Below the pieces are notes generated by a model. It searched no databases. It worked only from the letters and a program-made list of their open reading frames with translations, and was not told where the DNA came from. Source: an uncultured Anaerolineales bacterium (GTDB taxonomy: Bacteria; Chloroflexota; Anaerolineae; Epilineales; Epilineaceae). From it: DNA of 64,000 nt. Shown here piece by piece: positions 1 through 64,000 of the stretch. The position numbers were made by a program, and so were the translations under genes. The stretch covers positions 514 through 64,513 of the forward strand of contig CAZJWJ010000008.1 of the NCBI GenBank assembly GCA_964549495.1, in the 5' to 3' direction. The first letter of the stretch is position 1, and the number at the start of each line of letters is the position of its first letter.

Positions 1-1
1 C

Positions 2-1036
2 TTGCAGGATGAGGTGGTGATGGCGCGCTACTGTCAGAAGGTCAATCGGCTGGAGCGGGGCGGCTGGACGATGGACTACTTGCTGACGCCCTCGGATGGG
101 CTGGAGGTTCGGGATCTGCGCTTCGAGGGCCGGCCGGTCCTGACCAGCGCCAAGTTGGTCGACTGGCATGTCAGCTATTCCAGAGAGGATGGCTTTGGCT
201 ATAGCGACGCCACGGGCTGTCCGCAGTTCAGCAGTGCCTCGGTGGTGGCCTTCGACGGCCCGAAGGTCGAGTCCCTGGAGGGAGACAGGGAACTCGATAT
301 GGTTGAGGATCGCAGCGAGGCTCGAGCTGAAAACACAGCAGAGGACGCGGCAGAAGACGGAATGGGGGTCGAGGACGAGAGCCTGGAGGCGGGCGAGCGG
401 GGATTCGCGCTGGTGCAGGATTTTCGGAGCGAGCAGTGGCCCATGCCCTGTAACTACCGGTATGTGCAGCGCTTCGAGTTCTACGCGGATGGTGGCTTGC
501 GGGTGGGGGGAGCGAATATCGGGCGGGGCTGTGGCAACGATGGGACCTATCGGCCGGTCCTGCGCATCCAGCCAGCGGGAGCTGGGTTCGAGCGTCTGGA
601 GAGACTCGAGACCGAGGGTGGATGGCAACCGGTGGAGGAGGAAGGCTACTGGAAGCTGGAAGCGCTTGCTTTGGACGAGGCGGGGCGGACGCTGCGGTGG
701 GTGGATTCGGGAGGAGAGGGCTATGCGATGCAGCCCGGGCTGGATGACGGGGGCTGGGTCTATGTGACCGCGTCGAAGGCCGAGGAGGGCGAGGGGGATC
801 TACTCACCATCGGGTCTTGCTGCAACAGCGATCATCGGCAGGGGCCGGAGAAGTTCATCGAGCCCGAGGTCATCGGGGCGGATGAGCGGCCGGTGATCTG
901 GGTGGTGGCGGAGCTGGAGAACGACGATCGGCCCGGTCGGGAGCGCTGTTGGGTCGAGACGGTCTTGGAGGGCGGGCTGCCTCGCAATGTGGAGTACCCT
1001 TGTTACTTCGGCCCCCGCTTCGAGCCCCTGCGCTGA
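2..1036 (+). CDS. 3' part of a larger gene (open to window edge); hypothetical protein with weak copper-amine-oxidase-like signature
   Basis: The frame is open from position 2 with no upstream stop and ends at the stop at 1034-1036. The segment WPMPCNYRYVQRFEFYADGGLRVGG resembles the N-Y-(D/E)-Y topaquinone-site strand of copper amine oxidases (recall-based, not searched). There is an acidic insert, DMVEDRSEARAENTAEDAAEDGMGVEDESLEAGE. Confidence 0.35.
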   Translation: MQDEVVMARYCQKVNRLERGGWTMDYLLTPSDGLEVRDLRFEGRPVLTSAKLVDWHVSYSREDGFGYSDATGCPQFSSASVVAFDGPKVESLEGDRELDMVEDRSEARAENTAEDAAEDGMGVEDESLEAGERGFALVQDFRSEQWPMPCNYRYVQRFEFYADGGLRVGGANIGRGCGNDGTYRPVLRIQPAGAGFERLERLETEGGWQPVEEEGYWKLEALALDEAGRTLRWVDSGGEGYAMQPGLDDGGWVYVTASKAEEGEGDLLTIGSCCNSDHRQGPEKFIEPEVIGADERPVIWVVAELENDDRPGRERCWVETVLEGGLPRNVEYPCYFGPRFEPLR

Positions 1037-1084
1037 TCTCGGCTCGAGACCGTCAGGACCCTTCGGTGAAGAGAGGAGGACGCG

Positions 1085-1915
1085 ATGCCCGAGCTGCCCG
1101 AGGTAGAGACCTATGCCCGCGATCTGTCGGGCCGGCTGACCGGCCGGCGCTTCACCGGTGCGCGGGTCGATTGGCCGCGGCAGCTGCCCAGGAACACGCC
1201 GGAGGAGTTGGATCGGCGGATCCGGGGGCAGCGGGTCGAGGCGGTGGGCCGGCGCGGCAAGTACATCGTGATGGATTTGAGCGAGGACCGGCTGCTGGTG
1301 CATCTGAAGATGAGCGGGCGCCTGCAGATCGCACCGGCCTCGGCGCCGGACAACCCGCATGCCCACGTGGTGCTGGGCATGGACGAAGGGGAGGAGCTGC
1401 GCTTTCACGACCCGCGCAAGTTCGGGCGGGTCTACCTCCTGGCCGATGCCTCGCCGCTGCTGGGCGATCTGGGGCCCGAGCCCTTGGATCCGGGCTTCGA
1501 CGTCGAGCTCTTTCGCGAGCGGCTGGCCGGGCGGCGAGGGCGGCTCAAGCCGCTCTTGCTGGATCAGCGTTTCCTGGCCGGCCTGGGCAACATCTACGTC
1601 GACGAGTCGCTGTGGCAGGCGCGGCTGCACCCGCTGCGCAGCGCCGACAGCCTGAGCGCCGCGGAACAGGCGGCGCTGCACGCAGCCATCGTGGACGTGC
1701 TGGGCCGGGCGGTCGAGGCCCGGGGGACCTCCTTCTCGGAGGCCGGCTATCGGGATCTGACGGGCAACATGGGCGAGATGCAGGGCAGCTTGCAGGTCTT
1801 TCGGCGGCAGGGAGAGCCCTGTCCGGCCTGCGGGACGCCCATCGAGCGGATGACCGTCGGCCAGCGCGGGACGCATATCTGCCCGCACTGCCAGGCGGCA
1901 CCGCGCGGCACTTGA
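1085..1915 (+). CDS. mutM: formamidopyrimidine-DNA glycosylase (Fpg/MutM)
   Basis: N-terminus MPELPEVET (catalytic Pro2/Glu3), H2TH region, and a C-terminal zinc finger CPACGTPIERMTVGQRGTHICPHCQ. ATG at 1085. Confidence 0.95.
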   Translation: MPELPEVETYARDLSGRLTGRRFTGARVDWPRQLPRNTPEELDRRIRGQRVEAVGRRGKYIVMDLSEDRLLVHLKMSGRLQIAPASAPDNPHAHVVLGMDEGEELRFHDPRKFGRVYLLADASPLLGDLGPEPLDPGFDVELFRERLAGRRGRLKPLLLDQRFLAGLGNIYVDESLWQARLHPLRSADSLSAAEQAALHAAIVDVLGRAVEARGTSFSEAGYRDLTGNMGEMQGSLQVFRRQGEPCPACGTPIERMTVGQRGTHICPHCQAAPRGT

Positions 1916-1997
1916 CGCCGCAGACCGGATCGCCTATTCTCTGGTTATTGATTTATTAAGCGCGGCGCCAGCCGCCCGCTCGCCCGAGGGAAGGCGC

Positions 1998-3125
1998 ATG
2001 TCCGGCTCGAAGCTCAACCCCGCCCGCATTCCGGGTCGCATCATCCTGGCGCTGGGGCTCCTCATGCTGCTGGCGGTCTCTTGCGGCATCGACACCGGCG
2101 AGGAGCGGCTCGAGCTCGAGCAGAGCGCCCGGCGGGTCGAGAGCGTGCTGGCCACCGTCTCGCGGGTGCTGCCGGCCATCCCGGTCGACATCGGCCAGGA
2201 CGGGCGGGTCGAGCGCATCGCCAACTTCCCGGCCGCGACGGTCAACGATTTCTTCGAGGACCTGACCGGCACGCCCCTGGTCGGCCGCATCGTCTTCATC
2301 GACGAGGACGGGCTGCGCTGGCTGGACCGGTCCAACATCCAGCATGTCACGGTCTTGCCGCGCCCCCAGGGGCTCTTCCTCCTGGCCAATGGCAAGCCCC
2401 TGCCGCACATTGCCTGGAACGAGGCGACGCTGGACAACCTGGTCGACTTGATCGGACGCTTTCAGGACGACGGCCGGGAGGCCTTCAGCCTGATGTCGCC
2501 GGAGACCTTCGAGGCCCTCGAGGTGCTGATGCCCATCGCCAGCCGGATCGATCTGCGCTTCGACTTCCGCTTTCCGGACATCGCCGGCGTCGGACCCAGC
2601 GATCGCCAGCCCATCCCGCTGCCCAGTCGCCGGACGGTCAATACCCTGCGCGATGCCTCGCGCTTGGAGACTCCCCCGCTGCAATCGGTCGACTTCCAGC
2701 TCTCCTTCAAGCCCTTCGAGGTCGACGGCGAGCAGGGCTGGGTGCCGGCCTTCTTCGGCTTCAGCACGCTGGACCTGCAGCGCCTGATCGACGGCCTGGA
2801 GTTGGACGCCGACGGTGAGGTCGAGGTGCCGCGCATGGTCCTGCGCGAGGATCTGCGCGCGCGCATCGAGGCCGAGAACATCCGGCATGTGGCCCTCGAG
2901 ATGCGCCACGATGGGCTCTTTGCCCGCGTGGACGGCGCGCTGTTGCCGCACCTGGCCTGGAGCGAGGAGAGCCTGACCAACCTCAGCGCGCTGCTCCAGC
3001 AGATCTACCCGGGCCGCGACGAGGAGCTACCGGCCGACGCGGCCTGGGTCCCCCTGGTGCGCAACACGGCGCCGATGTACAACGACTACGAGCTGGCGCT
3101 GCAACTCTCCTTCCCCGCGCGCTGA
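1998..3125 (+). CDS. hypothetical lipoprotein with internal duplication
   Basis: Signal peptide plus lipobox (LLMLLAVSCG). GAGGGAAGG lies upstream of the ATG at 1998. Two related segments are present: NIQHVTVLPRPQGLFLLANGKPLPHIAWNEATLDNL and NIRHVALEMRHDGLFARVDGALLPHLAWSEESLTNL. Confidence 0.6.
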   Translation: MSGSKLNPARIPGRIILALGLLMLLAVSCGIDTGEERLELEQSARRVESVLATVSRVLPAIPVDIGQDGRVERIANFPAATVNDFFEDLTGTPLVGRIVFIDEDGLRWLDRSNIQHVTVLPRPQGLFLLANGKPLPHIAWNEATLDNLVDLIGRFQDDGREAFSLMSPETFEALEVLMPIASRIDLRFDFRFPDIAGVGPSDRQPIPLPSRRTVNTLRDASRLETPPLQSVDFQLSFKPFEVDGEQGWVPAFFGFSTLDLQRLIDGLELDADGEVEVPRMVLREDLRARIEAENIRHVALEMRHDGLFARVDGALLPHLAWSEESLTNLSALLQQIYPGRDEELPADAAWVPLVRNTAPMYNDYELALQLSFPAR

Positions 3126-3383
3126 CGGCGATGTAGCACCCCGTTGAATTGGGCCGCGTTCGCAAGACGCGGCCTGGGCACCGGATTGGGGCTCGTCGAG
3201 GAATGGGATCCCTCACTCGGGAACCCTCGAGCCCGTCCTTGCCTCCAAGCTGCTGAAGGACCGGTCGTCGCTTCCTGCTACCATGCAGATTGCCGGCGCG
3301 ACCATTCGGGCTCGCAGGTCGGGTTGCCCCTGCGCTGCCAGCCCGGTCGAGACCACAGAGCTTCAGCAAGCGAGGGATGCAAG

Positions 3384-4799
3384 ATGCTGTTCGAACGATT
3401 CGAGGATTCCGGTCTATCGCATTACTCCTACATGATCGGCTGCCAAGCCAAGGGCGAGGCGCTGATCGTCGACCCGCGGCGCGATGTCGACGTCTACATC
3501 GACTTCGCCGAGCAGAACGAGATGAAGATCGTCGGCATCCTGGAGACCCACATCCACGCCGACTTCGCCTCGGGCGCGCGCGAGCTGGGCCAGATCACCG
3601 GCGCGCCGATCTACGAGTCCAAGCACGATGCCGGCGAGGTCTTCGAGGTCCAGTTCCCGCACGTCGACATCGACGACGGGAGCGTGATCCGCGTCGGCCG
3701 CATCCGGGTCGAGGCGCTGCACACGCCGGGCCATACGCCCGAGCACATGTCCTTCCTGGTCTACGACGAGCCGCGCAGCGAGGAGGTGCCGATGCTCCTG
3801 CTCACCGGCGACTTCCTCTTCGTGGGCTCGATCGGCCGGCCGGACCTGCTGGGCGAGGACGCCAAGATCGCGCTGGCCCACCAGCTCTACGGCAGCGTCC
3901 AGAAGATCCGCTCCCTGCCCGATAGTCTGGAGATCCACCCGGCCCACGGCGCGGGCTCGATGTGCGGCGCCGGCATCAGCGGCCGGCCGCTCTCGACCCT
4001 GGGCTTCGAGCGCATCGCCAACCCCTACCTGGACCCCTCGCTGGACGAGGAGGCCTTCGTGGCCAAGGTCCTGGGCACGGTGCCGCCCTTCCCCGACTAC
4101 TACCGCCGCATGAAGCAGGTCAACTCCGACGGCGCGCCCATCCTGGACGGCCTGCCGGGCATGATCCCGCTGGGCGTCGAGACGGTGTCCGAGCTGGACG
4201 ACGAGGGCGCCCTGATCGTCGACTTGCGCGACCAGGCGGCCTTCGGCCAGGGCCACATCGAGGGCGCCTACGGCATCGGCGCCGGCGAGGCTGCCGGCAG
4301 CTTCTCCAAGTGGGCCTCCTGGGTCCTGCCCTACGACACGCCCATCGTCCTGATCGCCGAGGCCGGCGACCTGGCGACCGTCGAGCGGGCGGTGCGCGGC
4401 CTGATCCGCGTCCAGCTCGACGGGGTGGTCGGCTACCTGGAGGGCGGCATGCAGGCCTGGCTGGACGCCGGCATGCCCCGGCAGGATCTGGAGCAGATCG
4501 ACCCGGGACAGCTCGAGGCCATGCTCGCCGAGGGCAGCCTGCAGCTGATCGACGTGCGCGAGGTCGGCGAGTACGAGGAAGGCCACATCGAGGGCGCGCT
4601 GAACATCATCGCCGGCGAGATGCCCAAGCGCCTGGACGAGGTGCCCAACGGAGACCGGCAGCTGGCGGTCATCTGCGGCTCGGGCTACCGCTCGACCGTG
4701 GCGGCCAGCGTCCTGCAGCGCTCCGGTTTCGAGAAGGTTCTCAACGTGGCCGGCGGCATGAAGGCCTGGCAGCGCGAGTCGCGGCCGGTCGTCGAATAG
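3384..4799 (+). CDS. MBL-fold hydrolase (persulfide-dioxygenase-like) fused to two rhodanese domains
   Basis: Start chosen at the ATG at 3384 (GAGGGA upstream); the 80-aa extension in the track is Arg/Pro-rich junk. Metallo-beta-lactamase motif ETHIHADF...HTPGHTPEH. Two C-terminal rhodanese folds, the second with the active-site loop CGSGYRS. Confidence 0.85.
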   Translation: MLFERFEDSGLSHYSYMIGCQAKGEALIVDPRRDVDVYIDFAEQNEMKIVGILETHIHADFASGARELGQITGAPIYESKHDAGEVFEVQFPHVDIDDGSVIRVGRIRVEALHTPGHTPEHMSFLVYDEPRSEEVPMLLLTGDFLFVGSIGRPDLLGEDAKIALAHQLYGSVQKIRSLPDSLEIHPAHGAGSMCGAGISGRPLSTLGFERIANPYLDPSLDEEAFVAKVLGTVPPFPDYYRRMKQVNSDGAPILDGLPGMIPLGVETVSELDDEGALIVDLRDQAAFGQGHIEGAYGIGAGEAAGSFSKWASWVLPYDTPIVLIAEAGDLATVERAVRGLIRVQLDGVVGYLEGGMQAWLDAGMPRQDLEQIDPGQLEAMLAEGSLQLIDVREVGEYEEGHIEGALNIIAGEMPKRLDEVPNGDRQLAVICGSGYRSTVAASVLQRSGFEKVLNVAGGMKAWQRESRPVVE

Positions 4800-4872
4800 G
4801 GCCTCCAAACCATCCGGAAGACCGCGGGCCGGATCGATCGATCCGGCCCGCTCTCGTTCCGGATTCTCGACC

Positions 4873-6618
4873 ATGAACACACCGACTGAAGACCGCCGGG
4901 CATTCCCCGAGCCGGCCGGCTACGCGCGCGAGGACCTGGCGGCCGATCTGGTCGCCGGCACCATCGTGGCCATCATGCTGGTGCCCCAGGGCATGGCCTA
5001 CGCGCTCCTGGCCGGATTGCCGCCCCAGGTCGGCTTGTACGCCAGCATCCTGCCCTTGGCGGCCTACGCCCTCTTGGGCAGCAGCCGCACGCTGGCGGTG
5101 GGTCCGGTGGCCATCGTCTCGCTCCTCGTGGCCACCGGGGCCGGCGCGCTGGCCGAGCCGGGAAGCGGGGAGTACCTCGGCCTGGCCCTGACCCTGGCCC
5201 TGCTCTCGGGCCTCATCCAGTTCGGGATGGGCCTGGCGCGCCTGGGGCATATCGTCGATTTCATGAGCCATCCGGTGATCTCCGGCTTCACCAGCGCCGC
5301 CGCGCTGACCATCGGCATCAGCCAGCTGAAGACCCTCTTGGGCTTGCAGCTGCCGCGGGCCGAGCGCAGCTGGGAGCAGCTGCGGTTGATCCTGGAGCAT
5401 CTCGGCGCGACGGTGGCGCCGACCCTGGGCATCGGCATCGGCGCGATCGCGATCCTGCTCTGGTCGCGCGAGCCCTTGCGCCGCCGGCTCGAGCGCTCGC
5501 GCCTGCCGCGCGCCTGGCGTCTGCCGCTGGCCAAGGCCGGCCCGCTGGCCGCCGTGGTCCTGGGCATCCTGGCCTACCGGCTGCTGCCCGATCCGCTGGC
5601 GGCCCGGGTGGCGGTGGTCGGCCAGATCCCGGCCGGCCTGCCGTCGCCGACGATGCCGCCCCTGGACCTCGAGCTCTGGCGCAGCCTCTTGCCCAGCGCC
5701 TTGGTCATCAGCTTCGTGGGCTTCCTCGAGAGCTTCGCGGTGGCCAAGTCGCTGGCCACGCGGCGCCGCGAGCACATCGACGCCAACCGCGAGCTCTTGG
5801 CCCTGGGCACGGCCAACCTGGCGGCGGCCTTCAGCGGCGGCTACCCGGTCACCGGCGGCTTCAGCCGCTCGGTGGTCAACTTCGACGCCGGGGCGCGCAG
5901 CCGCCTGGCCTCGCTGGTCACCGCCGGCCTGGTGGCCCTGACGGTCGGCCTCCTGACGCCGCTGCTGCGCGATCTGCCGCGGGCGGTGCTGGCGGCCATC
6001 GTCATCGTGGCGGTGGCCAAGCTGGTCGATTGGGCCACCCTGCGCTGGACCTGGCGCTACAATCGGGCCGACGGCCTGGCCTTGCTGGTCACCTTCCTGC
6101 TCACCCTCGGCCTGGGCGTCGAGCTGGGCGTAGCCATCGGCGCCGGCCTGGCCCTGGCCCTGCACGTCTGGCGCAGCAGCCGCCCCCACGTGGCGGTGGT
6201 CGGCCGCGTGCCGGGCAGCGAGCATTACCGAAACGTCGAGCGCCACGCGGTCGAGACCGATCCGGAGGTGCTGGCCGTGCGCATCGACGAGAGCCTCTAC
6301 TTTCCCAACGCGCAGTGGCTGGAGTCGGTGCTGCAGGCGGGCATCGCGCGCCGGCCGCAGGTTCGGCACCTGCTCTTGATCTTCAGCGCGGTCAATTTCG
6401 TCGACGCCAGCGCGCTGGAGGCCCTCGAGCGCTGTATCGAGGGGCTGGCCGAGGCCGGCGTCCAGACCCACCTGGCCGAGGTCAAAGGCCCGGTGATGGA
6501 CCGCTTCGAGCGGGTCGACTTCCCCCAACGGCTGGCCCAGCAGGGCGGCCGGATCTTTCTGAGCACCCACGAAGCCATGCAAGCGCTTGGAGGACAACGA
6601 GCGCTGCCAATCCAATAG
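4873..6618 (+). CDS. SulP-family anion permease with C-terminal STAS domain
   Basis: 581 aa and multi-TM, with typical SulP blocks (VPQGMAYALLAGLPP, SRTLAVGP, GGYPVTGGFSRSVVN) and a STAS-like C-terminus. Confidence 0.9.
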   Translation: MNTPTEDRRAFPEPAGYAREDLAADLVAGTIVAIMLVPQGMAYALLAGLPPQVGLYASILPLAAYALLGSSRTLAVGPVAIVSLLVATGAGALAEPGSGEYLGLALTLALLSGLIQFGMGLARLGHIVDFMSHPVISGFTSAAALTIGISQLKTLLGLQLPRAERSWEQLRLILEHLGATVAPTLGIGIGAIAILLWSREPLRRRLERSRLPRAWRLPLAKAGPLAAVVLGILAYRLLPDPLAARVAVVGQIPAGLPSPTMPPLDLELWRSLLPSALVISFVGFLESFAVAKSLATRRREHIDANRELLALGTANLAAAFSGGYPVTGGFSRSVVNFDAGARSRLASLVTAGLVALTVGLLTPLLRDLPRAVLAAIVIVAVAKLVDWATLRWTWRYNRADGLALLVTFLLTLGLGVELGVAIGAGLALALHVWRSSRPHVAVVGRVPGSEHYRNVERHAVETDPEVLAVRIDESLYFPNAQWLESVLQAGIARRPQVRHLLLIFSAVNFVDASALEALERCIEGLAEAGVQTHLAEVKGPVMDRFERVDFPQRLAQQGGRIFLSTHEAMQALGGQRALPIQ

Positions 6619-6632
6619 GAGCCAATTCCCGC

Positions 6633-7151
6633 ATGAAGCCCACGCGACCGACGATCGCCATTCCCATCCACATCGAGCGCGCCCTGCGCATCATCCCGCT
6701 GATCTTCTTGCTGGCCGCGACCGGCTGTCGCCAGACCGCGCCACCGGACGCGGCCGATGGATCGGCCGGTGACGCGCCGGCTGTCGAGCAAGCGGCCGAG
6801 GCCCCGGTCGACGAGCACGGCATGCCCTTGGTGCCGGGCACCGAGCACGAGGTCAGTGTCGAGACCACGGCCGAGATGTTGGCCTCCGGCGAGGCCTTGC
6901 TGATCGATGTCCGCGAGCCCGAGGAGTACGAGCGGGGCCACATCCCGGGCATCACCCTGATCCCGATGGACCAGGTCCAGGACCGCCTGGACGAGATTCC
7001 CGACGACCGGCCGGTGATCTTCTCCTGCCGCAGCGGCAATCGCAGCGGGCAGGTGGCCGACATGCTGCGCGAGCAGGGCTACGATCAGGTCTACAACCAG
7101 GAAGGCGGCATCCTGGCCTGGCAAGCGGCCGGGGAGCCTATCGAGCGCTGA
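6633..7151 (+). CDS. rhodanese-domain lipoprotein (sulfurtransferase)
   Basis: ATG at 6633 is in frame within the longer track ORF. Lipobox LLAATGC. Single rhodanese domain with the active-site loop CRSGNRS. Confidence 0.85.
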   Translation: MKPTRPTIAIPIHIERALRIIPLIFLLAATGCRQTAPPDAADGSAGDAPAVEQAAEAPVDEHGMPLVPGTEHEVSVETTAEMLASGEALLIDVREPEEYERGHIPGITLIPMDQVQDRLDEIPDDRPVIFSCRSGNRSGQVADMLREQGYDQVYNQEGGILAWQAAGEPIER

Positions 7152-7181
7152 AGGCTGCGGATGTGAAGTCGAGGGTAGATC

Positions 7182-7211
7182 GGCGGGCCGGGCGGGAACG
7201 CTCGGCCCGCC
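7182..7211 (+). terminator. GC-rich stem-loop downstream of the rhodanese gene
   Basis: GGCGGGCCG (7182-7190) pairs with CGGCCCGCC (7203-7211) around a 12-nt loop, 31 nt after the stop. There is no T-tract. Confidence 0.4.
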
Positions 7212-7281
7212 CTATGTCTCTCTACCCTAGAGGCAACGAATCTCCACGCCCGTCGCGGAGAGCCGCAAAGCGAGAGGCATC

Positions 7282-8455
<1,174 letters not shown>

Positions 8456-8472
<17 letters not shown>

Positions 8473-9319
8473 GGTCGGGCCCGAGGTCGGGCTGACCCTC
8501 ACCGGTCGGCAGGACGCCGGCGCGGCAGGCGCGCAGGAGGGTGTCGCGCACCTCATCGGGCAGGTCCTCCTCCCCGATGGCGCGGCAGACGTCCCGGGTC
8601 ATGTCCAGGGTCTCGTGCAGGGCCCGGCAGCGCTCGGCCAGCTCGATGTCGGGCAGCGGGAAGGGCTGGCCGCGGTCCATGGCCTCGAGCTTGATCTCGA
8701 GCAGGTCGAGGCAGACGCGGTCGGGGCCGGCCGCATCGGCCTCGATCGGCCGGGTGGGCAGCCCGGCCACCAGGACCTCGCGCAGCTTGAGCCGCGCCCG
8801 GTGGACGCGGGTCTTGACGGTGGCCGGCTTGACGTCCAGGATGCGCCCGATCTCGACCAGGCTCAAACCGAAGATATCCTTGAGGATGAGCGGCATGCGA
8901 AAGTCCGGATCGAGCTCGGACAGGGCCCGGCCCAGGACGTCGCGCGCCTCCTGGCGAAGATAGGCGGCGAAGGGCGCGCCGTGCAAGGCATCCGGATCCG
9001 GAATCCCCGCCTCGGCCGGCGGCAAGAGCTCTTCCAGGCTGGCGATGTGATCCGGCTGGCCGGCCTTGGGCCGGTGCATGCGGATGCAGACCCGCGAGGC
9101 GATGGTGAAGAGCCAGGTCTTGGGCGAGGCGCGGCCCTCGAACTGATCCCACTTGCGCCAGGCGTTGGTGAAGGTCTCCTGCACCATGTCCTGGGCGTCC
9201 TGCGGGTTGCCGCAGAGCCGGAGCCCAAGACCGTAGAGCCGGCCGCCGTAGTCCTCGATCAGCCGCTCGATGGCCTCGTCGGCCGGCAGCTCCGCCTCGG
9301 ACCGGATCTCGTCCTCCAT
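8456..9319 (-). CDS. ECF-type sigma-70 factor with ~95-aa Cys-containing C-terminal extension
   Basis: Sigma-70 region 2 (DAQDMVQETFTNAWRKWDQF) and region 4 (LSLVEIGRILDVKPATVKTRVHRARLKL), followed by the tail ...RVCLDLLEIKLEAMDRG...ERCRALHETLDMTRDVCRAI...LLRAC. The 3' end overlaps the sqr 3' end by 17 bp (convergent). Confidence 0.85.
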
Positions 9320-9410
9320 CGCACCCCCCCTCGATCGCGACCGCTCGCTTCTCGAGGCGATTCTAGCGCGGCGCGCCCGGCGGCTTCAAGCCCGCGAGGT
9401 CGATCCGACC

Positions 9411-9917
9411 TCAGTCGGTCGGCCCGGGCGGAATGTCGACGATGGTGATGTCCTCGACGTCCATGCGCCAGAGCGTCAGGATCTGGCAGTCCACCGGCGC
9501 CAGGTCCTGCACCCCCAGGACCGCCACGTGCTCGCCGGTGTAGAAGTCGAGGTTGATGCCTTCCCGGGCCGAGCGCAGCACCGCGCGGACCTCGTTGTTC
9601 GAGGCGCCCTCGGGTTTGGAGAGGATGGCGTGGGTGGCCGGGTAGCAGGCATCCCGGCCCGTCCGCGTCAGAGCGGCCACGTAGCCCGAGAGGTTGGTGG
9701 TGATGGCACCGGGGGCCAGGGCGTCGAACTGCTGCTGGGCCAGCGGCAGGTAGATCGGCTCCGGCATGGGCTGGGGGTCGATGATCGGCGTCGGCTCGTC
9801 GATGGGTGTCGGCCCCTGGGCGCGGGCCGGCAGCAGCCGGCCGGCGCCGGCAGCCGACAGGCTGGTCAGAGCCAATAGCAGGATCCAAGGGACGATGGGA
9901 CGGCGTGCGTGGGTCAT
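9411..9917 (-). CDS. hypothetical exported protein
   Basis: N-terminal signal-like sequence (PWILLLALTSLSAAGAG), Pro-rich linker, 168 aa. Same orientation as the sigma factor and upstream of it. Confidence 0.5.
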   Translation of the reverse strand: MTHARRPIVPWILLLALTSLSAAGAGRLLPARAQGPTPIDEPTPIIDPQPMPEPIYLPLAQQQFDALAPGAITTNLSGYVAALTRTGRDACYPATHAILSKPEGASNNEVRAVLRSAREGINLDFYTGEHVAVLGVQDLAPVDCQILTLWRMDVEDITIVDIPPGPTD

Positions 9918-10140
9918 TCCGAATCAAACCTCCAATCCGGGACGGGGCCTTCCAACTCACGATCCTCGCGTCGGTCGACGCACCCCGAACCCGCAGGCTC
10001 TCATTATATCCAGCCTTCCGGGCGCTCGGGTGACGCCCGGGTGACGCCAGGCCCGCGTTCAGCGTCGATGGCATGCGAATCGCGTGCGGCCGCGTGGGCG
10101 CCGGTGGCTTCCGACGGCCGGCCTTGGTATCATGCGCGGC

Positions 10141-11328
10141 ATGCGAATCGTGATCGATGCGATGGGCGGTGATGCCGCGCCGAAGGCCCCGGTGGCCGGC
10201 GCGGTGCTGGCCGCGCGCGACTTCGGCGTGCCCATCGCGCTGGCCGGCCGGCCCGAGGTCATCGAGGCCGAGCTGGCCGGGCTGGAGCACGAAGGGCTGG
10301 ACATCGAGCTGGTTCCGGCCAGCCAGGTGGTGGCCATGGACGACTTGCAGCCGGCGGCCACCATGCGCAAGAGTCCGGACAGCTCCATCGCCCGCGGCCT
10401 CAAGTACGTTCGCCAGGGCCACGGCCGGGCCTTCGTCTCGGTGGGCCATACCGGCGCGGTGATGGCCGGCGCGCTGCTCTTCTTGGGCCGCAGCCCGGGC
10501 GTGCGGCGGCCGGCTCTGGTGGCGGCCTTCCCCACCCTGAACGGTCCCTGCGTGCTGATCGACGTGGGCGGCAACGTGGACGCCAAGCCGGACTTCCTGC
10601 AGCAGTTCGGCATCATGGGCGCCATCTACGCCGAGCGCGTGCTGGACATCCGCCAGCCGCGGGTGGGCCTGGTGACCATCGGCGAGGAGCGCGGCAAGGG
10701 CAACCAGGTGGTGCAGGCCGCCGTGCCGCTCCTCGAGGCGACCAACCTGCACTTCATCGGCAACATCGAGGGCCGCGACATCCCCGAGGGCCATGCCGAC
10801 GTGGCGGTGATGGACGGCTTCACCGGCAACATCGTCATCAAGTTCGCCGAGGGCGTGGGCCAGCTGGTCAGCCAGATCTTCCGCGAGGAGATCCGGCGCG
10901 ATCCGATCAGCGCCTTCGGGGGCCTGCTCATGCAGCCGGCCTTCGGCCGCGCCCGCCGGCGCATGGATTACCGCGCCTACGGCGGCGCGACCCTGCTGGG
11001 CGCGCGGGGCATCGTGGTCATCGGTCACGGCCGCTCGGACGCCGAGGGGGTCAAGAAGGCCATCGAGGTGGCCCTGCGCGCGGCCGAGAACAAGGTGGTC
11101 GAGGCCATCGAGGCCGGCGTGGCGCATCCGGACCACGTACCCGAGGCCGACGAGGATCCGGATGCCGGCCGGGGATCGGGCCCCGGCTCTGAACCGGGCT
11201 CGGACAAGGACTCGGATGCGGACTCGGGCGCGGATGCGGATCCGAGCCGGGATTCGAACCCGACTTCGGCGCCCGATGATTCCATCGACGCCGAGACCGA
11301 AGCGCGTCAGGCGCCGGAGCCGGCATGA
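10141..11328 (+). CDS. plsX: phosphate acyltransferase PlsX with acidic low-complexity C-terminal tail
   Basis: MRIVIDAMGGDAAPKAPV is the canonical PlsX N-terminus, and the protein matches the family over its full length. There is a ~65-aa D/S/G/P-rich tail. An alternative ATG lies at 10132. Confidence 0.93.
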   Translation: MRIVIDAMGGDAAPKAPVAGAVLAARDFGVPIALAGRPEVIEAELAGLEHEGLDIELVPASQVVAMDDLQPAATMRKSPDSSIARGLKYVRQGHGRAFVSVGHTGAVMAGALLFLGRSPGVRRPALVAAFPTLNGPCVLIDVGGNVDAKPDFLQQFGIMGAIYAERVLDIRQPRVGLVTIGEERGKGNQVVQAAVPLLEATNLHFIGNIEGRDIPEGHADVAVMDGFTGNIVIKFAEGVGQLVSQIFREEIRRDPISAFGGLLMQPAFGRARRRMDYRAYGGATLLGARGIVVIGHGRSDAEGVKKAIEVALRAAENKVVEAIEAGVAHPDHVPEADEDPDAGRGSGPGSEPGSDKDSDADSGADADPSRDSNPTSAPDDSIDAETEARQAPEPA

Positions 11329-12041
11329 GATCCGTCCGTCACGACTCGCTGGCGCGCAAGCGCCGCAACCAGGCCATCGCGCTGTCGCTGATCGGCGTGG
11401 CGGTGCTGATCGTCGGCCTGGTGCTCAACTTCCAGCTGCGCTACGGCGCGGCCTACGTGGCCCTGATCACGGGCACCATCATCAGCTGGATCGGCGTGGT
11501 GCTGACCGACCGCTGGGTCTCCATCCCCCGCCCGGACAAGACTCTGGACGAAGCCCTGGACTCGGTCACCGGCCGCGTCTACGCCCTCTACCACTGGTCA
11601 CTGCCGGCGGCCGGCCACGTGCTGCTCGCCCCCTGGGGCCTCACCGTCCTCTTCGTCCACAACCACGACGGTGCGGCCCACATCGAGGGCGAGCGCTGGC
11701 GCGACCGCCGCGCGCTCTGGAAGCGCCTGACCCGCTTCGCCCGCCGCCCCCTGCGCCACCCGGGCAAGCTCCTCGAACTGGAGGTCGAGAGCCTGCGCGA
11801 GGCCCTGGCCGAGGCCGAGCCCGGCCTGGCCGACACCCCCATCGATGCCGCGGTCCTCTTCAGCCATCCCGCCGCGCGCATCGAGGTCGCGTCCTCGGAC
11901 CTGCCCATCCTCACCCCCGACGAGTTGCCCACCTGGATCCGCCGCAGCCTCAAGGCCAAGCCCCGCCTGGCGCCGGCCGACCGCCTGAAGCTCGAGCAAA
12001 CCCTCGACGCGATGGCCGAGGAGCGCATGGCGCCGAAGTAG
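11325..12041 (+). CDS. membrane protein, possible NERD-like domain
   Basis: ATGA overlap with the plsX stop. Two TM helices, then HVLLAPWGLTVLFVHNHDG..., reminiscent of the NERD core strand pattern (weak, recall-based). Confidence 0.5.
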   Translation: MRSVRHDSLARKRRNQAIALSLIGVAVLIVGLVLNFQLRYGAAYVALITGTIISWIGVVLTDRWVSIPRPDKTLDEALDSVTGRVYALYHWSLPAAGHVLLAPWGLTVLFVHNHDGAAHIEGERWRDRRALWKRLTRFARRPLRHPGKLLELEVESLREALAEAEPGLADTPIDAAVLFSHPAARIEVASSDLPILTPDELPTWIRRSLKAKPRLAPADRLKLEQTLDAMAEERMAPK

Positions 12042-12060
12042 GCGCTCTTCAGATGCTTGC

Positions 12061-13728
12061 CTATCGGCTGGATCGATAGAGACCCCAGTCCTCTTCGCCG
12101 GGTCGCGGCTCGATGTCGATCGCATCGAAGGCCTGGCCCCATTCTCGAAGCGTCTCGGCCGTATCCCCGGCCAAGAACATGACGATGTCGGCCCCCACAC
12201 CAAGAACATGATTCATCTCCTCGGCAGGCGACTGATCGTAGTCGATGCCATCGAGCGTCAAGAGGTACTCGACCGCGCGCCGCGGCTGTCCTCCGGCCCG
12301 CCACGCGACATCTTTGAGCTCGCGGTCGACGAAGACCGCCACGCCCTGGTCGAACGCGGCCTCGGCCTCGTCGAGCATCGACCAGAGGCGCCGATTGTCG
12401 TACTGCTCCCGGTAGGCGTCGCGTTGCCACCACACGCCGCGCAGCGCGGGCAGCAGGATCAAGGCGGTGATGCCGACGGGCCATAGCCAGGCGCGCCACG
12501 GCAAGCCGCGCGCGACGACGCCGACGTGAGGCATGTCGCCTGACTCTAGCGCTCCCCTGTGGGCAGCGAGCAGACTGCCAGCTGCCGCGAAGAGCAAGGG
12601 CAGCGAGTAGCCCAGGTAGCGCGCCTCCAGGAAGCCCTGCCAGTTGCGGTTGAAGAGCGGGAGGCCCAGCAAGGCCAGGCCCACCAGGGTCAGCGGCATG
12701 CGGCGACCGACCTCGGGGCCCGATTCAAGCCGACTCCGGGCCAACAAGAAGGACGCAACCAACAGGCCGATGGCCCACATCCAACTGGCGACGATCCAAA
12801 CCGGGTCGCCGGTCGGTCCGTTCAGGTCGAAACCGCCCAGCACGGATCGTCCCAGCTGGGCCACGGCGGCCAGGCTGCCGGCCGGCCCAGGCGCCACGTC
12901 GCCCGGTGCCCAGTTCACCGAAGCGCTGGCCTCCGAGAGGGTCTGGAAGCCGTCGCGCAGGTTGAAGACGATCACCGGCCCGTAGGCCACCAGGCTGGCC
13001 GCGACCGCCGCCCAAGGCCAGGGGCCGCGCAGCAGGGCGCGACGGTCGGCGTCCAGCAGCCACCACAGCGCGGCGCCTGCGAGCAGGACCAGCACCGACG
13101 GGTGGGTTTGCAGGGAGAGGCCGGCCAGGAGGCCGGCGGCCAGCAGCCAAGGGCCAGGGCCGGAGCCGCGCTTGGATCCGGGCCCCGACCCTGATCGACC
13201 CCGATCGGACCTTCGATCCCGACACAGGCGCGCGGCCCGCAGCAAGCAGATCAGCGTCAGGCTGGTCCACAGCGGCGTCGATGCGTTGGACCAGGCCACG
13301 CGGCCGTTGACCAGCACCGGGGTGAAGGCGGTGGCCATCATGGCCGCGGCCAGGCCGGCGGCCAGCGGGCGCCGGCGCGGGGGCGCCAGCTGCCAGCCGA
13401 TGGCGTAGGTCGCCGCCACCGTGGCCAGGCTCAGTGCCATGGCGAAGAGCCGTGGCAGGGCGGCGCTGCTGCCGAAGATCCGCAGGGCCGCGGCCAGGAG
13501 ATAGGCCCAGAACGGACCGTTGTAGGCATCGGTATGCGTCAGGGGCAGGGCACCGGCGAAGGCGATGTCCCAGGCCCAGAGCACCTCGCTGGTCTCGTCG
13601 GTCAGGTGCGGCACCTGCTGCAGGCCGATGCCGCGCAGCAGCGCGGCCAGCAGCAGGATCGCGGCCAGGCCCAGCCAGGCCCGGCGGCGGGAGTCGAGGC
13701 GCGCCGCGAAACGCGTCACGATGCTCAT
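12061..13728 (-). CDS. GT39/ArnT-like (PMT family) membrane glycosyltransferase, paralog 1
   Basis: Start at the ATG at 13728 (MSIVTRF...); the track's longer N-terminus is junk. Multi-TM, with the N-terminal loop motif HLTDETSEV...THTDAYNGPFWAY shared with the upstream paralog. Confidence 0.75.
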   Translation of the reverse strand: MSIVTRFAARLDSRRRAWLGLAAILLLAALLRGIGLQQVPHLTDETSEVLWAWDIAFAGALPLTHTDAYNGPFWAYLLAAALRIFGSSAALPRLFAMALSLATVAATYAIGWQLAPPRRRPLAAGLAAAMMATAFTPVLVNGRVAWSNASTPLWTSLTLICLLRAARLCRDRRSDRGRSGSGPGSKRGSGPGPWLLAAGLLAGLSLQTHPSVLVLLAGAALWWLLDADRRALLRGPWPWAAVAASLVAYGPVIVFNLRDGFQTLSEASASVNWAPGDVAPGPAGSLAAVAQLGRSVLGGFDLNGPTGDPVWIVASWMWAIGLLVASFLLARSRLESGPEVGRRMPLTLVGLALLGLPLFNRNWQGFLEARYLGYSLPLLFAAAGSLLAAHRGALESGDMPHVGVVARGLPWRAWLWPVGITALILLPALRGVWWQRDAYREQYDNRRLWSMLDEAEAAFDQGVAVFVDRELKDVAWRAGGQPRRAVEYLLTLDGIDYDQSPAEEMNHVLGVGADIVMFLAGDTAETLREWGQAFDAIDIEPRPGEEDWGLYRSSR

Positions 13729-15557
13729 CGCGGCCACGAGATCGTCGCACCGGGGTCGGCGAGAACCAGGATCGGCTCGCCGGCCGCAGCTCGCTGCGAT
13801 CCTTGCTCCGAGCCTCCGGGAGCCCCTGGTTCCAGACTTCGATCCGCGTCGGGACCCGCTTCGGGATCCCGCAGCAAGAGCTGCCAACCCTCGGCATCCA
13901 TCCGCGTCTCCAGCTCGAAACCCTCCGCGGCCAGTGCGTCGGCCGTCCCGTCGGCGGCCAGGATCCAGTAGCGGGTCCGCTCGTCCTCGAGCAGGAACCA
14001 GCGCAGCTCGTCGACATCGCTGAGCTGGGCCGGCAGCCCGCGCAAGACCAGCAGATGCTCGAAGGCCCGGACCGGGTCGCCGCCGCCCTCCAGCTTGATC
14101 GGCCGCATGGCCTTGTCGATCCAGATCTGGGCCTCGGCCGGGGCCTCCGGGTCGGCCGGATCGGAGGTCCATACGTCGTCCTCCTGCTCGAGCCGTTCGA
14201 CGGCGGCGATCAACGGGGCATTGGTCCGGCCGGCGGCCGCCTCGCGCTGGTAGTAGGCGCCGACCGAGAGCAGAGAGTAGGCGGAGATCAGCGCGACGAT
14301 CATCCACGCCCTGCGCCGCGGGCGCGTCCCATCCAGCCAGACGGCCAGGGCGGTGAAGGACAAGGGCAACAGGAAGCCCAGGTAGCGCATGTCGTAGAAG
14401 CTCTGGTAGTTGCGGTTGACCAGGGGCAGGATGAGGATGCCGGCCCAGGCCAGGGCGGCCGGCAGGCTGGACCCGCGCAGCAGGTCGCGCGCCAGAGCTG
14501 CCAAGAGGAGCAGCGCGACGGCAAGGCCGGCCAGGGGACGCAGCGCGTCGGTGACGGCCACGAGCGGACCGGGGACCGGCTCGCCGGGCTCGACCGGCCG
14601 GCCGGCCGCGGCCGCGCGGCCCAGCTGTCCCGTCAGGGCGGCCAGGTTGCGGGCCAGGGCCGGCGGCGAGAAGTCGCGGTTGACCGGCTGCGACTCGGCG
14701 GTGGCATCGTCCAGGCTCGTCGCCACCCCGTCCTCGGGCTCACCGTAGGCCGCCAGGTTGTGGATGATCATGGGCGAGAGGCCGAGGAGGAAGAGGGCCA
14801 GGGCCAGGCCGGCCGCGGGACGGAGCAGCCGCGCGCGGCGGGGAGGGCAGGCCAGGATCCAGATCGCGGCACCGACCAGGGGCGCGATGGCCGAGGGGTG
14901 GGTCTGCAGGGCCAGGGCCCAGACCAGGCCGGCGGCCAGCAGCCAGCCGGTCGAGGTCGCGGGCGACGTGTCGCGCTCGACCGAGTCCCCGGTGGCGGTT
15001 GCTTCCGTCTCCTTGTCGCCCAGTCCCCCGCGCTTCGATGATGCCCGGACGGGAGCCGCGCCGGAAGCGGTGTCCCGCCCCACGACGCCCCGCTCCGAGA
15101 AAGCGCGTGCGGTCGCCAGCGCGGCCAGGGTCACCATCGCCGGTGTGGCGTGGTTGCTCCAGGCCACGTGACTCTCCAGGGCGATGGGCGCGAAGGCACA
15201 GGCCTGCAGGAGGCCGGCCAGCCGGGCCGCCCGCGGTCCGGCCAGGGCGCGGGCCAGGGCGTAGGTGGTCAGGACGCTGGCCAGGCCCAGGGCCAGCGCG
15301 TAGAAGCGCGGGAGCCCGGGGCGGGGCCCGAAGATGCGCAGGACGCCGGCCAGACCATAGGCCCAGACAGGCCCGCGGTAGGCATCGTTGTGGACCAGCG
15401 GCCGCTGGCCCTCGAAGGCGATCTCGAGGGCCGCAGCCACCTCGCTGGTCTCGTCGGTCAGGCGCGGGATCTCTTGCAGCTCCGGCAGGCGCAGGGCGAA
15501 GGCCAGGGCCAAGAGGCCGAACAGCAGGGCGATCTCGCGTCTACCGGGTGCGGACAT
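13725..15557 (-). CDS. GT39/ArnT-like (PMT family) membrane glycosyltransferase, paralog 2
   Basis: 610 aa, multi-TM, with RLTDETSEV...VHNDAYRGPVWAY. 4-bp ATGA overlap with paralog 1. Confidence 0.75.
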   Translation of the reverse strand: MSAPGRREIALLFGLLALAFALRLPELQEIPRLTDETSEVAAALEIAFEGQRPLVHNDAYRGPVWAYGLAGVLRIFGPRPGLPRFYALALGLASVLTTYALARALAGPRAARLAGLLQACAFAPIALESHVAWSNHATPAMVTLAALATARAFSERGVVGRDTASGAAPVRASSKRGGLGDKETEATATGDSVERDTSPATSTGWLLAAGLVWALALQTHPSAIAPLVGAAIWILACPPRRARLLRPAAGLALALFLLGLSPMIIHNLAAYGEPEDGVATSLDDATAESQPVNRDFSPPALARNLAALTGQLGRAAAAGRPVEPGEPVPGPLVAVTDALRPLAGLAVALLLLAALARDLLRGSSLPAALAWAGILILPLVNRNYQSFYDMRYLGFLLPLSFTALAVWLDGTRPRRRAWMIVALISAYSLLSVGAYYQREAAAGRTNAPLIAAVERLEQEDDVWTSDPADPEAPAEAQIWIDKAMRPIKLEGGGDPVRAFEHLLVLRGLPAQLSDVDELRWFLLEDERTRYWILAADGTADALAAEGFELETRMDAEGWQLLLRDPEAGPDADRSLEPGAPGGSEQGSQRAAAGEPILVLADPGATISWPR

Positions 15558-15560
15558 TCC

Positions 15561-16709
15561 CTAGAACTCGGCCAGGGGCACCGGGGTGAAGAGCAGGAAG
15601 AAGAGGATCAGCGTGGCGATGCCCAAGACCTTGCGCGGGGTGTCCAGCGGCGTCAGGTCGTTGAGCGCCGGCGGGTGGTCGAGGCCCATGAAGAGCACCA
15701 GGAGCATCATCAGCACGTAGCTGGGCGACAAGAGCAGCGCCACACCGATGGCTGCCAGGAACATGCCGCGGGCCACCCATCGATGCCAGCGCCCGAATAG
15801 CGCGTAGGCGATATGCCCGCCGTCCAGCTGGGACACCGGGAAGAGGTTGAGCGCGGTGATCAGGAAGCCCCACCAGCCGGCCATCAAGAGCGGGTTCATG
15901 AAGATGTCGGTGCCCGGCGGCCGCTCGCCGACGATCCAGAGCGCCATCCACTGGAAGAGCAAGGGCTCGCCGAAGCTCATGCCGGTCTGACCCGGCGGCA
16001 TGGCGACAACCTCGGCCTGGCTCAGGCCCATCGCCACCACCGGGATCGCGATGACCAGGCCGGCCAAGGGGCCGGCGATGCCCACGTCGAAGAGGGCCTT
16101 GCGCGACTCGAAGGGCGACTGGATGCGGATCACCGCCCCCAGCGTGCCGGTCAGGCGGTTGAGCGGAAAGGGGATGAAGTAGGGCAGGCTGACGTCCAGG
16201 TCGTAGCGTCGCGCCACGAAGTAATGACCGAACTCGTGAACACCGAGGATCCCCAAGAGCGCGATGGTGAAGGGCAGGCCGTGGACCCAGTTGGCCTGCA
16301 TCAACCCCCAGGTCTCGGCCAGCGAGAGGTTCTGGTCCGGGCTGATGCCCAGCTGCTCGGTGTTGGCGAAGACCCATTGCATGGTCCCGCTCATCCAGGT
16401 CGAGAAGAGGGTTATCAGGAAGAGCAGGGGGTGCACCCAGGGCCTCGATCGCTTGGGCTGGGTGGTGTCGGGCCAGGCCACGACCAGGTCCTGGCCGCGC
16501 TCGTGGCGCAACAGGGCCAGGTAGCCGCGGGCCTTGAAGCGCTGGGCGATGTGCTGGTAGACCAGCTCCGGGCTGCGCAGGAACTCGCCGGCGAAGACCA
16601 CCGTCTGGCCCGGGCCGCGATCGTTGACGCTATGGATGTTGAAGACGCCGACCAAATCGTCCTCGAGGCCCAGGACGCGGTCGTCGGAAGGGATCCACTC
16701 GGGCTTCAC
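15561..16709 (-). CDS. M50-family site-2 metalloprotease
   Basis: HEFGHYFVARR (HExxH) in a TM helix and LFPVSQLDGGH (second metal-ligand motif). GTG start. Ends 3 nt before the GT39 paralog 2 start. Confidence 0.85.
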   Translation of the reverse strand: MKPEWIPSDDRVLGLEDDLVGVFNIHSVNDRGPGQTVVFAGEFLRSPELVYQHIAQRFKARGYLALLRHERGQDLVVAWPDTTQPKRSRPWVHPLLFLITLFSTWMSGTMQWVFANTEQLGISPDQNLSLAETWGLMQANWVHGLPFTIALLGILGVHEFGHYFVARRYDLDVSLPYFIPFPLNRLTGTLGAVIRIQSPFESRKALFDVGIAGPLAGLVIAIPVVAMGLSQAEVVAMPPGQTGMSFGEPLLFQWMALWIVGERPPGTDIFMNPLLMAGWWGFLITALNLFPVSQLDGGHIAYALFGRWHRWVARGMFLAAIGVALLLSPSYVLMMLLVLFMGLDHPPALNDLTPLDTPRKVLGIATLILFFLLFTPVPLAEF

Positions 16710-16795
16710 GGTCTTGCCTTGCTCAAGCTAGGCGGCCGGCCGGCCGCTCGGCGGATTGTAGCATGCCGGCCGCAACCCGACCCGGCAGAGCGTGT

Positions 16796-16801
16796 TATAA
16801 T
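16796..16801 (+). promoter_or_regulatory. candidate extended -10 box (TGTTATAAT) upstream of fabF
   Basis: TATAAT at 16796-16801 preceded by TGT, about 95 nt upstream of the fabF ATG. No clear -35. Confidence 0.35.
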
Positions 16802-16895
16802 CACCGGGTTGCCGCCGGCGCCGCCCGCGCGGCAGTTCCGATTGGATCGCCTGGTCCCCCCGTCCCGCCCCCTAGCGACCCTGGATGCTCGTCCC

Positions 16896-18170
16896 ATGAC
16901 TTCGACCCGCGTCTTCATCACCGGCCTGGGCGCCGTCACGCCCGTCGGCCCGAACGTTCCCTCCTCCTGGGAGGCCCTGGTGGCCGGGCGCTCCGGCCTT
17001 GGCCCCATCACCCACTTCGACGCCCAGGGCATGGGCTTCGAGGTCCGCGCCGCCGGCGAGGTCGAGGACTTCGACCCCGAGCCGGTCATCGGCAAGCGCG
17101 ACGCGCGCCGCATGGACCGCGTCACCCAATTTGCTGTCGTGGCGGCTCACGAGGCCCTGAGCGACGCCGGGCTGCTGGATGCCGAGTCGGGCTTGCTCGA
17201 TGCCGGCCTGGCCACGCCCGAGCGGGTGGGCACCTACGTCGGCTCGGGCATCGGGGGCATCGGCACCATCCTCGAGCAGCAGGACGTGCTGCGCGATCGC
17301 GGGGTCCGGCGGGTCAGCCCCTTCACCATCCCCATGCTGCTGGCCGACTCGGTGCCGGGCAGCGTGGCCATCCAGTTCGGGCTCAAGGGTCCCAACATGG
17401 CCCACCTCTCGGCCTGCGCCTCGGGCGCCAACGCCATCGGCGAGGCCTTCGAGGCCATCCGCCGCGGCGCGGCCGACCTGATGGTCACCGGCGGCGCCGA
17501 GGCCGGCATCACCCCGCTGGGCGTGGCCGGCTTCCAGAACATGGGCGCCCTGTCCAAGTTCCAGGGCGACCCACGGCTGGCCAGCCGGCCCTTCGACGCC
17601 GAGCGCGACGGCTTCGTCATCGGCGAGGGCGCCGGCGTGATCGTGCTGGAGAGCGAGGCCAGCGCCCGGGCGCGCGGCGCCCGCATCTACGCCGAGCTCT
17701 TGGGCTACGGCAGCACGGCCGACGCCTCGCACATCACCGCGCCGGCCGAGGACGGCGAAGGCATCCTGCGCGCCATCCACGCCGCGCTGGAGACGGCCGG
17801 GCTGTCCGCCGACGCCATCGATTACGTCAACGCCCACGGCACCTCGACCCCGCTCAACGACGTCACCGAGACCGTGGCGATGAAGACCCTCTTCGGCCCG
17901 CGCGCCGGCCAGGTGCCGATCAGCTCGATCAAGAGCATGATCGGTCACCTCTTGGGCGCCGGCGGCGCGGTCGAGGCCGTGGCCTGCGCGCTGGCCGTGC
18001 ACGAAGGCGTGATCCCACCGACCATCAACCTGCGCACGCCCGACCCGGACTGCGATCTGGACTACGTACCCGAGGGCGCGCGACGACCCGAGGACGGCCC
18101 GCGCGTCGCCCTGTCCTCGGCCCTGGGCTTCGGCGGCCACAACGCCGCGCTGCTCTTCGGCCGGGTCTGA
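16896..18170 (+). CDS. fabF: 3-oxoacyl-ACP synthase II
   Basis: Start at the ATG at 16896 (MTSTRVFITGLGAVTPVG). Active-site Cys context HLSACASG and the His pair (NAHGTSTP, KSMIGHLLGAGG). 424 aa. Confidence 0.95.
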   Translation: MTSTRVFITGLGAVTPVGPNVPSSWEALVAGRSGLGPITHFDAQGMGFEVRAAGEVEDFDPEPVIGKRDARRMDRVTQFAVVAAHEALSDAGLLDAESGLLDAGLATPERVGTYVGSGIGGIGTILEQQDVLRDRGVRRVSPFTIPMLLADSVPGSVAIQFGLKGPNMAHLSACASGANAIGEAFEAIRRGAADLMVTGGAEAGITPLGVAGFQNMGALSKFQGDPRLASRPFDAERDGFVIGEGAGVIVLESEASARARGARIYAELLGYGSTADASHITAPAEDGEGILRAIHAALETAGLSADAIDYVNAHGTSTPLNDVTETVAMKTLFGPRAGQVPISSIKSMIGHLLGAGGAVEAVACALAVHEGVIPPTINLRTPDPDCDLDYVPEGARRPEDGPRVALSSALGFGGHNAALLFGRV

Positions 18171-18189
18171 GGGATCGGGGGATGACCCC

Positions 18190-19386
18190 ATGATGACCGA
18201 ACGATACGCGCACGTCACCGGCTGGGGCGCCTACGTGCCCGAGCGCATCGTGACCAACGACGACCTGGCCCAGCTGGTGCCGACCAGCGACCAGTGGATC
18301 CGCGAGCGCACCGGCATCGCCGAGCGCCGCATCGCCGACGAGGGGGTCTGGACCTCGACCATGGGCATCGAGGCCGGCCGGCGCGCCCTGCGCAAGGCCA
18401 ACCTCTCGCCGGATCAGCTCGACTTGGTCATCTGCGCCACCAGCACGCCCGACTACCTGATGCCCAACACGGCCAGCCTGATCCAGGACGGCCTCAGCGC
18501 CAACCAGGCGGCGGCCTTCGACCTCAATGCCGCCTGCTCGGGCTTCGTCTACGCCATGGTGGTGGGCGCGGCCATGATCCGCTCCGGCACCTACGACAAC
18601 GTCTTGGTCATCGGCTCCGAGGCCATGTCGCGGGTGATGAACTGGTCGGACCGCACGACCTGCGTGCTCTTCGGCGATGGCGCCGGCGCCCTGCTGCTGC
18701 AAGCCTCCGACGAACCCGGCGGCCTGCTATCCAGCCGGCTGGGCTCCGACGGCTCCGGCGGCGACCTCTTGACGGTCGGCCTGGGCACGCGCATCCCCCT
18801 GACGCAGGCGCGGGTGGCGGCCGGCGACCCCTTCATGAAGATGAACGGCCAGCAGGTCTTCCGCTTCGCCACCCGCATCATGGCCCAGGCCACCAGGGAA
18901 GTCACCGAATCGGCCAGCCTCGACATCGAGGACATCGACCTGATCGTGCCCCACCAGGCCAACACGCGCATCCTGCAGGTGGCCTCCAAGCAGCTGGGCC
19001 TGCCGCCGGAGCGCATCTACAGCAACCTGCACCGCTTCGGCAACACCTCGGCGGCCAGCGTGCCCCTGGCGCTGGTCGACGCCATCGAGGAGGGTCGGGT
19101 CCACGCCGGCGACCACTTGGTGATGGTCGGCTTCGGCGGCGGCCTCACCTGGGGCGCCTGCCTGCTCGAATGGACCTTCGACCCCCAGGAACGCTCCTGG
19201 TCGATCCGCCAGCGCAGCCTGCGCTGGACCCGCGCCCGCATCGCCCGCGCCCGGCGCTTCCTGCACCGCGCCGACCGCCGCCTGGCCGCCCTGGGCAGCC
19301 GCGTCGGCCGCAAGGGCCGCGAACGCAGCCCCTGGCACGGCGCCGCCGACCGCAATGGCCACGGCGGCGATCCGGCCGAGGACTGA
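18190..19386 (+). CDS. fabH: 3-oxoacyl-ACP synthase III with Arg-rich C-terminal extension
   Basis: TSDQWIRERTGIAERR, NAACSGFVYA (active-site Cys), HQANTRI, GNTSAASVP. There is a ~70-aa basic tail beyond the usual ~330 aa. Confidence 0.93.
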   Translation: MMTERYAHVTGWGAYVPERIVTNDDLAQLVPTSDQWIRERTGIAERRIADEGVWTSTMGIEAGRRALRKANLSPDQLDLVICATSTPDYLMPNTASLIQDGLSANQAAAFDLNAACSGFVYAMVVGAAMIRSGTYDNVLVIGSEAMSRVMNWSDRTTCVLFGDGAGALLLQASDEPGGLLSSRLGSDGSGGDLLTVGLGTRIPLTQARVAAGDPFMKMNGQQVFRFATRIMAQATREVTESASLDIEDIDLIVPHQANTRILQVASKQLGLPPERIYSNLHRFGNTSAASVPLALVDAIEEGRVHAGDHLVMVGFGGGLTWGACLLEWTFDPQERSWSIRQRSLRWTRARIARARRFLHRADRRLAALGSRVGRKGRERSPWHGAADRNGHGGDPAED

Positions 19387-19465
19387 TCTCGGGCATCCCT
19401 AGACGTCTAGACGTCGAAGACCAGCCGTCGAAGACCGCTCGAGATCTCGTGACAGCCCGACCGCG

Positions 19466-20905
19466 CTACTCGATCGACACCGTCAGCGAGTAGAGCGACT
19501 CGGGCGTGCCGGGGCGGGCGATCAGGACGATCACGTAGTCCTGCCGGCTGGGCAAATCGACGCTCAGGCCCTCCGCCTCCAGGCCCGAGCCGAGGACGTC
19601 ACCGGCCTGGTCCTCGATGTAGAGCTGGAAGGCGCCCGGATCGTCGGCCGCCAGGCTCAGGCTCAGCTGCTGACCGCCCTCCGCGCGCAGGCGATAGCGC
19701 GTCTCCTCGCCGGCCGCCAGGCTGCCCTGCACCGTCGTCTGGCGCTCGCCGGCGCTGAAGAAGAGCTGCGTCTCGGCGCCGGCCGCCGTCTCGCCATCCG
19801 CATCGGCTTCGTCGGCCGACGCGTCGGCGCCGGCATCCGAGGACCCGCCGCCGGCATCGCCCGCACCCAGATCGAAGGTGATGCGGTATTCCGCTCCGGC
19901 TTCGGTCAGCGGATTGCTGACCGTCACCAGGTAGTCGGCGTCCTGGGCCAGCAGGAAGACCGAACCCTCCGGCCGGCGCTCGGCGCGCATCGGGCGGCTG
20001 GCGGCGTCGAAGACCATCACGTCCACCGCGCCCTCCGGGCTGCTCTCGACGTCCAGCGACAGCTCCTGGCCGGCCGCCGCGCTCAGGCGGTAGGTCAGGA
20101 TGTCGCCCAGCTCCAGCTGGCCGCGGCGTTCGGCGCGATCGGCGCCAGGCGCGAAGCGCACCGCCAGGGGCTGCATGTCGGGTTCGGCCCGATCGATGGA
20201 CTCCGGCGCGGCAGCGTCCGTATCACCGGGCGCGTCGGACTCGGCCCCATCGTCACCGACCTCGCCCTGACCGGTGATCCGGACCTCCAACTCGAAGTCG
20301 AGTTCGGGCGCGCCCTCGACGGCGCGCAGCAGCAGGTCGTAGTCGCCCGATGCCGGCAGCCGGGTCTGCAAGCGGTTGCGCTCGGCCGGCTCGGCATCGG
20401 CGCTGGTGGCCAACATCTCGCCGCCGCTCCGGTGGAGCTCTAGGTCGATCGACCCGGCGCTGACGCCCTGCAAGCGCAGGCTCACATCCTGTCCGGCGCG
20501 GGCCGCGAAGCGGTAGCGAAGCTCCTGGCCACCGCCGGCCAGCCGATCGCTGACGATGCCGCCCTCGCTGCCGGATTCGAAGCCCAAGCGCGGGGCCGCC
20601 GGCAGCGCCGGCGCCGCTTCGGCCTCGGCATCCGCCTCGTCGTCATCCTCGCCGGAGGTCGCGTCGCTCGCATCCTCGCCATCCGGGTCCGATCCGCCAT
20701 CGCCCGAATCGGTTTCGGCCGAATCCTCGCCATCGGCGGCATCGGGCGCCGCCGCGTCCTCATCCATCGGATCGGCCGCCTCCGCGTCCAGGGCCTCCAG
20801 CGCGGCCTCCTCGGCCGGCTCATCCGGGCCGGTACGGCAGCCCATCGCCAGCGCCAGGCACAGGGCAGCGCCCAGCATCATCCTCGACATCGCGCGCATG
20901 CGCAT
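19466..20905 (-). CDS. lipoprotein with acidic linker and three related beta-rich repeat domains
   Basis: Lipobox CLALAMGC and a D/E/A-rich region. Three repeats share the pattern x-x-Y-R-(F/L)-x-A-x-x-G-Q-x-(V/L)-S-L (ELRYRFAARAGQDVSLRL, ILTYRLSAAAGQELSLDV, ETRYRLRAEGGQQLSLSL), reminiscent of pre-peptidase C-terminal-like domains. Confidence 0.65.
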   Translation of the reverse strand: MRMRAMSRMMLGAALCLALAMGCRTGPDEPAEEAALEALDAEAADPMDEDAAAPDAADGEDSAETDSGDGGSDPDGEDASDATSGEDDDEADAEAEAAPALPAAPRLGFESGSEGGIVSDRLAGGGQELRYRFAARAGQDVSLRLQGVSAGSIDLELHRSGGEMLATSADAEPAERNRLQTRLPASGDYDLLLRAVEGAPELDFELEVRITGQGEVGDDGAESDAPGDTDAAAPESIDRAEPDMQPLAVRFAPGADRAERRGQLELGDILTYRLSAAAGQELSLDVESSPEGAVDVMVFDAASRPMRAERRPEGSVFLLAQDADYLVTVSNPLTEAGAEYRITFDLGAGDAGGGSSDAGADASADEADADGETAAGAETQLFFSAGERQTTVQGSLAAGEETRYRLRAEGGQQLSLSLAADDPGAFQLYIEDQAGDVLGSGLEAEGLSVDLPSRQDYVIVLIARPGTPESLYSLTVSIE

Positions 20906-20957
20906 CTCTCTCCTCCTCCCTCGAAACTGGCCTCGCGCGCGATCGCGCGGGCCCGGA

Positions 20958-22778
20958 TCAGCCGGACGACCGCAGGCTGGCCAGCTCCCGCTCCACCGTC
21001 GCCAACTCCTCCTCGTCCAGGCCCTCGAGGCCGGAGGGGTCCGGACCCTCGTAGGGCTGGGTGCGCCGGGCCGCCAGCTCGCGCAGCGACAGGCCGCTGC
21101 GCTCGAAGAGCGCCCAGCTGCCGCCGCCGGCCCGATAGAGCGCCGAGATCACCTGCTGGTTGGTCAAGACCGGCGCCGGCGGTTCGGGCTCGATCTCGGG
21201 CAGCGTCACCGGCTCGACGGGCGCGCGGTCGATGTCCTGCCCTTCATCCTCGGGCCCGCCGCCCGCCGCATCCGAGGGACGCTCGCGAGCCTGCGCCACT
21301 GCGGCCACGGAAGCCAGGTCCGGCAGCTCCGCCGCGGCGTCACCGGCGTCTTCGACCGGCTCGAGCGCCGGCAAGCGGGTCGGCTCGGCCACCAGCGGAG
21401 CATCTTCCGGCGAGCGGGGCAGGGTGACCTGGTAGTCGCCGGGCGGCAGCCATTCGTGGCCGCCGTAGCGCCGGCGCACCGCCTCGAGCAGCTCGGCCAA
21501 GCGCGGACCGCCGTAGCCGCGGCCGCGCAAGACCTCCTCGGCATTGGGGATGTGGAAGGCGATGGTCTCCTCGACCGGCGCCGGGGGCATCTCGAGCGCC
21601 TCGGGCTCCGGCTCGACGACGTCTGGCTCGATGGCGTCCGGCTCGGCGACCTCCGGCTGGACTGGCTCCGGTTCGACGGGCTCCGGCTCGACGGGCTCCG
21701 GCTCGACGACGTCCGGCTCGACCGGCTGGGGCTCGACCTCGGGGCTCTTGGCGACCTGGCCGGCCGCCTCCGCCATGGCTTCCGCCAAGGGGGAGGGGCT
21801 GATCTGGCGGGCATAGGTGGAGAAGTCGCGGAAGCTGCGCCAGGCCGGGCGGCGAGCGGCCTCCTCGGTGCTGCCGCCGCGGTAGAGGCCGGCGGCGGCG
21901 GTGGTCGAGCGGTCGAGATCGCGCAGGCCGGACCAGATGACCATGCGCACCGCCGGCTCGGCCGTCAGGCTGTCCAGGGCGGTCCAGAGATGGCTGGCCT
22001 GACGCTCCTCGCCCAGGCGCAGGGCGTCCCAGGCCAGGCCGGTTACCATCAGGGCCGGGGCCTCGGCGCCCGCTCCGGCCAGCTCGGCCAGACCCGCCCG
22101 CAGGCGGCTGGCGCGCTCGCGCAGGGCCGTGGCCAGGGCGGCCTCGGAGTCGGCGCCCTCCGGCAGGACCTCCAGCTGCAGGCCCAATTCGTCGAAGGGC
22201 GGCCGATCCTCGGGCCAGAGCGACGCGGCCCGGGCCGCGCGCCAGGCGGCCCGGAGGTAGTCCAGGCCCTCGTCGGCATCCGTCGAACGCAGGGCACCGG
22301 AGACGATGCGGGCACCCGGCTGGGCCTCGCGCAGGCTGGCGGCCAGGCTGGCCAGCAGCCCGGCCCAGCGCGCCGGCGCGATGCGGTAGGGGCTGCCGGC
22401 ATTGGGCGCCGGCAGGATCTCCCAGGCCGCGACCCGCTCGCCGATGGCCTCCGCCAGACGCCGGGCGTTGCCGGCCATCTCCTCGGTCCAGGCCCGGGCC
22501 AGCGGTCCGGGCGGGCGATCGAGAAAGGCGCCCATGCCTTCGGGCGCGACGGTCAGATCGCTGTCGAGCAGGGCCAAGATGCGCATGCCCCGGGAGCGGA
22601 AGGCCTCGACCACCCGCTCCATCTCGGTCAGGAAGGCCTCGCCGGGTTCGACGTGGCCGTCCAGCCCGAAGCGCAGCCGCACCATGTCGGGACGCAGCTC
22701 GGCTGCCGCCTCTGCCAGGGGCTCGGCCTGGGTCGCCAGGCCCAGGTCCAGCCCGATCCGGTCGATCCGCGTGTCCAC
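20958..22778 (-). CDS. hypothetical protein: N-terminal glycoside-hydrolase-like (TIM-barrel-like) region, (EPxPV)n repeat, C-terminal conserved-looking modules
   Basis: Start assigned to the GTG at 22778, 6 nt after a perfect AGGAGG (22785-22790 on the plus strand). The track's 926-aa ORF has a junk N-terminus that overlaps the neighbouring gene. The GH-like call is weak. Confidence 0.55.
   Translation of the reverse strand: MDTRIDRIGLDLGLATQAEPLAEAAAELRPDMVRLRFGLDGHVEPGEAFLTEMERVVEAFRSRGMRILALLDSDLTVAPEGMGAFLDRPPGPLARAWTEEMAGNARRLAEAIGERVAAWEILPAPNAGSPYRIAPARWAGLLASLAASLREAQPGARIVSGALRSTDADEGLDYLRAAWRAARAASLWPEDRPPFDELGLQLEVLPEGADSEAALATALRERASRLRAGLAELAGAGAEAPALMVTGLAWDALRLGEERQASHLWTALDSLTAEPAVRMVIWSGLRDLDRSTTAAAGLYRGGSTEEAARRPAWRSFRDFSTYARQISPSPLAEAMAEAAGQVAKSPEVEPQPVEPDVVEPEPVEPEPVEPEPVQPEVAEPDAIEPDVVEPEPEALEMPPAPVEETIAFHIPNAEEVLRGRGYGGPRLAELLEAVRRRYGGHEWLPPGDYQVTLPRSPEDAPLVAEPTRLPALEPVEDAGDAAAELPDLASVAAVAQARERPSDAAGGGPEDEGQDIDRAPVEPVTLPEIEPEPPAPVLTNQQVISALYRAGGGSWALFERSGLSLRELAARRTQPYEGPDPSGLEGLDEEELATVERELASLRSSG
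21598..21752 (-). repeat. imperfect 15-nt tandem repeat encoding (V/P)EPEP units
   Basis: The plus strand reads ...ggctccggctcgacgggctccggctcgacgggctccggctcgacgacgtccggctcgac... The encoded peptide is PEVEPQPVEPDVVEPEPVEPEPVEPEPVQPEVAEPDAIEPDVVEPEPE. Confidence 0.8.
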
Positions 22779-22864
22779 GCCGCACCTCCTTGGCCGTGGG
22801 CCTCTAGTCATCGATGTGTCGAAATGGAGATCGAAAGACCGACCTTCGGATCGGTCCGACCGGC

Positions 22865-23770
22865 TCAGACCAGGCGGGTCAGCACGATGAGCAGGGCCAC
22901 CTGCACCAAGGTGGCGCCGATCAAGAGCAGGTTGGCGCCCAGCCGGGCGCGGGTATGCACCAGGGCGGCCAGGACGATGTCCAGGAACAGGGCCGCCAGG
23001 CTGATCATCGGCAAGCGCCAGACCGTTGCCAGCGGCTGGGCCGGCCCGCGCACGATGGCGTCCAGCGCCGCGTCGTATCGATATTGGACCACCACCCGCT
23101 CGGGCAGGGAAGGAGTTTGCCATGCGATCCAGGCGAAGGCCAGCGCGTTGAGGATCAGGGCCACCGCCAGGGCGCGCAAGGCCAGCGGATCGCTCCAGAT
23201 GCTCAGCCGGGCCCAGCGCGGTCGCTCGGTGCCCTGCTCCCAATGCCGCGCCACGCCCATCGCCCGCCGGCGCTCCAATTCGGCCGCGAAGGCCTTGGGC
23301 TCGGCCGGCGAGATGGCGTAGACCAAGGAGGAGGTGATCACCAAGAGCTGCTCCTCGGGCGGCAGGGTGGCGTAAGCCAGGGTCTGGCGCCCGCCCTCCT
23401 CGGTATCGATGTAGGTCCGGCCCACCTGGTGCCCGGGCCAGCGCAGTCCGCGCAAGGGGGCGGCGTAGGCGCGGCCAGCCGAGAGCCCGCGGATCTCGGC
23501 CATGGGCAGCACCTGGCGGCTGGCGGCCCAGCGGATGATCAGGCCATCCCGGCTCAATTCGTAGCGCAGGCTGAAGTAGCCCCAGGTCCAGTAGGCCAAG
23601 AGCAGCAGCAGGGGCAGGACCGACAAGGCCGCCAGACCGAGCAGGGCCCCGCGCGGGCTGGGGCCGGCCAGGCGCATGGCCCAGATCAGGGCGCCCAGCA
23701 GGGCCAGGGCTCCCAGGCACAGGCCCAGGCCGATCCATCTGCCCCGCGAGGGGCTGGCTTCGAAGCTCAT
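22865..23770 (-). CDS. membrane protein with bacterial PH-like (YdbS/YdbT-type) domain
   Basis: Two N-terminal TM helices, then YELSRDGLIIRWAASRQVLPMAEI (bPH-like), then further TM helices. 301 aa. Confidence 0.6.
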   Translation of the reverse strand: MSFEASPSRGRWIGLGLCLGALALLGALIWAMRLAGPSPRGALLGLAALSVLPLLLLLAYWTWGYFSLRYELSRDGLIIRWAASRQVLPMAEIRGLSAGRAYAAPLRGLRWPGHQVGRTYIDTEEGGRQTLAYATLPPEEQLLVITSSLVYAISPAEPKAFAAELERRRAMGVARHWEQGTERPRWARLSIWSDPLALRALAVALILNALAFAWIAWQTPSLPERVVVQYRYDAALDAIVRGPAQPLATVWRLPMISLAALFLDIVLAALVHTRARLGANLLLIGATLVQVALLIVLTRLV

Positions 23771-23789
23771 CGCGGCCTCGAGACCCCCA

Positions 23790-24596
23790 TCAGAAGTGGC
23801 TCCAGGCCAAGGTCTGCGGGAAGATCCGGGCCACGAAGTCCTCGGTCAGCATGGCCAGCGTCTGCTGGCTGTCGCGGCGGACGGGCGCCGCGATGCGGAT
23901 CGAGAGCACGCCGCGCTCGGCTGCGCGGGCCGGCGTGTCCCAGACGTAGAAGTAGAGGAAGACCATCTGGCCATCCTGGCCGCTGGCGAAGCCCAGGTTG
24001 ATCGGCAGTGGGCGCGGGCCGGCCAGCTCCACCTGGGCCAGGTCGAAGTCCTCGATCTCCCAACCGCCCAGGGGGTAGCAGAGGTCGGGCGTATGCTCGA
24101 AGAGGTGGAAGCTCTTGTCGCCCCGGCTGCCGAAGGCCGAGAGCCAGACGATCTCGCCATCGTCGCGCCGGTAGGTGCGCTCGATCTTGACGTCGGGGTC
24201 GCGGAACCAGACGTCGACCTCCGGATCGCCCGGTCGGTCCTCGCCGCGCCAGTCGCCGATCTGCATCGGCAGGCCGGCCGGCAGCGCATCCAGGGCCAGC
24301 TGGAAGGGCGAGGTGACCGCCACCTCGTGCGGCGTGCGGCCGTACCAGCCCTCCACGTCGACCCAGACCACCGAGCCTGCCTCGGGCGCCTCGGGAATCT
24401 CCGGCTCGCCCTCGCGGTTCAGGGCGGCCCAGAGCCCCAGGCCCAGGATGAGGCCCGCCAGGCCCAGGCGGATCCAGGCGCGCCGCTGGGATGGCTCGCG
24501 GTCCGCGCGGGCCACCGCGTCCAGCTGCTCGGCGGCCGACTCGAGCGCGGCCGACTCGAGCGCGACCGGGCTCTCGGTCCGGGGATCAGAGCCCAT
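23790..24596 (-). CDS. epsI: exosortase-associated EpsI-family protein
   Basis: Single TM, then IGDWRGED...FEHTPDLCYPLGGWE..., typical of EpsI. 11-bp overlap with the exosortase gene. Confidence 0.75.
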   Translation of the reverse strand: MGSDPRTESPVALESAALESAAEQLDAVARADREPSQRRAWIRLGLAGLILGLGLWAALNREGEPEIPEAPEAGSVVWVDVEGWYGRTPHEVAVTSPFQLALDALPAGLPMQIGDWRGEDRPGDPEVDVWFRDPDVKIERTYRRDDGEIVWLSAFGSRGDKSFHLFEHTPDLCYPLGGWEIEDFDLAQVELAGPRPLPINLGFASGQDGQMVFLYFYVWDTPARAAERGVLSIRIAAPVRRDSQQTLAMLTEDFVARIFPQTLAWSHF

Positions 24597-25458
24597 CGGG
24601 CGCCCTCGTCACCAGGCTGGCCAGGCCCAGCATGACCAGCAGGGCCAGGCCGAAGAAGATCGGGCTGGAGGGCCCGTGGAAGAAGGCCAGGGCGCGATCG
24701 GCGCCCAGGCTGTGGGCCGCCCAGAGCAGGCCCAGCAGGCGCGCGCCGTTGGCCAAGAGGGCCAGCGGGACGGCTAGGGCCACCAGGGCCAGGCGCGCCA
24801 GGCGCAGGCCGGGCATCAGGCCGGCCACCACCACCGCCAGGCTGAAGAGGGCCATCATCGAGCGCAGGCCGCTGCAGGGCGCGCCGACCACGAAGGCACC
24901 GTCGGCCACGCTGAGCTGGGCACCGGCCAGCTGCACCGGGATGCCCAGGACCAGGGCCGTGCCGGCGGTGGCCTTGGCCGCGCCGGCCGCCAGGGGCGGC
25001 GCCAGATGCTCGACGAAGGGCAGCGGCACGGCCAGGGCCAAGAGCAGCATCGGGAAGGCCGCGCCGCGCAGGGCCGGGCGGCCGCCGGAGAGCATCAGCG
25101 CGCCGGCCAAGAGCGGGATCAAGGCCAGGGCAGAGACCGGCCAGGCCTCCCAGCGCAGCGCGGCCAGGTGGATGCCGACCGCGCCGGCCAGCAAGGCCAG
25201 GCCCCAGTCGCTGCCATCGGCCGCGCGCAGGCGCTCGCGCCGATGCCAGAGCAGGGCCGCCGCCAGGAGCGGCAGGATGGGCCCGTGCGAGTAGTAGGGA
25301 TGGACCTGCCAGGTGCGCAGCAGCCAGCCGAGGGTCGGCTCGAAGAGCAGGAGCGCCAGAACCAGCACGACCAGGCGCCCGACCGCCTCCGGGGAGGGCG
25401 GTGCGGGCGCTGGCTTGGGTCGGACGCCTCGCGGCGCCGATCGAGGGTCTGGTCGCAT
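24586..25458 (-). CDS. xrt: exosortase-family transpeptidase
   Basis: Multi-TM. Hallmark Cys motif GAPCSGLRSM, Arg motif LLANGARLLG, and a His-containing FFHGPSSP. Start set at the ATG at 25458 to avoid a 55-bp overlap with the ilvE 3' end; 25539 is possible. Confidence 0.85.
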   Translation of the reverse strand: MRPDPRSAPRGVRPKPAPAPPSPEAVGRLVVLVLALLLFEPTLGWLLRTWQVHPYYSHGPILPLLAAALLWHRRERLRAADGSDWGLALLAGAVGIHLAALRWEAWPVSALALIPLLAGALMLSGGRPALRGAAFPMLLLALAVPLPFVEHLAPPLAAGAAKATAGTALVLGIPVQLAGAQLSVADGAFVVGAPCSGLRSMMALFSLAVVVAGLMPGLRLARLALVALAVPLALLANGARLLGLLWAAHSLGADRALAFFHGPSSPIFFGLALLVMLGLASLVTRAPDGL

Positions 25459-25484
25459 GCCGGACCGGATCTCCGGGCGGGGGA

Positions 25485-26435
25485 TCAGTCGCCGGCCGGA
25501 ACGCCGGCGACGGCCTTTTCGTAGACCGGCGTGCACCACTGGCGATAGGCGGGCACGCGGCCGCGGACCACGTCGAAGTAGAGGTCGCGCAGGCGCTCGA
25601 CCACCGGCCCCATGCGCCCAGTGCCGACCTTGCGGCGGTCGACCTCGACGATGGAGGCGATCTGGACGCCGGTGCCGGTGAAGAAGACCTCGTCGGCCAC
25701 GAAGAGCTCCGAGCGGTCGATCTTGCGCTCCTCGGTGGGCAGGCCCAGCTCGTCCTCGCAGAGCTGCAGGACCACCTCGCGGGTAATGCCCTCCAGGATG
25801 TTCTCGCTGACCGGCGGCGTGACCACCTTGCCGTGGCGCACGATGAAGAGATTCTCGGCGCTGCCCTCCGAGACGTGGCCGTCCTGGGTCAGGACGATGG
25901 CCTCGTCGAAGCCGTTGAGCACGGCCTCGGTCTTCGAGAAGGCGCTGTTGATGTAGGCGCCGGTGATCTTGGCCCGCGCCGGCACGGCGTTGTCGTCGAT
26001 CCGGCGCCAGGACGAGGTATGCACCCGGGCGCCCTCCTCGGCGTTGACGTAGCGGCCGAAGGGCGTGGCGAAGATGGTCACGGCATTGGTCATGTCGTGC
26101 AGCTTGACGCCGATGATCTCGTCGGCCTTGTAGGCCAAGGGGCGGATGTAGGTGTCCTGCTGGAAGCCCTCGCGGCGAAGGAGCTCCAGGGTGATCTCCG
26201 AGAGCTCCTCGGCGCTCTGCGGCAACTCGATCATCAGGATGCGGCAGGAGCGCAGGAAGCGTTCGTAATGCTCGTGGAGCTTGAAGACGAGCATCTGCTC
26301 CTCTTCTTCGTTCCAGTAGCCACGGATGCCCTCGAAACAGCCGGTGCCGTAGTTGAGGGCATGCGTGCGGACGCTGATCTTGGCGTCCTCCACCGGGACG
26401 ATCTCACCACCGAAGTAGGCGTACTTACCGATCAT
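25485..26435 (-). CDS. ilvE: branched-chain amino acid aminotransferase
   Basis: 316 aa, class-IV aminotransferase blocks (FEGIRGY, KITGAYINS, EGSAENLF, LEGITR). Confidence 0.95.
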   Translation of the reverse strand: MIGKYAYFGGEIVPVEDAKISVRTHALNYGTGCFEGIRGYWNEEEEQMLVFKLHEHYERFLRSCRILMIELPQSAEELSEITLELLRREGFQQDTYIRPLAYKADEIIGVKLHDMTNAVTIFATPFGRYVNAEEGARVHTSSWRRIDDNAVPARAKITGAYINSAFSKTEAVLNGFDEAIVLTQDGHVSEGSAENLFIVRHGKVVTPPVSENILEGITREVVLQLCEDELGLPTEERKIDRSELFVADEVFFTGTGVQIASIVEVDRRKVGTGRMGPVVERLRDLYFDVVRGRVPAYRQWCTPVYEKAVAGVPAGD

Positions 26436-26456
26436 GATCTCCCTTTCCTGTGCTCG

Positions 26457-26798
26457 CTAGCTGAGGTCGGATGAGACGGAACGCGAGGCTCGAGCCTCTT
26501 CGGCGCAGTGCTGGCAGCCGCGCATCGGATCCTCGATGGGCGTATCGTGCTTGCTGCACCGGGCGTGTAGATCCAGGGTCTTGAGCAAGCCGAAGCGCTT
26601 GCGGATGCGCAGGTCGAGCCTGAGGTGAGGCGAACCGTTGGCGCGCAGAACGGACGGAACGGGGCACTTGCCGCAGATGTCGGGCGTCCAGGGCAGCGAC
26701 TCGCGATCGCGCTCGATGAGGCGGCATTCCTGGGTCTGGCGACCGCGGTTGAAGTCCTCGTAGTAGTACCGGCATTCTTCGCCGGCCGGGGTGCGCAT
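26457..26798 (-). CDS. small Cys-rich hypothetical protein
   Basis: 113 aa with seven Cys, including CGKCP and CQHC pairs (possible metal-binding ribbon). Sits 21 nt downstream of ilvE on the same strand. Confidence 0.5.
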   Translation of the reverse strand: MRTPAGEECRYYYEDFNRGRQTQECRLIERDRESLPWTPDICGKCPVPSVLRANGSPHLRLDLRIRKRFGLLKTLDLHARCSKHDTPIEDPMRGCQHCAEEARASRSVSSDLS

Positions 26799-26888
26799 TC
26801 GCGACGGCTCCTAGGGCCTGAAGGGCTGGGCTGCCCAGCCTCAAGCATAGCGGCGTGGTCGGGTCGCTACAAGAGCGCTTTGCGCCGA

Positions 26889-27278
26889 TCAGCGCAGCGA
26901 CAAGAGCCATCGGTTGAGCGTTTCGCGGGCCGCCGGCAGGCATTGCATGGCCGCCCAGTCGCCCACCAGCGAGGCTGCCGATTGGCGCTCCCAGAGCGCG
27001 CGGAAGGGATCGGCGTCGAGCGGCCGGCCGGCCGCCTCGACCCCCTCCCGATAGGGCTCCAGATCGGCCTCGTAGCCTGGGTAGCGTTCCTCCATCCAAG
27101 CCCGGATCGCCGCCAGCTCGCGCTCGTCCTCGTCGCTGGCCCGGCCGGCGCGGTAGACCCCGATGACCAAGAGCTCGAGCCGGTCCCAGACCTCGACGAA
27201 GGCATCGGCCCGGTCGCGATCCACACCGGAACCCAGCCGGCCGCGCAGGAAGCGCGTGAAGGGGTTGGAGCTGGGCAC
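26889..27278 (-). CDS. hypothetical protein
   Basis: Start assigned to the GTG at 27278 (GGAGAG 9 nt upstream). No recognisable motif. Codon composition looks protein-like compared with the overlapping frames. Confidence 0.35.
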   Translation of the reverse strand: MPSSNPFTRFLRGRLGSGVDRDRADAFVEVWDRLELLVIGVYRAGRASDEDERELAAIRAWMEERYPGYEADLEPYREGVEAAGRPLDADPFRALWERQSAASLVGDWAAMQCLPAARETLNRWLLSLR

Positions 27279-27432
27279 GTCGTTGACCTCTCCTACCTGG
27301 CGGGCTACCCTGGATCGGTCCGATCTCGGCGCCCGGCATCTCCGACCGCCGAGCAACCCGATTCTACACGCCCGGACGCCCGACTCCGCATCGAGCGACC
27401 CGATCCCCGCTCCAAGCGAAAGGAAAGCTCCC

Positions 27433-27804
27433 GTGAACCTGCTCATCCGCTGGGTGGTGGCCGCCATCTCGCTCTTCGCGGCCGACTGGCTGATCGACGG
27501 CATCTCGATCAGCGCCACCGGCAACGACCGCTGGCTGGTCTACGCCGGCATGGCCGTCGTCCTCTGGATCGTCAGCCTCCTGGTCAAGCCCATCCTGACC
27601 CTGCTCACCTGCCCCATCCAGATCCTCACCCTGGGCCTCTTCTCGCTGGTCGTCAACGCCATCGCCTTCTGGCTGGCCAGCCTGGTGGCCCAGGAGCTGG
27701 ATATCGGCTTCTTCGTCGACGGCTTCGTGGCCGCCTTCCTGGGCGCCCTGGTGGTCAGCATCATCTCGACCGTCCTGAATCAGGCGCTGATCGACGAAGG
27801 TTAG
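27433..27804 (+). CDS. phage-holin-4/DUF360-like small membrane protein
   Basis: GTG at 27433 after GAAAGGAAAG. 123 aa with 4 TM helices. The pattern LIRWVVAAISLFAADWL...LLTCPIQILTLGLFSLVVNA is typical of the YvlD/DUF360 family (recall). Confidence 0.7.
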   Translation: MNLLIRWVVAAISLFAADWLIDGISISATGNDRWLVYAGMAVVLWIVSLLVKPILTLLTCPIQILTLGLFSLVVNAIAFWLASLVAQELDIGFFVDGFVAAFLGALVVSIISTVLNQALIDEG

Positions 27805-27864
27805 GGGCTCTTCGCCTGGAGCAGCCTCCACTCCGAGAGCGATCAACCCGAGCGAGACGAAGAC

Positions 27865-27897
27865 GAGCGCGGGGCCCCGTCTCGGGACCCCGCGCTC
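27865..27897. terminator. bidirectional GC-rich hairpin between the convergent holin-like gene and groEL
   Basis: GAGCGCGGGG(c)CCCG-tct-CGGG(a)CCCCGCGCTC is a 14-bp interrupted stem. It lies 61 nt after the plus-strand stop and 71 nt after the groEL stop. Confidence 0.55.
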
Positions 27898-27967
27898 TCG
27901 ACGTCTGGGATGTCCTGCGACGCGACGAGCCGAGCGAAGCCCGGCTCACCGGTCGGGATTCACCGGC

Positions 27968-29602
<1,635 letters not shown>

Positions 29603-29721
29603 TCATTCCTCCCGAAAGTGGTGTTGGATCCGGCCGGGGCCGGGCTGTTGGTCGGTGGATCCGGGCTCGGCCCGGACGATCCCAGTCGGCGATCTCGCCG
29701 ACTTCGACGATCTCGGCCGGA

Positions 29722-30027
29722 CTACTTGGCGATCTTGGCCAGGATGTCCTTCTCGCTCAAGATGAGGACCTTCTTGCCGTCGATCTTGAACTCGCTGCCG
29801 GAGCCGGCGTACTTGGAGTAGACGACGACGTCACCGGCGGCGACGTCCATCGCGATCCGGTCGCCGTCCTCGTCGCGCGGTCCGGGGCCGACGGCCAGGA
29901 CGGTGCCGCGCTGCGGCTTCTCCTTGGCCGACTCGGGCAGGACGATGCCGCTGGCGGTGGTCTCCTCCTCCTCGATCGGCTCGACGATGATGCGGTCCCC
30001 CATGGGGATCAGGTTGATGTCTGCCAT
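29722..30027 (-). CDS. groS: co-chaperonin GroES
   Basis: Start at the ATG at 30027 ([17 protein letters not shown]...). 101 aa. The longer track ORF is an upstream read-through. Confidence 0.96.
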
Positions 30028-30134
30028 CGCTTCCAAAGCTCCTTGCGCTCGCGTCTGGCGCCGTCCGGAGGGCTTGCCGGCCCGGCGATTTCTCGTGACG
30101 ATGCGCGCTCGATTCCGAACGCGCGGGCCGCATT

Positions 30135-30161
30135 CTAGCACTCGGCCTCGGCGAGTGCTAA
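30135..30161 (-). promoter_or_regulatory. CIRCE operator (HrcA-binding inverted repeat) upstream of groES
   Basis: CTAGCACTC-ggcctcggc-GAGTGCTAA against the consensus TTAGCACTC-N9-GAGTGCTAA. Located ~110 nt upstream of the groES start. Confidence 0.9.
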
Positions 30162-30237
30162 GACCTTCCGTAAGCGTTTCGTTAGATCCTGCCAACGCGG
30201 GAGACGACCCGGTGGCGAGATCGGCTCGCGGTCGGCG

Positions 30238-31374
30238 TCAAGGACAGAGATCGAGGCCATCCTTGGCCGGTTGCGAATCGGGGTCGAGCGTCAGCGCTTC
30301 CTGCAACCAGGGCTTGCCGCGCTCGCAATCGCCGGCGTAGATCAGCGAGAGGCCCAGGAGGTAGCGGTACTCCACCGCCCGCGCGCCCAAATCGATGGCC
30401 CGCTCGAAGCTGTTGGCGGCGGCGGTCCACTCCTGGCGGGCGTAGCGCACCCAGCCCAGATGGCCGTGGCCGGGCGCATAGCCCGGATCGACCTCGATGG
30501 CGCGTTGGAAGGAAGCTGCGGCGGCGTCCAGCGCGCCGGCATCGTAGTCCACCAGGCCGGCGCCATCGTAGGCCACCGGGTCGCCGGGATCGACCTCGGC
30601 CGCCTCGGCATAGGCCCGCCGCGCGGCATCGGCATCGCCCAAGAGGCGCCAGGCGCGGCCGACGTCGATGGCGTAGGCGCTGATCCAGGGCGCCAGGACC
30701 CGCGCCTCGCGATAGGCATCCAGGGCCGCCTGTCCCTCGCCGCGCACCTCGTGGGCCATGCCCAGCGCGCGCCGGGCCTCCGGGTCCTCGGGCGCCAGCT
30801 CCACCGCGCGCCGGGCCTCGGCCATGGCCGCATCCCATTGGCCGGTGGCGGCATAGGCCTCGGCCAGGGCGGCGCGGGCCCGGGCCTGCTGGGGATCCAG
30901 GTCCAGGGCCGCCTGGGCGGCGGGGATGGCCGCTTCGGGCTGGTCGGCCCAGTCGAGCGCCAGGGCCAGGGCCAGATGGGAGCGCGGGTCGGCCGGTGCG
31001 GCCGCCACGGCCTCGCGGGCCAATTCCAGGGCCTCGTCGTGGCGCCGGCGCCAGGTCAGGATGCGAACGCGCGCCGCCAGGGCATCGATGCGCGCCGGAT
31101 CGGCCGCGGCCACGGTGGCCCAGGCGCGCTCGGCCGCCGCCAGGTCGCCGGCCGCCTGGGCCGCCTCGGCGGTGGCGGCCAGCGCGTCCGGCGACGGGGT
31201 GGCGGTAGGCGACGGGGTCGGCGTGGGCAGGATGCTGGCCAGGCGCGCCTCCAGCCAGTCCGGTTGGGAGCGCACGAGGAGGACCAGACCCAGGAGCGCG
31301 AAGGCCACCAGGAGCACTCGGCGCGACGCGCCACGCTTGCGGCGCGGGCCCTCGCGGTTGGGATCGATGTACAT
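30238..31374 (-). CDS. membrane-anchored TPR-repeat protein
   Basis: N-terminal TM (VLLVAFALLGLVLLV), PT-rich linker, then about 8 TPR-like units (A..A...A......P....A...LG pattern). Confidence 0.8.
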   Translation of the reverse strand: MYIDPNREGPRRKRGASRRVLLVAFALLGLVLLVRSQPDWLEARLASILPTPTPSPTATPSPDALAATAEAAQAAGDLAAAERAWATVAAADPARIDALAARVRILTWRRRHDEALELAREAVAAAPADPRSHLALALALDWADQPEAAIPAAQAALDLDPQQARARAALAEAYAATGQWDAAMAEARRAVELAPEDPEARRALGMAHEVRGEGQAALDAYREARVLAPWISAYAIDVGRAWRLLGDADAARRAYAEAAEVDPGDPVAYDGAGLVDYDAGALDAAAASFQRAIEVDPGYAPGHGHLGWVRYARQEWTAAANSFERAIDLGARAVEYRYLLGLSLIYAGDCERGKPWLQEALTLDPDSQPAKDGLDLCP

Positions 31375-31522
31375 GGCGGCCTACCTTATCCACCGGCCCC
31401 GGGGTGGTCAACCTCCGGTCGCTGCGAGCGGAGGGTGTTGAGCGCCTGTTTGTTGCAGCAGGTCCGGCTGCACCCAAGGGCGCGGGCGGGAAATCGGGGT
31501 GGACATCGCCCGGCGGCCGGGT

Positions 31523-31528
31523 TATAAT
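31523..31528 (+). promoter_or_regulatory. candidate -10 box (TATAAT) about 240 nt upstream of the NHL-repeat gene
   Basis: gggTTATAATcgg in the largest non-coding gap of the window. Confidence 0.3.
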
Positions 31529-31769
31529 CGGATCCTGTCCGACGCATTCCTGTCCGACATCATTGCTCTCGTAGCGTCATATCGAAACCTTCGACCCGCC
31601 GTGCGGCTGCACGCCCCATGATATTTACGACGCCGCCAGCCGCGGCCGCGAGGGGTCGATCGTTTGCGAGGAGGACGTCGAACTTGACGCCCCGCCGCTT
31701 GCTCATGCGCCTCTCCCTGGCCCTGATATCGTGTTGACCCGTCTGTGCAAGGCCCTGCCAGAAGGGCGC

Positions 31770-34055
31770 ATGCGGCGCAATCTGCCTACGACCACCGCCT
31801 GGTGCTTGGTGGTCGCGTTCGGCATGCTGGCCATCGGCGCGCCCTTGCCGGCGGCCGGCCAGGCTTCGGCGGGACCGACCTTCGATCGCGTGATCGGCGT
31901 ATTGCCCGACGCGGGACTGCTCAACACCCCGATGGGGGTGACGGTCTCGCCCAGCAACCCCAACCGCATCTTCGTGGTCGACTACGGCAACGCCCGCATC
32001 CAGGTCTTCCGCACCACCGGTCGGCCGGATCTGGGCTACTGGGGCAGCCGCGGCGAGGGCCTGGGCGAGTTCTGGCAGCCCATGGACATCGAAGCCAGCC
32101 CGGACGGCCGATTCATCTACGTGGTCGACGCGGGCCGCGCGCGGGTGATGCAGTACGAGCTCGACCGGCTGTGCATCGGCGAGATCGACGTCGGCTGCGA
32201 GAACCGCGTGCGCCTCGAATGGGGCAGCTATGGCAGCGGCCCGGGCGCCTTCCGCGCGCCCACCGGCCTGGCCGTCGACCGCAAGGGCCGCGTCTACGTG
32301 GCCGACGAGGCAGCCGGTAACATTCAAGTCTTCGAGGCCGACGGCAGCAATCCGCGCATCCTGACCGACGCCGATGACGGTCCCGGCCGGCTCAACCACC
32401 CGCGCGACATCGAGGTCGACGCCGAGGGCAAGATCTGGGTGGCCGACACCGAGAACCACCGCATCGTCGTGCTCGACCAGGAGGGCCAGCTCCTGACCCA
32501 GGTCCTGGGGGGGGTGGACGGCTTCTACAAGCCGACCGGCATCGCGGTCGGGCCGGACGGCAGCTTCATCGTCCGCGACTTCGACCCCTCCTACCGCACC
32601 CCGCGGCTCTGGCGCTACGACGAGAACGGCCGGCTCGAGGGCTCCCTGATCCAGATGGAGGGCTACGACAAGCGCAGCCGCTACCCGCTTCAGGGCGTCG
32701 ATTTCATGCCCGACGGCACGGCGGTGGTCGCCAACCCCTACGCCGGCATCACCCACCTGGGCGAGCCCCAGGCCTTCGAGATCAGCCTCTACCTCTTGCC
32801 CGACGGCGGCGATGCCCTGCAGCCCTTGGCCGCCCGCGGCCGCGCGCCGGGCCAGTTCGCTCATCCCTCGGCGGTGGCCATCGGCAAGCGCTACGTGGTG
32901 GTCGGTGACACCGACAACCAGCGGGTCCAGATCCTGGATGCCGAATTGGGCTACACGCCCTCGCGCGTGATCGGTGCGCCCGAGCTGGAGCTGGACGAGA
33001 TCGCCGGCGTGGCCATCTTCGACACCGGCAGCGCGCTGACCAGCCGGATCTACGTCTCCGATCGCGAGCGCAACCAGGTCTTCGTGCTCGATCCCACCGG
33101 CGCCGTCTTGGCCACCTGGGGTGACGGCCGCAGCCGCGACTTCAACAAGCCCGGCGGCATGGCCGTCGACGCCGAGGGCCGGGTCTACGTCGCCGACACC
33201 AACAACCGCCGCGTGGTGGTCCGTTCGCCCGAGGGCGAGGAGCTGCGCAGCTTCGGTCGCGACGAGCTGAGCCAGCCGGATGGCGTGGCTATCGGTCCCG
33301 AGGGGCTGATCTACGTCATCGAGCGCGGCCGATCGCGCCTGATGGCCTTCGACGAGGCCGGCACGGCCGTGGCGCTCTGGGATGCCGAGCCCTCCGACTT
33401 CGCGCGGCCCGAGCCGGGCGAGATGAGCAAGCCGGTCTCCATCGCCGCCGACGACCGCTACCTCTACATCCTCGAGAACACCGGTTTCCTGCACGCCCGC
33501 GTCCAGGTGCTCCGGCCCGAGGTCGGCAAGCCGCTATCCGAGAGCGTGGTGGCGGTCTTCGCCGCCTCCGAGGGCGCCGGTCCGGGCCTGGTCTACGACC
33601 CCTTCGGCGTGGCGGCGCATCCGGACGGCCGCGTGATCGTCGCCGACTCGGGCAACAACCGGCTGCAGCTCTTCCGATGGCCGGACGAAGGTCCGGACGA
33701 GGTGCCGACGCCGACCGCGGAACCGACCGACGAGCCCTCGCCCGAGCCCACCGACGAGCCGGATCCCCAGGAGACGCCGGAGTCGACGCCCGAGGTCAGC
33801 CCGACCCCGACCGACGAGCCCGATCCCGGCGACGATCCCTCCCCGACCCCGACCGACGAGCCGACGGCCGAGCCCACCGAGGCCCCGACCGACGAGCCCA
33901 CACCGGCTTCGTCGGCCGAACCGACCGCGGATCCGACCCGGACGCCGACGGACGAGCCCGATCCGACCGTAGAGCCCTCACCCACCGAGGACCGTTCGAC
34001 CCGGATCAATCCCCTCTTGACCATCTACTTCCCACAATTGGTCAAGCACCGCTAG
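31770..34055 (+). CDS. secreted NHL-repeat (six-bladed beta-propeller type) protein with PT/DE-rich C-terminal linker
   Basis: Signal peptide from the ATG at 31770 (a GTG at 31731 is also possible). More than 10 NHL-like units (P.GvavD..G.iyVaD..N.RI..f). C-terminal (PTDEP)n linker and a short tail INPLLTIYFPQLVKHR. Confidence 0.85.
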   Translation: MRRNLPTTTAWCLVVAFGMLAIGAPLPAAGQASAGPTFDRVIGVLPDAGLLNTPMGVTVSPSNPNRIFVVDYGNARIQVFRTTGRPDLGYWGSRGEGLGEFWQPMDIEASPDGRFIYVVDAGRARVMQYELDRLCIGEIDVGCENRVRLEWGSYGSGPGAFRAPTGLAVDRKGRVYVADEAAGNIQVFEADGSNPRILTDADDGPGRLNHPRDIEVDAEGKIWVADTENHRIVVLDQEGQLLTQVLGGVDGFYKPTGIAVGPDGSFIVRDFDPSYRTPRLWRYDENGRLEGSLIQMEGYDKRSRYPLQGVDFMPDGTAVVANPYAGITHLGEPQAFEISLYLLPDGGDALQPLAARGRAPGQFAHPSAVAIGKRYVVVGDTDNQRVQILDAELGYTPSRVIGAPELELDEIAGVAIFDTGSALTSRIYVSDRERNQVFVLDPTGAVLATWGDGRSRDFNKPGGMAVDAEGRVYVADTNNRRVVVRSPEGEELRSFGRDELSQPDGVAIGPEGLIYVIERGRSRLMAFDEAGTAVALWDAEPSDFARPEPGEMSKPVSIAADDRYLYILENTGFLHARVQVLRPEVGKPLSESVVAVFAASEGAGPGLVYDPFGVAAHPDGRVIVADSGNNRLQLFRWPDEGPDEVPTPTAEPTDEPSPEPTDEPDPQETPESTPEVSPTPTDEPDPGDDPSPTPTDEPTAEPTEAPTDEPTPASSAEPTADPTRTPTDEPDPTVEPSPTEDRSTRINPLLTIYFPQLVKHR

Positions 34056-34107
34056 CGCGGAGCGTCCCCGACGTCGGGTCGCGCGGAACAGCGGGACAGG
34101 TCGCGCT

Positions 34108-34632
34108 TCAGTCCTCGTCGATCAAGCCCGGCAGGGGCGTCACCGTGATGCGGCCGGCCTCCAGGTCGATCTCGGCGATCACCTGATCGATCATCGGCAG
34201 CAGGATCTCCCCGCCGTAGGGACCGCGCACGACCAGCACGTCGGCGGCGCCGGTCTCCAACACCCCTGACACCCGGCCCAGCTCGCGGCCGGCATCCGTG
34301 ACCACCTCCAGGCCCTCCAGCTGGTAGCTGTAATAGCTGTCCTCGTCCAGCGGATGGGCCTCGTCGATGGGCACGTAGGCGTAGAGCCCCGTCCAGCGCA
34401 TGGCCGTGTCTCGATCCTCGATGCCCTCGAAACGCAGCAGCCAGCGTGACTTGTGCGGACGCGAGGAAAGGACCCGGGCGGGGACGGGCTGTTGGCCCCG
34501 CTCGGGTCCGATGTACAGGATGCTGCCCGGAGCGAAGCGCTCGGGGAAGTCGGTCAGGGGATCGACCTGCAGCTCCCCCTGCACCCCGTGCGGCCGGCCG
34601 ATGCGGCCGACCGCCAGAAAGTCGGGTGTCAC
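34108..34632 (-). CDS. rimM: 16S rRNA processing protein RimM
   Basis: VGRIGRPHGVQGEL N-terminus plus a PRC-barrel C-terminus. GTG start. Operon context is rpsP-KH-rimM. Confidence 0.9.
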   Translation of the reverse strand: MTPDFLAVGRIGRPHGVQGELQVDPLTDFPERFAPGSILYIGPERGQQPVPARVLSSRPHKSRWLLRFEGIEDRDTAMRWTGLYAYVPIDEAHPLDEDSYYSYQLEGLEVVTDAGRELGRVSGVLETGAADVLVVRGPYGGEILLPMIDQVIAEIDLEAGRITVTPLPGLIDED

Positions 34633-34636
34633 CCGC

Positions 34637-34873
34637 TCAGTCCTGGATCTCCAGGCGCCAACGCTCGTCGCCCGGCGCCGCGTCCAGGAGGGCGCGGATG
34701 GCGTTGGCCACCCGCCCGTCGCGGCCGATCACCCGGCCCATGTCGGCGTCGGCCACTTCGAGCACCACCACGTGGTGGCGCCCCTTTTCGGCCTGACTGA
34801 CCTTCACCGCATCGGGCTCGTCGGCCAAGGCGCGGGCGACGTACTCCACCAGGCCCAGCATGTCGGCCGGCAT
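34637..34873 (-). CDS. KH-domain RNA-binding protein (YlqC/UPF0109)
   Basis: 78 aa, GRVIGRDGRVANAIR (GxxG KH loop). The start overlaps the rpsP stop by 1 nt. Confidence 0.85.
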   Translation of the reverse strand: MPADMLGLVEYVARALADEPDAVKVSQAEKGRHHVVVLEVADADMGRVIGRDGRVANAIRALLDAAPGDERWRLEIQD

Positions 34874-35643
34874 CAGCCGCCACCACCGTAGGCGTCGAGC
34901 TTCTCTTCGATCTCCTCGGCCGCCTTGGCGCCGATGCCGGAGATGGCCGTCAGCGCGTCGCTGCCCTGCTTGCGCAAGGCCTGCAGCTGGGACACGGTCG
35001 CGATCTCGGCCGCCTCCAGCGCGTTGACCACGCGGGTGGAAAGGTCGAGCACCGCGATCTGGGCGTCCTCGACCGCCTCTTGGGCCGCCTCGACCGTTTC
35101 CTCGGCGGTCTCGGTCGCCTCATCCGCCGCCTCGTCGGCCGCTTCAGCGGCCTCTTCGCTGACCTCCTCGATGACCTCGGTGACGGCCTCCTCGGCCTCC
35201 ATGGCCAGCTCGGCCGGCGCTTCGGTCGAGACCTCCTTGGCCTCCTCGAGCTTCTCGGCCGCCTCGGCCGCCTTGGCCTCGGTCTTGGTCTTGGGCTCGG
35301 CCTTGGCCTCCGTCTTGGCCTTGGCCTTGACCGGCGGTGCCGCCGCCTCCGGCTCGGAAACCAGATCCTCGATCTTGCTGCCCTTGTGGACCTGCTTGAC
35401 CTTGTCGGGCAACTCGAGCTTGCGGAAGAAGCGCGCCACGGCGTCGGAGGGCTGGGCGCCGACGCTCAGCCAGTAGATCGCCCGATCCTGCTTGATGACC
35501 ACCGTCGGCGGATCGGTGCGCGGGTTGTAATGTCCGATGTTCTCGATGAAACGGCCATCGCGCGGCGATCGGCTGTCGGCCACGACGATGCGGTAGCTGG
35601 GCTGCTTCTTGGCGCCGACGCGGCGCAGACGAATCTTGACCAT
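34873..35643 (-). CDS. rpsP: 30S ribosomal protein S16 with ~170-aa C-terminal extension ending in an RpoA-alpha-CTD-like HhH domain
   Basis: [41 protein letters not shown] is the canonical S16 core. It is followed by an A/E/K-rich region and [22 protein letters not shown]...[16 protein letters not shown]. Confidence 0.9.
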
Positions 35644-35720
35644 GATCTTGCCTCACTCCTGTTCAGTAGGCTTGTCGATGCCCCCCGGGGGCTGGGTTCG
35701 AACTGCCCGCGAGCCGAAGC

Positions 35721-37058
<1,338 letters not shown>

Positions 37059-37234
37059 GGTGCCTTCGGGCGTTGTGCGCAGCGGTAACGAATGTGGAAT
37101 AATAGGCGCCGATGCCGCGTCGGTCAAGGCATTTCGGCCATCCACGCCGCCCGATCCGGGCTTCGGTCCGGGGCTCGTGCCGAACATCGGACCGAGGTCG
37201 GCCAGTCGAGGGATCCGGAGGCAAAGGGGGGAAG

Positions 37235-38722
37235 GTGAGCAGCGGCGAGGGCTTGTTGGACGCCATCCGAGAGGCCGACGCGCGCCTGGCGCTCTTCGAG
37301 CCGGGCGATCGGGTGGTGGTCGGCGTCTCCGGCGGACCGGACTCGGTGGCCCTGCTGGATGCCCTGCGCGCCTACGCGCCCCTCCGCTCGCTGCAGCTCC
37401 ACGTGGCCCACCTGGACCACATGCTGCGCCAGTCCGGCGTGGCCGACGCGGCCTGGGTGCAGCAGCTGGCGGCCGACTGGGGCCTGCCGGCCACGGTCCA
37501 CGCCCGCGATGTCGGTCGCCTGGCCGCCCGCCTGGGCCTCAGCCTGGAGAACGCCGCCCGACAGGCCCGCTACGCCTTTTTGGCCCGCGTGGCCGCCGAG
37601 CAGGGCGCGCGCGGCGTGGCGGTGGGCCATCAGGCCGACGACCAGGTCGAGACGGTGCTGATGCATTTTCTTCGCGGCGCCGGCCTGGACGGCCTGAGCG
37701 GCATGCAGACGATCTCCGACTACCCGCTGGACGCCGCGGCCATCGCCGCCATCGAGGACTTCCGTGCGCCGGCCGGCCGCCCTTGGCCGCCGCGCCTCCT
37801 CCGCCCGCTGCTCGAGGTCCCGCGCCGCGCCATCACGGCCCATCTGCGCGAGACCGGCATCGAGGCCCGGCGCGACGAGAGCAACGAGGATCCGGCCTTC
37901 TTGCGCAACCGCATCCGCCTGGAGGTCCTGCCGCTGCTCGAGGAGATCAACCCCCGCCTGCGCGATACGCTGCGGCGCAATGCCCAGGCGGTCGGCGGCG
38001 ACTTGGACTACGTCCGCCGGGCGGTCGACCGGGCCTGGACCGAGGGCGTGGACGCCGGCCCCGACCGCGTGCACCTGCCCCTGGCCGGCTGGCGCGGCCT
38101 CCACCCGGCCATCCAGCGCCGCCTGCTGCGCCGCGCGGCGGCCCATCTGGGCACCAACGCGCGCGACCTGGGCCTGGACTCGGTCGAGGCGGCCCGCGCG
38201 GCCATCGAGGCCGGCGCCACCCTCAACCTGCCCGGCGGCCTGCGCCTGCACTCGACGGAGACCGGTTTCGATCTCTCCCGCGGCGGCCCGGCCATCCCCC
38301 CACCGCTCCCCGAGACCGAGGCCCGCAGCCTGCGCGTGCCGGGCCAGACCGACTGGCCGGGCGGCTGGCGCCTGGAGGCCGAGCTGCGCGAGCGCCGCCC
38401 CGGCGAGCCGGCCGCCGGCCGCGATCCCTGGCAGCTGCGCCTGGACGCCGATCGCCTGGTCGGCCCCCTGACCCTGCGCGCCCGCGAGCCGGGCGACCGC
38501 CTGCAGCCCCTGGGCATGGGCGGCCAGCACAAGTCGCTGCAGGACCTCTTCGTCGACGCCAAGATCCCCCGTCAGGTCCGCGAGGGCTGGCCCCTGCTCT
38601 TCGATGCCCAGCGCCTGATCTGGGTCCCCGGCTTGCGCGTCGACGAGCGCGTCCGCCTGGGCCCCGGCGCCCGCCGCCTGCTGGTGTTGCGCTGCCAGCC
38701 GCCGCCGGACGTCGAGCGCTGA
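37235..38722 (+). CDS. tilS: tRNA(Ile)-lysidine synthase
   Basis: GTG at 37235 after GGAGGCAAAGGGGGGAAG. PP-loop VGVSGGPDSVALL and the full TilS architecture. Confidence 0.9.
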   Translation: MSSGEGLLDAIREADARLALFEPGDRVVVGVSGGPDSVALLDALRAYAPLRSLQLHVAHLDHMLRQSGVADAAWVQQLAADWGLPATVHARDVGRLAARLGLSLENAARQARYAFLARVAAEQGARGVAVGHQADDQVETVLMHFLRGAGLDGLSGMQTISDYPLDAAAIAAIEDFRAPAGRPWPPRLLRPLLEVPRRAITAHLRETGIEARRDESNEDPAFLRNRIRLEVLPLLEEINPRLRDTLRRNAQAVGGDLDYVRRAVDRAWTEGVDAGPDRVHLPLAGWRGLHPAIQRRLLRRAAAHLGTNARDLGLDSVEAARAAIEAGATLNLPGGLRLHSTETGFDLSRGGPAIPPPLPETEARSLRVPGQTDWPGGWRLEAELRERRPGEPAAGRDPWQLRLDADRLVGPLTLRAREPGDRLQPLGMGGQHKSLQDLFVDAKIPRQVREGWPLLFDAQRLIWVPGLRVDERVRLGPGARRLLVLRCQPPPDVER

Positions 38723-38778
38723 GCCGGGGTCTGAGCCGGGGTCTGAGCCGAACGCTGAATCGTCGCCGGAAGTGCGGT

Positions 38779-40353
38779 TCAGCCCCGATCGGACCAGCGT
38801 GCCTCCGCGCGGCCCGCGGCCGGCGTCACCTGTATCGGCCACTCGGCCCGGTGCGACCCGTTTCCGCGCAAGGCAAACCAGACCACGATGCCGAACCCCA
38901 ATCCATAGAGCCCGCCGAAGATGGCCAGCCAGAATACGCCTCTGGAGATCGCGGCCCAGACCAGGAGCCAGGCGTAGGCGGCCAGGGTCAGCTCGAGCCA
39001 GCTCTGCCAACCGAGGTGAAGGCGATAATCGGAGTTCGCGGCAAGCGCGTGCGGGTCCCCCTGGCCGTCTTGGATCCCCGGCTCGTCCATCGGCATCGCG
39101 GCTCCATCCCCACGCTTGGGCGTCCGCTCGAAGCGACCCCCTCGACCGACGAGCGCCCCGACGACGGCCCGGCTCCCGGTCCAGGCCATACCCACCGTCA
39201 AGAGCGCCAAGGCCGGATAGTCGCGCAGGAGTCTCCAGCCACGACTCTCCCCACCTTCCAGCGCCAGCGCGCAAGCGTAGAGCAGAGGCGGGCAGAAGGG
39301 CGCCAGGGTGAGCAGCGAGAGCGCCGGCGGGAAGCTCGGCGGCCACACGAGGAGCAGCGGTGCGCCGAGCAGAAGGGCCAGCATGACCGGGTGGACCAGG
39401 TAGCCCGAGAGGGTGAGCAGGCCCAAGAGGCGTCGGTGCAGCGGCATGTCGGCAGCCAGCAGCTGGCGGCCCAGCTTGCGCAGGACCTGCACGGTGCCCT
39501 TGGCCCAGCGATGCTGCTGGCGGCGGTAGGCCGGCAGGCTGGCCGGCAGCTCGGCCGGCGCCACCAGATCGGGCAGCATGCGGATGGACCAGCCGGCCAT
39601 CTGGGCGCGGTAGCTGAGGTCGAAGTCCTCGGTCAGCGTATCGCCCTGCCAGCCGCCGGCCGCCTCGATGGCCTGGCGGCGCCAGACGCCGGCCGTGCCG
39701 TTGAAGTTGAGCATCAGGCCCAGACGCGACTGGGCGGTCTGCTCGACCAGGAAGTGCCCGTCCAGGGCCAGGGCCTGGGCGCGGGTGAGCAGCGAGTCGC
39801 CGGCGTTCAGGTGCCCCCAGCGCGCCTGCACCGCCCCGATGCCGGGCCCCAGATAGGGCAGGGCCCGCTCCAGGAAGTCCGGCGGCGGCACGAAGTCGGC
39901 ATCGAAGACCGCCAGGGCCTCGCCCTGCGACCGCTCGAAGCCGGCCGCCAGCGCGCCGGCCTTGAAGCCCTCGCGGTGGCCGCGCCGGATGACCCGGATG
40001 TCGACGCCCCGCTCGCGCCAGGCGCGAGCGCGCGCGTCGACGATGGCCCGGGTCTCGTCCTCCGAATCATCCAGCACCTGGATCTCCAGGCGATCGGCCG
40101 GCCAGCGCAGCCGGCAGAGCGCGTCGATGGCCCGCGCGGCCACGTAGCGCTCGTTGTAGATCGGCAGCTGCACCGTCACCCGCGGCGGGCGACCGTCGCT
40201 CGATTCGGCGCCGAGGCCACCAAGGCCCGCCATGGGCTCGGGCTGCCGATGCCGGCAACACCAGGCCCCGATGGCCAGGCCCAGCATGCGGAAGCCGAAG
40301 AGCCCCAGGAAGCTGAAGCCGGCGGCGTAGGTCCAGCCGAGCAACAGGGACAT
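38779..40353 (-). CDS. processive family-2 glycosyltransferase (cellulose-synthase-like fold)
   Basis: Start at the ATG at 40353. N-terminal TM, VQLPIYNE, QVLDDS, FDADF, and QQHRWAKG (QxxRW), followed by C-terminal TM helices. Confidence 0.85.
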   Translation of the reverse strand: MSLLLGWTYAAGFSFLGLFGFRMLGLAIGAWCCRHRQPEPMAGLGGLGAESSDGRPPRVTVQLPIYNERYVAARAIDALCRLRWPADRLEIQVLDDSEDETRAIVDARARAWRERGVDIRVIRRGHREGFKAGALAAGFERSQGEALAVFDADFVPPPDFLERALPYLGPGIGAVQARWGHLNAGDSLLTRAQALALDGHFLVEQTAQSRLGLMLNFNGTAGVWRRQAIEAAGGWQGDTLTEDFDLSYRAQMAGWSIRMLPDLVAPAELPASLPAYRRQQHRWAKGTVQVLRKLGRQLLAADMPLHRRLLGLLTLSGYLVHPVMLALLLGAPLLLVWPPSFPPALSLLTLAPFCPPLLYACALALEGGESRGWRLLRDYPALALLTVGMAWTGSRAVVGALVGRGGRFERTPKRGDGAAMPMDEPGIQDGQGDPHALAANSDYRLHLGWQSWLELTLAAYAWLLVWAAISRGVFWLAIFGGLYGLGFGIVVWFALRGNGSHRAEWPIQVTPAAGRAEARWSDRG

Positions 40354-40486
40354 CAAGGCCCGCTCCGCGCGGGCAGGGCGGCGGGGCGAGGCGAGGCGAG
40401 GGCAATCGCGGGGCGGGACGGGGGGCTGGGGGTGAACACGGGCCGGCATTATACACGAGGCGAGCGGCCGGCCGGCCAACTCTCGC

Positions 40487-40495
40487 TGCTATACT
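40487..40495 (+). promoter_or_regulatory. candidate extended -10 (TGCTATACT) upstream of the M50-like gene
   Basis: Located 62 nt upstream of the ATG at 40557. Confidence 0.35.
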
Positions 40496-40556
40496 CCTGG
40501 GATGTCGAGCGCCGAGGACGACCTCGGCGCCATCAAAGGGCAGGCTAGCACCGCAC

Positions 40557-41204
40557 ATGTTGCTCCTACGACTGGAACCCGCCCAACTCGTCGCCCTGCT
40601 GACCGCCCTGGTGGTCGGCCTGAGCGTGCACGAGTTCGCCCACGCCTGGTCGGCCTTCAAGCTCGGGGATCGCACCGCCGAGCAGCAGGGCCGCTTGACC
40701 CTGGACCCGCGCAGCCACATCGAACCCATCGGCGCCCTGATGATGCTGATGGTCGGCTTCGGCTGGGCCCGCCCGGTGCCCATCAACCCCTACACCCTGG
40801 GTCGCCAGGGCACCTTGCTGGTCTCGCTGGCCGGGCCGGTCAGCAACCTGCTCTTGGCCACCGGGGCGGCCCTCTTGATCCGCCTGATACCGGCCGGACT
40901 GGCGCCGGTCGAGTCCTTCCTCTACTTCTTCCTCTACCTCAACGTGCTGCTGGCCGTCTTCAACATGCTGCCCATCGCGCCCCTGGACGGCTGGAAGGTG
41001 CTGCTGGGGCTGGTGCCCCCGTCCACCGAGTTCCGCCTGCGCCAGTACGAGCGCCACGGCATGCTGATCTTGCTGGTGCTGGTCTTTGCCGGCTCCTTCC
41101 TCCCCGGAAACGTCGACCTGCTCTGGACCATTCTCGGCCCGCCGGTGGATGGCATCGTCGGGCTGCTCGGCCGACTGGCGGGCGTACGGATCGGCCTTGG
41201 ATGA
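40557..41204 (+). CDS. M50-family (SpoIVFB-like) membrane metalloprotease
   Basis: HEFAHAWSA (HExxH) and FNMLPIAPLDG. 215 aa, multi-TM. Confidence 0.85.
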   Translation: MLLLRLEPAQLVALLTALVVGLSVHEFAHAWSAFKLGDRTAEQQGRLTLDPRSHIEPIGALMMLMVGFGWARPVPINPYTLGRQGTLLVSLAGPVSNLLLATGAALLIRLIPAGLAPVESFLYFFLYLNVLLAVFNMLPIAPLDGWKVLLGLVPPSTEFRLRQYERHGMLILLVLVFAGSFLPGNVDLLWTILGPPVDGIVGLLGRLAGVRIGLG

Positions 41205-41728
41205 GCCCCCGCAGCGCCCGCTACCGCGTCGGGCAGGTCTTTGCCGCGCTGGCCGCGCGCCGCGAGCCGCCGGAGGACGGGCCGGCCCGCGAGATCCTGT
41301 CGCCGGCGCTCCTGGAGATCTACCAGAGCATGCCGGCCGAGGATCGGCGCCACGTGCAAGCGGTCCTGGCCGACCTGCGTCAACGGGGTGAGGCCGACGC
41401 GCCGCTCCTGCAGGCGGCGCTGCTGCACGATGCCGGCAAGGCCGGTGCGGGCGTCCGGCTCCTGCATCGGGTGATGCGGGTGCTGCTCTGGCGCAGCTGG
41501 CCGCGGGCCTGGGCCTGGCTCTCCGGCTCGCCGACCGGCTGGCGCCGGCCCTTCTGGGTGGTGGCCAACCATGCCGAGCGCGGCGCGGTCTGGATCGAGT
41601 CGCAGGGCGGCAGCCCGGAGCTGGTCGAGTTGGTGCGCTGGCACGAGCGGGAGGCGCCGGCCGCCTGGCGGGGCCGGCCGCTGGCGCGCTGGCATGCGGC
41701 CCTGGCCTGGGCCGACGCGCGGTCTTGA
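41201..41728 (+). CDS. HD-domain-like protein
   Basis: ATGA overlap with the M50 stop. RRHVQAV...LLHDAGK (H...HD signature). 175 aa. Confidence 0.6.
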   Translation: MSPRSARYRVGQVFAALAARREPPEDGPAREILSPALLEIYQSMPAEDRRHVQAVLADLRQRGEADAPLLQAALLHDAGKAGAGVRLLHRVMRVLLWRSWPRAWAWLSGSPTGWRRPFWVVANHAERGAVWIESQGGSPELVELVRWHEREAPAAWRGRPLARWHAALAWADARS

Positions 41729-41835
41729 GCAAGGGTTCCGCGGCCAGCGTGGGGAGGTGAGGATCCCGGCTGGATGACGCGGCGACCCGGATGGCGCGGA
41801 GACGACGAGACGAAACGAGCGAAGGGAGACGAGGG

Positions 41836-42858
41836 ATGGCCAAGCGAGGCAAGGGCAAGACGGAGGACGGCGAGGGCCGGCAGCCGGTCATCGCCATCGT
41901 CGGGCTGGGCTGGTTGGGGCGCTCCCTGGGGCATGCCCTGCAGGCGGTCAAGACCAGCTACCAGGTGGTGGGCCACGACCGCGAGCCGGCCCTGGCCCGG
42001 GCGGCCCGCGATTCCGGCGCGGTCGACCGGGCCGACTGGAACCTGATCGCGACGGTCGAGGAAGCCGACCTGGTCTTCTTGACCGAGCCCGGGGCGCAGA
42101 TGCGGCAGAGCCTGGAGATCATCGCGCCGGAGCTGCGGCCGGGCAGCCTGGTCACCGACACGGCGCCGCGCAAGGCCGAGATCATGGCCCTGGCCGAGCG
42201 GCTCTTGCCGGAGGGCATCTCCTTCGTGGGCGGCCATCCGGTGATCACGCCCCCGCCCGGGCACCAGCCCGAGGACGATCCCTTGGCGGCCCGCTCGCGC
42301 TTCGAGGGCGCCACCTGGTGCCTCTCGCCGCTGCCGACGGCTTCGGATGCGGCCATGCGGGTGCTGGGCAACCTGGTGGCGGCGGTGGGCGCCAAGGCCT
42401 ACTACGTCGACCCGGTCGAGCACGACAGCCTGGTGTCCGGCGCCAGCCTGATGCCCTTCGTCTCGGCCATGGCCCTGGTACGCCACCTGGGCCAGAGCCC
42501 CTCATCGGAGGATTTCGCGCGCCTGGGCGGCTCCTTCCTCTTGGAGGTGCTGGACCGGCCGGAGGCCGAGGTGGCCGGCTGGCTGGCCGACGCCCGGGCC
42601 GATCGCCAGGGCTTGGCCAGCTGGCTGGATCAGGCCGTCGACAGCCTGAGCCGGCTGCGCGACGCGGCCCGCGCCGAGGAGGGCGCCGCCTTCGAGCACC
42701 TGCTGGCCGAAGCCGAGGCCACCCGGCAGCGCTGGCTCTACCCGACCGACGAGCCGGACGAGCGGGCCCGCACCATGGAGGACATCGCCGAGCAGAGCTC
42801 CTTGCGCAACATGTTCTTTGGCCGGCTGGGCCGGCGCGACGACCCGGCCAGCGGCTGA
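41836..42858 (+). CDS. tyrA: prephenate/arogenate dehydrogenase
   Basis: ATG at 41836. Rossmann motif IAIVGLGWLGRS, D(T/V)xSxK-like VTDTAPRK, GGHPV. Confidence 0.8.
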   Translation: MAKRGKGKTEDGEGRQPVIAIVGLGWLGRSLGHALQAVKTSYQVVGHDREPALARAARDSGAVDRADWNLIATVEEADLVFLTEPGAQMRQSLEIIAPELRPGSLVTDTAPRKAEIMALAERLLPEGISFVGGHPVITPPPGHQPEDDPLAARSRFEGATWCLSPLPTASDAAMRVLGNLVAAVGAKAYYVDPVEHDSLVSGASLMPFVSAMALVRHLGQSPSSEDFARLGGSFLLEVLDRPEAEVAGWLADARADRQGLASWLDQAVDSLSRLRDAARAEEGAAFEHLLAEAEATRQRWLYPTDEPDERARTMEDIAEQSSLRNMFFGRLGRRDDPASG

Positions 42859-42880
42859 GCCGCGCGGGAGCTGGCGAGCG

Positions 42881-44122
42881 ATGAAAGGCCGGGACGGCCG
42901 GATGCCGCGGCGCATCCTGATGGTGGCGCCCACCTCTTTCTTTGCCGACTACGGCTGCCACGTGCGCATCCTGGAGGAGGCGCGGGTGCTGCGGCGCATG
43001 GGCCTGCAGGTGACCATCTGCACCTATTACACCGGGCGCGACCTGGACGGTCTGGACATCCGCCGCACCATGGCCATCCCCTGGCGCCGCGACTACGAGG
43101 TGGGCTCCTCGCGGCACAAGATCGCCTTCGACGCCCTGCTGGGCTGGACTTCGCTGCGTGCGGCCCTGGCCATGCGGCCCAAGCCGGACCTCATCCACGG
43201 CCACCTGCACGAGGGCGCCCTGATCGGCGGCCTCTTGGCGCGCGCCTTGCGCCGGCCCCTGGTCTTCGACTTCCAGGGCAGCCTGACGGCCGAGATGGTC
43301 GACCACGGCTTCCTGCGCTCCGAGGGCCGCGCCCTGGGCCCGATGCGGCGGCTGGAGCGCTTCATCGACCACCTGCCGCAGGTCATCGTCACCAGCTCGG
43401 CCCACGCGGCCGAGCATCTGCAGGCGGACTTCGGGGTGCCCGAACGGCGCATCTTCACCCTGCCGGACTGCGTGGACACGCATGCCTTCCGGCCGGCGGC
43501 GCTGGAGATGCCGGCGCGGCGGGCGACCCGGCGCGCCCTCGGCATCCCGCCGGGCCGGCTGGTGGTGGCCTACCTGGGCCTCCTGGCCCGCCATCAGGGC
43601 ACGGACCTGCTGCTGGAGGCGGCGCGCCAGGTTGTGGCGGCCCGGCCGCAGGCGCATTTCTTGATCATGGGCTTTCCGGGCGTCGAGGTCTACCAGGCCA
43701 TGGCGGCCGATCTGGGCATCGCGGATCACGTGAGCTTTACCGGCCGGGTACCCTACGAGTTGGCACCGGAGCGCCTGGCCTTGGGCGACATCGCGGTGGC
43801 GCCCAAGATCAGCGCCACGGAAGGATCGGGCAAGCTGATGAACTACATGGCCATGGGGCTGCCGGTGGTGGCCTTCGACCTGCCGGTCAGCCGCGAGTAC
43901 CTGGCCGGCGACGGCCGGCTGGCGCCGCCGGGCGACGTGGCCGGCCTGGCCGATGCCATCGTCGACCTGCTGGACCGGCCCGAGGAGCGCCGGGCGATGG
44001 GCGACCGCCTGCGCCTGCGCGCCCTGAGCCACTACGACTGGTCGCGCGGCGGGCAGCGCCTGCTGGAGGCCTACGCGCGGGCCCAGCGCGGGCGCGAGCT
44101 GCAAGAGGCGGTGAGCTCGTGA
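42881..44122 (+). CDS. family-4 (GT-B) glycosyltransferase
   Basis: RILMVAPTSFF N-terminus and the C-terminal E-x7-E-like block ATEGSGKLMNYMAMGLPVVAFD. An alternative start lies at 42902. Confidence 0.85.
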   Translation: MKGRDGRMPRRILMVAPTSFFADYGCHVRILEEARVLRRMGLQVTICTYYTGRDLDGLDIRRTMAIPWRRDYEVGSSRHKIAFDALLGWTSLRAALAMRPKPDLIHGHLHEGALIGGLLARALRRPLVFDFQGSLTAEMVDHGFLRSEGRALGPMRRLERFIDHLPQVIVTSSAHAAEHLQADFGVPERRIFTLPDCVDTHAFRPAALEMPARRATRRALGIPPGRLVVAYLGLLARHQGTDLLLEAARQVVAARPQAHFLIMGFPGVEVYQAMAADLGIADHVSFTGRVPYELAPERLALGDIAVAPKISATEGSGKLMNYMAMGLPVVAFDLPVSREYLAGDGRLAPPGDVAGLADAIVDLLDRPEERRAMGDRLRLRALSHYDWSRGGQRLLEAYARAQRGRELQEAVSS

Positions 44123-45009
44123 CGGCCGGCTTCCCGGCCAGCGAGCCGGCGGTCTCGGTATCCGGCCGCGAGCGCGACCTGCGCGGCCGGCTGGCCGAGC
44201 TCTGGAGCTACCGCCACCTGGTGGGCAACCTGGTGGTGCGCGACCTGAAGGTGCGCTACAAGAACTCGGTCCTGGGCTTCTTCTGGTCGCTGGTCAACCC
44301 GCTCTTGATGATGCTGGTGCTGTCGGTGGTCTTCGGCTTCTTCTTCCCCATCGGCCAGGCCCGCGCGCCGCATCTGTTCATCCTGGTGGCCATCCTGCCC
44401 TGGAACTGGTTCAACGCGGCGGTGGCCGGCGGCGTGGGCAGCATCACGAACAACGCGCCCCTGATCAACAAGGTCTACTTTCCGCGCGAGGTCCTGCCCA
44501 TCAGCATCGTCCTGGCCGAGCTGGTCAACTTCCTCTTTGCCCTGCCGGTGCTCTTGGCCATCATCGGCCTGACGGCCGAGGTGCAGATCACCCGCTTCGC
44601 GCTCTGGCTGCCCGTGATCCTGCTCATCCAGGTGATCTTCACGCTGGGCTTCGTGCTCATCCTGGCCACGGCCAACGTCTACTACCGCGATACCCAGATG
44701 ATCATGGACGTGGTCCTGATGGCCTGGTTCTTCCTGACGCCGATCTTCTACGACAGCGAGATGTACGACCGCTACGCGCTGGAGATCGCCGGCCAGTCCA
44801 TCGACGGCTCGCGCATCGCCTTCATCGTCAACCCCATGGCCAGCCTGATCGCCAACTACCGCGTGGCCCTCTACGGCTCGATGCAAGGCCCGCCCTCCAC
44901 CCCCGACCTACTCTTCCTCATCCGCACGGCCCTGACGGCGGTGGCGGTGCTGGTGGCCGGCTACTGGGTCTTCCACCGCTACAGCGGAGAGTTCGGCGAG
45001 GAGGTCTGA
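44119..45009 (+). CDS. ABC-2 type polysaccharide/teichoic-acid export permease (Wzm/TagG-like)
   Basis: GTGA overlap with the GT4 gene. LVVRDLKVRYKNSVLGFFWSLVNPLL signature and 6 TM helices. No cognate ATPase gene follows. Confidence 0.85.
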   Translation: MTAGFPASEPAVSVSGRERDLRGRLAELWSYRHLVGNLVVRDLKVRYKNSVLGFFWSLVNPLLMMLVLSVVFGFFFPIGQARAPHLFILVAILPWNWFNAAVAGGVGSITNNAPLINKVYFPREVLPISIVLAELVNFLFALPVLLAIIGLTAEVQITRFALWLPVILLIQVIFTLGFVLILATANVYYRDTQMIMDVVLMAWFFLTPIFYDSEMYDRYALEIAGQSIDGSRIAFIVNPMASLIANYRVALYGSMQGPPSTPDLLFLIRTALTAVAVLVAGYWVFHRYSGEFGEEV

Positions 45010-45052
45010 GGGCCGCAGTTCGGGCGCGGATCATCACATCCGACCCGGCCTA

Positions 45053-45484
45053 TCACGCGACTCCTGGTGGCTCGATGCGCTCGATGCCGGGCTGCCGGCC
45101 GAGACCACGGTCGAAGCTCAACAGCCGACCATCGGTTTCGTCCAGCGCTTGGCTGACATGCAGCGCGTCGCCGAATCCCAACGCTGGAGTCGTGGCGAAT
45201 CGATCGAGCGCCCGCTCGATCAAGGTCAGGTCCAGGACCCGCACACCACGTGCGCGCAGGATGGGCCTCAGAAGCTCACGTATGTCTCCCGCCTCGAGCG
45301 CATAGAGCTGCTGGGACCCGAGTACGTAGACGACCTCGGACACCACGGTGACCGAAATGACGAGGCGGATCTCCCCGCGCTCAGCCCGCTCGAAGACGGC
45401 GCGCGCCGCGCGGGCCTGCTCCGGCTGATCTCGGGTGAGCATGCGGATGATGACGTTGGCATCGACCAGCCAACTATCGACCAT
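45053..45484 (-). CDS. vapC: PIN-domain toxin VapC
   Basis: LVDANVII (Asp), SEVVYVL (Glu), GFGDALHV (Asp), LLSFDRG (Asp) give the conserved acidic quartet. 143 aa. Confidence 0.85.
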   Translation of the reverse strand: MVDSWLVDANVIIRMLTRDQPEQARAARAVFERAERGEIRLVISVTVVSEVVYVLGSQQLYALEAGDIRELLRPILRARGVRVLDLTLIERALDRFATTPALGFGDALHVSQALDETDGRLLSFDRGLGRQPGIERIEPPGVA

Positions 45485-45737
45485 GCCGGTTCTCGCGCTC
45501 GGCTTCTTCGGTCACGGCGATATCGATCATCTCGCGGTCAGATCGATCGCGCTCCAGAGCCGGCACGGCCATGACGACCGAGTCGAGGCTGTGCGCGGCC
45601 CGCTCGATGTAGACACGGCCATCCTCACCGACGATGAACACGAGCTTGTCGGATGCCCGAAGCTCCAATCGCTTGCGGATGCCGGCCGGCACCGTCACTT
45701 GCCCTCGCCCTGTCACCGTGGCTGTCTCTGTTTGCAT
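45474..45737 (-). CDS. vapB: AbrB/SpoVT-family antitoxin (VapB-type)
   Basis: ATG at 45737 after GGAGGGG. TVTGRGQVTVPAGIRKRLEL is a swapped-hairpin AbrB motif. 11-bp overlap with vapC. Confidence 0.8.
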   Translation of the reverse strand: MQTETATVTGRGQVTVPAGIRKRLELRASDKLVFIVGEDGRVYIERAAHSLDSVVMAVPALERDRSDREMIDIAVTEEAERENRHGR

Positions 45738-45783
45738 GATCACCCCTCCGCACGCGCACTCGGAGCTCAGGGTCCGAGTCGAT

Positions 45784-45828
45784 CGCATTGCATTATTCTA
45801 TCGCAATGCATCGCAAGAGCGCAATGCG
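45784..45828 (-). promoter_or_regulatory. candidate vapBC promoter/operator: repeated CGCAATGC/GCATTGCG half-sites around a TAGAAT -10
   Basis: cgcattgc (45784-91), cgcaatgc (45802-09) and gcgcaatgcg (45819-28). attcta (45795-800) reads TAGAAT on the coding strand, 58 nt upstream of the vapB ATG. Confidence 0.5.
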
Positions 45829-45892
45829 GTCGATCCGACCATGCAGGCCATCCGCGACGGACTCAGGACTCGTCGTCATTCGCGCTCGCGTG

Positions 45893-46150
45893 CTACAGCG
45901 AAGAGCGAAATGCCTCCAAATCGTTCACCTCGAGGATCCGGCGGTGCAAGGCTTCCAGTCGCTCCGGATCCGCGATGGTCTCGATCTGAGGCATGAGCGC
46001 AAGGCCTTCGTCGCCAAAGCGAAACGCCAACAGTCTTCGGATGGCATCGAGGAAGGCGGCCTGCCGGCCGATGGCCTCTCCCTCGACTCGGCCTTCTCGT
46101 CGGCCTTCTTGTCGACCTTCGTGGTGAAGTTGCTCAGCGATCGTGGCCAC
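45893..46150 (-). CDS. small stand-alone DUF4351-like protein (C-terminal module of Rpn/YhgA-type putative transposases)
   Basis: GTG at 46150, 4 nt after AGGAGGGAG. TIAEQLHHEGRQEGRREGRVEG...LLAFRFGDEGLALMPQI...LEALHRRIL is the E-G-R-Q-E-G helix plus the RFG helical module (recall). Confidence 0.55.
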   Translation of the reverse strand: MATIAEQLHHEGRQEGRREGRVEGEAIGRQAAFLDAIRRLLAFRFGDEGLALMPQIETIADPERLEALHRRILEVNDLEAFRSSL

Positions 46151-46303
46151 GGTACTCCCTCCTAGGTCCGGCCGAGCGAATCGAGTCTCATCGGCCTGAT
46201 GGCAGGCGTCCGATCGATGCACATCGACGAGGTGCGCTGGAAAGGACTACAGCTCAGCGCGAACGGCATCCAAGTCCTCAGCGTCGAGGATCCGTCGGTG
46301 CAG

Positions 46304-46750
46304 TCACTGCAACCAACCCAGATCGTTCACCTCCCTCACTTGCCGCATCAGTGCCCGGCCTTCGTCACCGAAGCGGAAGACCAGCGTGTCCTCTACGGCA
46401 TCGAGAAGGCTGGACCAGCGTCCGTACTCCTCGCCTTCTTCGCGTCCTCGTCGACGCAGCGCCTCGGCGAGTCTGACAAGGTGCTCCCCACCTAGCAGGA
46501 GCGTTCGCATGGTTTCGATGTCGTCGATGTCGGTCAGCAATGCCAGTGCGAGGTGGAGTTGATCCGGATCGTCTTGGGCTTCGACCCAAGGCATCAAGCT
46601 CAACCCGTCCGGACCGAAGCGCATTTGCAGGCAAGTCCGCAGGCTTTCGCGGAGCCCCAGAACCCGACCCTTTCGCAGACTTTGGCTGAACACGTCTCTG
46701 GTCAAGAAATCCAAGAAGTCCTGAACCTCATGTTCCGCGGCGGCAGACAT
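46304..46750 (-). CDS. DUF4351-like protein with two tandem copies of the module
   Basis: ATG at 46750 after GGAGGGAAG. LQMRFGPDGLSLMPWVE... and RRRGREEGEEYG...LVFRFGDEGRALMRQVREVNDL; the latter is paralogous to the 45893 gene. Confidence 0.6.
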   Translation of the reverse strand: MSAAAEHEVQDFLDFLTRDVFSQSLRKGRVLGLRESLRTCLQMRFGPDGLSLMPWVEAQDDPDQLHLALALLTDIDDIETMRTLLLGGEHLVRLAEALRRRGREEGEEYGRWSSLLDAVEDTLVFRFGDEGRALMRQVREVNDLGWLQ

Positions 46751-46877
46751 CGGCTTCCCTCCTGGACTCAGTCCGTCTACGAACGGTGTGACCGGTGCGC
46801 TGCCGCATGATGTGCAGGTCCCGGCCAGTGTTGACGATAGCAGTTCATTCCCGGCGTGACGGCTGGCCCGTCCTTCA

Positions 46878-48986
46878 TCACAGCAACTGCGGGCGCCGCT
46901 GCTCGGCGAGGAAGCGCTCGGTTCCCGCTGGATCGTAGGTTCGGCGCATGATCAGCTCGAGCTCCAAGCCGTCTGGAAGGCAAGGCTGGAACTTGCTCAG
47001 CCCGCCCCGGCGGGTGTGGCCGGCCGCGCGCCTCGCCAGTGCGTGGAGGTCCGCAGCAGCCAACTGCTGGATCGAAGCGCGCGCTGCGGCCGCGGCGGCG
47101 GGATCGTCGGTGGATAGACCGAGGTTGCCGCGCTTCCAGTCGCCGCCCTGCTCTTCGAGGCCAGCCGCCAGAAGGGCGTTGATGGCACCACCGGCAAAGG
47201 TGTGCCAGTGCACCCCCTTGTCGGTGCGCTCGATCGGCGCCTCGCCCGGCGTCACCAGGCCTTTGTAGCCCAAGCGCAGCGCGGCCAGCTCGTGGGCGGC
47301 GCTCGGACTGAGCCAGGGGTAGCGCTCGGTGTCGGCCAGCACCGCCTTCATGGACTGGCAGACCTCGAAGGACAGGTAGCCTCCCTCGCCCGACCAGCGC
47401 GGCAGGGCCGCACGGTCGGCCGGCTCGACGTAGCAGACCGCCCGCCGCCAGTCGATGCTGCGCACCTGCCAGGGCTGGCCGGCCAACCGGAACAAGGCCG
47501 GTCCTGCGCGCTCCTCCAAGACATGCAGGAAGGCGAAGTCGAGGCTGCCGACCTCGCGCCGGCCATGCTGCACGCGGAAGATGGGGGGCGTGTCGAAGAC
47601 CGCGTAGAGCTCGAAGAAGTTCTTGCCGGCGTAGCGCTTCTCGCCCTCGGCGCCCAGGCTCAGCCGGCCTTCGGCTTGGTAGAGGATGTCGCGCTCGAGC
47701 ATGGTGTCGATGAGCGCATCCAGGTCGGCCTGGCTCAGGCCGCGGAAGGGGCTGGCGCCGGCCAACCAGGTCAGGATGCGATGGCGCGAGATGCCCATCT
47801 CCTGAAGCGACAGGGCGATGATCTGGTGGGCCAGGACGTGCGCGGCGGCGGTCTCCGGCACCACGTCCTCGACCCAGCCCTGCTGCATCAGGCGGATCAA
47901 TCCGGCGGCCTGGAGCATCGTCTCGGAGGTCCGGCACAGGAAGTGGCAGTTGGACACCGTTTCCGCTCGGCGGCCGGTGCGGCCCATGCGCTGCAAAAAG
48001 CTGGATACGGTGCGCGGCGCATCGATCTGGATCACGTGGTCCAGGTCGCCGACGTCGATGCCCAGCTCCAGGGTGGAGGTGCAGACGATGGCGGTGTTCG
48101 TCCCGTGCTGGAAGCGGGCCTCGGCGCGTTCGCGGTCCTCGCGGCTGACCGAGCCGTGATGCACGAAGGTGTCGATGCCCTTTCCCTGCAAGGCCGCGGC
48201 CACCTGTTCGACCAGGCGCCGACTCTCGGCGAAGACCAGGCTCTTGCGGCCCAGCCCGATCTCGACGACCCGCCGCACGACCCCCGCGTCACTCTCGACC
48301 AGGTCGACGGAAAGCTCCCGCAGCGCAGGCGGCTTGGCCGGATCGACACGGCGGTAGGGACGCTGGCTCGAGCCGGCCAGCCACTGGCCGATCCGATCGG
48401 GATTGCCGACGGTGGCCGAGAGGCCGATGCGCTGCAGGTCGCGACCACAGAAGCGGACCAGCCGCTCGAGAATGGCCACCAGGTGCGCGCCGCGGTCGTC
48501 GCCGGCAAAGGCGTGCACCTCGTCGACGACCACTGCCGACAGGCCCGCGAACTGCCCGGCCGCCTCTTCTGGTCGGGTCATCAGCATGACCTCGAGCGAT
48601 TCGGGCGTGGTCATCAGGATATGCGTCGGCGCCTCGCGAAAGCGCCGCCGCTCGGCCTGCCCGACGTCACCGTGCCACTTGAAGGCATCCAGGCCGACCA
48701 TGCGCGCATAGGCCTTGATGCGGTGCTCTTGGTTGTTCAGAAGGGCGCGGATGGGGCAGATGTAGAGTACGGCAACGGGAGCGAGCTCCTCGCTCAGGAT
48801 GCGCGACAGCAACGGAAAGATGCTGGCCTCGGTCTTTCCGCCCGCCGTCGGCGCCAGCACGATCGCGTTGTCCCCGGCAAGCACCGCTTCGATGCTCTGC
48901 TCCTGAACCGGCCGCAGCGTGTTCCAACCCAGCTCGTGCACGATGGCATGGCGCAGGTTAGGGTGCAGCTGGAAGAAGGCACTCAC
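46878..48986 (-). CDS. brxHI: Lhr-like DEAD/DEAH-box helicase, BREX BrxHI-type
   Basis: VLAPTAGGKTEA (Walker A), VVVDEVHAF (DEVH), LSATVGN, HHGSVSREDRERAE, QRMGRTGRR. 702 aa, GTG start. Position is last in the BREX operon. Confidence 0.85.
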   Translation of the reverse strand: MSAFFQLHPNLRHAIVHELGWNTLRPVQEQSIEAVLAGDNAIVLAPTAGGKTEASIFPLLSRILSEELAPVAVLYICPIRALLNNQEHRIKAYARMVGLDAFKWHGDVGQAERRRFREAPTHILMTTPESLEVMLMTRPEEAAGQFAGLSAVVVDEVHAFAGDDRGAHLVAILERLVRFCGRDLQRIGLSATVGNPDRIGQWLAGSSQRPYRRVDPAKPPALRELSVDLVESDAGVVRRVVEIGLGRKSLVFAESRRLVEQVAAALQGKGIDTFVHHGSVSREDRERAEARFQHGTNTAIVCTSTLELGIDVGDLDHVIQIDAPRTVSSFLQRMGRTGRRAETVSNCHFLCRTSETMLQAAGLIRLMQQGWVEDVVPETAAAHVLAHQIIALSLQEMGISRHRILTWLAGASPFRGLSQADLDALIDTMLERDILYQAEGRLSLGAEGEKRYAGKNFFELYAVFDTPPIFRVQHGRREVGSLDFAFLHVLEERAGPALFRLAGQPWQVRSIDWRRAVCYVEPADRAALPRWSGEGGYLSFEVCQSMKAVLADTERYPWLSPSAAHELAALRLGYKGLVTPGEAPIERTDKGVHWHTFAGGAINALLAAGLEEQGGDWKRGNLGLSTDDPAAAAAARASIQQLAAADLHALARRAAGHTRRGGLSKFQPCLPDGLELELIMRRTYDPAGTERFLAEQRRPQLL

Positions 48987-48992
48987 CCGCGC

Positions 48993-50363
48993 CTAACCCA
49001 ATCGTTTCGGAGTCGGAGACTCGGACGATGGTTCGCCGGCTGGGGGCGGCGTTTCCACAGAGTCTTCCGCGGCATCACCACCCTTGCGCGCCTCCAACTC
49101 CTCCGGCGTGAGCGCCGACTCGTCGACCGTGAAGTCGTAGTCCTGCTCGGGATCGTAGTCGGGGTAGAGGTCGACCCGGTCCATGACGTCGACCAGGTCG
49201 CGCAGGAAGAGGCGCGGGACGATGCTGACCTGGCCACCGAAGGCGCTGGTGGCCTGCTGGACGAGCGCGTCGATGAAGGCGTCGTCCACCCGCTCGCGTA
49301 GGCGGTCCGGATGCTCGGCTGGGAAGAGATCGCGCACCTTGCGCCCGACCTCGGCCAGGCGCTGGGCGTCGAAGGGCTGGAGGCGGACCTGGGGGGCGCG
49401 CAGGTTGTCGAAGCGCGGGTCGTCACCAAAGCGGGTCTCGACGCGCGCCGCCAGGGGCGACAGATCCTTGATGCCCTTGTAGCCGTCGTAGAACTCTGGC
49501 GTGCCGGTGACGACCAGGTAGAGGCCCGGCAGGTCGCCGCCCAAGAGGAGGTCGATCAGCTGGCGTAGGGCGTTGAGCGCTTTCTCGCGCACGTCGGAGC
49601 GCATGCGCTGCACGGTCTCGACCTCGTCGAGCACCAGCATCAGGCCCTGGTAGCGGCTCTCGCGCAGCAGTTGGAGCAGGCCGCGCAGGAAGGTGAGCGC
49701 GCCGGGTCCGTCCAGGTCGCCCTTGACGTCTGCGCTGCGCTTGATGGCCGCGGCCACGCTGGGTTCGCCGGAGAGCCAAGCCAGGAGCCCCTGGGCGGTG
49801 GCGAAGTCGGATTGTTCCATGGCCCGGTGGTAGGCGCGCAGAGCGCGCGCGAAGGCCGGGTTGCGCGTGCTCAGGTCGGCCAGCTTGTTCTCTAGCCGCT
49901 GCTCGACGGCCGCTGGGAAGGCCGGGTCGCTCTCGGCGATGCCTTGCAGGCGCATGACCTCTTCGCCGATCTCGTAGATCCAGCTGTCGACCAGGGCCGG
50001 AAAGGCGCCCTCGCCATCGGTGGCGGTGGTCAGGCGCTCCATCAGGCGGCGGTAGACGGTCTCGAGCCGGTGCAGTGGCGTGTCCGTGACGGAGATCTGG
50101 ACCTCTGCGGTGGCGAATCCGCGCTGGCGGGCGTGCCAGCACAAGAGCCGCGTGGCAAAGGTCTTGCCGCTGCCGTAGTTGCCCCGGATCCACTTGGCCC
50201 GGCCGCTGCCGCCACCACCGGCCACCTCGTCCAACTCCCCATCGATGACCTTCAGCAGCGGGTCCAGGCCCGTCGCGAAGTGGTGCAAGCCGTCGCCCGG
50301 CACCGCGCCAGTACGCAGCGCGGCCACGATCTCGCGCGCTTCTCGCTCTTGAACCTGGCTCAT
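48993..50363 (-). CDS. brxD: BREX ATP-binding protein BrxD (DUF2791-type P-loop ATPase)
   Basis: VAALRTGAVPGDGL..., IRGNYGSGKTFATRLL (Walker A), LMLVLDEVETV (Walker B). 456 aa. Family assignment is by recall. Confidence 0.8.
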   Translation of the reverse strand: MSQVQEREAREIVAALRTGAVPGDGLHHFATGLDPLLKVIDGELDEVAGGGGSGRAKWIRGNYGSGKTFATRLLCWHARQRGFATAEVQISVTDTPLHRLETVYRRLMERLTTATDGEGAFPALVDSWIYEIGEEVMRLQGIAESDPAFPAAVEQRLENKLADLSTRNPAFARALRAYHRAMEQSDFATAQGLLAWLSGEPSVAAAIKRSADVKGDLDGPGALTFLRGLLQLLRESRYQGLMLVLDEVETVQRMRSDVREKALNALRQLIDLLLGGDLPGLYLVVTGTPEFYDGYKGIKDLSPLAARVETRFGDDPRFDNLRAPQVRLQPFDAQRLAEVGRKVRDLFPAEHPDRLRERVDDAFIDALVQQATSAFGGQVSIVPRLFLRDLVDVMDRVDLYPDYDPEQDYDFTVDESALTPEELEARKGGDAAEDSVETPPPAGEPSSESPTPKRLG

Positions 50364-51463
50364 GCGGAGGGCTCCTGGGGAATGAAGACGTATTGCGGCT
50401 CACCCGTGGGCAGCGTCTCGCTCCGGAAGCAGCGATAGCCAAGCGCCTGCAGCTGTCGGTCGAGCCCGTTCATGAAGCCCGGAATGCGCGCCTTGCGCGT
50501 GTCCAGGCCCTCGGCCAACTCGCTGAGCGAGACCGAGCCATTCTCCGACAGGAGCCACAAAGCACGCCGCTGTCGCTTGTCGAGCTCGTCGAGGACGGTC
50601 GGAGACAGAGGTGGCCGATCGTCGGTTTCATCACCGGCACCCGCGACCGTACCCACCTCATCATTCGGCTCCAGTGGTTTTGGCGGCACCGGCGACCTCG
50701 GCGACTTCGACGACTCCGGCGGCTTGGTCGTCGCGGGCTCCGCCTGCTCGCGCACCGAGACGGCCGGCATGTCAGCATAGGCTCGGATGTCGATTCCTTC
50801 CGACGCTGATCCACTGTCATCCAGTTGCGGCTGATTTGCCGGAATGGGGTCGGTCGACGGGACGTCCATTGCAGTCAGCTCGCGCTCGCCCTCGAGCAAG
50901 GGCTCGAGCGGGTCGGACCTGAAGCGCCCACCGGCCCACAGTCGTCGCCACATGACCACCGCGATGCCGAAGCTCAGGATCAAGAGCGTGAGCATGATCT
51001 GATTCGAGCGAGGATCGTCGGTGGTCAGGAATTCGTCGCCGAAGACGATGATCATGCCGATCACCCAAACGACGAACACCACCACGCTGAGCACCGTGAC
51101 CGCGGCGAGGTGCAGCCCAGCGCCGAGGCTGGCGACGACGGAATGCATGCGCGCCTGCACCTGCTCCGTGGGCGTGAGCCCGGCCGGCAGGCTCTGCAGC
51201 GGTCCGTGCGAGCGCAGCCAGCGGGCGCCGAGCACGGTCATGCCCAGGGTCAGGGCCATGGCAAGGCGGAATTGGGCGTCCGACATGCCCTCGCCCGTGC
51301 TCTGGATCCCGAGCAGCATCTCGCCGACGGCGAGGATGACCGCGGCCATCACGAAGGCCAAGGGCCCTGCGATGGACACGCGGAGAATCCAGAGCAGGCA
51401 CCCGCCGAGCTGCGCCGGATCGGGCCCAGCCGCGAGCTGGTCCTCTGGCTTCTGGATCGTCAT
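50360..51463 (-). CDS. uncharacterised multi-TM protein with Pro/acidic linker and C-terminal winged-helix-like module (non-canonical BREX-embedded gene)
   Basis: ATGA overlaps with both the pglZ stop and the brxD start. 4-5 TM helices in aa 20-170. The C-terminal 70 aa are ~45% identical to the PglZ C-terminal tail. Confidence 0.75.
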   Translation of the reverse strand: MTIQKPEDQLAAGPDPAQLGGCLLWILRVSIAGPLAFVMAAVILAVGEMLLGIQSTGEGMSDAQFRLAMALTLGMTVLGARWLRSHGPLQSLPAGLTPTEQVQARMHSVVASLGAGLHLAAVTVLSVVVFVVWVIGMIIVFGDEFLTTDDPRSNQIMLTLLILSFGIAVVMWRRLWAGGRFRSDPLEPLLEGERELTAMDVPSTDPIPANQPQLDDSGSASEGIDIRAYADMPAVSVREQAEPATTKPPESSKSPRSPVPPKPLEPNDEVGTVAGAGDETDDRPPLSPTVLDELDKRQRRALWLLSENGSVSLSELAEGLDTRKARIPGFMNGLDRQLQALGYRCFRSETLPTGEPQYVFIPQEPSA

Positions 51464-54042
51464 CCACCACCCCGCCAGCTGTACTGATGCTCGCCCGAGC
51501 CCAGGCGCTCGACCTCGAAGAGCGGTTGCCCTTCGGCCTGGAGCGTGTGGTGGAGCTTGGTCATGAAGCCGCGCACCCGAGCCGGGCGCATCTCCAAGCT
51601 GCGAGCCAGCTCGGTCTCGGTCAGGGTCCGGTTGCCGGCCAAGAGCGCCAGGGCCCGCTGCTCGTTGTCGTCGAGGCCCTGCGCGATGCCCTCGGGGATC
51701 TCCGCCGGCAGCCGGCGCGGAACGGCCACCGGCTTCGGCTCGACGGGCTTGGCCGGCACCTCCGGCAGGGCCGCGGCGACCAAATCCCCCGCGGGACCAG
51801 GCTCTTCAACGACCGCGTCCAGCTCCACGTGCTCCGGGAACCTCTCTCGCGCCGCGGGCCCGGCATCGAACCACCAAGCCGGCTCCTCGGCCGGCAAGCC
51901 GCCCCGCTCCAACCAAGCCAAGGGCACGGCCATCTCCTCCAGCCCGCAACCCCCGTGGTAGCCCACCTTGGGTTGGTTGCCGCGATAGGCCGACATCCGC
52001 CAGGCAAAGGCCTGGCGCGCATCGGTGCCGCCAAGCCCGTGGGTGTCGATCTCGATGAAACCCGCCGGCGCAGCCTCGCCCTTGCCGAGCGCCAGGAAGC
52101 GCGCGGTGGCCCCGGCGCTGACGCGATGGTCGGTGCTGGCATGCAGGCTGTGGCCGTGATCGCTGGTGAGCAGGACGCTGCGGCCGGCGTCGAAGGCCGC
52201 GTTCAGGGCCGGCAGCAGGCCGGCGATCTGATCGGCGCGGACCTGCACCGAGAGGCCGGCCGCGCTGCCGATGAGGTCGTCCACGGTGTTGTAGACCGCT
52301 ACGACCAGCCGCGGACCGTCGGCGGCCAGGGCCGCGCGCAGCGAGGCGCCGCCATCGGCCAGGTCGCCCTTGAGGAAGAGCTGCGTGCTCAGGCTCTCGA
52401 GCCAGTCGTTCTGGTTGAGCCGCGCCTTGTCGGTCTTGGCCGCCTCGGCCTGCCAGGTCGATTCCTCGACCAGGGGATCGTCGGGAATCTTGCCCGCCAT
52501 CAGGGCGCCGCGGGCGTGGCTGGTGATCGAGGGCAGGATGGAGATGCCCAGCGGCAGCTCGGCAGCGCCAAGGTCCTCGCCCAGCTCCAGGCCGATGCCC
52601 GTCCCCGCCGTCGCGGCCAGCTGCCACAGCAGCTCGTTGAAGACGGCCAGGCTGCAGCCGTCCAAGACCACGACGAAGACCGGCCGGCCGCTCTGGTCGA
52701 TGCGCGGCCGGGCCACATCGCGCAGGATGTTGTGCATCGGCACGACGCCATCCTGCCCGATGGCCGCAGGGTAGTCCTCGGCCAAGGACTTGGCGAAGGC
52801 CAGGTTCTCGGCGTCGCGCCGCTTGCGCCAGGCGTCCAGGACGGCCCCGGCCTCCGAATGGAAGCTGCCGGTGGCCGCCAGGCAGCGCTGCATTCGCATC
52901 GCGGCCAAATCGGCAAAGGCGCCGTGGCGCTGGTAGGCGCGCAGGCGGGCGTCGATGGCGCTGGCCGAGCTCTCCTCCGTGGCCAGGTAGCGCGAGAGGC
53001 GGGCCAGCTCGGCGAGCAGGGCCAGCTCGCGCCGATAGGCGTCCACGGCGCGATGGCGCTCGAGCCATTCGATCTCTTCGCGCCCGATGGCCTCGCCCGC
53101 GGCGGCGCGATCGGCGATCTGCGCGGCGCGGTTCTCGAAGCCCAGCGGAAGGATGTGGCTCCGGGCGATCAGCGAGGGGGCAAGTAGCTGGCGGGCGAGG
53201 CTGTCGGCCTGCTTCAGGTAGGGTGCCGCGGCCGGCCCCATCTCGTCCAGCACCTTCTCGATCAGCTGGACGATGCTCCGGCGCAGGCTATCGGACGGCA
53301 GGCCGACGTGGGCATCGTCGAGCGCGCCGTCGAGCGGGCCCCAGACGGCCAGCGGCAGCTCGTCGGACTCGGTGGCCAGCAGGATGCCGTGGACCAGCAG
53401 GGCTTCCAGGCGACCCGGCTCGGCCAGGCTCCAGGCCAGGATGCGGCCCTGGGTGCCCAAGTGGACGGGGGACTGGCGCCTGAAGAGCCGGCGGACGGGC
53501 GGCTCCAGCGCGGGGCCCTTGGCCAGCAGCTTGGCGACCACGCCGGCCGCGCTGGCGCTGCGGATGCGCTGTTCGAGGATGATCTCGATCAGCAGCTCTT
53601 CCAGCAGCTGGGCATCGACGACGGTGGGTAGGGTGCGCTGGGCCATGGTCTGGCGCAGCTGCGGGGCGTGGTCCAGGGCCAGCTGCTGCAGCTCTGGGTC
53701 CTCCACGCCGCTGACCTGCACGCCCAGGGCCACCGAAAGGATGTCGACGATGGACAGGGTGTGCACGTGCCCGCTGCAGGAGCGCTCGAGCAGATCGGGC
53801 GGCAGCCGCTGCGCCAGCTCGCGCGGCATCAGCGCGATGAAGGGCGCCCCATCCGCCTTCCAGACCGTCCGCCGCAGGGCCAGCTCGGTCTCGCTGCGGC
53901 AGACGGTGAACTTGCTGCCGCCGGCCTCGACGGCCTCGGGCAGGTCACCCAGCCCGCCTTCGTCCAGCGCCAGCACGTAACCGCCGCGCTCGGCGCAGCC
54001 GGCCATCTCGATCAGGCGCTGGATCAGGGGCGTGGCGTTCAT
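51460..54042 (-). CDS. pglZ: BREX alkaline-phosphatase-superfamily protein PglZ, with extra C-terminal winged-helix-like module
   Basis: PglZ core: VFVVVLDGCSLAVF, SITSHARGALMAGK, VYNTVDDLIG, VLLTSDHGH. 860 aa. ATGA overlap with the brxC/pglY stop. Confidence 0.9.
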   Translation of the reverse strand: MNATPLIQRLIEMAGCAERGGYVLALDEGGLGDLPEAVEAGGSKFTVCRSETELALRRTVWKADGAPFIALMPRELAQRLPPDLLERSCSGHVHTLSIVDILSVALGVQVSGVEDPELQQLALDHAPQLRQTMAQRTLPTVVDAQLLEELLIEIILEQRIRSASAAGVVAKLLAKGPALEPPVRRLFRRQSPVHLGTQGRILAWSLAEPGRLEALLVHGILLATESDELPLAVWGPLDGALDDAHVGLPSDSLRRSIVQLIEKVLDEMGPAAAPYLKQADSLARQLLAPSLIARSHILPLGFENRAAQIADRAAAGEAIGREEIEWLERHRAVDAYRRELALLAELARLSRYLATEESSASAIDARLRAYQRHGAFADLAAMRMQRCLAATGSFHSEAGAVLDAWRKRRDAENLAFAKSLAEDYPAAIGQDGVVPMHNILRDVARPRIDQSGRPVFVVVLDGCSLAVFNELLWQLAATAGTGIGLELGEDLGAAELPLGISILPSITSHARGALMAGKIPDDPLVEESTWQAEAAKTDKARLNQNDWLESLSTQLFLKGDLADGGASLRAALAADGPRLVVAVYNTVDDLIGSAAGLSVQVRADQIAGLLPALNAAFDAGRSVLLTSDHGHSLHASTDHRVSAGATARFLALGKGEAAPAGFIEIDTHGLGGTDARQAFAWRMSAYRGNQPKVGYHGGCGLEEMAVPLAWLERGGLPAEEPAWWFDAGPAARERFPEHVELDAVVEEPGPAGDLVAAALPEVPAKPVEPKPVAVPRRLPAEIPEGIAQGLDDNEQRALALLAGNRTLTETELARSLEMRPARVRGFMTKLHHTLQAEGQPLFEVERLGSGEHQYSWRGGG

Positions 54043-57000
54043 GCGCCAGCATCGTCCTCGGGCTTGCGGCGCAGGGTGATGTCGATGCGCAGCTCGGCGG
54101 CGCCCTGGGCGGCCTGGGCAATCTGCGACCTGAGCTTGCTGATGAAGGTGTCGACTTCACGCGGGTCGATCGGCTTGTCTCGCTCGTGGAAGACCTCTTC
54201 GAAGTCGCGAGGTGGCTCCGGATCTGGGTCCGGATCCGGGTCGGGGTCCGGCTTGACCGTGATCAGCTTTCGCACGAGATCTGCGGCATGCTCGTTCCAG
54301 TCGTGGATCTTGGCACCCGTCAACGTGCTGTGCTGTCGCTCCGGCTCCAACCAATGCTGAAGCTTCTCCACATGGTGTTGGATCTCCTTGCCGAGCACGG
54401 GATTGCCGAGTGCCCGTCTCAAATAGCCCAGATCATCCTCGTCGACCCGCTTGACCAACTCGAGGTCGGCCTCCGCACCCCGCGTGACGCCCCGCAGGGG
54501 GTCGTCGATGTCGTCGGGCCAGGCGCTCACCAGGGCGGCCAGCATGTGGTAGGAGTCGAGCTTGGTGTCGTCTACGGGCTGGAGGCGGTCGATGGCCTGG
54601 CGCAGCTCGCTGAGGCGCGGCGTCTGCTCGCTGCCGCCCAGGCGGACCAGTAGCGAGTGCAGGCTCCGCAGCTGCTGGCGGGCCAGGTGGCCGGCCTCGC
54701 GGATCTGGCCGCCCCAGGCGTCCTGGATGCCCAGGGTGCGGTAGGCGGTGGGTTCCTCCAGGCCGAAGAGGACCGCGCCCAGGTTGCGCGCGCGGCTCCA
54801 CTCGGCGGCTTCGAGGACCGGTGCGCGTTCGAGCAGCAGGCCGACGCGGGCGTTGTTGTCCAGCTTGCCCGGGTCGATGGGGTCACCGGTCTTCTCGGCC
54901 AGGGTGCGGTAGCTGCGGGAGCGCAGGACGAAGAAGAGGAATAGGTTGCGCAGGGCCGGCTGCAAGCCGTACTCCTCGGTCAGCGCGTTGTCGATGGGCG
55001 CCCAGAGCAGGCTCGCCTCGCCCAGGGGCTGGAGCACGTGCTGGATGTAACGGGTGTCCTGCCGCAACTGGCCGTGGGTCTGTCCGAGCTTGACGACCTC
55101 GAGCGGCTCGCCCAGGTCGCGCAGGACGCGCTCGGTCTTGTCGTCGAATGGAGCGCGGGCGCTTTCGGTCTCGGAGGCTTGGAGCATCCAGCCCAGGAGG
55201 GTCTCCAAATCTCCGGTGGTGGGCCGGGACTTGAAGCTGGGGTGCTGCGGGTAGCGTCGGTCGAGCAGGCTGCGCGCGAAGTGCTCCAGGTTGTCGGACA
55301 GCTCGGGCTTGGGGATGCTCTCCTCGACGTCGCCGACCATGGCGATGATCTCGCCGCGGTCGCGGTAGGCGCTCTTGATGGCCTCTTGGAGTTGGGCACG
55401 CAAGGTGGCGGCGCGCTTCTCGGCCCGGTCGACCAGCTGGAGCTGGTCGGAGGGGTCGCGGTTGGGCATCAGGCTCTTGCGGCCTTCGGGGCTGGCGATC
55501 AGCTCGCAGGCGGCCAGGTCGGTGATCAGGTCCAGCTCGTGGGGGGTGAAGTGGCGGGGCAGCCAGCAGATGGTGTAGAGCGAGCCTTCGGCCTTGCGCA
55601 CGGTGGGCACGCGCAGGCGGTCGTCCTCGACCGAGAAGCCGGCTTCGTCCCAGGGGTAGTCGATGACGATGCGGAACTCGGCCGAGCCGGGGCGGAAGCG
55701 CTCGTAGGGCATGGCGCGGATGTTGCCGATGCACAGGCTGCCGCGCCGCTCGGTGTTGCGCCAGTTGACGCGCAGGGGCCCGTCGTTGTTGTCCTGGGGG
55801 CCGAATCCGCTCTGGCCGGCGATGCCCAGCTGCTGCTTGAAGACGCTGTAGAAGGTGTGGAAGCGGCGCTGCAAATTGTCGACGCTGCTCTTGGCGCGTT
55901 CGAGCAGCTCGCCGAAGTCGGGGCCCTCGATGGTGATGCTGACCACGGCGTTGCCGCCAGAGCCGCTGATCTGCACGGCCGGGATGCGCCGCGAGAGCTC
56001 GAGCAGGTCGCCGGCGGTGACCGACATGCGCCCGAGGTCGGTGCGGCCCTGGACTTCGACGTCGTTGAAGCGCACCAGGCGATCGACGCTCAGGTCGGCA
56101 AAGCCGGAGCTGAGCCGGGGCGAGACCTTGCCCAGGAGGCTGGTCTTGACCAGTTGGGCCAGGGTGTGGGCGCGGCGCTCGTCGATGCTGCCCAGGTTCT
56201 CGTCGGCGGCCATGCTGGCGATGGCCGGGCCGATGCGTTGGTGGTAGAGGTTGTTGATGGCCTGCAGGGTGGTGACGCGGCGGTAGCCGATGAAGTTGTC
56301 GGTGGGAAAGATGAAGTCGAAGGCGCTGCCGACGGGCACCAGCTCGCCCAATGGCAAGTCGCGGCTGGCGATGAGCAGCTGGTAGAGCAGGCGCAGGGCG
56401 GTGCGGTCGCGCTGCAACAGCGAGGAGACGTCGATGAGCATCTCGATGAGCGCGGGGTGGTAGGGGTAGACGTCGCGCAGGTAGTCTTCGTCGCCGGATT
56501 GCAGGATGGTGGGCAGCAGCTTGCTGTGGCGCTCGGTCAGGGCGTCGAGGACGGGCGCGAGCTTGTCGGGGTCCTTGACCTTCAACACCCGCTCGCGGAC
56601 GATGTGCCGCAGCTCGACGTCCTCCAGGGTGATCAGCTCGAAGCGCTCGCGGTGGTGGTCGAGGTGCTCGTGGAGCTCTTCGTTGTCGCTCATGTCGGGG
56701 AAGAAGTCGGAGAAGCGCCGCTGGCGGGCCATCAGGACGGCCAGGGGGATGTCGCGCGGGCCGCCGCTGAAGTCGACCATCACGTTGAGCTGGTTGATGG
56801 CGGCCTTGAAGTCGTGGTCGTCCTTGCCGGAGAGCCACAGCAGCATCTCGTCGAGCATCAGCACCAGGCCGTCGAAGCCTTGCTGCTTCAGGTGCGTGGC
56901 CAGCCGGCGCAGGCCTTCGGCCCAGGCGGGGTTGATGCCGGCCTGCTCGGCGCTCATGCCCTTGTATTCCAGGTAAGCCAGGGCGAACTTCTCGCGCGGC

Positions 57001-57614
57001 TTGATGTCCTGGCTGCCCAGCAAGTGCTCGAGTACTTCCTGGGCATCGGGGACGCCGACGCTTTCCATGCCCTTCCAGAAGGCCTCGCCGTAGCGCTGGC
57101 CTTCGCGCTGGGCCTGCTGCAGCACGCCGTCGACGTCGATGAACTCGAAGAGCGGCTTGCCGCGCTTGTCCAGCTCGCGGTTGACGGCTTCGTAGACCAG
57201 GCGGTCGAAGCGGTCGGATTGCCGGGCGGCGCTCATCAGGTTGACGCGCACGACCAAGAGCTCGCGCTCGGCCACCCAGGGGCGGAACTGGCTGCGCAGC
57301 TCGCCGACGAAGGGGTGGTCTTTCTGCCAGGCCACGTCGGAGTTCTCGAGCAGGTAGCTCAGGTAGCCCATGAAGTGGCTCTTGCCGGAGCCAAAGCTGC
57401 CGTGGATGAACCAGCCCACGCCCTTGCCCTGCTTGAGCTCGGCCTTCATGCGCGTCAGCACGGCCCGCAGATCGTCCTGCACGCCGGGCGTCAGCACGTA
57501 GCTGTCGACCAGGCGCTGGGGCGAGTGCTCACCTTCGTCGATCTGGATGACGAAGTCGAGGGCGGAGATGCCGCTGGGAATCTCGAAGACGTCGTCGAGC
57601 GTCACCTGACTCAT
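54039..57614 (-). CDS. pglY: BREX large P-loop ATPase PglY/BrxC
   Basis: 1191 aa. WFIHGSFGSGKSHFMGYL (Walker A), LVLMLDEMLLW (Walker B). Length and position are typical of BrxC/PglY. Confidence 0.85.
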   Translation of the reverse strand: MSQVTLDDVFEIPSGISALDFVIQIDEGEHSPQRLVDSYVLTPGVQDDLRAVLTRMKAELKQGKGVGWFIHGSFGSGKSHFMGYLSYLLENSDVAWQKDHPFVGELRSQFRPWVAERELLVVRVNLMSAARQSDRFDRLVYEAVNRELDKRGKPLFEFIDVDGVLQQAQREGQRYGEAFWKGMESVGVPDAQEVLEHLLGSQDIKPREKFALAYLEYKGMSAEQAGINPAWAEGLRRLATHLKQQGFDGLVLMLDEMLLWLSGKDDHDFKAAINQLNVMVDFSGGPRDIPLAVLMARQRRFSDFFPDMSDNEELHEHLDHHRERFELITLEDVELRHIVRERVLKVKDPDKLAPVLDALTERHSKLLPTILQSGDEDYLRDVYPYHPALIEMLIDVSSLLQRDRTALRLLYQLLIASRDLPLGELVPVGSAFDFIFPTDNFIGYRRVTTLQAINNLYHQRIGPAIASMAADENLGSIDERRAHTLAQLVKTSLLGKVSPRLSSGFADLSVDRLVRFNDVEVQGRTDLGRMSVTAGDLLELSRRIPAVQISGSGGNAVVSITIEGPDFGELLERAKSSVDNLQRRFHTFYSVFKQQLGIAGQSGFGPQDNNDGPLRVNWRNTERRGSLCIGNIRAMPYERFRPGSAEFRIVIDYPWDEAGFSVEDDRLRVPTVRKAEGSLYTICWLPRHFTPHELDLITDLAACELIASPEGRKSLMPNRDPSDQLQLVDRAEKRAATLRAQLQEAIKSAYRDRGEIIAMVGDVEESIPKPELSDNLEHFARSLLDRRYPQHPSFKSRPTTGDLETLLGWMLQASETESARAPFDDKTERVLRDLGEPLEVVKLGQTHGQLRQDTRYIQHVLQPLGEASLLWAPIDNALTEEYGLQPALRNLFLFFVLRSRSYRTLAEKTGDPIDPGKLDNNARVGLLLERAPVLEAAEWSRARNLGAVLFGLEEPTAYRTLGIQDAWGGQIREAGHLARQQLRSLHSLLVRLGGSEQTPRLSELRQAIDRLQPVDDTKLDSYHMLAALVSAWPDDIDDPLRGVTRGAEADLELVKRVDEDDLGYLRRALGNPVLGKEIQHHVEKLQHWLEPERQHSTLTGAKIHDWNEHAADLVRKLITVKPDPDPDPDPDPEPPRDFEEVFHERDKPIDPREVDTFISKLRSQIAQAAQGAAELRIDITLRRKPEDDAGA

Positions 57615-57701
57615 CGGCTGGGTCCTTGGCTGTGCATGTCGTATCGGTGGAGGCGGCGGAGAGGCCAGCCCGTGAACGGTGCGGCGTCCGTCAGGGCTCG
57701 C

Positions 57702-59456
57702 CTAGTCGTCGCCAAGGCGGATCGCCCCCTGTTCGAGGATCTGATGCGCGAGCTGCTTGGGGTTGTAACCGCCCGGGATGCGCACCAGCGGCTTGTCGTA
57801 GGTGTCGCAGTAGGCCTTGACCTCACTGTATCCGTGGCTCGACCAGCGGATCAAGAGCAGCACGACCGCGACATCGGTCCGGGCGATGGCCGATTCGAAC
57901 TCGGTATAGGAGGCCGCTCCGCCGTCCAACCACAAGAGCTCGCTGAGGCCGAAGGCCCGCTCGATGCGCTTCTTGTGTCGTGGGCGCTGGATGCCGCCGA
58001 TCAGCACGACGGCCTCACCCTCCAACAAGGCGCGGACGCGCTCTTCCTCTTCGCTCGGCGTTTCGGCAGCGATGTCGTCGTCTTGGAGATGCGCGGTTTC
58101 GGTCTCGCGCGATGCCAGGTACCGGTCGATGGCCCGCGAGGTGAGCAGGACGTTCTGGCCGGGCTCGATCTCATCCGGGATGTCGTCGAAGACGGGCAGC
58201 AAGATGTCGCGCAGTTGGACGCTGCTGGGTGCCACGCCCGACTCGACCAGTTTGTCGACGGCGTCCAGCGCCCGGTCCCAATCTTCGCGAGCGCCAGGGC
58301 CGGTTGCGCCGCGAATGCGCTGGATGTGATAGCGCAGCCGTCCCCATTGCCGTGCCTGGTCGCGGCCGACGCTGAGCTGCGCCTCGAGTTCATCGCGCAA
58401 TTCGGCGCAACGTTCGCGCAGGCTTCCCCATGCGCCCGGGTCGGCGGGATCGGTCAGGCGCATGTAGCGCGAGAGGTAGATGCGCTGGCGATCGGTGATG
58501 GAGCGGAGCCAGCCGAAGGCGTCACGTTGGCTCTCGTCACTGCGCTCGTCGAGTCTGGCCACGGCGAGGCGCAGGGCGGATTGGGCTTCGGCCAGGAGGG
58601 CCAGGGCCTGGCTCAGGGCGTCGGAGAGCTCGTCGGTTTCGAGGATCATCGCGCAGAGTCGCAGGGCATCGGCCAGCGCTTCGAAGTTCCCCGCCAATTC
58701 GTCCCAATCTCCCGGGTCGGTGGGGACGGGCGCGTCGCTACGGCACATCCACAACGAGACCTTGGCGCTGTGGCCCTTGCGCAAGATCTCGCGATCGCCG
58801 GGCGCGATCTCGGTATGGAAGTCCACGCCCCGCGCCAAGCGCCGCTGCCGCTCCCCGACCCAACGCGCGGCCTCCGCCTTCAGGCTCGCGTCGCCGGCCA
58901 GCCGGATCAGCAAGCGGCTCTGCGGCTCCGGCGCGGATGCTTCGGTGCCTGTCCGCCCCTGGTCTACGGTCTGTGACGCAGCCATCTCGGCGCGCGCAGC
59001 TTCGCGGGCTCGTCGGGCTTCTCGAGCCTCCTCGGCACGTTCGGCTTCGCGGGCGGCCAATACCTGTGCGATCCGCTCCTCGAGCGATTCGGGCTCTTCG
59101 GGCTCCTCCTCGTCTTCGTCGGCCTGGTCGGTGCTGGCATCTTCGTCGCGATCGGCCTGGTCGCCTTCGTCATCGGCGTCCGTCGCCGGCGCTTCGGCCG
59201 CGGGCTCGCCGGCACCGGCTTCGTCGATCTGCTCGGGCTGGTCGGCGACCGCGTCCAACTCCGGCTGGCGCAACGCGCGCTGGATTCGGTCGGCCGCTTC
59301 GAGCAGGATCGCCCGCAGCTCGGCGTCTTCCTCCGCCAGCTTCGAGAGCCGCAGCAGCAGCGGGAGCATGCTCTCCGCGAGCGAAGCGGCATCACCGCGA
59401 ACCTCTCCGCCCGGCTCCGTCCGATCCTGGTTCATGCCTTGACCCTCGTCGCTCAT
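57702..59456 (-). CDS. uncharacterised acidic protein with DUF2325-like C-terminal domain (non-canonical BREX-embedded gene)
   Basis: True start is the ATG at 59456, forming an ATGA overlap with the pglX stop; the track's 730-aa form carries a Gly/Arg junk extension inside pglX. D/E-rich aa ~70-135, helical middle. C-terminus VVLIGGIQRPRHKKRIERAFGL...TDVAVVLLLIRWSSHGYSEVKAYCDTYDKPLVRIPGGYNP. Confidence 0.8.
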   Translation of the reverse strand: MSDEGQGMNQDRTEPGGEVRGDAASLAESMLPLLLRLSKLAEEDAELRAILLEAADRIQRALRQPELDAVADQPEQIDEAGAGEPAAEAPATDADDEGDQADRDEDASTDQADEDEEEPEEPESLEERIAQVLAAREAERAEEAREARRAREAARAEMAASQTVDQGRTGTEASAPEPQSRLLIRLAGDASLKAEAARWVGERQRRLARGVDFHTEIAPGDREILRKGHSAKVSLWMCRSDAPVPTDPGDWDELAGNFEALADALRLCAMILETDELSDALSQALALLAEAQSALRLAVARLDERSDESQRDAFGWLRSITDRQRIYLSRYMRLTDPADPGAWGSLRERCAELRDELEAQLSVGRDQARQWGRLRYHIQRIRGATGPGAREDWDRALDAVDKLVESGVAPSSVQLRDILLPVFDDIPDEIEPGQNVLLTSRAIDRYLASRETETAHLQDDDIAAETPSEEEERVRALLEGEAVVLIGGIQRPRHKKRIERAFGLSELLWLDGGAASYTEFESAIARTDVAVVLLLIRWSSHGYSEVKAYCDTYDKPLVRIPGGYNPKQLAHQILEQGAIRLGDD

Positions 59457-62400
59457 CCTGCCTCCGCCCACTGCGCGAGGAGCGCTTCGGTCACGCCCTG
59501 CTCGCCCACCAGGTCCTGTACCACCGCCCGGAACTCCTCGGCCGCCGCCTGGTCCTCCCAAGCCACCCAGGGTAGCAGGAACCAGACCCCGTACAGCAGA
59601 CCATAGCAGCGCTCCAGCGCCAGCCCTTCGTTGGCCGCCCGCTCGTAGAGCCCCAGCAGCACCTCGGCCCGCTGCAGCGGCGTCCACCCCGCCCAACCAT
59701 AGAGCGCCCGATCCCCCTCGGCCCCGGGCACCTCGGTAAAGGCGATAAACCGCTCCTTGGGCACATCCAACTTCCCCCGCAGCCGCCAGTAGGCCGTCTT
59801 CTGAAACTCCGCACTCCGATACTTGGGCGGCACCGGCACCTCGACCTCTTCGCCCCGGTCCTCGGCATGCTGCAGCTCCCAGGTCCGCTCCCAAGCCGCC
59901 CGCTTCTCCAGCCCCTTGGGCTTGTACACGTGATGCTTGTTGTTGGGCACGCTGTCCACCGCCACCAGCCGCTCCAACTCCCCCACCAAGGAATAATCCG
60001 GCCGCCCCGTCCGCACCTCACACACCGCCCGCACCTTGGCATCCCCCTCCAAGGCCACCGCCGCCTGCGCCAAGGTCCACGGCGCCGCCTGCTCCTTGGC
60101 CCAATCCTCCAGCCGATCCGCCAACCACCCATCCAGCGCCTCGCGCTCCTCGGCCTCGTAATCCGGCTTGTACCACCGCCGCTTGTAGGTCGGCTGCTCC
60201 AGCAGCTGCAAGGCCTTGCTCTTCTCGATCAGCGCCAGCCGCGCCTCGACCCGCGCTCGATAGGCCTCGTCCTCGATCTCGGCAGTGTCGGTGACGGGAT
60301 CCCAGCCGTGGCGGGAGAACCACTTCGTGGGTATCCGATTCCGCAACTCGTCGCGAGTATGGGCACCTCGGATCTCATGATCAAGTCGAGCTAGACGAAT
60401 CTCGAAAGCCCGCAGGCCGGGCCGAATGGGCGGCGCCTCATCTGGTCCAAGTGATGCCACCGCCGAATCAGAAAAGTCAACACCTGGATCTACGTTGTAT
60501 AGTGCGTAGCAGTACCAGTCGAGTTCCTCTTGTATGGCAACAAGGGTCTTGAGGTACTCCAGATCAGCGCTACGATGCGCGAGCAATTCACTTCGCAATG
60601 CAACGGGACCTTCAGACAGTAGTTGATCGATCTTGTCGCGAACCCGTGACATTACACGCTCAGATGCAAGCAAATCCATCCTACGCGCATACTGATCCAG
60701 TTTACCAGGTAACAACTCCACCACGGGGAATGCCTGCATCTTTGTAGAGTCGTATACCGCACGTCGCTCCCACCCCTCACTGGCAATTCCGCCTCCGATT
60801 CCCCCTGTCCCCTTATCAAAGCAGACTTGCTTCAGCCAGAACAGACTTGTCGATGAATTCAATTGGCCAAGCAGAACGTAGTGCTCGTCCTCAGTTACTT
60901 CGGGTGGCATCTTGATTACCGGAGCGGCTTGATTGAATACGGTCCCTAGTTGATCGAGCGCGAAGTGGTTATGGGTGGCAAGTTCCGCAAACACTATCGT
61001 ACGCGGAGTGAATCGATCCGCGGAAATCTGCCCGTACTCCCACCACGGTTTCTCCACGTCGCGATACTCAGCCCCACCAAACACCTTCCGTGCTTCAAGC
61101 AATCTACGGTATGGCCAGAGAACGTTCGAGACACCACCAAGTGCTTCAATGTCGATCGTGCGTATTTCACTTGTGTAAGGAAACAGCACTTCAAGCTGTG
61201 CTTCCGCACACCAGTTGCGGATGTTTTCTCCAACCCCAAATAGCCTGAGGAGTGCCGAGCTACAGCCGCGCCGCTCGAACACCCCTAGCGGCTGGGAGAA
61301 GGCATCGTCCATTTTCGTGATGCACATGAAACCAATTGCATCGGCAAGTTCACCAACTGTGTGAGCTGCTACCTCCTCTACTCGAGATTGGAGTCGACTG
61401 GCACCGCCTCCTCGAAGACTCCAAGGGTGAGAGTGATACTTTCGATTAGGACTATCATCAACTGAGATATACTGATTCTCGAAGTCAGGGTCTCGGTACC
61501 CCGCCTCGATACTCGACCAGACTAACCCTTCCGATGGTTCCACAGGCACGCTTGGTTCACCTCGTTTGCCGAGCACTGTCCGCACCAAGTCACTTGCATT
61601 TGGGAATGAGGCTCGGCCGAAGATCATTACTGTAGGTGTACCGTGCCCAGGGATGTAGGCACCCGCGGTGTCCACAATCATCGTCAGCGTCACGGTCGGG
61701 AAGAACCTCTCGATTAGGGCTGCCCCAAAACTCCGCTTAGAGAAGGAGTTGGCAGTTATCAGTCCTACGTAGCCACCCTTATCCTCTGTGACTGCGAGTT
61801 GAAAACAGCGTTCAGTAAAGGGGCAACCAAGCGAGTAGAGTCGGTAGGCAGAGACGTATCGTGGCTGCTTCTGCCCACCGACCGTGATCTCCTCCTTGTG
61901 GTACTTCTTGCGCGCCTTGTCCTTCTCGGTGATGTAGGGCGGGTTGGCCACTACCGCGTGGAACCCCTCGGCCAGCACCGGCCGCAGCTGCTCGCGGACC
62001 TCGCGCGGCGTGAGCATGGCCGCCGGCTTGTCCTTCACGCTCACCGCCACTCCAACGCCATAGTCGTCACCGAACCCTAGCTGCTGGATCTCGCCGGCCG
62101 GCTCCTTGGCGTCGGCTTCCAACTCGACCTGATCCAGCCCATCCGCCCAGAAAATCTGCGGATGGAGGTCGGCCCCATTGGAGAGGTCGGTGGAGCCGGC
62201 GAGTTCGAGGGCGTACATCAGAAGTCGGGCTCGGGCCAGGGCGCAGGCGTAGTCGTTGAGGTCGATGCCGACGACGCGGGAGAGGACGTGTTGGGCGGCT
62301 TCCATGGGACTCAGGTCGGGGCGGGCCTGGCGGAGGCCGGTGAAGAGGCGGTCGAAGCCGGCCAGGAGGAAGTGGCCGCTGCCGCAAGCGGGGTCGATCA

Positions 62401-63058
62401 GGCGGACGGTTTCGATGTCCCAGTGCTCGATGGCGGGGGTGAGGGTCTCGTCGAGGATGAAGTCGACCACGAAGTCCGGGGTCTGGAGCAGGGCATAGCG
62501 CTGCTTGACCACGGGGTCCAGGTCTTGGTAGAGGTCGCCCAGCAGGCGGCTGTCGAAGTCCTCCTGGTCGAAGCGCCAGCGCAGCTCGTTGGTGTCGGGG
62601 TCGACATCGCGCCAGAAGTCCAGCAGCTTGCGGCTCAGGGCGTCGCTGGGTTCGGTCACCTCGGCGGGGGTTAGGGCGAAGAGCTCGGTCAGGCCGCTCT
62701 CCTTCTTGGCCAGGTCGCGGTAGATCCAGCGGAAGTAGGCCGTCTCGCCCAGGTCGGGCGCCAGGCGGTGGAAGAGCAGCTCCGACTCGCGGTCGAGGAT
62801 TCGGCCGGGGCGCAGGAGGCCGCGGTCCTCCAGGACGCGCAGGTAGACCGAGCGCAGGACCCACATTACCGCCGCACGGCGGCTGAGCAGGTCCGTCCAT
62901 AGGCGGAAGCCCTGGCCCACGCGCTCGGCGGCGTGCAGCGCCTCGGCGCGCTGGCGGACCGTGGGGTCATCCAGGATGCGCTGGCGAAGGTCGGCGGCGA
63001 TCTCCACCGACAGCGCAGAGAGTTCCTCGGTCAGGGCCTTGCGGGTGGCTGGGTTCAT
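59453..63058 (-). CDS. pglX: BREX N6-adenine DNA methyltransferase PglX
   Basis: 1201 aa. Motif I IDPACGSGHFLL, motif IV VVANPPYI (61934-61945 encodes NPPY). Length and architecture are typical of PglX. Confidence 0.92.
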   Translation of the reverse strand: MNPATRKALTEELSALSVEIAADLRQRILDDPTVRQRAEALHAAERVGQGFRLWTDLLSRRAAVMWVLRSVYLRVLEDRGLLRPGRILDRESELLFHRLAPDLGETAYFRWIYRDLAKKESGLTELFALTPAEVTEPSDALSRKLLDFWRDVDPDTNELRWRFDQEDFDSRLLGDLYQDLDPVVKQRYALLQTPDFVVDFILDETLTPAIEHWDIETVRLIDPACGSGHFLLAGFDRLFTGLRQARPDLSPMEAAQHVLSRVVGIDLNDYACALARARLLMYALELAGSTDLSNGADLHPQIFWADGLDQVELEADAKEPAGEIQQLGFGDDYGVGVAVSVKDKPAAMLTPREVREQLRPVLAEGFHAVVANPPYITEKDKARKKYHKEEITVGGQKQPRYVSAYRLYSLGCPFTERCFQLAVTEDKGGYVGLITANSFSKRSFGAALIERFFPTVTLTMIVDTAGAYIPGHGTPTVMIFGRASFPNASDLVRTVLGKRGEPSVPVEPSEGLVWSSIEAGYRDPDFENQYISVDDSPNRKYHSHPWSLRGGGASRLQSRVEEVAAHTVGELADAIGFMCITKMDDAFSQPLGVFERRGCSSALLRLFGVGENIRNWCAEAQLEVLFPYTSEIRTIDIEALGGVSNVLWPYRRLLEARKVFGGAEYRDVEKPWWEYGQISADRFTPRTIVFAELATHNHFALDQLGTVFNQAAPVIKMPPEVTEDEHYVLLGQLNSSTSLFWLKQVCFDKGTGGIGGGIASEGWERRAVYDSTKMQAFPVVELLPGKLDQYARRMDLLASERVMSRVRDKIDQLLSEGPVALRSELLAHRSADLEYLKTLVAIQEELDWYCYALYNVDPGVDFSDSAVASLGPDEAPPIRPGLRAFEIRLARLDHEIRGAHTRDELRNRIPTKWFSRHGWDPVTDTAEIEDEAYRARVEARLALIEKSKALQLLEQPTYKRRWYKPDYEAEEREALDGWLADRLEDWAKEQAAPWTLAQAAVALEGDAKVRAVCEVRTGRPDYSLVGELERLVAVDSVPNNKHHVYKPKGLEKRAAWERTWELQHAEDRGEEVEVPVPPKYRSAEFQKTAYWRLRGKLDVPKERFIAFTEVPGAEGDRALYGWAGWTPLQRAEVLLGLYERAANEGLALERCYGLLYGVWFLLPWVAWEDQAAAEEFRAVVQDLVGEQGVTEALLAQWAEAG

Positions 63059-63059
63059 C

Positions 63060-64000
63060 TCAGGCCGGGTCCTCCACGGGGATGGCTTGGTCGAGCGGCA
63101 AGACCGCTCCCTCGATATGGAACAGCGGTGCGCTGCGGTTGAGCATGGGCTGCTGCTTGTGGATGATGCCCGGCACCACCACCACCCACATGCCGCGCTC
63201 CGTGCCCAGCGTGGCGTTGTAGATCTGTTGCACCAGGTGGGTCGCCTGGCATAGCTCGAGCAGGGCCAGGTCGCCCAGCACGTTTACCGCGCCAGGCCGG
63301 CCGTGCTCGCGCAGCAGGTCGCGCAGCAGCGTCTCGGCCGCCTCGGTCAGCTCGTCGCGCAGGAAGGCAAAGCGCTCGGCCTTCTCGAACTTGGCGAAGT
63401 CGGACTCCATGCGGCCCAGCAGCTCCGCCTCGAAGCTGATGAAGTTGGCATCGGGGCCCATCGCGCGGGCGATGTTGCGGCCCAGCTCCGGATGCTGGTC
63501 GGGCGGGGTGACCACCATGCGCCAGCTGCCCTCGCGTTGGGCCGCCGCCAGCATGCCACCCACGATCTGGGAGGGGCTGCGCTCGGCCGTCAGCAGCATG
63601 GCCGGCAGGGCATCCGGCTCCGGGCCCGGGCGGGCCTCCACGGCATCCGGGCCGCGGGCCACCAGCTGGTCGCCGTCCAGGCGGACGCCGGGTAGGTCCA
63701 ACTCGGCCACCAGGTCGGCCAGGGTCTGGTCGGCCGGCCAGTCGACCTGGTCGTTGAAGTGGGCGTCGATCTCCGCCTTCAGCGCGTCCAGCGCCATCGG
63801 CAGCTGCTCGCGGTGCAGCAGGAAGGGCAGCGCCAGGCGCGGGTCGACCGGCGGGCGGAAGAGCTCGCCGGCATCGGTCCGGTCCAGATCGCTGGCGATG
63901 CGCGCCACCAGCTCCACCGGGTCGCCGGCGAAGCCGGGCAGCGTCGCGGCCAGGGAGTCGCGGGCCGCCTCGCCTTGCTTGGGCGGCCAGTCGGCCAGGC
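63060..64000 (-). CDS. 3' part of the gene preceding pglX (open to window edge); possible BrxB(DUF1788)-like C-terminal region, identity unresolved
   Basis: I translated 63918-64000 by hand. The frame stays open (…LADWPPKQGEAARDSLAATLPGFAGDP-VELVARIAS…), so the GTG at 63917 in the track is probably internal. The stop lies 1 nt before the pglX ATG. The tail ...GMWVVVVPGIIHKQQPMLNRSAPLFHIEG loosely recalls the BrxB C-terminus. Confidence 0.6.
   Translation of the reverse strand, partial: LADWPPKQGEAARDSLAATLPGFAGDPVELVARIASDLDRTDAGELFRPPVDPRLALPFLLHREQLPMALDALKAEIDAHFNDQVDWPADQTLADLVAELDLPGVRLDGDQLVARGPDAVEARPGPEPDALPAMLLTAERSPSQIVGGMLAAAQREGSWRMVVTPPDQHPELGRNIARAMGPDANFISFEAELLGRMESDFAKFEKAERFAFLRDELTEAAETLLRDLLREHGRPGAVNVLGDLALLELCQATHLVQQIYNATLGTERGMWVVVVPGIIHKQQPMLNRSAPLFHIEGAVLPLDQAIPVEDPA

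Follow-up and report, generated by a model that had tools for sequence, protein, structure and literature searches.

A type 2 BREX operon from an uncultured Anaerolineales bacterium with a probable cargo passenger and a probable BREX-dedicated accessory gene

To our knowledge, type 2 is the least studied among the major BREX types, and the mechanism by which BREX halts phage replication remains unresolved. The type 2 system, also called Pgl, is a set of six genes in a characteristic order (Streptomyces coelicolor pglWXYZ; Goldfarb-type classification; Rakesh & Krishnan 2026, PMC12839542), and ~1300 type 2 loci have been published (PMC12839542). Its PglZ ends in an already described, type-2-specific winged helix-turn-helix (wHTH), its PglW has a BrxA-like triple wHTH and a BrxB-like iSTAND domain fused into it, and its list of components contains neither brxL nor brxR (PMC12839542). 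Auxiliary effectors embedded in BREX loci have also been described, among them GmrSD/BrxU, PARIS-like OLD-ABC with TOPRIM, and Schlafen (PMC12839542).

The window, a 64,000-nucleotide stretch of DNA from an uncultured Anaerolineales bacterium, holds eight co-directional ORFs on the minus strand, and both their coordinates and their junctions agree with the original prediction. The operon shares the six genes and gene order of type 2 BREX and differs from the archetype by two extra genes, encoding proteins of 584 and 367 aa. Its features are:

63060..64000, minus strand: PglW, C-terminal 312 aa with an iSTAND-like end; the remainder lies beyond the window edge
pglW/pglX junction, minus strand: TGAgATG, a 1-nt gap
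59453..63058, minus strand: PglX, BREX-2 adenine DNA methyltransferase, NPPY at residue 372
57702..59456, minus strand: 584-aa cargo gene between pglX and pglY, with BREX genes on both sides
57711-58013, minus strand: DUF2325-like alpha/beta domain at the C-terminus of the 584-aa protein (residues ~482-582)
584-aa gene to pglY, minus strand: 87-nt gap
54039..57614, minus strand: PglY/BrxC P-loop ATPase, Walker A GSFGSGKS at residue 72, Walker B LMLDE at residue 252
51460..54042, minus strand: PglZ of the type 2 kind, with a C-terminal winged helix (residues ~786-857, 51472-51687)
50360..51463, minus strand: 367-aa accessory gene between pglZ and brxD
50933-51418, minus strand: four predicted transmembrane (TM) helices of the 367-aa protein (residues 16-177; hydropathy, charge bias and AF2)
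residues 198-287 of the 367-aa protein, minus strand: disordered linker (~90 aa)
50384-50602, minus strand: cytoplasmic three-stranded wHTH of the 367-aa protein (residues 288-360)
48993..50363, minus strand: BrxD ATPase, Walker A GNYGSGKT, Walker B MLVLDE
brxD to brxHI, minus strand: 6-nt gap
46878..48986, minus strand: BrxHI, Lhr-like SF2 helicase, motifs APTAGGKT, DEVH and SAT
ATGA overlaps, minus strand: pglX/584-aa gene, pglY/pglZ, pglZ/367-aa gene and 367-aa gene/brxD

Profile searches named the six type 2 genes as pglW (partial)-pglX-pglY-pglZ-brxD-brxHI, in the canonical order, which bears out the assignment to a type 2 BREX/Pgl operon. Curated NCBIfam cut-offs were passed by PglX (BREX_2_MTaseX equivalog, 1019 bits, cut-off 400), PglZ (BREX_PglZ_2, 282 bits, cut-off 200), and BrxD (BREX_BrxD, 558 bits, cut-off 350). 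PglX also matched the PADLOC PglX model (1103 bits) and the Pfam families DUF7008, Eco57I, and MmeI_Mtase; BrxD matched its PADLOC model (567 bits) and Pfam BrxC_BrxD (449 bits); and BrxHI matched the PADLOC BrxHI model over its full length (855 bits) as well as Pfam DEAD, Helicase_C, and WH_Lhr. For PglZ, the PADLOC model gave 230 bits, and the Pfam PglZ domain fell slightly short of its cut-off (24.6 vs 25). PglY was recognized by PADLOC as BrxC (488 bits) and by Pfam as DUF6079 and BrxC_BrxD. Catalytic motifs are intact, and an identical gene order is found in ~50 related loci, the nearest relatives being Chloroflexota and Myxococcota MAGs. The 680 PglY homologues include none closer than 52-53% identity, and PglY is just 25-28% identical to its actinobacterial counterparts. 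On the actinobacterial NCBIfam BREX-2 PglY equivalog it scores 297 bits, below the cut-off of 1700; this clade is therefore distant from the Streptomyces archetype. The operon falls in the non-actinomycete branch of the type 2 BREX family. As a separate observation, the middle segment of pglX (~60359-61858) has a foreign, low-GC composition, giving the gene a mosaic pattern, and may be a swapped specificity domain.

The original prediction had listed several oddities as signs of an undescribed BREX subtype or of a BREX fused with an accessory module, and three of these proved to be ordinary properties of type 2. The supposed extra C-terminal module of PglZ is the type 2 wHTH (PMC12839542) and lies within the family profile, residues 35-847 of 860 being aligned with positions 29-874 of 890 in BREX_PglZ_2. 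The partial ORF that seemed to lack a kinase is PglW: it matches positions 1129-1384 of the 1413 in the PADLOC PglW model (E 1e-7) and aligns with residues 1081-1387 of the 1389-aa PglW of a sister locus, L011 (53% identity, E 3e-93), in which the NERD and two kinase domains lie upstream of the aligned part. It thus shares its C-terminal module with full-length NERD-kinase PglW proteins, and the lack of a visible kinase motif is to be expected, since the window covers only the last 312 aa and the N-terminal three-quarters, with the presumed kinase, lie outside. The lack of brxA is likewise normal, the BrxA-like part being fused into type 2 PglW, and neither brxL nor brxR is a listed type 2 component (PMC12839542). 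Having six hallmark genes in canonical order, the operon is type 2 and no new subtype, a standard BREX locus of this type save for the two extra genes. We consider it likely that these genes make it a canonical type 2 operon to which a cargo passenger (the 584-aa gene) and an accessory dedicated to BREX-2 (the 367-aa gene) have been added.

By analogy with what is known of these families, PglX would methylate adenine within a host motif, and incoming unmethylated DNA would be recognized and its replication blocked. The nuclease effector would probably be PglZ. PglW, with kinase and NERD nuclease domains, would serve as a sensor, and BrxD and BrxHI would work as an ATPase-helicase pair.

That the operon carries two extra, translationally coupled genes stood up to analysis, and at default thresholds neither protein has a match in PADLOC, Pfam, NCBIfam, or PHROGs. 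Their homologues and AF2 models mark both as genuine genes. The 584-aa protein (AF2 model, pLDDT 83) is arranged as an N-terminal helical hairpin, an acidic disordered linker, a large all-helical domain, and the DUF2325-like domain. When its C-terminus was searched in isolation, DUF2325 (PF10087) scored 25.3 bits (E 1.8e-5), a sub-threshold match given the gathering cut-off of 33.6, with ~100 aa aligned to 78 of the 94 profile positions; the domain is predicted to have a four-stranded alpha/beta, Rossmann-like fold, and no relative is known for the ~350-aa helical domain in front of it. Foldseek found no significant match in the PDB (best E 4.5e-3, TM 0.13), only generic Rossmann-like ones on the C-domain, and a profile search of PDB sequences returned only a spurious I-CreI-derived match. 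Searches of PADLOC, Pfam, NCBIfam, PHROGs, and PDB found no nuclease or toxin effector domain in this protein and no membership of a known defence system.

The pglX–pglY junction into which the 584-aa gene is inserted is a site of variable cargo. Among 44 near-clade loci, 30 have a pglX–pglY gap of at least 1.3 kb (range 1.3–8.9 kb), and ORFs of at least 200 aa in this slot are mostly co-directional with the operon (67 vs 11 in the opposite orientation). In relatives the slot holds a DarT with a macro-domain protein (DarTG), GmrSD, Septu PtuA/PtuB, AAA_21 with DUF4276 (HEC-01A/B), a Schlafen-type protein, a YhcG nuclease, or an HNH-helicase. The 584-aa family is unrelated to the largest unannotated cluster of slot cargo (hhalign, probability 0.1%). 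Like the embedded auxiliary effectors of other BREX loci, the 584-aa gene is co-directional and lies within the operon; it differs from them in that its product has no recognizable nuclease or effector domain and its family is not otherwise tied to BREX or to known defence systems. The tblastn search of 80 related BREX-2 loci gave zero matches to the 584-aa gene, which is therefore lineage-specific cargo in a hot spot of a known kind. Its protein has 21 homologues, and the seven whose genomic contexts were examined are in no case in a BREX locus. The closest homologue (58% identity) is carried by an element that also encodes a resolvase and a relaxase-like protein, and GC3 is 0.83 in the 584-aa gene vs 0.92-0.93 in pglY and pglZ. 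The 584-aa gene is probably a passenger in the pglX–pglY cargo slot, belonging to a rare family that is otherwise unlinked to BREX.

The 367-aa gene occupies the junction between pglZ and brxD, and because its frame overlaps both neighbours by 4 nt it is probably translationally coupled to both. Its product is predicted to comprise a four-helix membrane anchor, a flexible linker, and a cytoplasmic winged helix. AF2 models the last of these (pLDDT 96-98) with an H-H-b-H-H-b-b topology, the same as that predicted for the PglZ wHTH, in which a three-helix bundle carries a beta wing as in solved wHTH proteins. The top Foldseek matches were MarR, ArsR, TFE-alpha, and TrmB (probability 0.99-1.0), with an rmsd of about 3 Å over 72-82 columns and E-values of only ~1e-2; Pfam HTH_24 and MarR were sub-threshold on this domain. 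In BLASTP the C-terminal wHTH matched residues 790-856 of its own PglZ with 45% identity (E 2e-12). Judged by sequence similarity, then, the C-terminal 70 aa are a paralogue of the type 2 PglZ wHTH. Here the domain stands apart from the phosphatase/nuclease body, and the ~90-aa linker connects it to a four-TM anchor.

Full-length relatives of the 367-aa protein occur in ~four other lineages (L012, L090, L091-93, and L096), in every case at the pglZ–brxD position, and those with gene calls likewise have overlaps of 4 nt. A metagenome scan with the family as query added one locus only (L096). The family is known from only ~five independent contexts, mostly on short contigs. The expectation that the extra genes would recur in homologous loci was therefore borne out for the 367-aa gene, whose position is constant across several lineages, but failed for the 584-aa gene (0 of 80). 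Within the family, the wHTH domains are 58-95% identical to each other, whereas they share just 24-45% identity with PglZ tails, even with the one encoded in their own locus. They form a subfamily of their own that is better conserved than the PglZ tail itself, whereas whole-protein identity is 33-45% and the TM region is poorly conserved, with few invariant residues. The idea that the gene is a recent in-locus copy of the pglZ 3' end was rejected, its wHTH being 39-45% identical to its own PglZ tail and 58-70% identical to its counterparts from other lineages. Two close sister loci with similar BrxD and BrxHI, L011 and L047, lack the family, so the core system can do without it. We found no published description of the family, and the gene is not a named BREX component. 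The 367-aa gene is probably a rare accessory dedicated to BREX-2 and is apparently undescribed.

Promoter and terminator signals at 46-64 kb did not exceed shuffled expectation, so we do not claim separate pglWX and pglYZ transcripts. Rfam found nothing at 44-64 kb, and a repeat search showed no flanking repeats marking insertion of the 584-aa or the 367-aa gene. A tRNA-Pro called by ARAGORN inside pglZ was rejected, being 102 nt long, located in coding sequence, and without Rfam support.

An undescribed BREX subtype with both extra genes as integral components would fit their position inside the operon with ATGA overlaps, their lack of a name in PADLOC, Pfam, and NCBIfam, and the divergence of PglY from the actinobacterial equivalog. 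The canonical set and order of hallmark genes, the absence of the 584-aa gene from all related loci together with homologues that are not BREX-linked, and the absence of the 367-aa gene from the close sister loci nevertheless make such a subtype highly improbable, and for the 584-aa gene this reading is already largely refuted. It is possible, though doubtful, that the 584-aa protein is an active auxiliary factor in defence or regulation that works with BREX or backs it up, in which case the helical domain may be a signal sensor, while a nucleotide or a partner may bind to the DUF2325-like domain of Rossmann type. The slot is mostly filled with bona fide defence modules in relatives, the gene overlaps pglX by an ATGA, the fold is predicted confidently, and many residues are nearly invariant across 22 sequences. 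The closest homologue adjoins a NACHT protein on its mobile element, and other homologues lie at most 10 kb from PIN/Phd, HicA, or HEPN/MNT pairs. A role of this kind is harder to reconcile with the lack of a nuclease or other effector domain, of a PADLOC or PHROGs match, and of a conserved partner gene, and with the distant homologues in Planctomycetota-type genomes, which are solitary amid housekeeping genes. Status as an auxiliary factor is compatible with status as cargo, and the ATGA overlap with pglX would also suit the 584-aa protein as a functional partner of PglX.

For the 367-aa protein, the combination of four TM helices with a sensor-like domain recalls the TM effectors of other systems, and backup suicidal effectors have been proposed for type 2 loci (PMC12839542). 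An abortive-infection effector, in which ligand binding by the winged helix would trigger membrane disruption by the four helices, is nonetheless unlikely: the TM region is poorly conserved and it is the winged helix that is constrained. Moreover, the protein encoded in the pglZ–brxD slot of L035 has this kind of winged helix too but is soluble and lacks a TM region, which suggests that function centres on the winged helix rather than on the membrane domain. We also think it very unlikely that the two extra genes are passengers without function, in which case the 367-aa gene would be a duplicated pglZ 3' end that was joined to random hydrophobic sequence and is now decaying. Absence of that gene from sister loci would agree with this, as would GC3 values of 0.83-0.84 in both extra genes, which are lower than those of pglY and pglZ. 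Decay is at odds with the intact, full-length relatives of the 367-aa protein that keep position and coupling in ~four other lineages, with a winged helix more conserved than the PglZ tail and showing no recent in-locus copying, and with a 584-aa gene that is itself intact and whose product keeps its nearly invariant residues.

We thus return to the reading of a type 2 operon with a cargo passenger and a BREX-2-dedicated accessory. Within it, the 367-aa winged helix probably arose once from the C-terminal winged helix of PglZ and would bind the same ligand as the PglZ tail, whether DNA or a BREX partner. In this way the protein could tether PglZ/BrxD/BrxHI as a module to the inner membrane, the site of phage DNA entry, or gate the module there. 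We tentatively propose that some type 2 BREX systems have the 367-aa family as an unrecognized component, in which a paralogue of the PglZ winged helix, anchored in the membrane, physically couples the effector module PglZ/BrxD/BrxHI to the inner membrane. Because the gene duplicates only the PglZ tail, in membrane-anchored form and always between pglZ and brxD, it suggests that key interactions are made through that tail. In this clade the pglX–pglY junction is much used for cargo and could be mined for new defence genes, the 584-aa family being one candidate. The 367-aa gene raises a simple question, namely whether BREX acts at the membrane; if the proposed coupling is true, this family would be the first genetic handle on the cellular site where BREX meets incoming phage DNA.

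An ORF listing of the window, whose G+C content is ~70%, recovered eight minus-strand ORFs between 46878 and 64000, with exactly the coordinates of the original prediction. When the profile searches recommended there were run, the core proteins matched BREX-2 or BREX profiles, PglW weakly:

63060-64000, minus strand: 3' end of pglW (C-terminal 312 aa); weak PADLOC PglW match (E 1e-7; model positions 1129-1384 of 1413)
59453-63058, minus strand: pglX; NCBIfam BREX-2 methyltransferase equivalog, 1019 bits (cut-off 400); NPPY at residue 372
57702-59456, minus strand: extra gene encoding 584 aa
54039-57614, minus strand: pglY/brxC; PADLOC BrxC-PglY, 488 bits; Walker A and B intact
51460-54042, minus strand: pglZ; BREX_PglZ_2, 282 bits (cut-off 200); residues 35-847 of 860 against profile 29-874 of 890
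50360-51463, minus strand: extra gene encoding 367 aa
48993-50363, minus strand: brxD; 558 bits (cut-off 350)
46878-48986, minus strand: brxHI; PADLOC BrxHI model matched over its full length, 855 bits; motifs APTAGGKT, DEVH and SAT

The predicted junctions were confirmed by direct reading of the sequence. The pglW stop and pglX start are separated by 1 nt (TGAgATG), ATGA overlaps join pglX to the 584-aa gene, pglY to pglZ, pglZ to the 367-aa gene and the latter to brxD, and the spacings from the 584-aa gene to pglY and from brxD to brxHI are 87 nt and 6 nt, respectively. The truncated upstream ORF aligns at 53% identity (E 3e-93) with residues 1081-1387 of a 1389-aa protein encoded directly upstream of pglX in the sister locus L011, which carries NERD, two kinase domains and an RNA-polymerase-alpha-CTD-like domain within residues 14-980. 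PglY scored no more than 297 bits on the actinobacterial PglY equivalog, whose cut-off is 1700, because of its clade: its nearest relatives, from Caldilineae and Anaerolineales MAGs, share 52-53% identity, those in a large group drawn mostly from Myxococcota MAGs and isolates share 41-48%, and identity to actinobacterial Pgl loci is only 25-28%.

Type 2 BREX comprises the tripartite core with PglW, BrxD and BrxHI, and the C-terminal half of its PglW carries fused BrxA-like and BrxB-like modules; its PglZ ends in a winged helix; brxL and brxR are not among the components listed (Rakesh & Krishnan, NAR 2026, PMC12839542). Compared with this description, three features that had suggested a new subtype are normal for type 2. 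The visible upstream ORF does lack a kinase motif, because the kinase would fall outside the window; brxA is indeed absent as a gene, its counterpart being the module fused into PglW; and the supposed extra C-terminal module of PglZ is part of the family, since the profile reaches almost to the end of the protein. The locus is thus a canonical type 2 BREX system, and the reading as a new subtype is not supported.

The pglX gene appears to be a mosaic. Codons ~400-900 (60359-61858, minus strand; bulk GC 0.57) have a GC3 of ~0.5, compared with ~0.9 elsewhere in the gene. The N- and C-terminal parts best match Chloroflexota loci (68-82% identity in L011-L013), and the centre matches other loci (L037, L062, L016 and L087) at 39-65% identity, a pattern that resembles replacement of the central, specificity-bearing segment by recombination. 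ARAGORN called a 102-nt tRNA-Pro(TGG) within the pglZ coding sequence (51849-51950, minus strand); this is probably a false positive, as Rfam finds nothing there. Two small minus-strand ORFs downstream of brxHI (45893-46222 and 46304-46750), with no match in Pfam or PHROGs, share the motif …FRFGDEG.ALM…EVNDL…, present in two copies inside the 148-aa ORF, which accounts for a 56-nt direct repeat at 45893-46302 (77% identity, spacing 354 nt). Just past the operon, a PIN-domain toxin of 143 aa and a MazE/PrlF-type antitoxin of 104 aa are encoded by an overlapping pair (45053-45788, minus strand) in a lower-GC stretch (0.66) dividing the operon from glycosyltransferase and ABC-2 genes.

We mapped the window proteins onto 80 fetched loci centred on PglY homologues, in which the order pglW-pglX-pglY-pglZ-brxD-brxHI is conserved. 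Within the near clade (L010-L065), pglX and pglY are 1.3-8.9 kb apart in 30 of the 44 loci where both genes are visible; the pglW-pglX spacing is 1.8-5.3 kb in ten loci. Among the ORFs of 200 aa or more within both slots, 67 run in the direction of the operon and 11 in the opposite one. The cargo includes DarT with a macro-domain protein (DarTG), GmrSD, AAA_21 with DUF4276 (PADLOC HEC-01A/B), Septu PtuA/PtuB, a Schlafen AlbA_2 and HATPase_c_4 protein, a ResIII-helicase-HNH protein, a DUF1016/YhcG nuclease, an M78 peptidase, AAA_13, DUF2326/LmuB-like and PDC-M28-like proteins and a YhgA-type transposase. Embedded auxiliary or backup effectors, among them GmrSD, OLD-ABC with TOPRIM, Schlafen and HEPN, have been described at scale in BREX loci (PMC12839542).

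The pglW-pglX junction, a second cargo slot, is gapped in L015, L023, L025, L028, L039, L042 and L056. One ~560-650-aa family, whose representative has Schlafen AlbA_2, HATPase_c_4 and a Fic-like C-terminal domain, fills it in L023, L025, L039, L042 and L056 and recurs in the pglX-pglY slot of L059 (7960-9897); the ORFs in the ~1.8 kb at this junction in L015 and L028 did not cluster with it. The otherwise tight brxD-brxHI pair is split in L043 (17475-20438) and L051 (17458-18594), the insert in Nannocystis bainbridge encoding a 987-aa NACHT and pentapeptide-repeat protein. In L064 (7328-10245), all that can be recognised of PglZ between pglY and brxD is its final ~76 aa, and ~2.6 kb of DNA with no match lies ahead of it; disruption or replacement of pglZ is possible there.

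The 584-aa protein has only 21 homologues among 5.8 billion proteins (25-58% identity) and no match in PADLOC, Pfam, NCBIfam or PHROGs at default thresholds. The family alignment contains many nearly invariant residues and backs the ATG at 59456 as the start. The AF2 model (pLDDT 83) begins with a helical hairpin and an acidic disordered linker, continues with an all-helical domain of ~350 aa (pLDDT mostly >90) and ends in a four-stranded alpha/beta domain with a sub-threshold match to DUF2325 (25.3 versus 33.6 bits); neither fold nor profile searches found a significant relative in the PDB. None of seven homologues examined lies in a BREX context. The closest (P0002, 58% identity) sits on a ~17-kb element alongside a Replic_Relax gene, a resolvase and a NACHT protein; P0007 and P0008 are in variable regions, no more than 10 kb from PIN/Phd, HicA or HEPN/MNT pairs; and P0013 (Fontivita), P0015, P0017 and P0010 are solitary among housekeeping genes. 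Nor is the gene conserved in homologous loci, as tblastn found no match in any of the 80 related BREX-2 loci. Because the pglX-pglY slot carries such varied cargo in those loci, the 584-aa gene joins the list of occupants of a defence-cargo hot spot and is so far unique among them. A GC3 of 0.83, compared with 0.92-0.93 for pglY and pglZ, fits later acquisition. We commit to cargo status only; that the protein is an active auxiliary factor seems rather unlikely. The closest homologue, on its mobile element, is in L003 (SRR14234133), an accession neighbouring that of L090 (SRR14234027), which holds the closest relatives of the 367-aa gene and BrxD. The two runs are possibly from the same study or habitat, which would fit local exchange of the cargo gene.

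For the 367-aa protein, a word-indexed search returned the query itself only. An exhaustive HMMER search of 1.84 billion representatives recovered three full-length relatives, P0144 (44%), P0145 (38%) and P0146 (37%); the other matches were short proteins with the C-terminal domain alone and PglZ proteins (860-871 aa), aligned via their C-termini. Its residues 294-360 align with residues 790-856 of the PglZ from the same operon (BLASTP, 45% identity, E 2e-12). The AF2 model (24 sequences) shows four long helices (16-50, 62-86, 98-147 and 151-177), a disordered region (198-287) and an H-H-b-H-H-b-b domain (288-360, pLDDT 96-98). Foldseek places this domain next to the winged helices of MarR, ArsR, TFE-alpha and TrmB with a probability of ~1, its small size keeping E at only ~1e-2. 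Hydropathy and charge predict a cytoplasmic winged helix: both odd loops are acidic, and TM4 is followed by RRLWAGGRFR.

In every context obtainable, the family lies between pglZ and brxD. It does so in L090 (P0144), whose BrxD is 83% identical to that of the window, in L091-93 (P0145, 4-nt overlaps on both sides), in the JGI metagenome locus L096, and in L012 from Candidatus Epilinea brevis, whose protein is nearly identical to P0146. The gene thus recurs in homologous loci but is not universal, as the sister loci L011 and L047 have pglZ directly before brxD. A Myxococcaceae MAG (L035, 16104-17042) fills this slot with a soluble protein of 312 aa, which has a winged helix resembling the PglZ tail, a different N-terminus and no TM region; it may have arrived at the same arrangement independently. 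In an identity matrix of the ~80-aa winged-helix domains, members of the membrane family are 58-95% identical to each other, but their identity to any PglZ tail is only 24-45%, even within one locus (39% in the window, 24% in L012). By this comparison, the paralogue has an old, single origin and is under tighter constraint than the PglZ tail, which evolves fast. Membrane proteins of BREX loci go unmentioned in the main text and text supplementary files of PMC12839542.

The core would act as in other BREX systems, and the 367-aa protein would bind the ligand of the PglZ tail, either DNA or a BREX partner. Being membrane-anchored with a ~90-aa flexible linker, it could recruit this ligand to the membrane or compete with PglZ for it. 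A pore-type effector is the less favoured explanation, because conservation lies in the winged helix rather than the TM region and the L035 equivalent has no TM region at all; for the same reasons we favour an adaptor or gate. The novel element of this locus is a rare, BREX-2-specific paralogue of the PglZ winged helix with a predicted membrane anchor; the locus also holds an unannotated cargo family in the pglX-pglY slot, a rich defence hot spot.

Follow-up and report, generated by a model that had tools for sequence, protein, structure and literature searches.

Gene content of the locus and coding evidence for the additional gene

The window, i.e. the whole stretch of 64,000 nt that was analysed, carries a cluster of defence genes on the minus strand. 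The features found in this cluster, including the gene studied here and its junctions with the neighbouring genes, were as follows.

46878..48986, minus strand: brxHI, Lhr-like DEAD helicase, 702 aa (PADLOC BrxHI E 1e-257, SngC E 6e-143; DEAD, Helicase_C and WH_Lhr domains)
48993..50363, minus strand: brxD, ORC/Cdc6-type AAA+ ATPase with DUF2791, 456 aa (PF10923 E 2e-134; PADLOC BrxD E 8e-171, SngB E 3e-42)
50360..50363, minus strand: ATGA overlap of the TM-wHTH gene stop (TGA) and the brxD start (ATG), by direct sequence reading
50360..51463, minus strand: TM-wHTH protein gene (4-TM anchor, disordered tether, wHTH), 367 aa, ATG start (ORF translation, GC3, full-length homologues P0002-P0004, L015 and L018)
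51460..51463, minus strand: ATGA overlap of the pglZ stop (TGA) and the TM-wHTH gene start (ATG), by direct sequence reading
51460..54042, minus strand: pglZ, BREX-2 phosphatase, 860 aa (NF033446 BREX_PglZ_2, 282 bits with a cutoff of 200; PADLOC PglZ E 1e-68)
54039..57614, minus strand: pglY/brxC, 1191 aa (4-nt overlap with pglZ; PADLOC BrxC-PglY E 1e-146)
59453..63058, minus strand: pglX methyltransferase, 1201 aa (PADLOC PglX, 1103 bits; Eco57I, MmeI_Mtase and DUF7008 domains)
63060..64000, minus strand: pglW, C-terminal part (PADLOC PglW E 8e-8, model positions 1132-1384 of 1413; frame open to 64000)

All six type 2 BREX genes (pglW, pglX, pglY/brxC, pglZ, brxD and brxHI) were thus present in one cluster, with only the C-terminal part of pglW lying at the window edge, and on this gene content we assign the locus to type 2 BREX (Pgl). 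The NCBIfam, Pfam and PADLOC matches bore out the original prediction that the 367-aa ORF is surrounded by pglZ, brxD and brxHI. The closest relatives of BrxD were from MAGs of Anaerolineales, Polyangiales and Myxococcales. A tRNA-Pro of 102 nt called by ARAGORN inside pglZ was treated as a false positive, and Rfam models found nothing over the window.

Both ATGA overlaps were located where they had been predicted, one at each end of the ORF, and an AGGAG Shine-Dalgarno motif for brxD was found 8 nt upstream, within the final codons of the TM-wHTH gene. Four-nt overlaps chain pglY, pglZ, the TM-wHTH gene and brxD, the gap between brxD and brxHI is 6 nt, and no internal promoter or terminator above background was detected in the operon. 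GC3 of the ORF in its annotated frame was 0.84 (0.90 in the TM part) in a genome of ~70% GC, and this frame signal switched exactly at both the pglZ/TM-wHTH and the TM-wHTH/brxD junctions. The homologues were under purifying selection, with dN/dS values of 0.04 for the wHTH, 0.29 for the TM domain and 0.83 for the linker. Because of the frame signal and the selection acting on the homologues, the ORF is a genuine gene, and it forms one operon with its BREX neighbours.

A spurious ORF, or a decaying remnant in a high-GC genome, was nevertheless considered, since the region is overlapped by many long chance ORFs, a word-index protein search with the single sequence returned only itself, and some homologues (P0005 and P0006) had been called as short ORFs. 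However, neither of these is a truncated copy: P0006 is an intact gene in L015 that starts with GTG and was under-called by the gene caller, and P0005 represents the terminal part of a PglZ::wHTH fusion (L017). This explanation is refuted by the intact P0006 together with the frame signal, a dN/dS far lower than 1 for the wHTH as well as for the TM domain, and four to five divergent homologues that are full-length and keep the synteny and the 4-nt overlaps; we assign it practically no probability. Decay by frameshift in close relatives, which would have counted against the original prediction, was not seen.

Membrane anchor, linker and winged helix

The product of the TM-wHTH gene was divided into the following parts.

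51308..51400, minus strand: TM helix 1, about aa 22-52 (Kyte-Doolittle [KD] peak 2.44; AF2 helix 16-51; invariant L27, R28, A32, P34 and A36)
51215..51280, minus strand: TM helix 2, about aa 62-83 (KD 1.22, homologues 1.68-2.21; AF2 helix 62-86)
51038..51121, minus strand: TM helix 3, about aa 115-142 (KD 3.0; AF2 helix 98-147)
50942..51007, minus strand: TM helix 4, about aa 153-174 (KD 1.88; AF2 helix 151-178)
50612..50929, minus strand: disordered Pro/Ser/acidic linker, aa 179-284 (P 17%, E 11%, D 10%; pLDDT <50; dN/dS 0.83)
50375..50602, minus strand: three-stranded winged helix-turn-helix (wHTH), aa 288-363 (AF2 pLDDT 87.9; topology H1-b1-H2-H3-b2-b3; Foldseek)

Four hydrophobic helices were recognised in all five homologues (Kyte-Doolittle peaks 1.2-3.0), in agreement with the AF2 helices; of the four to five helices originally predicted, four stood up to both approaches and a fifth did not. 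TM helix 2 was the weakest in the window protein and was stronger in the homologues. TM helix 1 is preceded by a conserved juxtamembrane motif of the LR..LRWLIAFP type, and TM helix 3 by a cytoplasmic loop that is rich in K/R and in which a GP and R105 are invariant, this TM2-TM3 loop having 2-6 K/R in every homologue. TM helix 4 is followed on the cytoplasmic side by an RR..R.R cluster, with 3-8 K/R in the next 20 aa in the four homologues in which this helix was called. Clusters of K/R at the N-terminus, in the TM2-TM3 loop and after TM4 conform to the positive-inside pattern, and the two remaining loops, TM1-TM2 and TM3-TM4, comprise 7-16 aa and are mostly acidic. Based on hydropathy and the positive-inside rule only, the predicted topology is N-in/C-in, with both termini cytoplasmic and no periplasmic domain. 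The full-length AF2 model, built from four sequences, had a pLDDT of 55, i.e. low confidence. These features identify the TM-wHTH protein as a predicted integral inner-membrane protein with four TM helices.

The TM domain has conserved juxtamembrane motifs (LR..FP, GP, R105 and W133); no polar or charged residue inside the TM cores was invariant, and identity between homologue groups in this domain was only 24-35%. HMMER found no homologue of the TM domain elsewhere among 1.84 billion representatives, a word-index protein search with a TM-domain profile gave no match, and neither the protein nor its TM half belonged to a Pfam, NCBIfam, PADLOC or PHROGs family. The Pro/Ser/acidic linker of the original prediction was present; it is ~105 aa long, rich in P, E, D, A and S, and variable in both length and sequence among homologues, as seen from gaps and low identity in the alignment.

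The predicted C-terminal HTH-like module proved to be a winged helix in the AF2 model (elements H17-29, E31-33, H34-40, H45-61, E67-71 and E77-81), and Foldseek matches in the PDB were mainly wHTH proteins of the MarR, ArsR, TFIIE and TrmB types (probability 0.9-1.0; best TMq 0.5-0.63). Its Pfam matches were all sub-threshold (HTH_24, E 0.003; MarR, E 0.02) and the PDB profile matches (E 0.003-0.1) spanned H1-H3 only; no above-threshold MarR/ArsR/Lrp family match and no dimerisation domain was found in the module. The net charge is near neutral, with an H3 of net +2 to +3 and a wing tip (LPSGE) that is acidic in both clades.

Distribution and relationship to the PglZ tail

When 1.84 billion representatives were searched exhaustively with HMMER, only three full-length clusters were recovered besides that of the TM-wHTH protein itself, making four in all at the 50% identity level; word-index searches did not recover these homologues, and the one made with a profile of the TM-clade wHTH gave four short entries. 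A metagenome scan added just one further locus, of the P0004 type, and no relative was found on viral contigs. Homologues in syntenic BREX loci, on which the original prediction depended, were thus present: every full-length homologue (L006, L007-L010, L011-L014, L015/L016 and L018) lies in the order pglZ, TM-wHTH gene, brxD, helicase, with 4-nt overlaps. The overlap on the pglZ side (ATGA or GTGA) was common to L006, L007-L010, L011-L014 and L015, and that on the brxD side was also found in homologous loci.

In the related type 2 loci L001-L004, pglZ abuts brxD and the gene is absent, even from L001, in which BrxD is 73% identical to that of the window. The original prediction had proposed to check whether brxD-brxHI pairs are preceded by a homologue of this protein; this was so in the syntenic loci, and these four related pairs have pglZ directly upstream. 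Most type 2 BREX loci lack the gene, which is not a core component, and its absence, including that from L001, makes its role, whatever it is, dispensable for the core mechanism. The protein is not among the type 2 BREX components given in PMC12839542, and no publication that we found describes a membrane component of BREX. In the loci compared here, the TM-wHTH gene represents a seventh type 2 BREX component, rare and specific to its lineage, that is always situated between pglZ and brxD and is translationally coupled to both.

One locus departs from this arrangement. In L017, a single metagenomic contig whose edge cuts the PglZ part, a TM-type wHTH is naturally fused to PglZ and followed by brxD, with no membrane anchor. 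This fusion demonstrates that the anchor is not needed for the wHTH to function, or at least to be maintained.

A second copy of the winged helix lies next to the gene, at the end of the adjacent PglZ.

51475..51687, minus strand: C-terminal wHTH of the adjacent PglZ, aa 786-856 (BLASTP)

The module of the TM-wHTH protein was 45% identical to aa 790-856 of the window's PglZ (BLASTP, E 2e-12), to which P0033 is identical. HMMER returned 29 matches to the module alone, mostly PglZ tails or fragments, including the tails of PglZ proteins of 860-871 aa, and type 2 PglZ has been described as ending in a three-stranded wHTH (PMC12839542, NAR 2026). The TM-type wHTHs formed one tight clade (mean identity 68%) nested within the diverse PglZ tails (mean 34%). 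The module is therefore paralogous to the wHTH that terminates the adjacent PglZ and, more widely, to the tails of type 2 PglZ proteins. The two share the H1-b1-H2-H3-b2-b3 topology, the motifs LD..ER.AL, R..GFM..L.R.L and LPSGE.QY, and a low-complexity Pro-rich leash; they differ in that the TM-type copy is not part of PglZ but ends a protein of its own, with a 4-TM anchor as the N-terminal half, and in that the TM-type copies, as their own tight clade, evolved at a lower rate than the tails of the cognate PglZ proteins. The GFM and LPSGE motifs have disappeared from the cognate PglZ tails of the P0003/P0004/L015 lineage, whereas the TM-type wHTH retains both.

The original prediction had compared the protein with the TerB-N/TerB-C-type third component that accompanies DUF2791 ATPase and Lhr-type helicase pairs elsewhere. 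In Shango, the gene order is TerB-like, ATPase, helicase, and the TerB-like protein is thought to be membrane-associated. The resemblance in position was upheld: BrxD and BrxHI match the SngB (E 3e-42) and SngC (E 6e-143) models, and in each system the product of the gene directly upstream of the ATPase is, or in Shango may be, at the membrane. The homology was not, since the TM-wHTH protein has integral TM helices and a PglZ-derived wHTH, and no TerB, TerB-N, TerB-C or SngA match was found in it even at permissive thresholds (PADLOC E<=0.01; Pfam Ter domains E<=10; NCBIfam E<=1), nor any other above-threshold match in these three collections. The only detectable homology was to PglZ tails, and four related brxD-brxHI pairs have pglZ directly upstream with no third gene. 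Descent from an SngA-type component is therefore essentially refuted and retains only the slightest probability; the paralogy with the PglZ tail suggests instead that the gene arose inside BREX. The likeness to Shango is positional, perhaps functional, and not a family relationship. L005, in which a BrxD-like domain (32% identity) lies inside an 827-aa ORF, was unused as a Shango comparison locus.

Possible roles at the inner membrane

The reading we favour, with a confidence that falls a little short of even, is that the TM-wHTH protein is a membrane tether or adaptor presenting the function of the PglZ tail at the inner membrane, so that part of a defence system that is otherwise cytoplasmic would operate there. 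The gene would have originated by duplication of the PglZ tail followed by fusion to a membrane anchor, and the wHTH would keep the ancestral function of the tail, with the same ligand. That such a function may be retained and portable is suggested by the low dN/dS of the wHTH (0.04), by the motifs kept in the P0003/P0004/L015 lineage and by the L017 fusion; if the wHTH does keep it, the function would be presented from the inner membrane. The anchor and leash would then constitute a tether rather than an enzyme or a channel, because the TM cores have no invariant polar residues, the TM domain is only 24-35% identical between groups and has no homologues, and a periplasmic domain is lacking. 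A part of the BREX machinery, or the DNA substrate, may in this way be concentrated where phage DNA enters, and the ligand of the wHTH would probably be either DNA or a BREX partner, e.g. the BrxD-BrxHI loader-helicase pair. A further step, which we regard as rather unlikely, would be that type 2 BREX in this sub-lineage is physically wired to the inner membrane, the anchored tail either drawing the BrxD loader, the BrxHI helicase and perhaps also PglZ to where phage DNA enters or capturing the incoming DNA.

Membrane-embedded components coupled to soluble DNA-acting partners are known from Kiwa (PMC11785009) and Zorya (PMC11946911). As in KwaA with KwaB and ZorAB with ZorC/ZorD, both thought to link membrane events with action against invading DNA, an integral membrane protein is here paired with cytoplasmic DNA-acting proteins. 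However, the membrane part is core in those systems and an optional add-on in BREX, and the TM-wHTH protein has no large cytoplasmic or periplasmic assembly domain, but only a leash and a 76-aa wHTH; PADLOC models of KwaA, ZorA and ZorB did not match it.

Paralogy with the PglZ tail also makes competition structurally plausible. The anchored wHTH could be a regulatory decoy that competes with the tail for a partner or a DNA site and so acts as a brake or switch, a role that we hold to be unlikely. A version carrying the same low probability is that a partner such as BrxD-BrxHI is held inactive at the membrane, or the toxicity of PglZ/PglX is limited, until infection releases it. Translational coupling between pglZ and brxD would fix the stoichiometry, Pgl is reportedly toxin/antitoxin-like with PglX toxic in the absence of PglZ (PMC4365076), and the PglZ tails of one lineage diverged after the paralogue had appeared. 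On the other hand, most type 2 BREX loci do without the TM-wHTH gene, and in L017 the TM-type wHTH stands in place of the PglZ tail, which fits equivalence better than antagonism. Clearly improbable is a membrane-state sensor or abortive-infection effector, in which the 4-helix domain senses phage DNA injection or forms a pore and the wHTH relays the signal. Purifying selection on the TM domain (dN/dS 0.29) and its conserved juxtamembrane motifs are consistent with such a role, and membrane surveillance has been proposed for the TerB-containing Shango and Bunzi and demonstrated for Kiwa and Zorya. Nevertheless, the very short periplasmic loops (11-16 aa; 7-16 aa as the wider range) argue against a periplasmic sensor domain, the TM cores have no conserved polar residues, the wHTH, and not the TM domain with its 24-35% identity between groups, is the most constrained part, no similarity to KwaA, ZorA/B or any PADLOC effector was found, and the TM domain is dispensed with in L017.

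A membrane-tethered transcription factor for the BREX operon or for other genes, like the wHTH regulators beside other BREX loci, has a poorer chance still. Winged helices tethered to the inner membrane occur in ToxR and CadC, where an OmpR-type wHTH at the N-terminus is followed by a single TM helix and a sensor domain in the periplasm; the TM-wHTH protein is reversed in order, with an N-terminal anchor of four TM helices and a C-terminal, PglZ-tail-related wHTH, and has no sensor or other periplasmic domain. The fold is closest to DNA-binding wHTHs of the MarR, ArsR and Lrp types and H3 is positively charged (net +2 to +3), but the wing tip is acidic and the core neutral, and a translationally coupled position in the middle of the operon is unusual for an autoregulator. 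Moreover, the closest relatives of the module are PglZ tails, and the matching module is enzyme-fused in type 2 systems (PMC12839542).

Compared with these rivals, the tether or adaptor remains the reading that we prefer, and its consequences depend on what the anchored copy does. The PglZ tail domain occurs in three natural configurations, i.e. on PglZ, on a membrane anchor encoded by a separate gene, and back on the enzyme in L017, which points to an autonomous, portable binding module. These configurations amount to a natural experiment on the tail and offer a concrete handle for finding its ligand. Should the gene prove to be an infrequent accessory of minor importance, it would be of use for annotation only, as a family that has no name but a clear architecture and context. 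If type 2 BREX of this sub-lineage is wired to the inner membrane as considered above, restriction by BREX would begin at the membrane, and the tail wHTH would be a docking module joining PglZ to BrxD-BrxHI in all type 2 systems. If the anchored copy does recruit BREX components or DNA to the membrane, this would be a first sign that BREX is spatially organised, and BREX would then join the membrane-proximal phage sensing of Kiwa, Zorya and perhaps Shango.

Gene order and coding status in a type 2 BREX operon

A type 2 BREX (Pgl) system was identified on the minus strand of the window with Pfam, PADLOC and NCBIfam, and its genes were located as follows:

63060..64000 (-), pglW, C-terminal part, frame open to the window edge (PADLOC PglW)
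59453..63058 (-), pglX (PADLOC PglX)
54039..57614 (-), pglY/brxC (PADLOC BrxC-PglY)
51460..54042 (-), pglZ (BREX_PglZ_2, 282 bits versus a cutoff of 200)
50360..51463 (-), the target gene (no family)
48993..50363 (-), brxD (PF10923, E 2e-134)
46878..48986 (-), brxHI (PADLOC, E 1e-257)

The original prediction of a 367-aa reading frame coupled at both ends by ATGA overlaps agreed with the sequence: the target gene had an ATG start, shared with the pglZ stop at 51460-51463, and a stop shared with the brxD start at 50360-50363. Since the GC content of the window was about 70%, at which long chance ORFs are common, its coding status was tested; 8 other ORFs of at least 100 aa overlapped it. In the annotated frame, GC3 was 0.84 overall (transmembrane (TM) part 0.90, linker 0.72, tail 0.84), and the frame of highest GC3 changed exactly at the pglZ/target and target/brxD junctions. 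The possibility of a spurious ORF was rejected. Based on the 4-nt overlaps at pglY/pglZ, pglZ/target and target/brxD and the gap of only 6 nt between brxD and brxHI, the gene lies inside one tightly coupled operon, in the predicted position between pglZ and brxD. No promoter-like or terminator-like sites above the shuffled background were found in and around it, and its product had no above-threshold match in Pfam, PADLOC, NCBIfam or PHROGs.

The operon surroundings were ordinary chromosomal genes, including ffh, rpsP, tilS, glycosyltransferases and an ABC-2 permease. Ribosomal protein S16 (34873..35643, -) carried a C-terminal extension matching the RNA polymerase alpha-subunit C-terminal domain (PF03118, E 2e-10), which is an unusual fusion. 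Just downstream of brxHI, where the GC content dropped to 0.62-0.64 (45000..47000), were a PIN-domain (VapC-like) toxin gene (45053..45484, -) and a 148-aa ORF (46304..46750, -) whose GC3 signal was weak (0.69) and which had no family match; this region may represent a small island of defence or toxin-antitoxin genes bordering the BREX operon. Between pglX and pglY, a gap of 1.8 kb contained a second non-canonical gene of the cluster (57702..59324, -), encoding about 540 aa (GC3 0.83). The N-terminal half of its product was acidic and of low complexity, the C-terminal region matched DUF2325 below threshold (E 2e-4, 21.7 bits versus a cutoff of 33.6), and no PADLOC or NCBIfam family was assigned. 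Where the gene starts is uncertain, as the TTG ORF listed for it (730 aa) overlaps the pglX end. Inside pglX, a marked low-GC stretch (60000..61999; 0.56-0.59 versus about 0.70 around it) was observed, and GC3 was 0.74 in pglX versus 0.92-0.93 in pglY and pglZ; this part may be a recently exchanged segment, e.g. a target-recognition domain. ARAGORN called a 102-nt tRNA-Pro(TGG) within the pglZ coding sequence (51849..51950, -), which is probably a false positive because Rfam had no tRNA there; the Rfam scan of the whole window gave no match.

Domain architecture and kinship with the PglZ tail

The product had been expected to contain 4-5 hydrophobic helices, a Pro/Ser/acidic linker and an HTH-like C-terminal module. 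Kyte-Doolittle analysis revealed four helices, without a fifth, in the window protein (about aa 22-52, 62-83, 115-142 and 153-174) and in each of 4 homologues, in agreement with the helices at 16-51, 62-86, 98-147 and 151-178 in a low-confidence AF2 model (four sequences, pLDDT 55). Lysine and arginine were clustered at the N-terminus, in the TM2-TM3 loop (2-6 residues) and in the 20 residues after TM4 (3-8 residues), and the TM1-TM2 and TM3-TM4 loops were only 7-16 aa long and mostly acidic. By the positive-inside rule, this distribution predicts an N-in/C-in topology with no periplasmic domain. The linker was present as expected (residues 179-284, rich in P, E, D, A and S, pLDDT below 50), and the C-terminal module proved to be a three-stranded winged helix (H1-b1-H2-H3-b2-b3; AF2 with a 28-sequence alignment, pLDDT 87.9). 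Foldseek against the PDB returned predominantly winged-helix proteins for this module (MarR, ArsR, TFIIE/TFE, TrmB and Fur; probability 0.9-1.0, best matches at TMq 0.5-0.63), and its profile gave weak but consistent matches to Lrp/AsnC and MarR in the PDB (E 0.003-0.1) and weak ones to HTH_24 (E 0.003) and MarR (E 0.02) in Pfam. In net charge, this winged helix and its relatives in PglZ tails were both close to neutral, combining a mildly basic H3 (+2 to +5) with an acidic wing tip.

Exhaustive HMMER search of 1.84 billion cluster representatives yielded 33 proteins, of which three were full-length: P0002 (344 aa, 44% identity, E 4e-50), P0003 (355 aa) and P0004 (358 aa). The remainder covered just the last ~75 residues; in P0007, P0017, P0023, P0026 and P0033, the last being the PglZ of the window itself (100% identity), the module was the C-terminal tail of a PglZ of about 860 aa, and the others were fragments of such proteins. 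Direct comparison of target aa 294-360 with aa 790-856 of the window PglZ gave 45% identity (E 2e-12). By sequence and fold, though not by architecture, the target winged helix belongs to the type 2 PglZ-tail family. The TM domain had no relatives in any other context in the HMMER search, and no phage relatives of the target were found in PHROGs and viral contigs. The family is rare, comprising four clusters at 50% identity from metagenomes and a single NCBI record. A word-index protein search recovered the query alone, missing homologues of 37-44% identity that exhaustive HMMER recovered; the TM and low-complexity segments had probably swamped candidate selection, and such a "no homologues" result is untrustworthy for proteins of this composition.

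Distribution and evolution of the winged-helix module

All full-length homologues were preceded by a PglZ C-terminus with its own tail winged helix and followed by BrxD and a DEAD helicase, and each of the two junctions was a 4-nt overlap. This pglZ-gene-brxD-helicase order was found in the following loci:

L006, the locus of P0002
L007-L010, the loci of P0003
L011-L014, the loci of P0004
L018, a JGI metagenome locus

With contigs L015 and L016, syntenic homologues upstream of brxD-helicase pairs were present in L006-L016 and L018. A 144-aa match (P0006) resembled a truncated copy, but the gene at L015:6023-7087 is intact: it encodes 354 aa, begins with a GTG that overlaps the pglZ stop (GTGA), and is 60% identical to P0003. 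At L015:6023-7087 and L016:1481-2545, public gene calls recognise no more of this homologue than its C-terminal 144 aa (P0006), and 626 bp are left as an apparent "intergenic" gap; it is likely that the family is under-annotated in metagenomes.

About 1300 type 2 BREX loci are known (dataset of PMC12839542). In four type 2 loci retrieved via BrxD, which was 50-75% identical by alignment, pglZ directly adjoined brxD and the gene was absent; these loci (L001-L004) came from MAGs of Anaerolineales, Myxococcales, Polyangiales and Gammaproteobacteria. BrxD identities separated the gene-bearing loci into two groups, one of the window and L006, the other of L007, L015, L018 and the fusion contig L017 (Logan ERR14790948). 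As identity to the window was about equal for the gene-less L001 (73%) and the second gene-bearing group (70%), the distribution is patchy, and absence from close relatives indicates that the gene is no part of the core mechanism.

In a neighbor-joining tree of 26 modules, the winged helices of the target family (TM-type) formed one tight clade (mean 68% identity) nested among PglZ tails (mean 34%). The cognate PglZ tails of the window and L006 retained the motifs R..GFM..L and LPSGE.QY. In the P0003/P0004/L015 lineage (PglZ C-termini at L007:2-1237, L011:3-302 and L015:3390-6026), the PglZ tails had lost these motifs (GA[VL]VS, e.g. GAVVSL; AADGD.LY) while the TM-type copies retained them, suggesting that the PglZ tail of this lineage was relaxed or subfunctionalised after duplication. 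For the best-resolved pair, P0003 and L015 (dS 0.55-0.83), dN/dS was 0.04 in the winged helix, 0.29 in the TM domain and 0.83 in the linker; absolute values are distorted by GC3 bias, but the ranking is clear. By this codon comparison, the winged helix and the TM domain are both constrained, and the linker only as a spacer. The dN/dS of the first two and the intact L015 copy exclude a decayed remnant.

On L017 (2-493), a PglZ C-terminus led through its own linker into a TM-type winged helix and then, with the usual overlap, into brxD, without TM anchor or PglZ-type tail. The reading frame continued to the edge of the contig and followed the linker of L015/L007-lineage PglZ colinearly (PPGWW.G ... 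PRR ... PDGAAALA); the winged helix was 79% identical to that of P0004, and the DNA matched intact loci (81-86% identity) only from the winged-helix start onwards. Since the module nested inside the TM clade, this single metagenomic contig, with its PglZ part cut by the contig edge, is read as a deletion or recombination derivative in which PglZ tail, anchor and leash were apparently removed, leaving PglZ::TM-type-wHTH.

Possible roles of the membrane-anchored component

At the sequence level, the target is a membrane protein that carries, on a leash at its predicted cytoplasmic end, a copy of the PglZ tail; its placement between pglZ and brxD and its translational coupling are conserved, and the winged helix is under strong constraint and portable between PglZ and a membrane anchor. 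No invariant polar residue was found in the TM cores of the homologue alignment, and TM-domain identity between groups was only 24-35%. Together with the very short outer loops and the lack of TM relatives, this is more in keeping with an anchor than with a domain acting in catalysis or as a channel. On the favoured but tentative reading, the winged helix would keep the ancestral tail function, binding a ligand in common with the PglZ tail, and the anchor would merely place it at the inner membrane. BrxD has been proposed as the loader of BrxHI (PMC12839542); given this and the position of the gene between pglZ and brxD, a reasonable but hypothetical version is that the BrxD-BrxHI module or DNA would be docked by the tail and concentrated by the anchored copy at the membrane, the site of phage DNA entry. 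The coupling of membrane components to soluble partners that act on DNA has precedents in Kiwa (PMC11785009) and Zorya (PMC11946911). The target has no sequence match to KwaA or ZorA/B in PADLOC.

Less probably, the protein may be a decoy or brake competing with the PglZ tail, may sense the state of the membrane or be an effector there, or may serve as a tethered transcription factor. It is not a regulator of the ToxR/CadC type, as the domain order is reversed and a sensor domain is lacking. The suggested analogy with ATPase-helicase pairs that occur with a TerB-type protein, as in Shango, held for the neighbours, as BrxD also matched SngB (E 3e-42) and BrxHI matched SngC (E 6e-143) in PADLOC, but homology to SngA was rejected, since Pfam and PADLOC gave no TerB or SngA match for the target.

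We found no published description of a membrane component of BREX. The most fitting description of the locus is a type 2 BREX containing a seventh component that derives from PglZ and is anchored in the membrane. This component is useful for approaching the function of the PglZ tail and, as judged from its sequence, hints at membrane localisation in BREX.

Follow-up and report, generated by a model that had tools for sequence, protein, structure and literature searches.

Judged from its sequence, the stretch at 50360-51463, between pglZ and brxD, is with high confidence a real, selected accessory gene that one sub-clade of the type-2 BREX loci carries. Its product, a 367-aa membrane protein with a PglZ-type winged helix-turn-helix (wHTH), appears to be new; the module on PglZ itself was already known. 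The best overall explanation, to which we assign a probability of about 0.45, is that the product would be a selected accessory inner-membrane protein whose wHTH, anchored in the membrane, docks a partner from the BREX-2 system.

The window, i.e. the whole 64-kb stretch of DNA analysed, contains all six components of a BREX type 2 locus, PglX, PglY, PglZ, PglW, BrxD and BrxHI, ordered on the minus strand. PglW is represented by its 3' end only, at the window edge. The gene matches in Pfam, NCBIfam and PADLOC bear out the type-2 call that an earlier note had made for this operon. The genes are:

63060..64000, minus strand: 3' end of pglW (PADLOC PglW, E 1.1e-7, model positions 1129-1384 of 1413)
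59453..63058, minus strand: pglX, adenine methyltransferase (NCBIfam BREX_2_MTaseX, 1018.9 bits)
54039..57614, minus strand: pglY, BrxC-type ATPase (PADLOC BrxC-PglY, E 1.2e-146; NCBIfam PglY, E 2.3e-88)
51460..54042, minus strand: pglZ, type-2 BREX phosphatase/nuclease, 860 aa
50360..51463, minus strand: accessory gene for the 367-aa membrane protein (about four TM segments, linker, PglZ-type wHTH)
48993..50363, minus strand: brxD, ORC/Cdc6-type ATPase (NCBIfam BREX_BrxD, E 1.9e-167; Pfam BrxC_BrxD)
46878..48986, minus strand: brxHI, Lhr/Ski2-like helicase (PADLOC BrxHI, E 1.3e-257; Pfam DEAD and Helicase_C)

The ATG of the accessory gene overlaps the pglZ stop and its own stop overlaps the brxD ATG, with ATGA at both junctions. 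The Shine-Dalgarno sequence of brxD, AGGAG, lies within the last codons (P-Q-E) of the membrane gene.

BLASTP between the whole PglZ and the whole membrane protein gives a single significant segment, PglZ 790-856 against membrane protein 294-360. It is gapless, with 30/67 identical and 41/67 positive positions (E = 2e-12), and agrees with the 30 identities over 67 positions of an alignment made by hand in the earlier note, whose coordinates and two peptides are exact. The Smith-Waterman score of the tails is 127, compared with 22.9 +/- 4.2 (maximum 46) in 5000 shuffles of the same composition (z = 24.7), i.e. both the formal alignment and the shuffle control place the similarity far above chance. 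When either tail is searched with tblastn against all six frames of the window only two copies are found, the next match having E = 0.2. Similarly, an HMM built from 36 PglZ tails, with the membrane protein left out, gives 86.6 bits (E 3e-26) for the membrane tail, and among the 720 stop-to-stop segments of the window nothing else reaches E < 10. Since both searches find only these two tails, the module is not a generic HTH recurring in the window; the earlier note had named a generic HTH on many unrelated proteins of the genome as a possible refutation. Chance similarity and a generic HTH are thereby ruled out by the shuffles and the window-wide searches.

The similarity of the membrane tail to the 36 PglZ tails falls inside the range seen from PglZ to PglZ. 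Its best NCBIfam match when used alone, PglZ_2 positions 827-870, is not significant by itself (E 0.19). By its BLASTP and HMM scores, the membrane tail belongs to the family of C-terminal wHTH domains of PglZ-2. A PglZ domain is not found in the 367-aa protein by Pfam, NCBIfam or PADLOC, and its N-terminal 175 residues consist of hydrophobic TM segments; therefore it is a paralogue of the wHTH domain and not a PglZ. The parts of the two proteins are:

51715..51855, minus strand: Pro/Glu/Ala-rich linker of PglZ, residues 730-776, modelled as disordered (pLDDT <50 in the full-length AF2 model)
51475..51693, minus strand: C-terminal three-stranded winged helix of PglZ, residues 784-856, H-H-E-H-H-E-E (AF2, pLDDT 82-94)
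50948..51403, minus strand: TM region (residues ~21-172) of the membrane protein, with four hydrophobic segments and a predicted N-in/C-in topology
50603..50947, minus strand: Pro/Ser/Glu-rich linker of the membrane protein, residues ~173-287 (~115 aa), presumed disordered from sequence
50384..50602, minus strand: winged helix (residues 288-360) of the membrane protein, a paralogue of the wHTH on PglZ

The pglZ product matches NCBIfam BREX_PglZ_2 over residues 35-847 (E 1.3e-83) and PADLOC PglZ (E 1.1e-68). Its full-length AF2 model has a pLDDT of 86, and the best Foldseek matches are the type-1 PglZ 9zn5_B and PorX. The earlier note did not know of the tail as a part of PglZ, a view that has been overtaken. 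The PglZ tail alone matches BREX_PglZ_2 at positions 826-875 of 890 (E 1.6e-6), i.e. the wHTH is the C-terminal part of this NCBIfam family (NF033446), and the tail is present in 35/35 aligned PglZ homologues. A three-stranded wHTH at the C-terminus of type-2 PglZ has also been published already (NAR 2026, PMC12839542). A membrane-borne copy is not mentioned in that paper. Structural papers on type 1 report that BrxB binds PglZ's N-terminal domain, and those examined for a partner of the C-terminal domain mention none.

The winged-helix reading of the earlier note agrees with the models, as both tails are predicted as H-H-E-H-H-E-E and the module finds wHTHs by Foldseek and by profile. The AF2 model of the membrane tail is three-stranded with a pLDDT of 90.8, and its elements are H5-10, H13-25, E27-29, H30-37, H41-57, E63-67 and E73-77. 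The best PDB matches in Foldseek are the wHTH domains of MarR and ArsR, with TM-scores of 0.62-0.66 for the top MarR-family matches, and the sequence profile reaches the HTHs of Lrp/AsnC, MntR and MarR at E ~1e-4. The module is however not a MarR-family transcription factor; with Pfam MarR it attains 12-15 bits where 24.6 would be needed, and the domain is about 70 aa long and has no flanking helices.

These matches bring in the possibility that the protein is a membrane-anchored DNA binder, in which the wHTH would fasten DNA of the host or of a phage to the membrane, or would control its own operon in a ToxR/CadC-like manner. The best sequence and fold matches are indeed DNA-binding wHTHs, several of them solved on DNA, and the recognition helix of the PglZ tails carries K/R, the tails being mildly basic as a whole. 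BREX wHTH modules are also treated as DNA- or macromolecule-binding in the literature (PMC12839542). However, the membrane copies lack most of these basic positions, their net charge being about zero (-1 to +1, against a mean of +2.1 in PglZ tails). Their wing tip is acidic, a near-invariant Gly-Glu without the conserved Arg of MarR-type wings or any other conserved basic residue. Further, a single 70-aa wHTH without a dimerisation element, as here, is a weak specific DNA binder. We therefore regard a DNA-binding role as improbable.

Judged by its hydropathy and loop charges, the protein is with high confidence an integral inner-membrane protein with about four TM segments. A crude Kyte-Doolittle scan finds three or four hydrophobic segments in each family member, and when the members are aligned, four hydrophobic blocks appear at conserved positions. 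The loop between TM2 and TM3 is K/R-rich across the family and the remaining loops are acidic or neutral, while in the window's own protein the stretch after TM4 is also K/R-rich. By the positive-inside rule, these loop charges place the wHTH and the linker in the cytoplasm, and we infer such a location for both. Invariant residues in the TM region are R28, P34, G87-P88, R105 and W133. The membrane protein, TM block included, has no family match in Pfam, NCBIfam or PADLOC. Weak matches of the TM block to Bac_rhodopsin (best E 0.04, two of four members) were taken as hydrophobic noise.

A phmmer search against 1.84 billion representatives identified three full-length homologues (P0056, P0057 and P0058) at 37-44% identity, as well as fragments. 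With the exception of one weak match (P0082), the remaining matches are PglZ tails or PglZ fragments. In an insensitive word-indexed search the whole membrane protein found only itself and the PglZ tail found nothing. A tblastn search of 72,556 plasmids gave no match, and a scan of viral contigs was likewise negative, giving no hint of a mimic carried by phages. In total the family is found in about six lineages. Where the context is available (loci L005, L006-8, L009-11, L012/13, L014, L015, L016 and L018, of which L015 is the MAG Ca. Epilinea brevis), the order is always pglZ, membrane gene, brxD, brxHI with 4-nt stop/start overlaps, and the upstream PglZ retains its own wHTH in every locus where it is readable. 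L001, the closest relative by PglZ, lacks the gene, as do three more of the related BREX-2 loci, in a comparison that leaves out the loci of P0004 and P0005 from the same PglZ clade. As it is rare and absent from related loci, it must be dispensable for BREX-2.

Within the family, the identity is 74% in the wHTH, 34% in the TM region and 21% in the linker, where conservation is lowest and indels are most frequent. The dN/dS is 0.04-0.21 in the wHTH, 0.07-0.38 in the TM region (well-aligned pairs) and 0.3-0.83 in the linker, and it is <1 for every region in every pair compared. Together with the gene context, these values bear on whether the gene could be a non-functional remnant, an old pglZ 3' end fused to a spurious high-GC reading frame. 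The tail and the ATGA junction with brxD do resemble exactly the pglZ-brxD junction of loci without the gene, and long spurious ORFs are common at 70% GC. However, the GC3 of the gene, 0.84, is typical of coding sequence here and stays at 0.84-0.94 over the TM region and tail. Full-length homologues with the same TM pattern exist in about six lineages, and the dN/dS of the wHTH and TM regions is only 0.04-0.38. A spurious ORF or pseudogene remnant is ruled out by these three lines of evidence, leaving it at most an exceedingly small probability. The homologues are not assembly duplicates of one sequence either, as their TM regions are 34-64% identical.

Given the homology of the two modules, the extra gene goes back to a domain duplication. 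This part of the earlier note's proposal holds, except that the event was not a local one and not a recent one. Identity between the two tails is 45%. When the 36 PglZ tails are ranked by closeness to the membrane tail, the resident one comes only 13th, and the membrane tails of several lineages group together as a conserved set of their own. Over shared locus pairs the identity is 73% for the membrane wHTH, 45% for the PglZ wHTH and 81% for the BrxD N-terminus, and the dN of the PglZ wHTH exceeds that of the membrane wHTH 2-7 times. From this strong conservation and slower evolution of the membrane wHTH compared with the PglZ wHTH of the same loci, we conclude with high confidence that the duplication is old and that both copies are under purifying selection. 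In 6/6 loci the membrane wHTH is also nearer to the PglZ tails of the other loci than the co-resident PglZ tail is. With equally high confidence, these comparisons indicate that the membrane copy has departed less from the ancestral PglZ wHTH than has its counterpart on PglZ in the same operon.

In a second clade (L006/L014/L018, L009/L015 and L012) the PglZ wHTH lacks the shared motifs (R->H, GFM->GAV, PSGE->ADGD) and is only 25-33% identical to the membrane copy. Therefore, the two copies need not share a ligand now. This also bears on a regulatory alternative, in which the tethered wHTH would be a decoy that competes with the PglZ wHTH for a partner, restraining the partner or PglZ until infection. 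The homology and common core motifs of the two modules fit such a negative regulator. As the membrane gene is translationally coupled between pglZ and brxD, a fixed stoichiometry would follow. Pgl components have also been reported as toxic when unbalanced, PglX being so without PglZ in Streptomyces. The majority of BREX-2 loci manage without the membrane gene, however, and simple competition is weakened by the diverged PglZ wHTH of the second clade. We consider a decoy unlikely.

We suggest instead that the protein is a docking module at the membrane. Here, the PglZ wHTH would fish for a BREX-2 partner, which could be BrxD, BrxHI, PglY, PglW or a nucleoprotein complex. The membrane protein, made in step with PglZ and BrxD, would display the same module from the inner membrane. 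The partner, and via it the BREX-2 assembly, could then be held at the membrane where phage DNA enters, with the TM block serving mainly as an anchor or oligomerisation platform. That the wHTH is such a tethered docking module, and not a classical DNA reader, we put forward tentatively. The near-neutral charge and the Gly-Glu wing tip of the membrane wHTH speak for docking over DNA reading, as do the linkers, modelled as disordered in PglZ and poorly conserved in the membrane protein. The rarity of the gene and the motif loss on PglZ in the second clade count against docking. In addition, MarR, ArsR and Lrp, which come nearest in structure, bind DNA, and about four TM segments with several invariant residues exceed the needs of a simple anchor.

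The latter observation also speaks for a membrane effector, an abortive-infection back-up. Its wHTH would sense a signal, be it a BREX-2 complex once activated or the DNA or protein of a phage, and its TM block would damage the membrane by oligomerising. TM effectors are common among other defence systems. The invariant polar residues and the conserved cytoplasmic loop of the TM region are in line with it, as is the purifying selection on this region (dN/dS 0.07-0.38). BREX loci also often recruit back-up effectors; however, the auxiliary and back-up effectors catalogued are nucleases (PMC12839542). In addition, the TM region is much less conserved than the wHTH (34% vs 74%) and has no similarity to known pore-forming or effector families in Pfam or PADLOC. 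An effector function thus appears distinctly unlikely.

A more specific version of the docking proposal, possible but rather doubtful, is that the protein is a receptor whose PglZ-derived wHTH stations the BREX-2 machinery, or BrxD/BrxHI, at the inner membrane. It would then be the first dedicated membrane component of any BREX system and, in the stronger form, BREX-2 activation would be coupled to a membrane response. Type 2 is the least studied BREX type. The membrane copy gives a handle on the function of the PglZ wHTH, since a ligand of the membrane module would reveal the role of the same module on PglZ, and it hints at a membrane link for BREX-2. The locus indicates that the module can work from a separate, predicted membrane-anchored polypeptide, under tighter constraint than the PglZ copy, and it raises the possibility that some BREX-2 systems operate at the membrane. 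Being small and optional, the family adds a side-branch to BREX biology and does not revise it.

Among known systems, the closest is the type-2 PglZ wHTH itself, which has the same fold and is likewise C-terminal behind a long low-complexity linker. In place of the PglZ phosphodiesterase, however, the membrane copy is joined to a membrane block with about four TM segments. The membrane copies also form their own, more conserved subfamily with a neutral net charge and the signatures QRRA[LI]W, GFM[NH]GL[DN]RQL.ALG and CFR.ETLP.GE. With the MarR, ArsR and Lrp/AsnC wHTHs the membrane tail shares the fold (Foldseek TM-scores 0.6-0.66, rmsd 2.4-3.2 A) and a weak profile similarity across H1-H3 (E 1.6e-4 to 5e-3), and Pfam HTH_24 is a sub-threshold match. 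The sequence identity is only 13-30%, all scores are under the curated threshold of every such family, and the membrane tail lacks both the flanking dimerisation helices and the conserved basic wing residue.

FtsK consists of an N-terminal 4-TM anchor, a long Pro/Gln-rich linker and a C-terminal gamma winged helix that reads KOPS DNA and contacts XerD. The layout is alike in the polytopic anchor, the long low-complexity linker and the C-terminal cytoplasmic wHTH. However, no sequence relationship to FtsK was detected, and the membrane protein has no translocase motor between linker and wHTH. ToxR/CadC-type membrane regulators hold a winged helix at the inner membrane as well. In these regulators an N-terminal OmpR-type wHTH is followed by a single TM helix and a periplasmic sensor domain, while the present protein has its wHTH at the C-terminus, about four TM segments and only short loops on the periplasmic side.

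The minus strand of the window from 46.9 to 64 kb contains a complete type-2 BREX (Pgl) system, with the named genes assigned by profile matches in Pfam, NCBIfam and PADLOC:

63060 to the window edge, minus strand: pglW, 3' end only
59453-63058, minus strand: pglX
57702-59456, minus strand: unannotated 584-aa gene between pglX and pglY
54039-57614, minus strand: pglY
51460-54042, minus strand: pglZ
50360-51463, minus strand: 367-aa membrane-protein gene between pglZ and brxD
48993-50363, minus strand: brxD
46878-48986, minus strand: brxHI

ATGA stop/start overlaps connect pglZ, the 367-aa gene and brxD. The earlier note had described a shared module at the C-termini of PglZ and the membrane protein, and both peptides are found exactly where it placed them. 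Its gapless alignment of 67 positions with 30 identities is recovered as a single BLASTP segment between the full proteins (E 2e-12), and the local alignment score of 127 is far above that of 5000 shuffles (22.9 +/- 4.2). An HMM built only from PglZ tails gives the tail of the membrane protein 86.6 bits. Given these BLASTP, shuffle and HMM scores, the similarity of the two tails is, at the sequence level, homology. A composition effect is ruled out by the shuffle score and the HMM result, and a generic HTH, the objection raised at the outset, by the fact that the same HMM finds no further reading-frame segment in the window at E < 10.

Structurally, the module is a predicted three-stranded winged helix, as had been guessed from its sequence pattern. 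AlphaFold2, using a 37-sequence alignment, models the last 84 residues of the membrane protein at pLDDT 90.8 in the order helix-helix-strand-helix-helix-strand-strand. The top PDB matches of this model in Foldseek are MarR and ArsR winged helix-turn-helix (wHTH) domains, with TM scores of about 0.6-0.66, and the sequence profile extends to the HTHs of Lrp/AsnC, MntR and MarR (E about 1e-4 to 5e-3). In PglZ, modelled at full length (pLDDT 86), the same secondary-structure pattern recurs at residues 784-856 and follows a disordered stretch at residues 730-776 (pLDDT < 50). The module is not new to PglZ, where the earlier note knew of none: the tail is present in 35/35 retrieved PglZ homologues (40-61% identity) and, alone, matches positions 826-875 of 890 in the NCBIfam BREX-2 PglZ model (E 1.6e-6). 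The wHTH of type-2 PglZ is already known, from a 2026 publication (PMC12839542).

The membrane-protein ORF is coding, with GC3 of 0.84 overall and 0.86-0.94 across its hydrophobic part. An exhaustive phmmer search against 1.84 billion representatives gave 33 matches, including three full-length homologues, P0056, P0057 and P0058 (44%, 38% and 37% identity), and two fragments of the same family. All the remaining matches are PglZ tails or PglZ fragments, except P0082. This 268-aa soluble protein (locus L017, 1563-2369) has a weak C-terminal PglZ-type wHTH, matching the membrane protein at E 2.8e-4; its neighbours are an HTH_3 gene and toxin-antitoxin genes of the YhaV/PrlF type, and the 3.4 kb of L017 that are available contain no BREX locus. 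Four short proteins of 80-110 aa (P0063, P0065, P0070 and P0072) are scarcely more than the wHTH and could be stand-alone modules or truncated pglZ gene calls.

In every homologous locus with readable context (L005, L006-8, L009-11, L012/13, L014, L015, L016 and L018, of which L015 belongs to a MAG named Candidatus Epilinea brevis), the gene lies between pglZ and brxD with overlapping stop and start codons, the upstream pglZ retains its own wHTH, and brxHI follows brxD wherever the contig extends far enough. In L014 a full ORF of 358 aa (6011-7087) starts at a GTG overlapping the end of pglZ; the public gene call missed this start and covers 144 aa, a fragment whose sequence is that of P0060. 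Such miscalls will hide family members from automated surveys. Four further related BREX-2 loci have pglZ directly next to brxD, and one of these encodes the closest PglZ relative (60% identity). A neighbour-joining tree of PglZ bodies places the gene-carrying loci in one clade, together with some loci that lack the gene.

The lower GC3 of pglX (0.74, overall GC 0.62) compared with its operon neighbours (0.84-0.93) may mean that part of the gene, e.g. the target-recognition region, was horizontally exchanged. The ATG of the 584-aa gene overlaps the pglX stop (ATGA), with GGAGG upstream; the N-terminal half of its product is acidic and of low complexity, and Pfam and PADLOC searches gave no match. 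Among relatives this pglX-pglY gap varies in content, holding an AF2212-like protein and PemK in L002 and a CHAT-DAC protein with two unknowns in L003; in L018 a PIN-domain gene lies immediately upstream of pglY. Immediately downstream of brxHI in the window, a PIN-domain protein (45053-45484, minus strand; Pfam PIN, E 6e-13), whose gene start is overlapped by a small ORF (45474-45788), probably forms with it a toxin-antitoxin pair that borders the defence system. In L004 (10577-18580) brxHI does not directly follow brxD; the place downstream is taken by unknown genes and by genes for a DNA_pol_A_exo1 protein, a DEAD helicase of shorter length and a UvrD-like helicase, a different downstream module for BREX-2.

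Conservation within the membrane-protein family is concentrated in the wHTH, with mean identities of 74% for the wHTH, 34% for the TM block and 21% for the linker. The dN/dS ratios are 0.04-0.21, 0.07-0.38 (well-aligned pairs) and 0.3-0.83, respectively. Over the same locus pairs, identity is 73% for the membrane wHTHs, 45% for the PglZ wHTHs and 81% for the BrxD N-terminus. Purifying selection also acts on the PglZ wHTH (dN/dS 0.13-0.38), but its dN is 2-7 times that of the membrane wHTH, and the shared motifs are gone from the PglZ tail in one sub-clade. In 6/6 loci, PglZ tails from different loci resemble the membrane wHTH more closely than they resemble the PglZ tail encoded beside it. The pattern is that of an old duplication after which the two copies diverged unequally, the membrane copy remaining nearer to the presumed ancestral sequence. 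The domain duplication that the earlier note offered as one of three explanations is right.

Four hydrophobic blocks can be seen in the membrane protein. K and R are abundant in the TM2-TM3 loop throughout the family and in the stretch after TM4 in the window's protein, and the remaining loops are acidic or neutral. By the positive-inside rule the predicted topology is N-in, C-in, which would leave both linker and wHTH on the cytoplasmic side. The C-terminal P-Q-E, conserved at the extreme C-terminus in homologous loci, is encoded in the window by CCC CAG GAG, within the stretch 50363-50385 (minus strand). Since these codons hold the brxD Shine-Dalgarno (AGGAG), which lies 9 nt upstream of the brxD ATG, the conservation may partly be a translational-coupling constraint.

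We suggest that the wHTH could be a docking module for a BREX-2 partner, which the membrane protein would hold at the inner membrane. A membrane-anchored DNA binder is a rival reading of the same domain; the net charge of the membrane copies is about 0 vs +2.1 for the PglZ tails, and most basic recognition-helix positions are lost. The protein could also act as a competitive negative regulator, or as a membrane effector triggered through its wHTH. Docking is favoured because, besides the charge and the lost basic positions, the Gly-Glu wing tip is invariant in the membrane copies and each wHTH is carried on a long linker, that of PglZ being modelled as disordered and that of the membrane protein being of low complexity and poorly conserved. 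No mention of a membrane component of BREX-2 was found in the literature searched, and the gene for the membrane-anchored paralogue, not described before, is a rare yet conserved accessory of type-2 BREX.

Follow-up and report, generated by a model that had tools for sequence, protein, structure and literature searches.

Why does a type 2 BREX operon carry, between pglX and pglY, a gene for a 584-residue protein that is none of its canonical components, and does this position tell us what the protein does? We address the question in a stretch of 64,000 nucleotides from an uncultured Anaerolineales bacterium, here called the window. Our preferred answer, which we hold with moderate confidence, is that the gene belongs to a large, mainly planctomycete family outside BREX and was inserted once at the 3' end of pglX, and that it now travels along as a passenger expressed with the operon, or at the very most modulates BREX in this lineage.

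The gene and its operon

The operon is compact, with eight genes in the order pglW-pglX-X-pglY-pglZ-orfan-brxD-brxHI, where X is the 584-aa gene (Table 1). PglW (by its C-terminal end in the window), PglX, PglY, PglZ, BrxD and BrxHI occur together and in canonical order, and these six constitute the canonical set of type 2 BREX (preprint 10.1101/2025.10.09.681413). The preliminary description had the gene wedged between pglX and pglY in the operon and held that it is not a canonical BREX component. The PADLOC and NCBIfam matches of the neighbours agree with the first statement, and the second is borne out by the gene product, which matched no curated Brx or Pgl model in PADLOC, NCBIfam or Pfam, in the same searches in which its neighbours scored strongly. 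At full length the protein had no match in PHROGs either, nor in Pfam at a cut-off of E<=0.01.

Table 1. Coordinates in the window of the operon genes, of the junctions around the 584-aa gene and of the segments of its product.
Feature	Coordinates	Strand	Remarks
pglW, 3' end, runs off the window	63060..64000	-	PADLOC
pglX, BREX-2 methyltransferase, 1201 aa	59453..63058	-	NCBIfam NF033451 1019 bits (cutoff 400); PADLOC 1103 bits
ATGA overlap of gene start and pglX stop	59453..59456	-	
584-aa gene	57702..59456	-	stop codon 57702-57704; its family is large, unnamed and for the most part planctomycete
N-terminal helical hairpin, residues 22-62	59271..59393	-	AF2 and alignment; amphipathic pattern kept family-wide
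Disordered acidic linker (predicted), residues 64-124	59085..59267	-	27 D/E, 1 K/R; length and charge vary in the family
Long charged E/R/A-rich helix, residues 125-165	58962..59084	-	in the family alignment only the nearest relatives have it
Conserved all-helical core, residues 179-463	58068..58922	-	pLDDT above 90; nothing matched in Pfam, in PDB or by fold
C-terminal four-stranded alpha/beta domain, residues 469-584	57705..58052	-	divergent DUF2325; alignment, Pfam, AF2
Spacer before pglY, 87 nt	57615..57701	-	the operon's only sizeable intergenic gap; likely right edge of the insertion
pglY / brxC ATPase	54039..57614	-	PADLOC 488 bits; NCBIfam PglY 297 bits against a cutoff of 1700
pglZ	51460..54042	-	NCBIfam NF033446 282 bits (cutoff 200); also Pfam, PADLOC
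367-aa ORFan, second non-canonical insert	50360..51463	-	overlaps each neighbour by 4 nt
brxD	48993..50363	-	PADLOC 567 bits; Pfam
brxHI helicase	46878..48986	-	PADLOC 855 bits; Pfam

The 584-aa ORF is a genuine gene and not a chance ORF of high-GC DNA, because a profile search gives 2292 related cluster representatives, 1163 with E<=1e-30, and almost all of the 2292 are full length, at 500-650 aa. A lack of conservation outside this genome, which the preliminary description named as something that would refute it, is clearly contradicted by the same number. Translation yields 584 residues and a stop codon, and the ATGA junction described earlier agrees with the coordinates: the ATG at 59456-59454 overlaps the TGA at 59455-59453 of the 1201-aa upstream ORF, which is PglX. 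Moreover, GGAGG precedes the start codon, and in the alignment a start of the form MS(D/E) is common to the gene product and its homologues P0004, P0006 and P0007. A scan for promoters and terminators found no sigma-70-like promoter, and terminator-like sites occurred at the level of shuffled sequence.

Two further observations concern other parts of the operon. A stretch of pglX of about 1.5 kb, at 60350-61850, is low in GC. The 367-aa ORFan, for which a homologue search gave none at all, has hydrophobic N-terminal segments that we read as transmembrane, a disordered middle and a C-terminus that we read as winged-helix-like.

Architecture of the protein and its DUF2325-like domain

We read the architecture of the protein from an AF2 model with a mean pLDDT of 83. 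The plan of the family runs from a helical hairpin at the N-terminus, through a disordered linker that varies among members, to a helical core of about 285 aa and a C-terminal divergent DUF2325 domain. The short N-terminal helix of the preliminary description is indeed helical, but the model has two helices there rather than one. Its other segments fared better, since the acidic, probably disordered stretch corresponds to the tract of 27 D/E and a single K/R at residues 64-124, with pLDDT below 50 and hence predicted to be disordered, and the helical region of some 300 aa without a recognisable motif corresponds to the predicted core, for which Pfam, PDB profile search and Foldseek all came back empty. 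The acidic tract is the most acidic linker among 22 family members examined, with a net charge of about -26; across these 22 members the net charge of the linker runs from +2 to -28, its sequence does not align, and distant members are neutral.

The core carries a series of family motifs in the alignment (LKAEAARW..RQRR, LAEAQSALR, D.DQ..F.WL, MRxDDPADP, RLRYH, PPSS.ELR and REIDRYL), and neither fold nor profile searches identify any match for it. Foldseek on the AF2 model, a check that had been proposed earlier, returned nothing at E<=1e-3 from PDB and BFVD; the best matches were generic helical-plus-Rossmann proteins (eIF2B subunits, AerR, RccR) with TM values of 0.1-0.3.

We also considered, and rejected, two identities for parts of the protein. 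A PDB profile search brought up the LAGLIDADG homing endonuclease I-CreI at E 1.4e-4, a value that came from a tandem single-chain construct; per single chain E is about 0.15-0.6, and the match is confined to a helical stretch of about 55 residues against the I-CreI C-terminus. We judge this likeness to be due to chance, the AF2 model being all-helical there, with neither the LAGLIDADG core nor the alpha-beta-beta-alpha-beta-beta-alpha fold. A HEPN reading of the RLRYH motif fails on its spacing, which is wrong, and on its His, which is not conserved in the family alignment.

The C-terminal domain, taken in isolation, matches PF10087 (DUF2325) at E 1.2e-5 and 25.8 bits, short of the Pfam gathering score of 33.6. 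PF10087 is the top Pfam match in five of the six family members tested (E 1.2e-5 to 0.03), in the same register each time, with alignments spanning profile positions 1-2 to 79-81 of 94; the other tested members score 14.9-23.6 bits, and one has no match. About a third of the C-terminal-domain matches listed carry a precomputed PF10087 label. By profile comparison the domain is shown to be related to DUF2325, divergent and sub-threshold. The likeness to DUF2325 given in the preliminary description stands as to the in-register best match, but not as to the gathering score. Three conserved stretches each follow a strand of the domain: LIGG..R strand 1, RWSSH strand 3 and KP..P.GY strand 4. AF2 predicts a parallel four-stranded alpha/beta domain at residues 480-584, which drew only generic matches, Rossmann-like or flavodoxin-like, all at E>0.1; no solved structure resembling it came out of the profile search or of Foldseek. 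The DUF2325 match explains nothing mechanistically, because DUF2325 itself has no known function.

A non-BREX family and a variable slot

Is the family, then, associated with BREX elsewhere? Our survey shows that it is large and widely distributed, and that it has neither BREX linkage nor conserved neighbours outside this locus. Relatives number 231 in species genomes, mostly of Planctomycetota. When the window's PglW, PglX, PglY, PglZ, BrxD and BrxHI were compared by tblastn with family loci, BREX genes were found near family members in 0 of 91 loci (88 plus 3, with flanks of up to 10 kb), these 91 being a small sample of the more than 2000 family clusters. The best neighbour cluster is present in only 9 of 84 loci, so that there is no conserved neighbour; next to the family genes stand housekeeping genes of many kinds, with sporadic single PADLOC matches, and the neighbours of close homologues have nothing else in common with the window. 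The family is not a BREX family. The preliminary description had inferred a regulator or adaptor of PglX/PglY and had named a neighbourhood survey of homologues as its test, and in the loci sampled the homologues turn out to be essentially never linked to BREX or defence, the sporadic PADLOC matches aside.

Of the close relatives, the three whose contigs are long are found near TA or STAND genes or in mobile-element-like surroundings. TA and STAND genes are common in these genomes, and proximity to them therefore says little. The contig of the nearest homologue, P0002, also has Replic_Relax and resolvase genes; reading this 17-kb contig as a plasmid fails for want of a terminal overlap, so we call it only mobile-element-like. 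The neighbour census yielded a few mad1/2/3/8 matches, which must be spread over several loci because the census took at most two neighbours per locus; the one locus that we traced, L046, has a weak mad2-like methyltransferase domain in the second downstream neighbour and no MADS set. Searches of a phage database and IMG/VR found no relatives, and a plasmid search gave matches to the C-terminal domain only, all of them in Deinococcus.

The loci of PglX relatives tell us what usually stands at this position. No family member occurs in any of 11 such loci. In six related BREX-2 loci (L092, L093, L094, L097, L098 and L100) pglY directly follows pglX, and in two others pglX is followed by unrelated cargo: L095 has two unknown genes there, and L096 a type I RM system. 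The position behind pglX seems to serve BREX-2 loci as a slot for cargo. Cargo embedded in BREX loci is familiar from BrxU/GmrSD and from nucleases. The arrangement pglX-gene-pglY is carried by one genome only.

All seven PglX relatives compared at their ends terminate in a basic tail, W-x-P...RGRKKK. The PglX of the window ends in ...WAEAG*, at the ATG of the gene, without the RGRKKK tail. GC3 is 0.83 for the gene versus 0.93 for pglY and 0.92 for pglZ. Together, the loss of the PglX tail and the lower GC3 speak for an insertion of the gene into pglX at its 3' end. As for insertion scars, there are no flanking direct or inverted repeats beyond short matches at chance level, and the 87-nt spacer holds no remnant of the RGRKKK tail. 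What speaks against an insertion, besides this lack of scars, is that the tight ATGA coupling, and a place in an otherwise overlapping operon, would also be expected of a functional subunit.

Possible roles and comparison with known systems

How could such a gene have come to sit here, and what might its product do? We propose that one copy of the family entered the very end of pglX on its 3' side, where pglX adjoins the variable slot in front of pglY, and that this insertion took away the basic tail of PglX and made the ATGA overlap; the gene would therefore be made from the BREX-2 operon mRNA. In the model of the protein, the conserved GG-x2-R, RWSSH and KP..PxGY would lie along the parallel sheet's C-terminal edge, the usual ligand crevice in Rossmann-like and flavodoxin-like folds, and the probable role of the C-terminal domain is to bind a partner protein or a small ligand that carries phosphate. 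It is the logic of the fold that suggests this; Foldseek gave no significant match. The helical core could be the output or a scaffold, and the N-terminal hairpin, on its flexible acidic linker, could dock back onto the core. We see the gene most likely as a passenger that is co-expressed with the BREX genes, with a modulating role confined to this lineage as the upper limit; it is not a core BREX subunit. To find a gene inside a defence operon, and even overlapping its neighbour at start and stop, is no evidence that it has a role in defence. If the insertion did remove the basic tail of PglX, the locus is a natural experiment on the need for that tail.

Possible, though we think it rather unlikely, is that the gene encodes a lineage-specific accessory subunit of BREX-2, a regulator or adaptor kept stoichiometric with PglX by translational coupling, which would bind PglX and/or PglY and tune methylation or defence. 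Such a subunit would account for the ATGA overlap, for the common strand and operon and for gene ends at which neither a promoter-like nor a terminator-like site was found, and it could compensate for the PglX tail, whose loss coincides with the arrival of the gene. It would have to be reconciled, however, with the 0 of 91 family loci that have BREX genes, with the heterogeneous neighbours of its relatives, with six related BREX-2 loci in which the slot holds no gene at all, with the missing PADLOC and NCBIfam matches and with a canonical type 2 set that does not include it; on these grounds the earlier regulator or adaptor inference is not supported. That auxiliary modules are known from BREX loci (surveyed in preprint 10.1101/2025.10.09.681413) is in its favour, as is the location of three close relatives near TA/STAND genes or in mobile-element-like surroundings. 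Should the gene act on PglX as a modulator, BREX would have an accessory of a new kind.

It is improbable that the gene rides along inert or in decay, as a paralogue that was inserted recently, is functionless in this cell and is heading towards a pseudogene. An arrangement unique to the window, a GC3 below that of neighbouring genes and a family whose usual contexts are unrelated to BREX would agree with decay, but the full-length reading frame is unbroken, AF2 models the protein with confidence, GGAGG stands before the start codon, and all invariant family residues are kept (by construction of the alignment column counts).

One could also imagine, as a long shot, that this lineage has rebuilt its BREX-2 system: a member of a housekeeping-like planctomycete family would have been captured at the pglX 3' end and have replaced a DNA-binding-like basic tail, its acidic tract (about -26) acting in trans as a DNA-mimic brake or adaptor on PglX/PglY, and its DUF2325-like domain sensing a ligand and releasing the brake. 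If true, this would provide a new built-in regulatory subunit of BREX and a first functional handle on DUF2325-like domains.

Very improbable, finally, is the idea, speculative when it was first raised, that the acidic tract is in itself a DNA mimic which occupies the DNA-binding surface of PglX (or PglY/PglZ) as an Ocr-like check, possibly of mobile-element anti-restriction origin: the extreme acidity of the tract among the 22 members, the Replic_Relax and resolvase genes beside P0002 and the fact that Ocr inhibits BREX by binding PglX are set against the known mimics Ocr and ArdA, which are rigid folded proteins, whereas this tract is predicted to be disordered, is conserved in neither sequence, length nor charge, and comes without relatives in the phage or IMG/VR collections and without a Pfam or PHROG anti-restriction match. 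A folded, rigid and conserved acidic surface is what a mimic would present, and pLDDT and variable charge indicate otherwise here. The toxicity of S. coelicolor PglX without PglZ (PMC4365076) does speak for such a check.

How does the locus compare with known systems? The gene sits, as a component of a type 2 BREX or Pgl system would, within an operon having all six canonical genes, but its product is none of the six and matches no BREX model of PADLOC or NCBIfam. It resembles the auxiliary or cargo genes of BREX loci in being a non-core gene in an operon slot that holds other cargo in L095 and L096; it differs from them in that its product has no recognisable effector, nuclease or regulator domain and in that its family otherwise occurs in non-defence contexts. 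With Ocr and ArdA the product shares a very acidic segment, and the gene lies beside that for the methyltransferase which Ocr targets, but the segment is predicted to be disordered and is not conserved, and there is no similarity of sequence or fold.

Further likenesses concern the C-terminal domain. Its last 80 or so residues align to positions 1-79 of the 94 in PF10087 and share the motif logic GG...sH...kP, although the gene product stays below the gathering score and the full-length protein is not called by Pfam. A characterised DUF2325 example, Cj1384 of C. jejuni, stands alone, comprises 104 aa and is rich in cysteine (PMC9426514); the gene product has about 470 extra residues and lacks the cysteine cluster. 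Hypothetical proteins of Deinococcus megaplasmids (550-675 aa; for example WP_225523292.1 and WP_148231983.1) also resemble the gene product: their C-terminal module is homologous (hhalign probability 99.5 over 120 columns), and their plan is alike, with a helical N-terminus, a P/A-rich linker and an alpha/beta domain, although by hhalign the helical N-terminal parts are not detectably related. They are likewise uncharacterised and have no Pfam match, and among five Deinococcus plasmid regions inspected, four of them with such a protein, two have it beside ParAB or RepA genes. More generally, our analysis defines a large uncharacterised family, with more than 1100 clusters at 50% identity, mainly in Planctomycetota, in which a core without Pfam model or fold match is joined to a C-terminal module, a divergent DUF2325, that is common to the Deinococcus megaplasmid proteins.

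Position in the operon

The gene of interest, which translates into 584 residues followed by a stop codon, lies in a minus-strand block that is in its entirety a type 2 BREX (Pgl) operon (see table). The 1201-aa ORF upstream is BREX-2 PglX (NCBIfam NF033451, 1019 bits, cutoff 400; PADLOC PglX, 1103 bits) and the ORF downstream is BrxC/PglY (PADLOC, 488 bits). PglY is divergent, reaching 297 bits with the NCBIfam BREX-2 PglY model, whose cutoff is 1700, yet the PADLOC BrxC/PglY models match it well. Type 2 BREX is described as consisting of PglW, PglX, PglY, PglZ, BrxD and BrxHI (preprint 10.1101/2025.10.09.681413). As the preliminary description had it, the gene is no described BREX component, its full-length product having no match in PADLOC, NCBIfam, Pfam or PHROGs, and the ATG of the gene (59456-59454) and the TGA of pglX have three bases in common, as ATGA. 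A GGAGG is located 5-9 nt 5' of this ATG.

Coordinates of the operon and nearby features, of the parts of the gene product, and of related Deinococcus proteins
Feature	Position	Strand	Remark
pglW, 3' end only		-	1-nt gap to pglX
pglX		-	ATGA overlap with gene of interest
low-GC stretch of pglX	60350-61850		
gene of interest	57702..59456	-	87-nt gap to pglY
pglY	54039-57614	-	4-nt overlap with pglZ
pglZ		-	4-nt overlap with 367-aa ORFan
367-aa ORFan	50360-51463	-	4-nt overlap with brxD
brxD		-	6-nt gap to brxHI
brxHI		-	last of listed operon order
toxin-antitoxin pair	45053-45788	-	
three small ORFs	45788-46810		
1312-aa antisense ORF	55038..58976	+	
helical hairpin	residues 22-62		AF2 model
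disordered stretch	residues 64-124		AF2 model, pLDDT below 50
long charged helix	residues 125-165		AF2 model
all-helical core	residues 179-463		AF2 model, pLDDT mostly above 90
four-stranded parallel alpha/beta domain	residues 480-584		AF2 model
Deinococcus megaplasmid module protein	L104 7330-9357		
Deinococcus megaplasmid module protein	L105 4504-6342		
Deinococcus megaplasmid module protein	L106 4738-6390		
Deinococcus megaplasmid module protein	L107 4342-6345		

The operon contains a second non-canonical gene, an ORFan of 367 aa for which a search of 5.8 billion proteins gave no homologue and family models gave no match. By our reading it has several hydrophobic, putatively transmembrane N-terminal segments and a P/S/E-rich disordered middle, and its C-terminus looks winged-helix-like. 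Just past brxHI comes a pair of genes, one for a 143-aa toxin with a PIN domain and one for a 104-aa antitoxin of the PrlF/MazE type, and after it three small ORFs that have no annotation and a lower GC3. Within pglX, ~1.5 kb have 52-55% GC against a background of ~68%; this stretch encodes residues ~400-900 of PglX, with the methyltransferase motifs on one side and DUF7008 on the other, and may represent a target-recognition region that was exchanged horizontally.

A basic tail, W-x-P-...-RGRKKK, terminates each of the seven PglX relatives examined, which we judge to represent about four independent lineages. The PglX of the window is without this tail and ends ...QWAEAG* (59453-59500), exactly at the overlapping ATG of the new gene; no remnant is present in the 87-nt spacer. 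That spacer, 3' of the gene, is the single real intergenic gap of the operon. GC3 is 0.83 in the gene, 0.84 in the ORFan, 0.93 in pglY, 0.92 in pglZ and 0.88 in brxD and brxHI. Taken together, the missing tail, the GC3 values and the gap suggest the insertion of one gene into the 3' end of pglX, in which case the ATGA overlap could have come about through the insertion itself and not through evolved coupling. No repeats were found flanking the gene.

We compared the slot downstream of pglX among PglX relatives from metagenomes. At six loci pglY comes directly after pglX, with about 90-230 nt separating the matches, whereas the two relatives without an adjoining pglY carry other cargo: two unrelated proteins of ~465 and 475 aa with no Pfam match at L095 (1715-4533), the locus of the closest relative (52% identity), and a type I RM system, hsdS and hsdM on the opposite strand, at L096 (3133-6553). 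This junction is thus variable, and the gene is one of several alternative occupants.

The family and its genomic neighbourhoods

Long ORFs arise by chance at ~68% GC, as exemplified by the 1312-aa antisense ORF across pglY and the gene of interest, a typical shadow ORF and no gene, whose sub-ORFs misled a gene caller using GC3 only. The gene is nevertheless real: when 1.84 billion cluster representatives were searched with a profile built from its product and the relatives found first, 2292 matched, 1163 of them at E<=1e-30, and almost every one is complete, with a length of 500-650 aa; several relatives also have its MS[DE] N-terminus in the alignment. A genome scan gave 231 relatives, mostly from Planctomycetota (Pirellulales, Gemmatales, Isosphaeraceae, Paludisphaera, Fontivita, Roseiconus); the remainder include Chloroflexota and other MAGs. 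The gene belongs to a large uncharacterised planctomycete family whose core is without a Pfam model. The planctomycete MAG ELA013 (JBAWVO01) carries two copies on separate contigs (L032, L038), so paralogues exist inside one genome. Of the 1309 taxa from which type 2 BREX is known, 1039 are actinomycetes (preprint 10.1101/2025.10.09.681413), so that a planctomycete-like BREX-2 is itself uncommon.

From its position the gene had been proposed to be a regulator or adaptor of PglX/PglY, a proposal that its relatives do not bear out. Homologues of the window's PglW, PglX, PglY, PglZ and BrxD were absent from 88 family loci (<=10 kb flank) and 3 nearest-relative loci, where the sole match to a BREX query was a weak one to a generic helicase. 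All-against-all clustering of flanking ORFs revealed no conserved neighbour (best cluster in 9 of 84 loci), and 139 immediate neighbours belonged to heterogeneous housekeeping Pfam families; RtcB recurred in 5 and FAD/halogenase in 4, presumably through shared synteny among related genomes. PADLOC matches were sporadic, mostly one neighbour each, and neither the phage database nor IMG/VR yielded a relative. Across the loci sampled, the family is not linked to BREX or defence.

The nearest relatives, 57-65% identical over the core, occupy unrelated genomic places, where their neighbours have nothing else in common with the window: P0002 is on a contig carrying Replic_Relax and resolvase genes, P0008 adjoins the gene for a VWA protein and P0005 is beside crcB. 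P0007 (L001 8346-11932) overlaps its own upstream gene, whose 552-aa product matches Trans_reg_C weakly, by 4 nt, so a start/stop overlap is not special to the BREX copy.

Architecture of the protein

The AF2 model was built from an alignment of 22 sequences and has a mean pLDDT of 83. The family alignment shows conservation of the hairpin, the core and the C-terminal domain, with the motifs LKAEAARW..RQRR, LAEAQSALR, D.DQ..F.WL, MRxDDPADP, RLRYH, PPSS.ELR, REIDRYL, LIGG..R, RWSSH and KPLVR.P.GYN. Foldseek found nothing for the helical core at E<=1e-3 in the PDB or BFVD; a likeness to I-CreI in a PDB profile search involved the C-terminal helices only, was at chance level and was rejected.

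In the C-terminal domain, conserved residues directly follow strands 1, 3 and 4, at the C-terminal edge of the sheet. This edge is the usual ligand site of Rossmann-like and flavodoxin-like domains, and in the model the conserved residues would therefore sit where a ligand might bind.

The preliminary description had likened this domain to DUF2325 (PF10087), which proved a good lead: PF10087 was the top match, in the same register, in 5 of 6 divergent members, although the isolated domain itself (E 1.2e-5, 25.8 bits) scores under the gathering score of 33.6. A domain profile found 309 proteins, mostly short fragments of the gene's own family, and about a third of the matches listed bore a precomputed PF10087 label. 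By these profile results the domain appears to be a divergent DUF2325. The identity is no help toward function: a paper on a 104-aa cysteine-rich, oxidative-stress-induced C. jejuni protein (PMC9426514) gives no function for DUF2325, and one on an inovirus ORF gives none either.

Hypothetical proteins of 550-675 aa from Deinococcus megaplasmids have the same module behind a helical N-terminal part that is unrelated; in hhalign against the family only the last 120 columns align (probability 99.5). Two of these proteins adjoin plasmid ParAB or RepA genes. D. gobiensis has a 122-aa stand-alone module beside a 3'-5' exonuclease gene, with topA ~2 kb upstream.

Origin and possible role

On balance, we think the gene is probably a one-off insertion and not a dedicated BREX component. 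That it is a genuine lineage-specific BREX-2 subunit, as its tight embedding in the operon and the loss of the conserved PglX tail might indicate, seems unlikely given the family loci devoid of BREX genes. We consider it highly improbable that the gene is an inert passenger. Least probable is a DNA-mimic brake on PglX, an idea prompted by the disordered stretch with its 27 D/E and 1 K/R: across the family this linker is not conserved, varying from 35 to 165 residues in length and from +2 to -28 in net charge, and the window copy is the most acidic of those compared.

Under a one-off insertion, a member of the planctomycete family would have entered the BREX-2 operon once and would now be co-expressed with it. 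With far less confidence, we may guess at a biochemistry in three parts, in which the DUF2325-like alpha/beta module is a putative binder of a ligand or partner, the attached helical domain would serve as output or scaffold, and the N-terminal hairpin would be tethered through the flexible acidic linker. The BREX linkage is single and unreplicated, and the gene takes its place among the cargo embedded in BREX loci and among the proteins with DUF2325-like domains.
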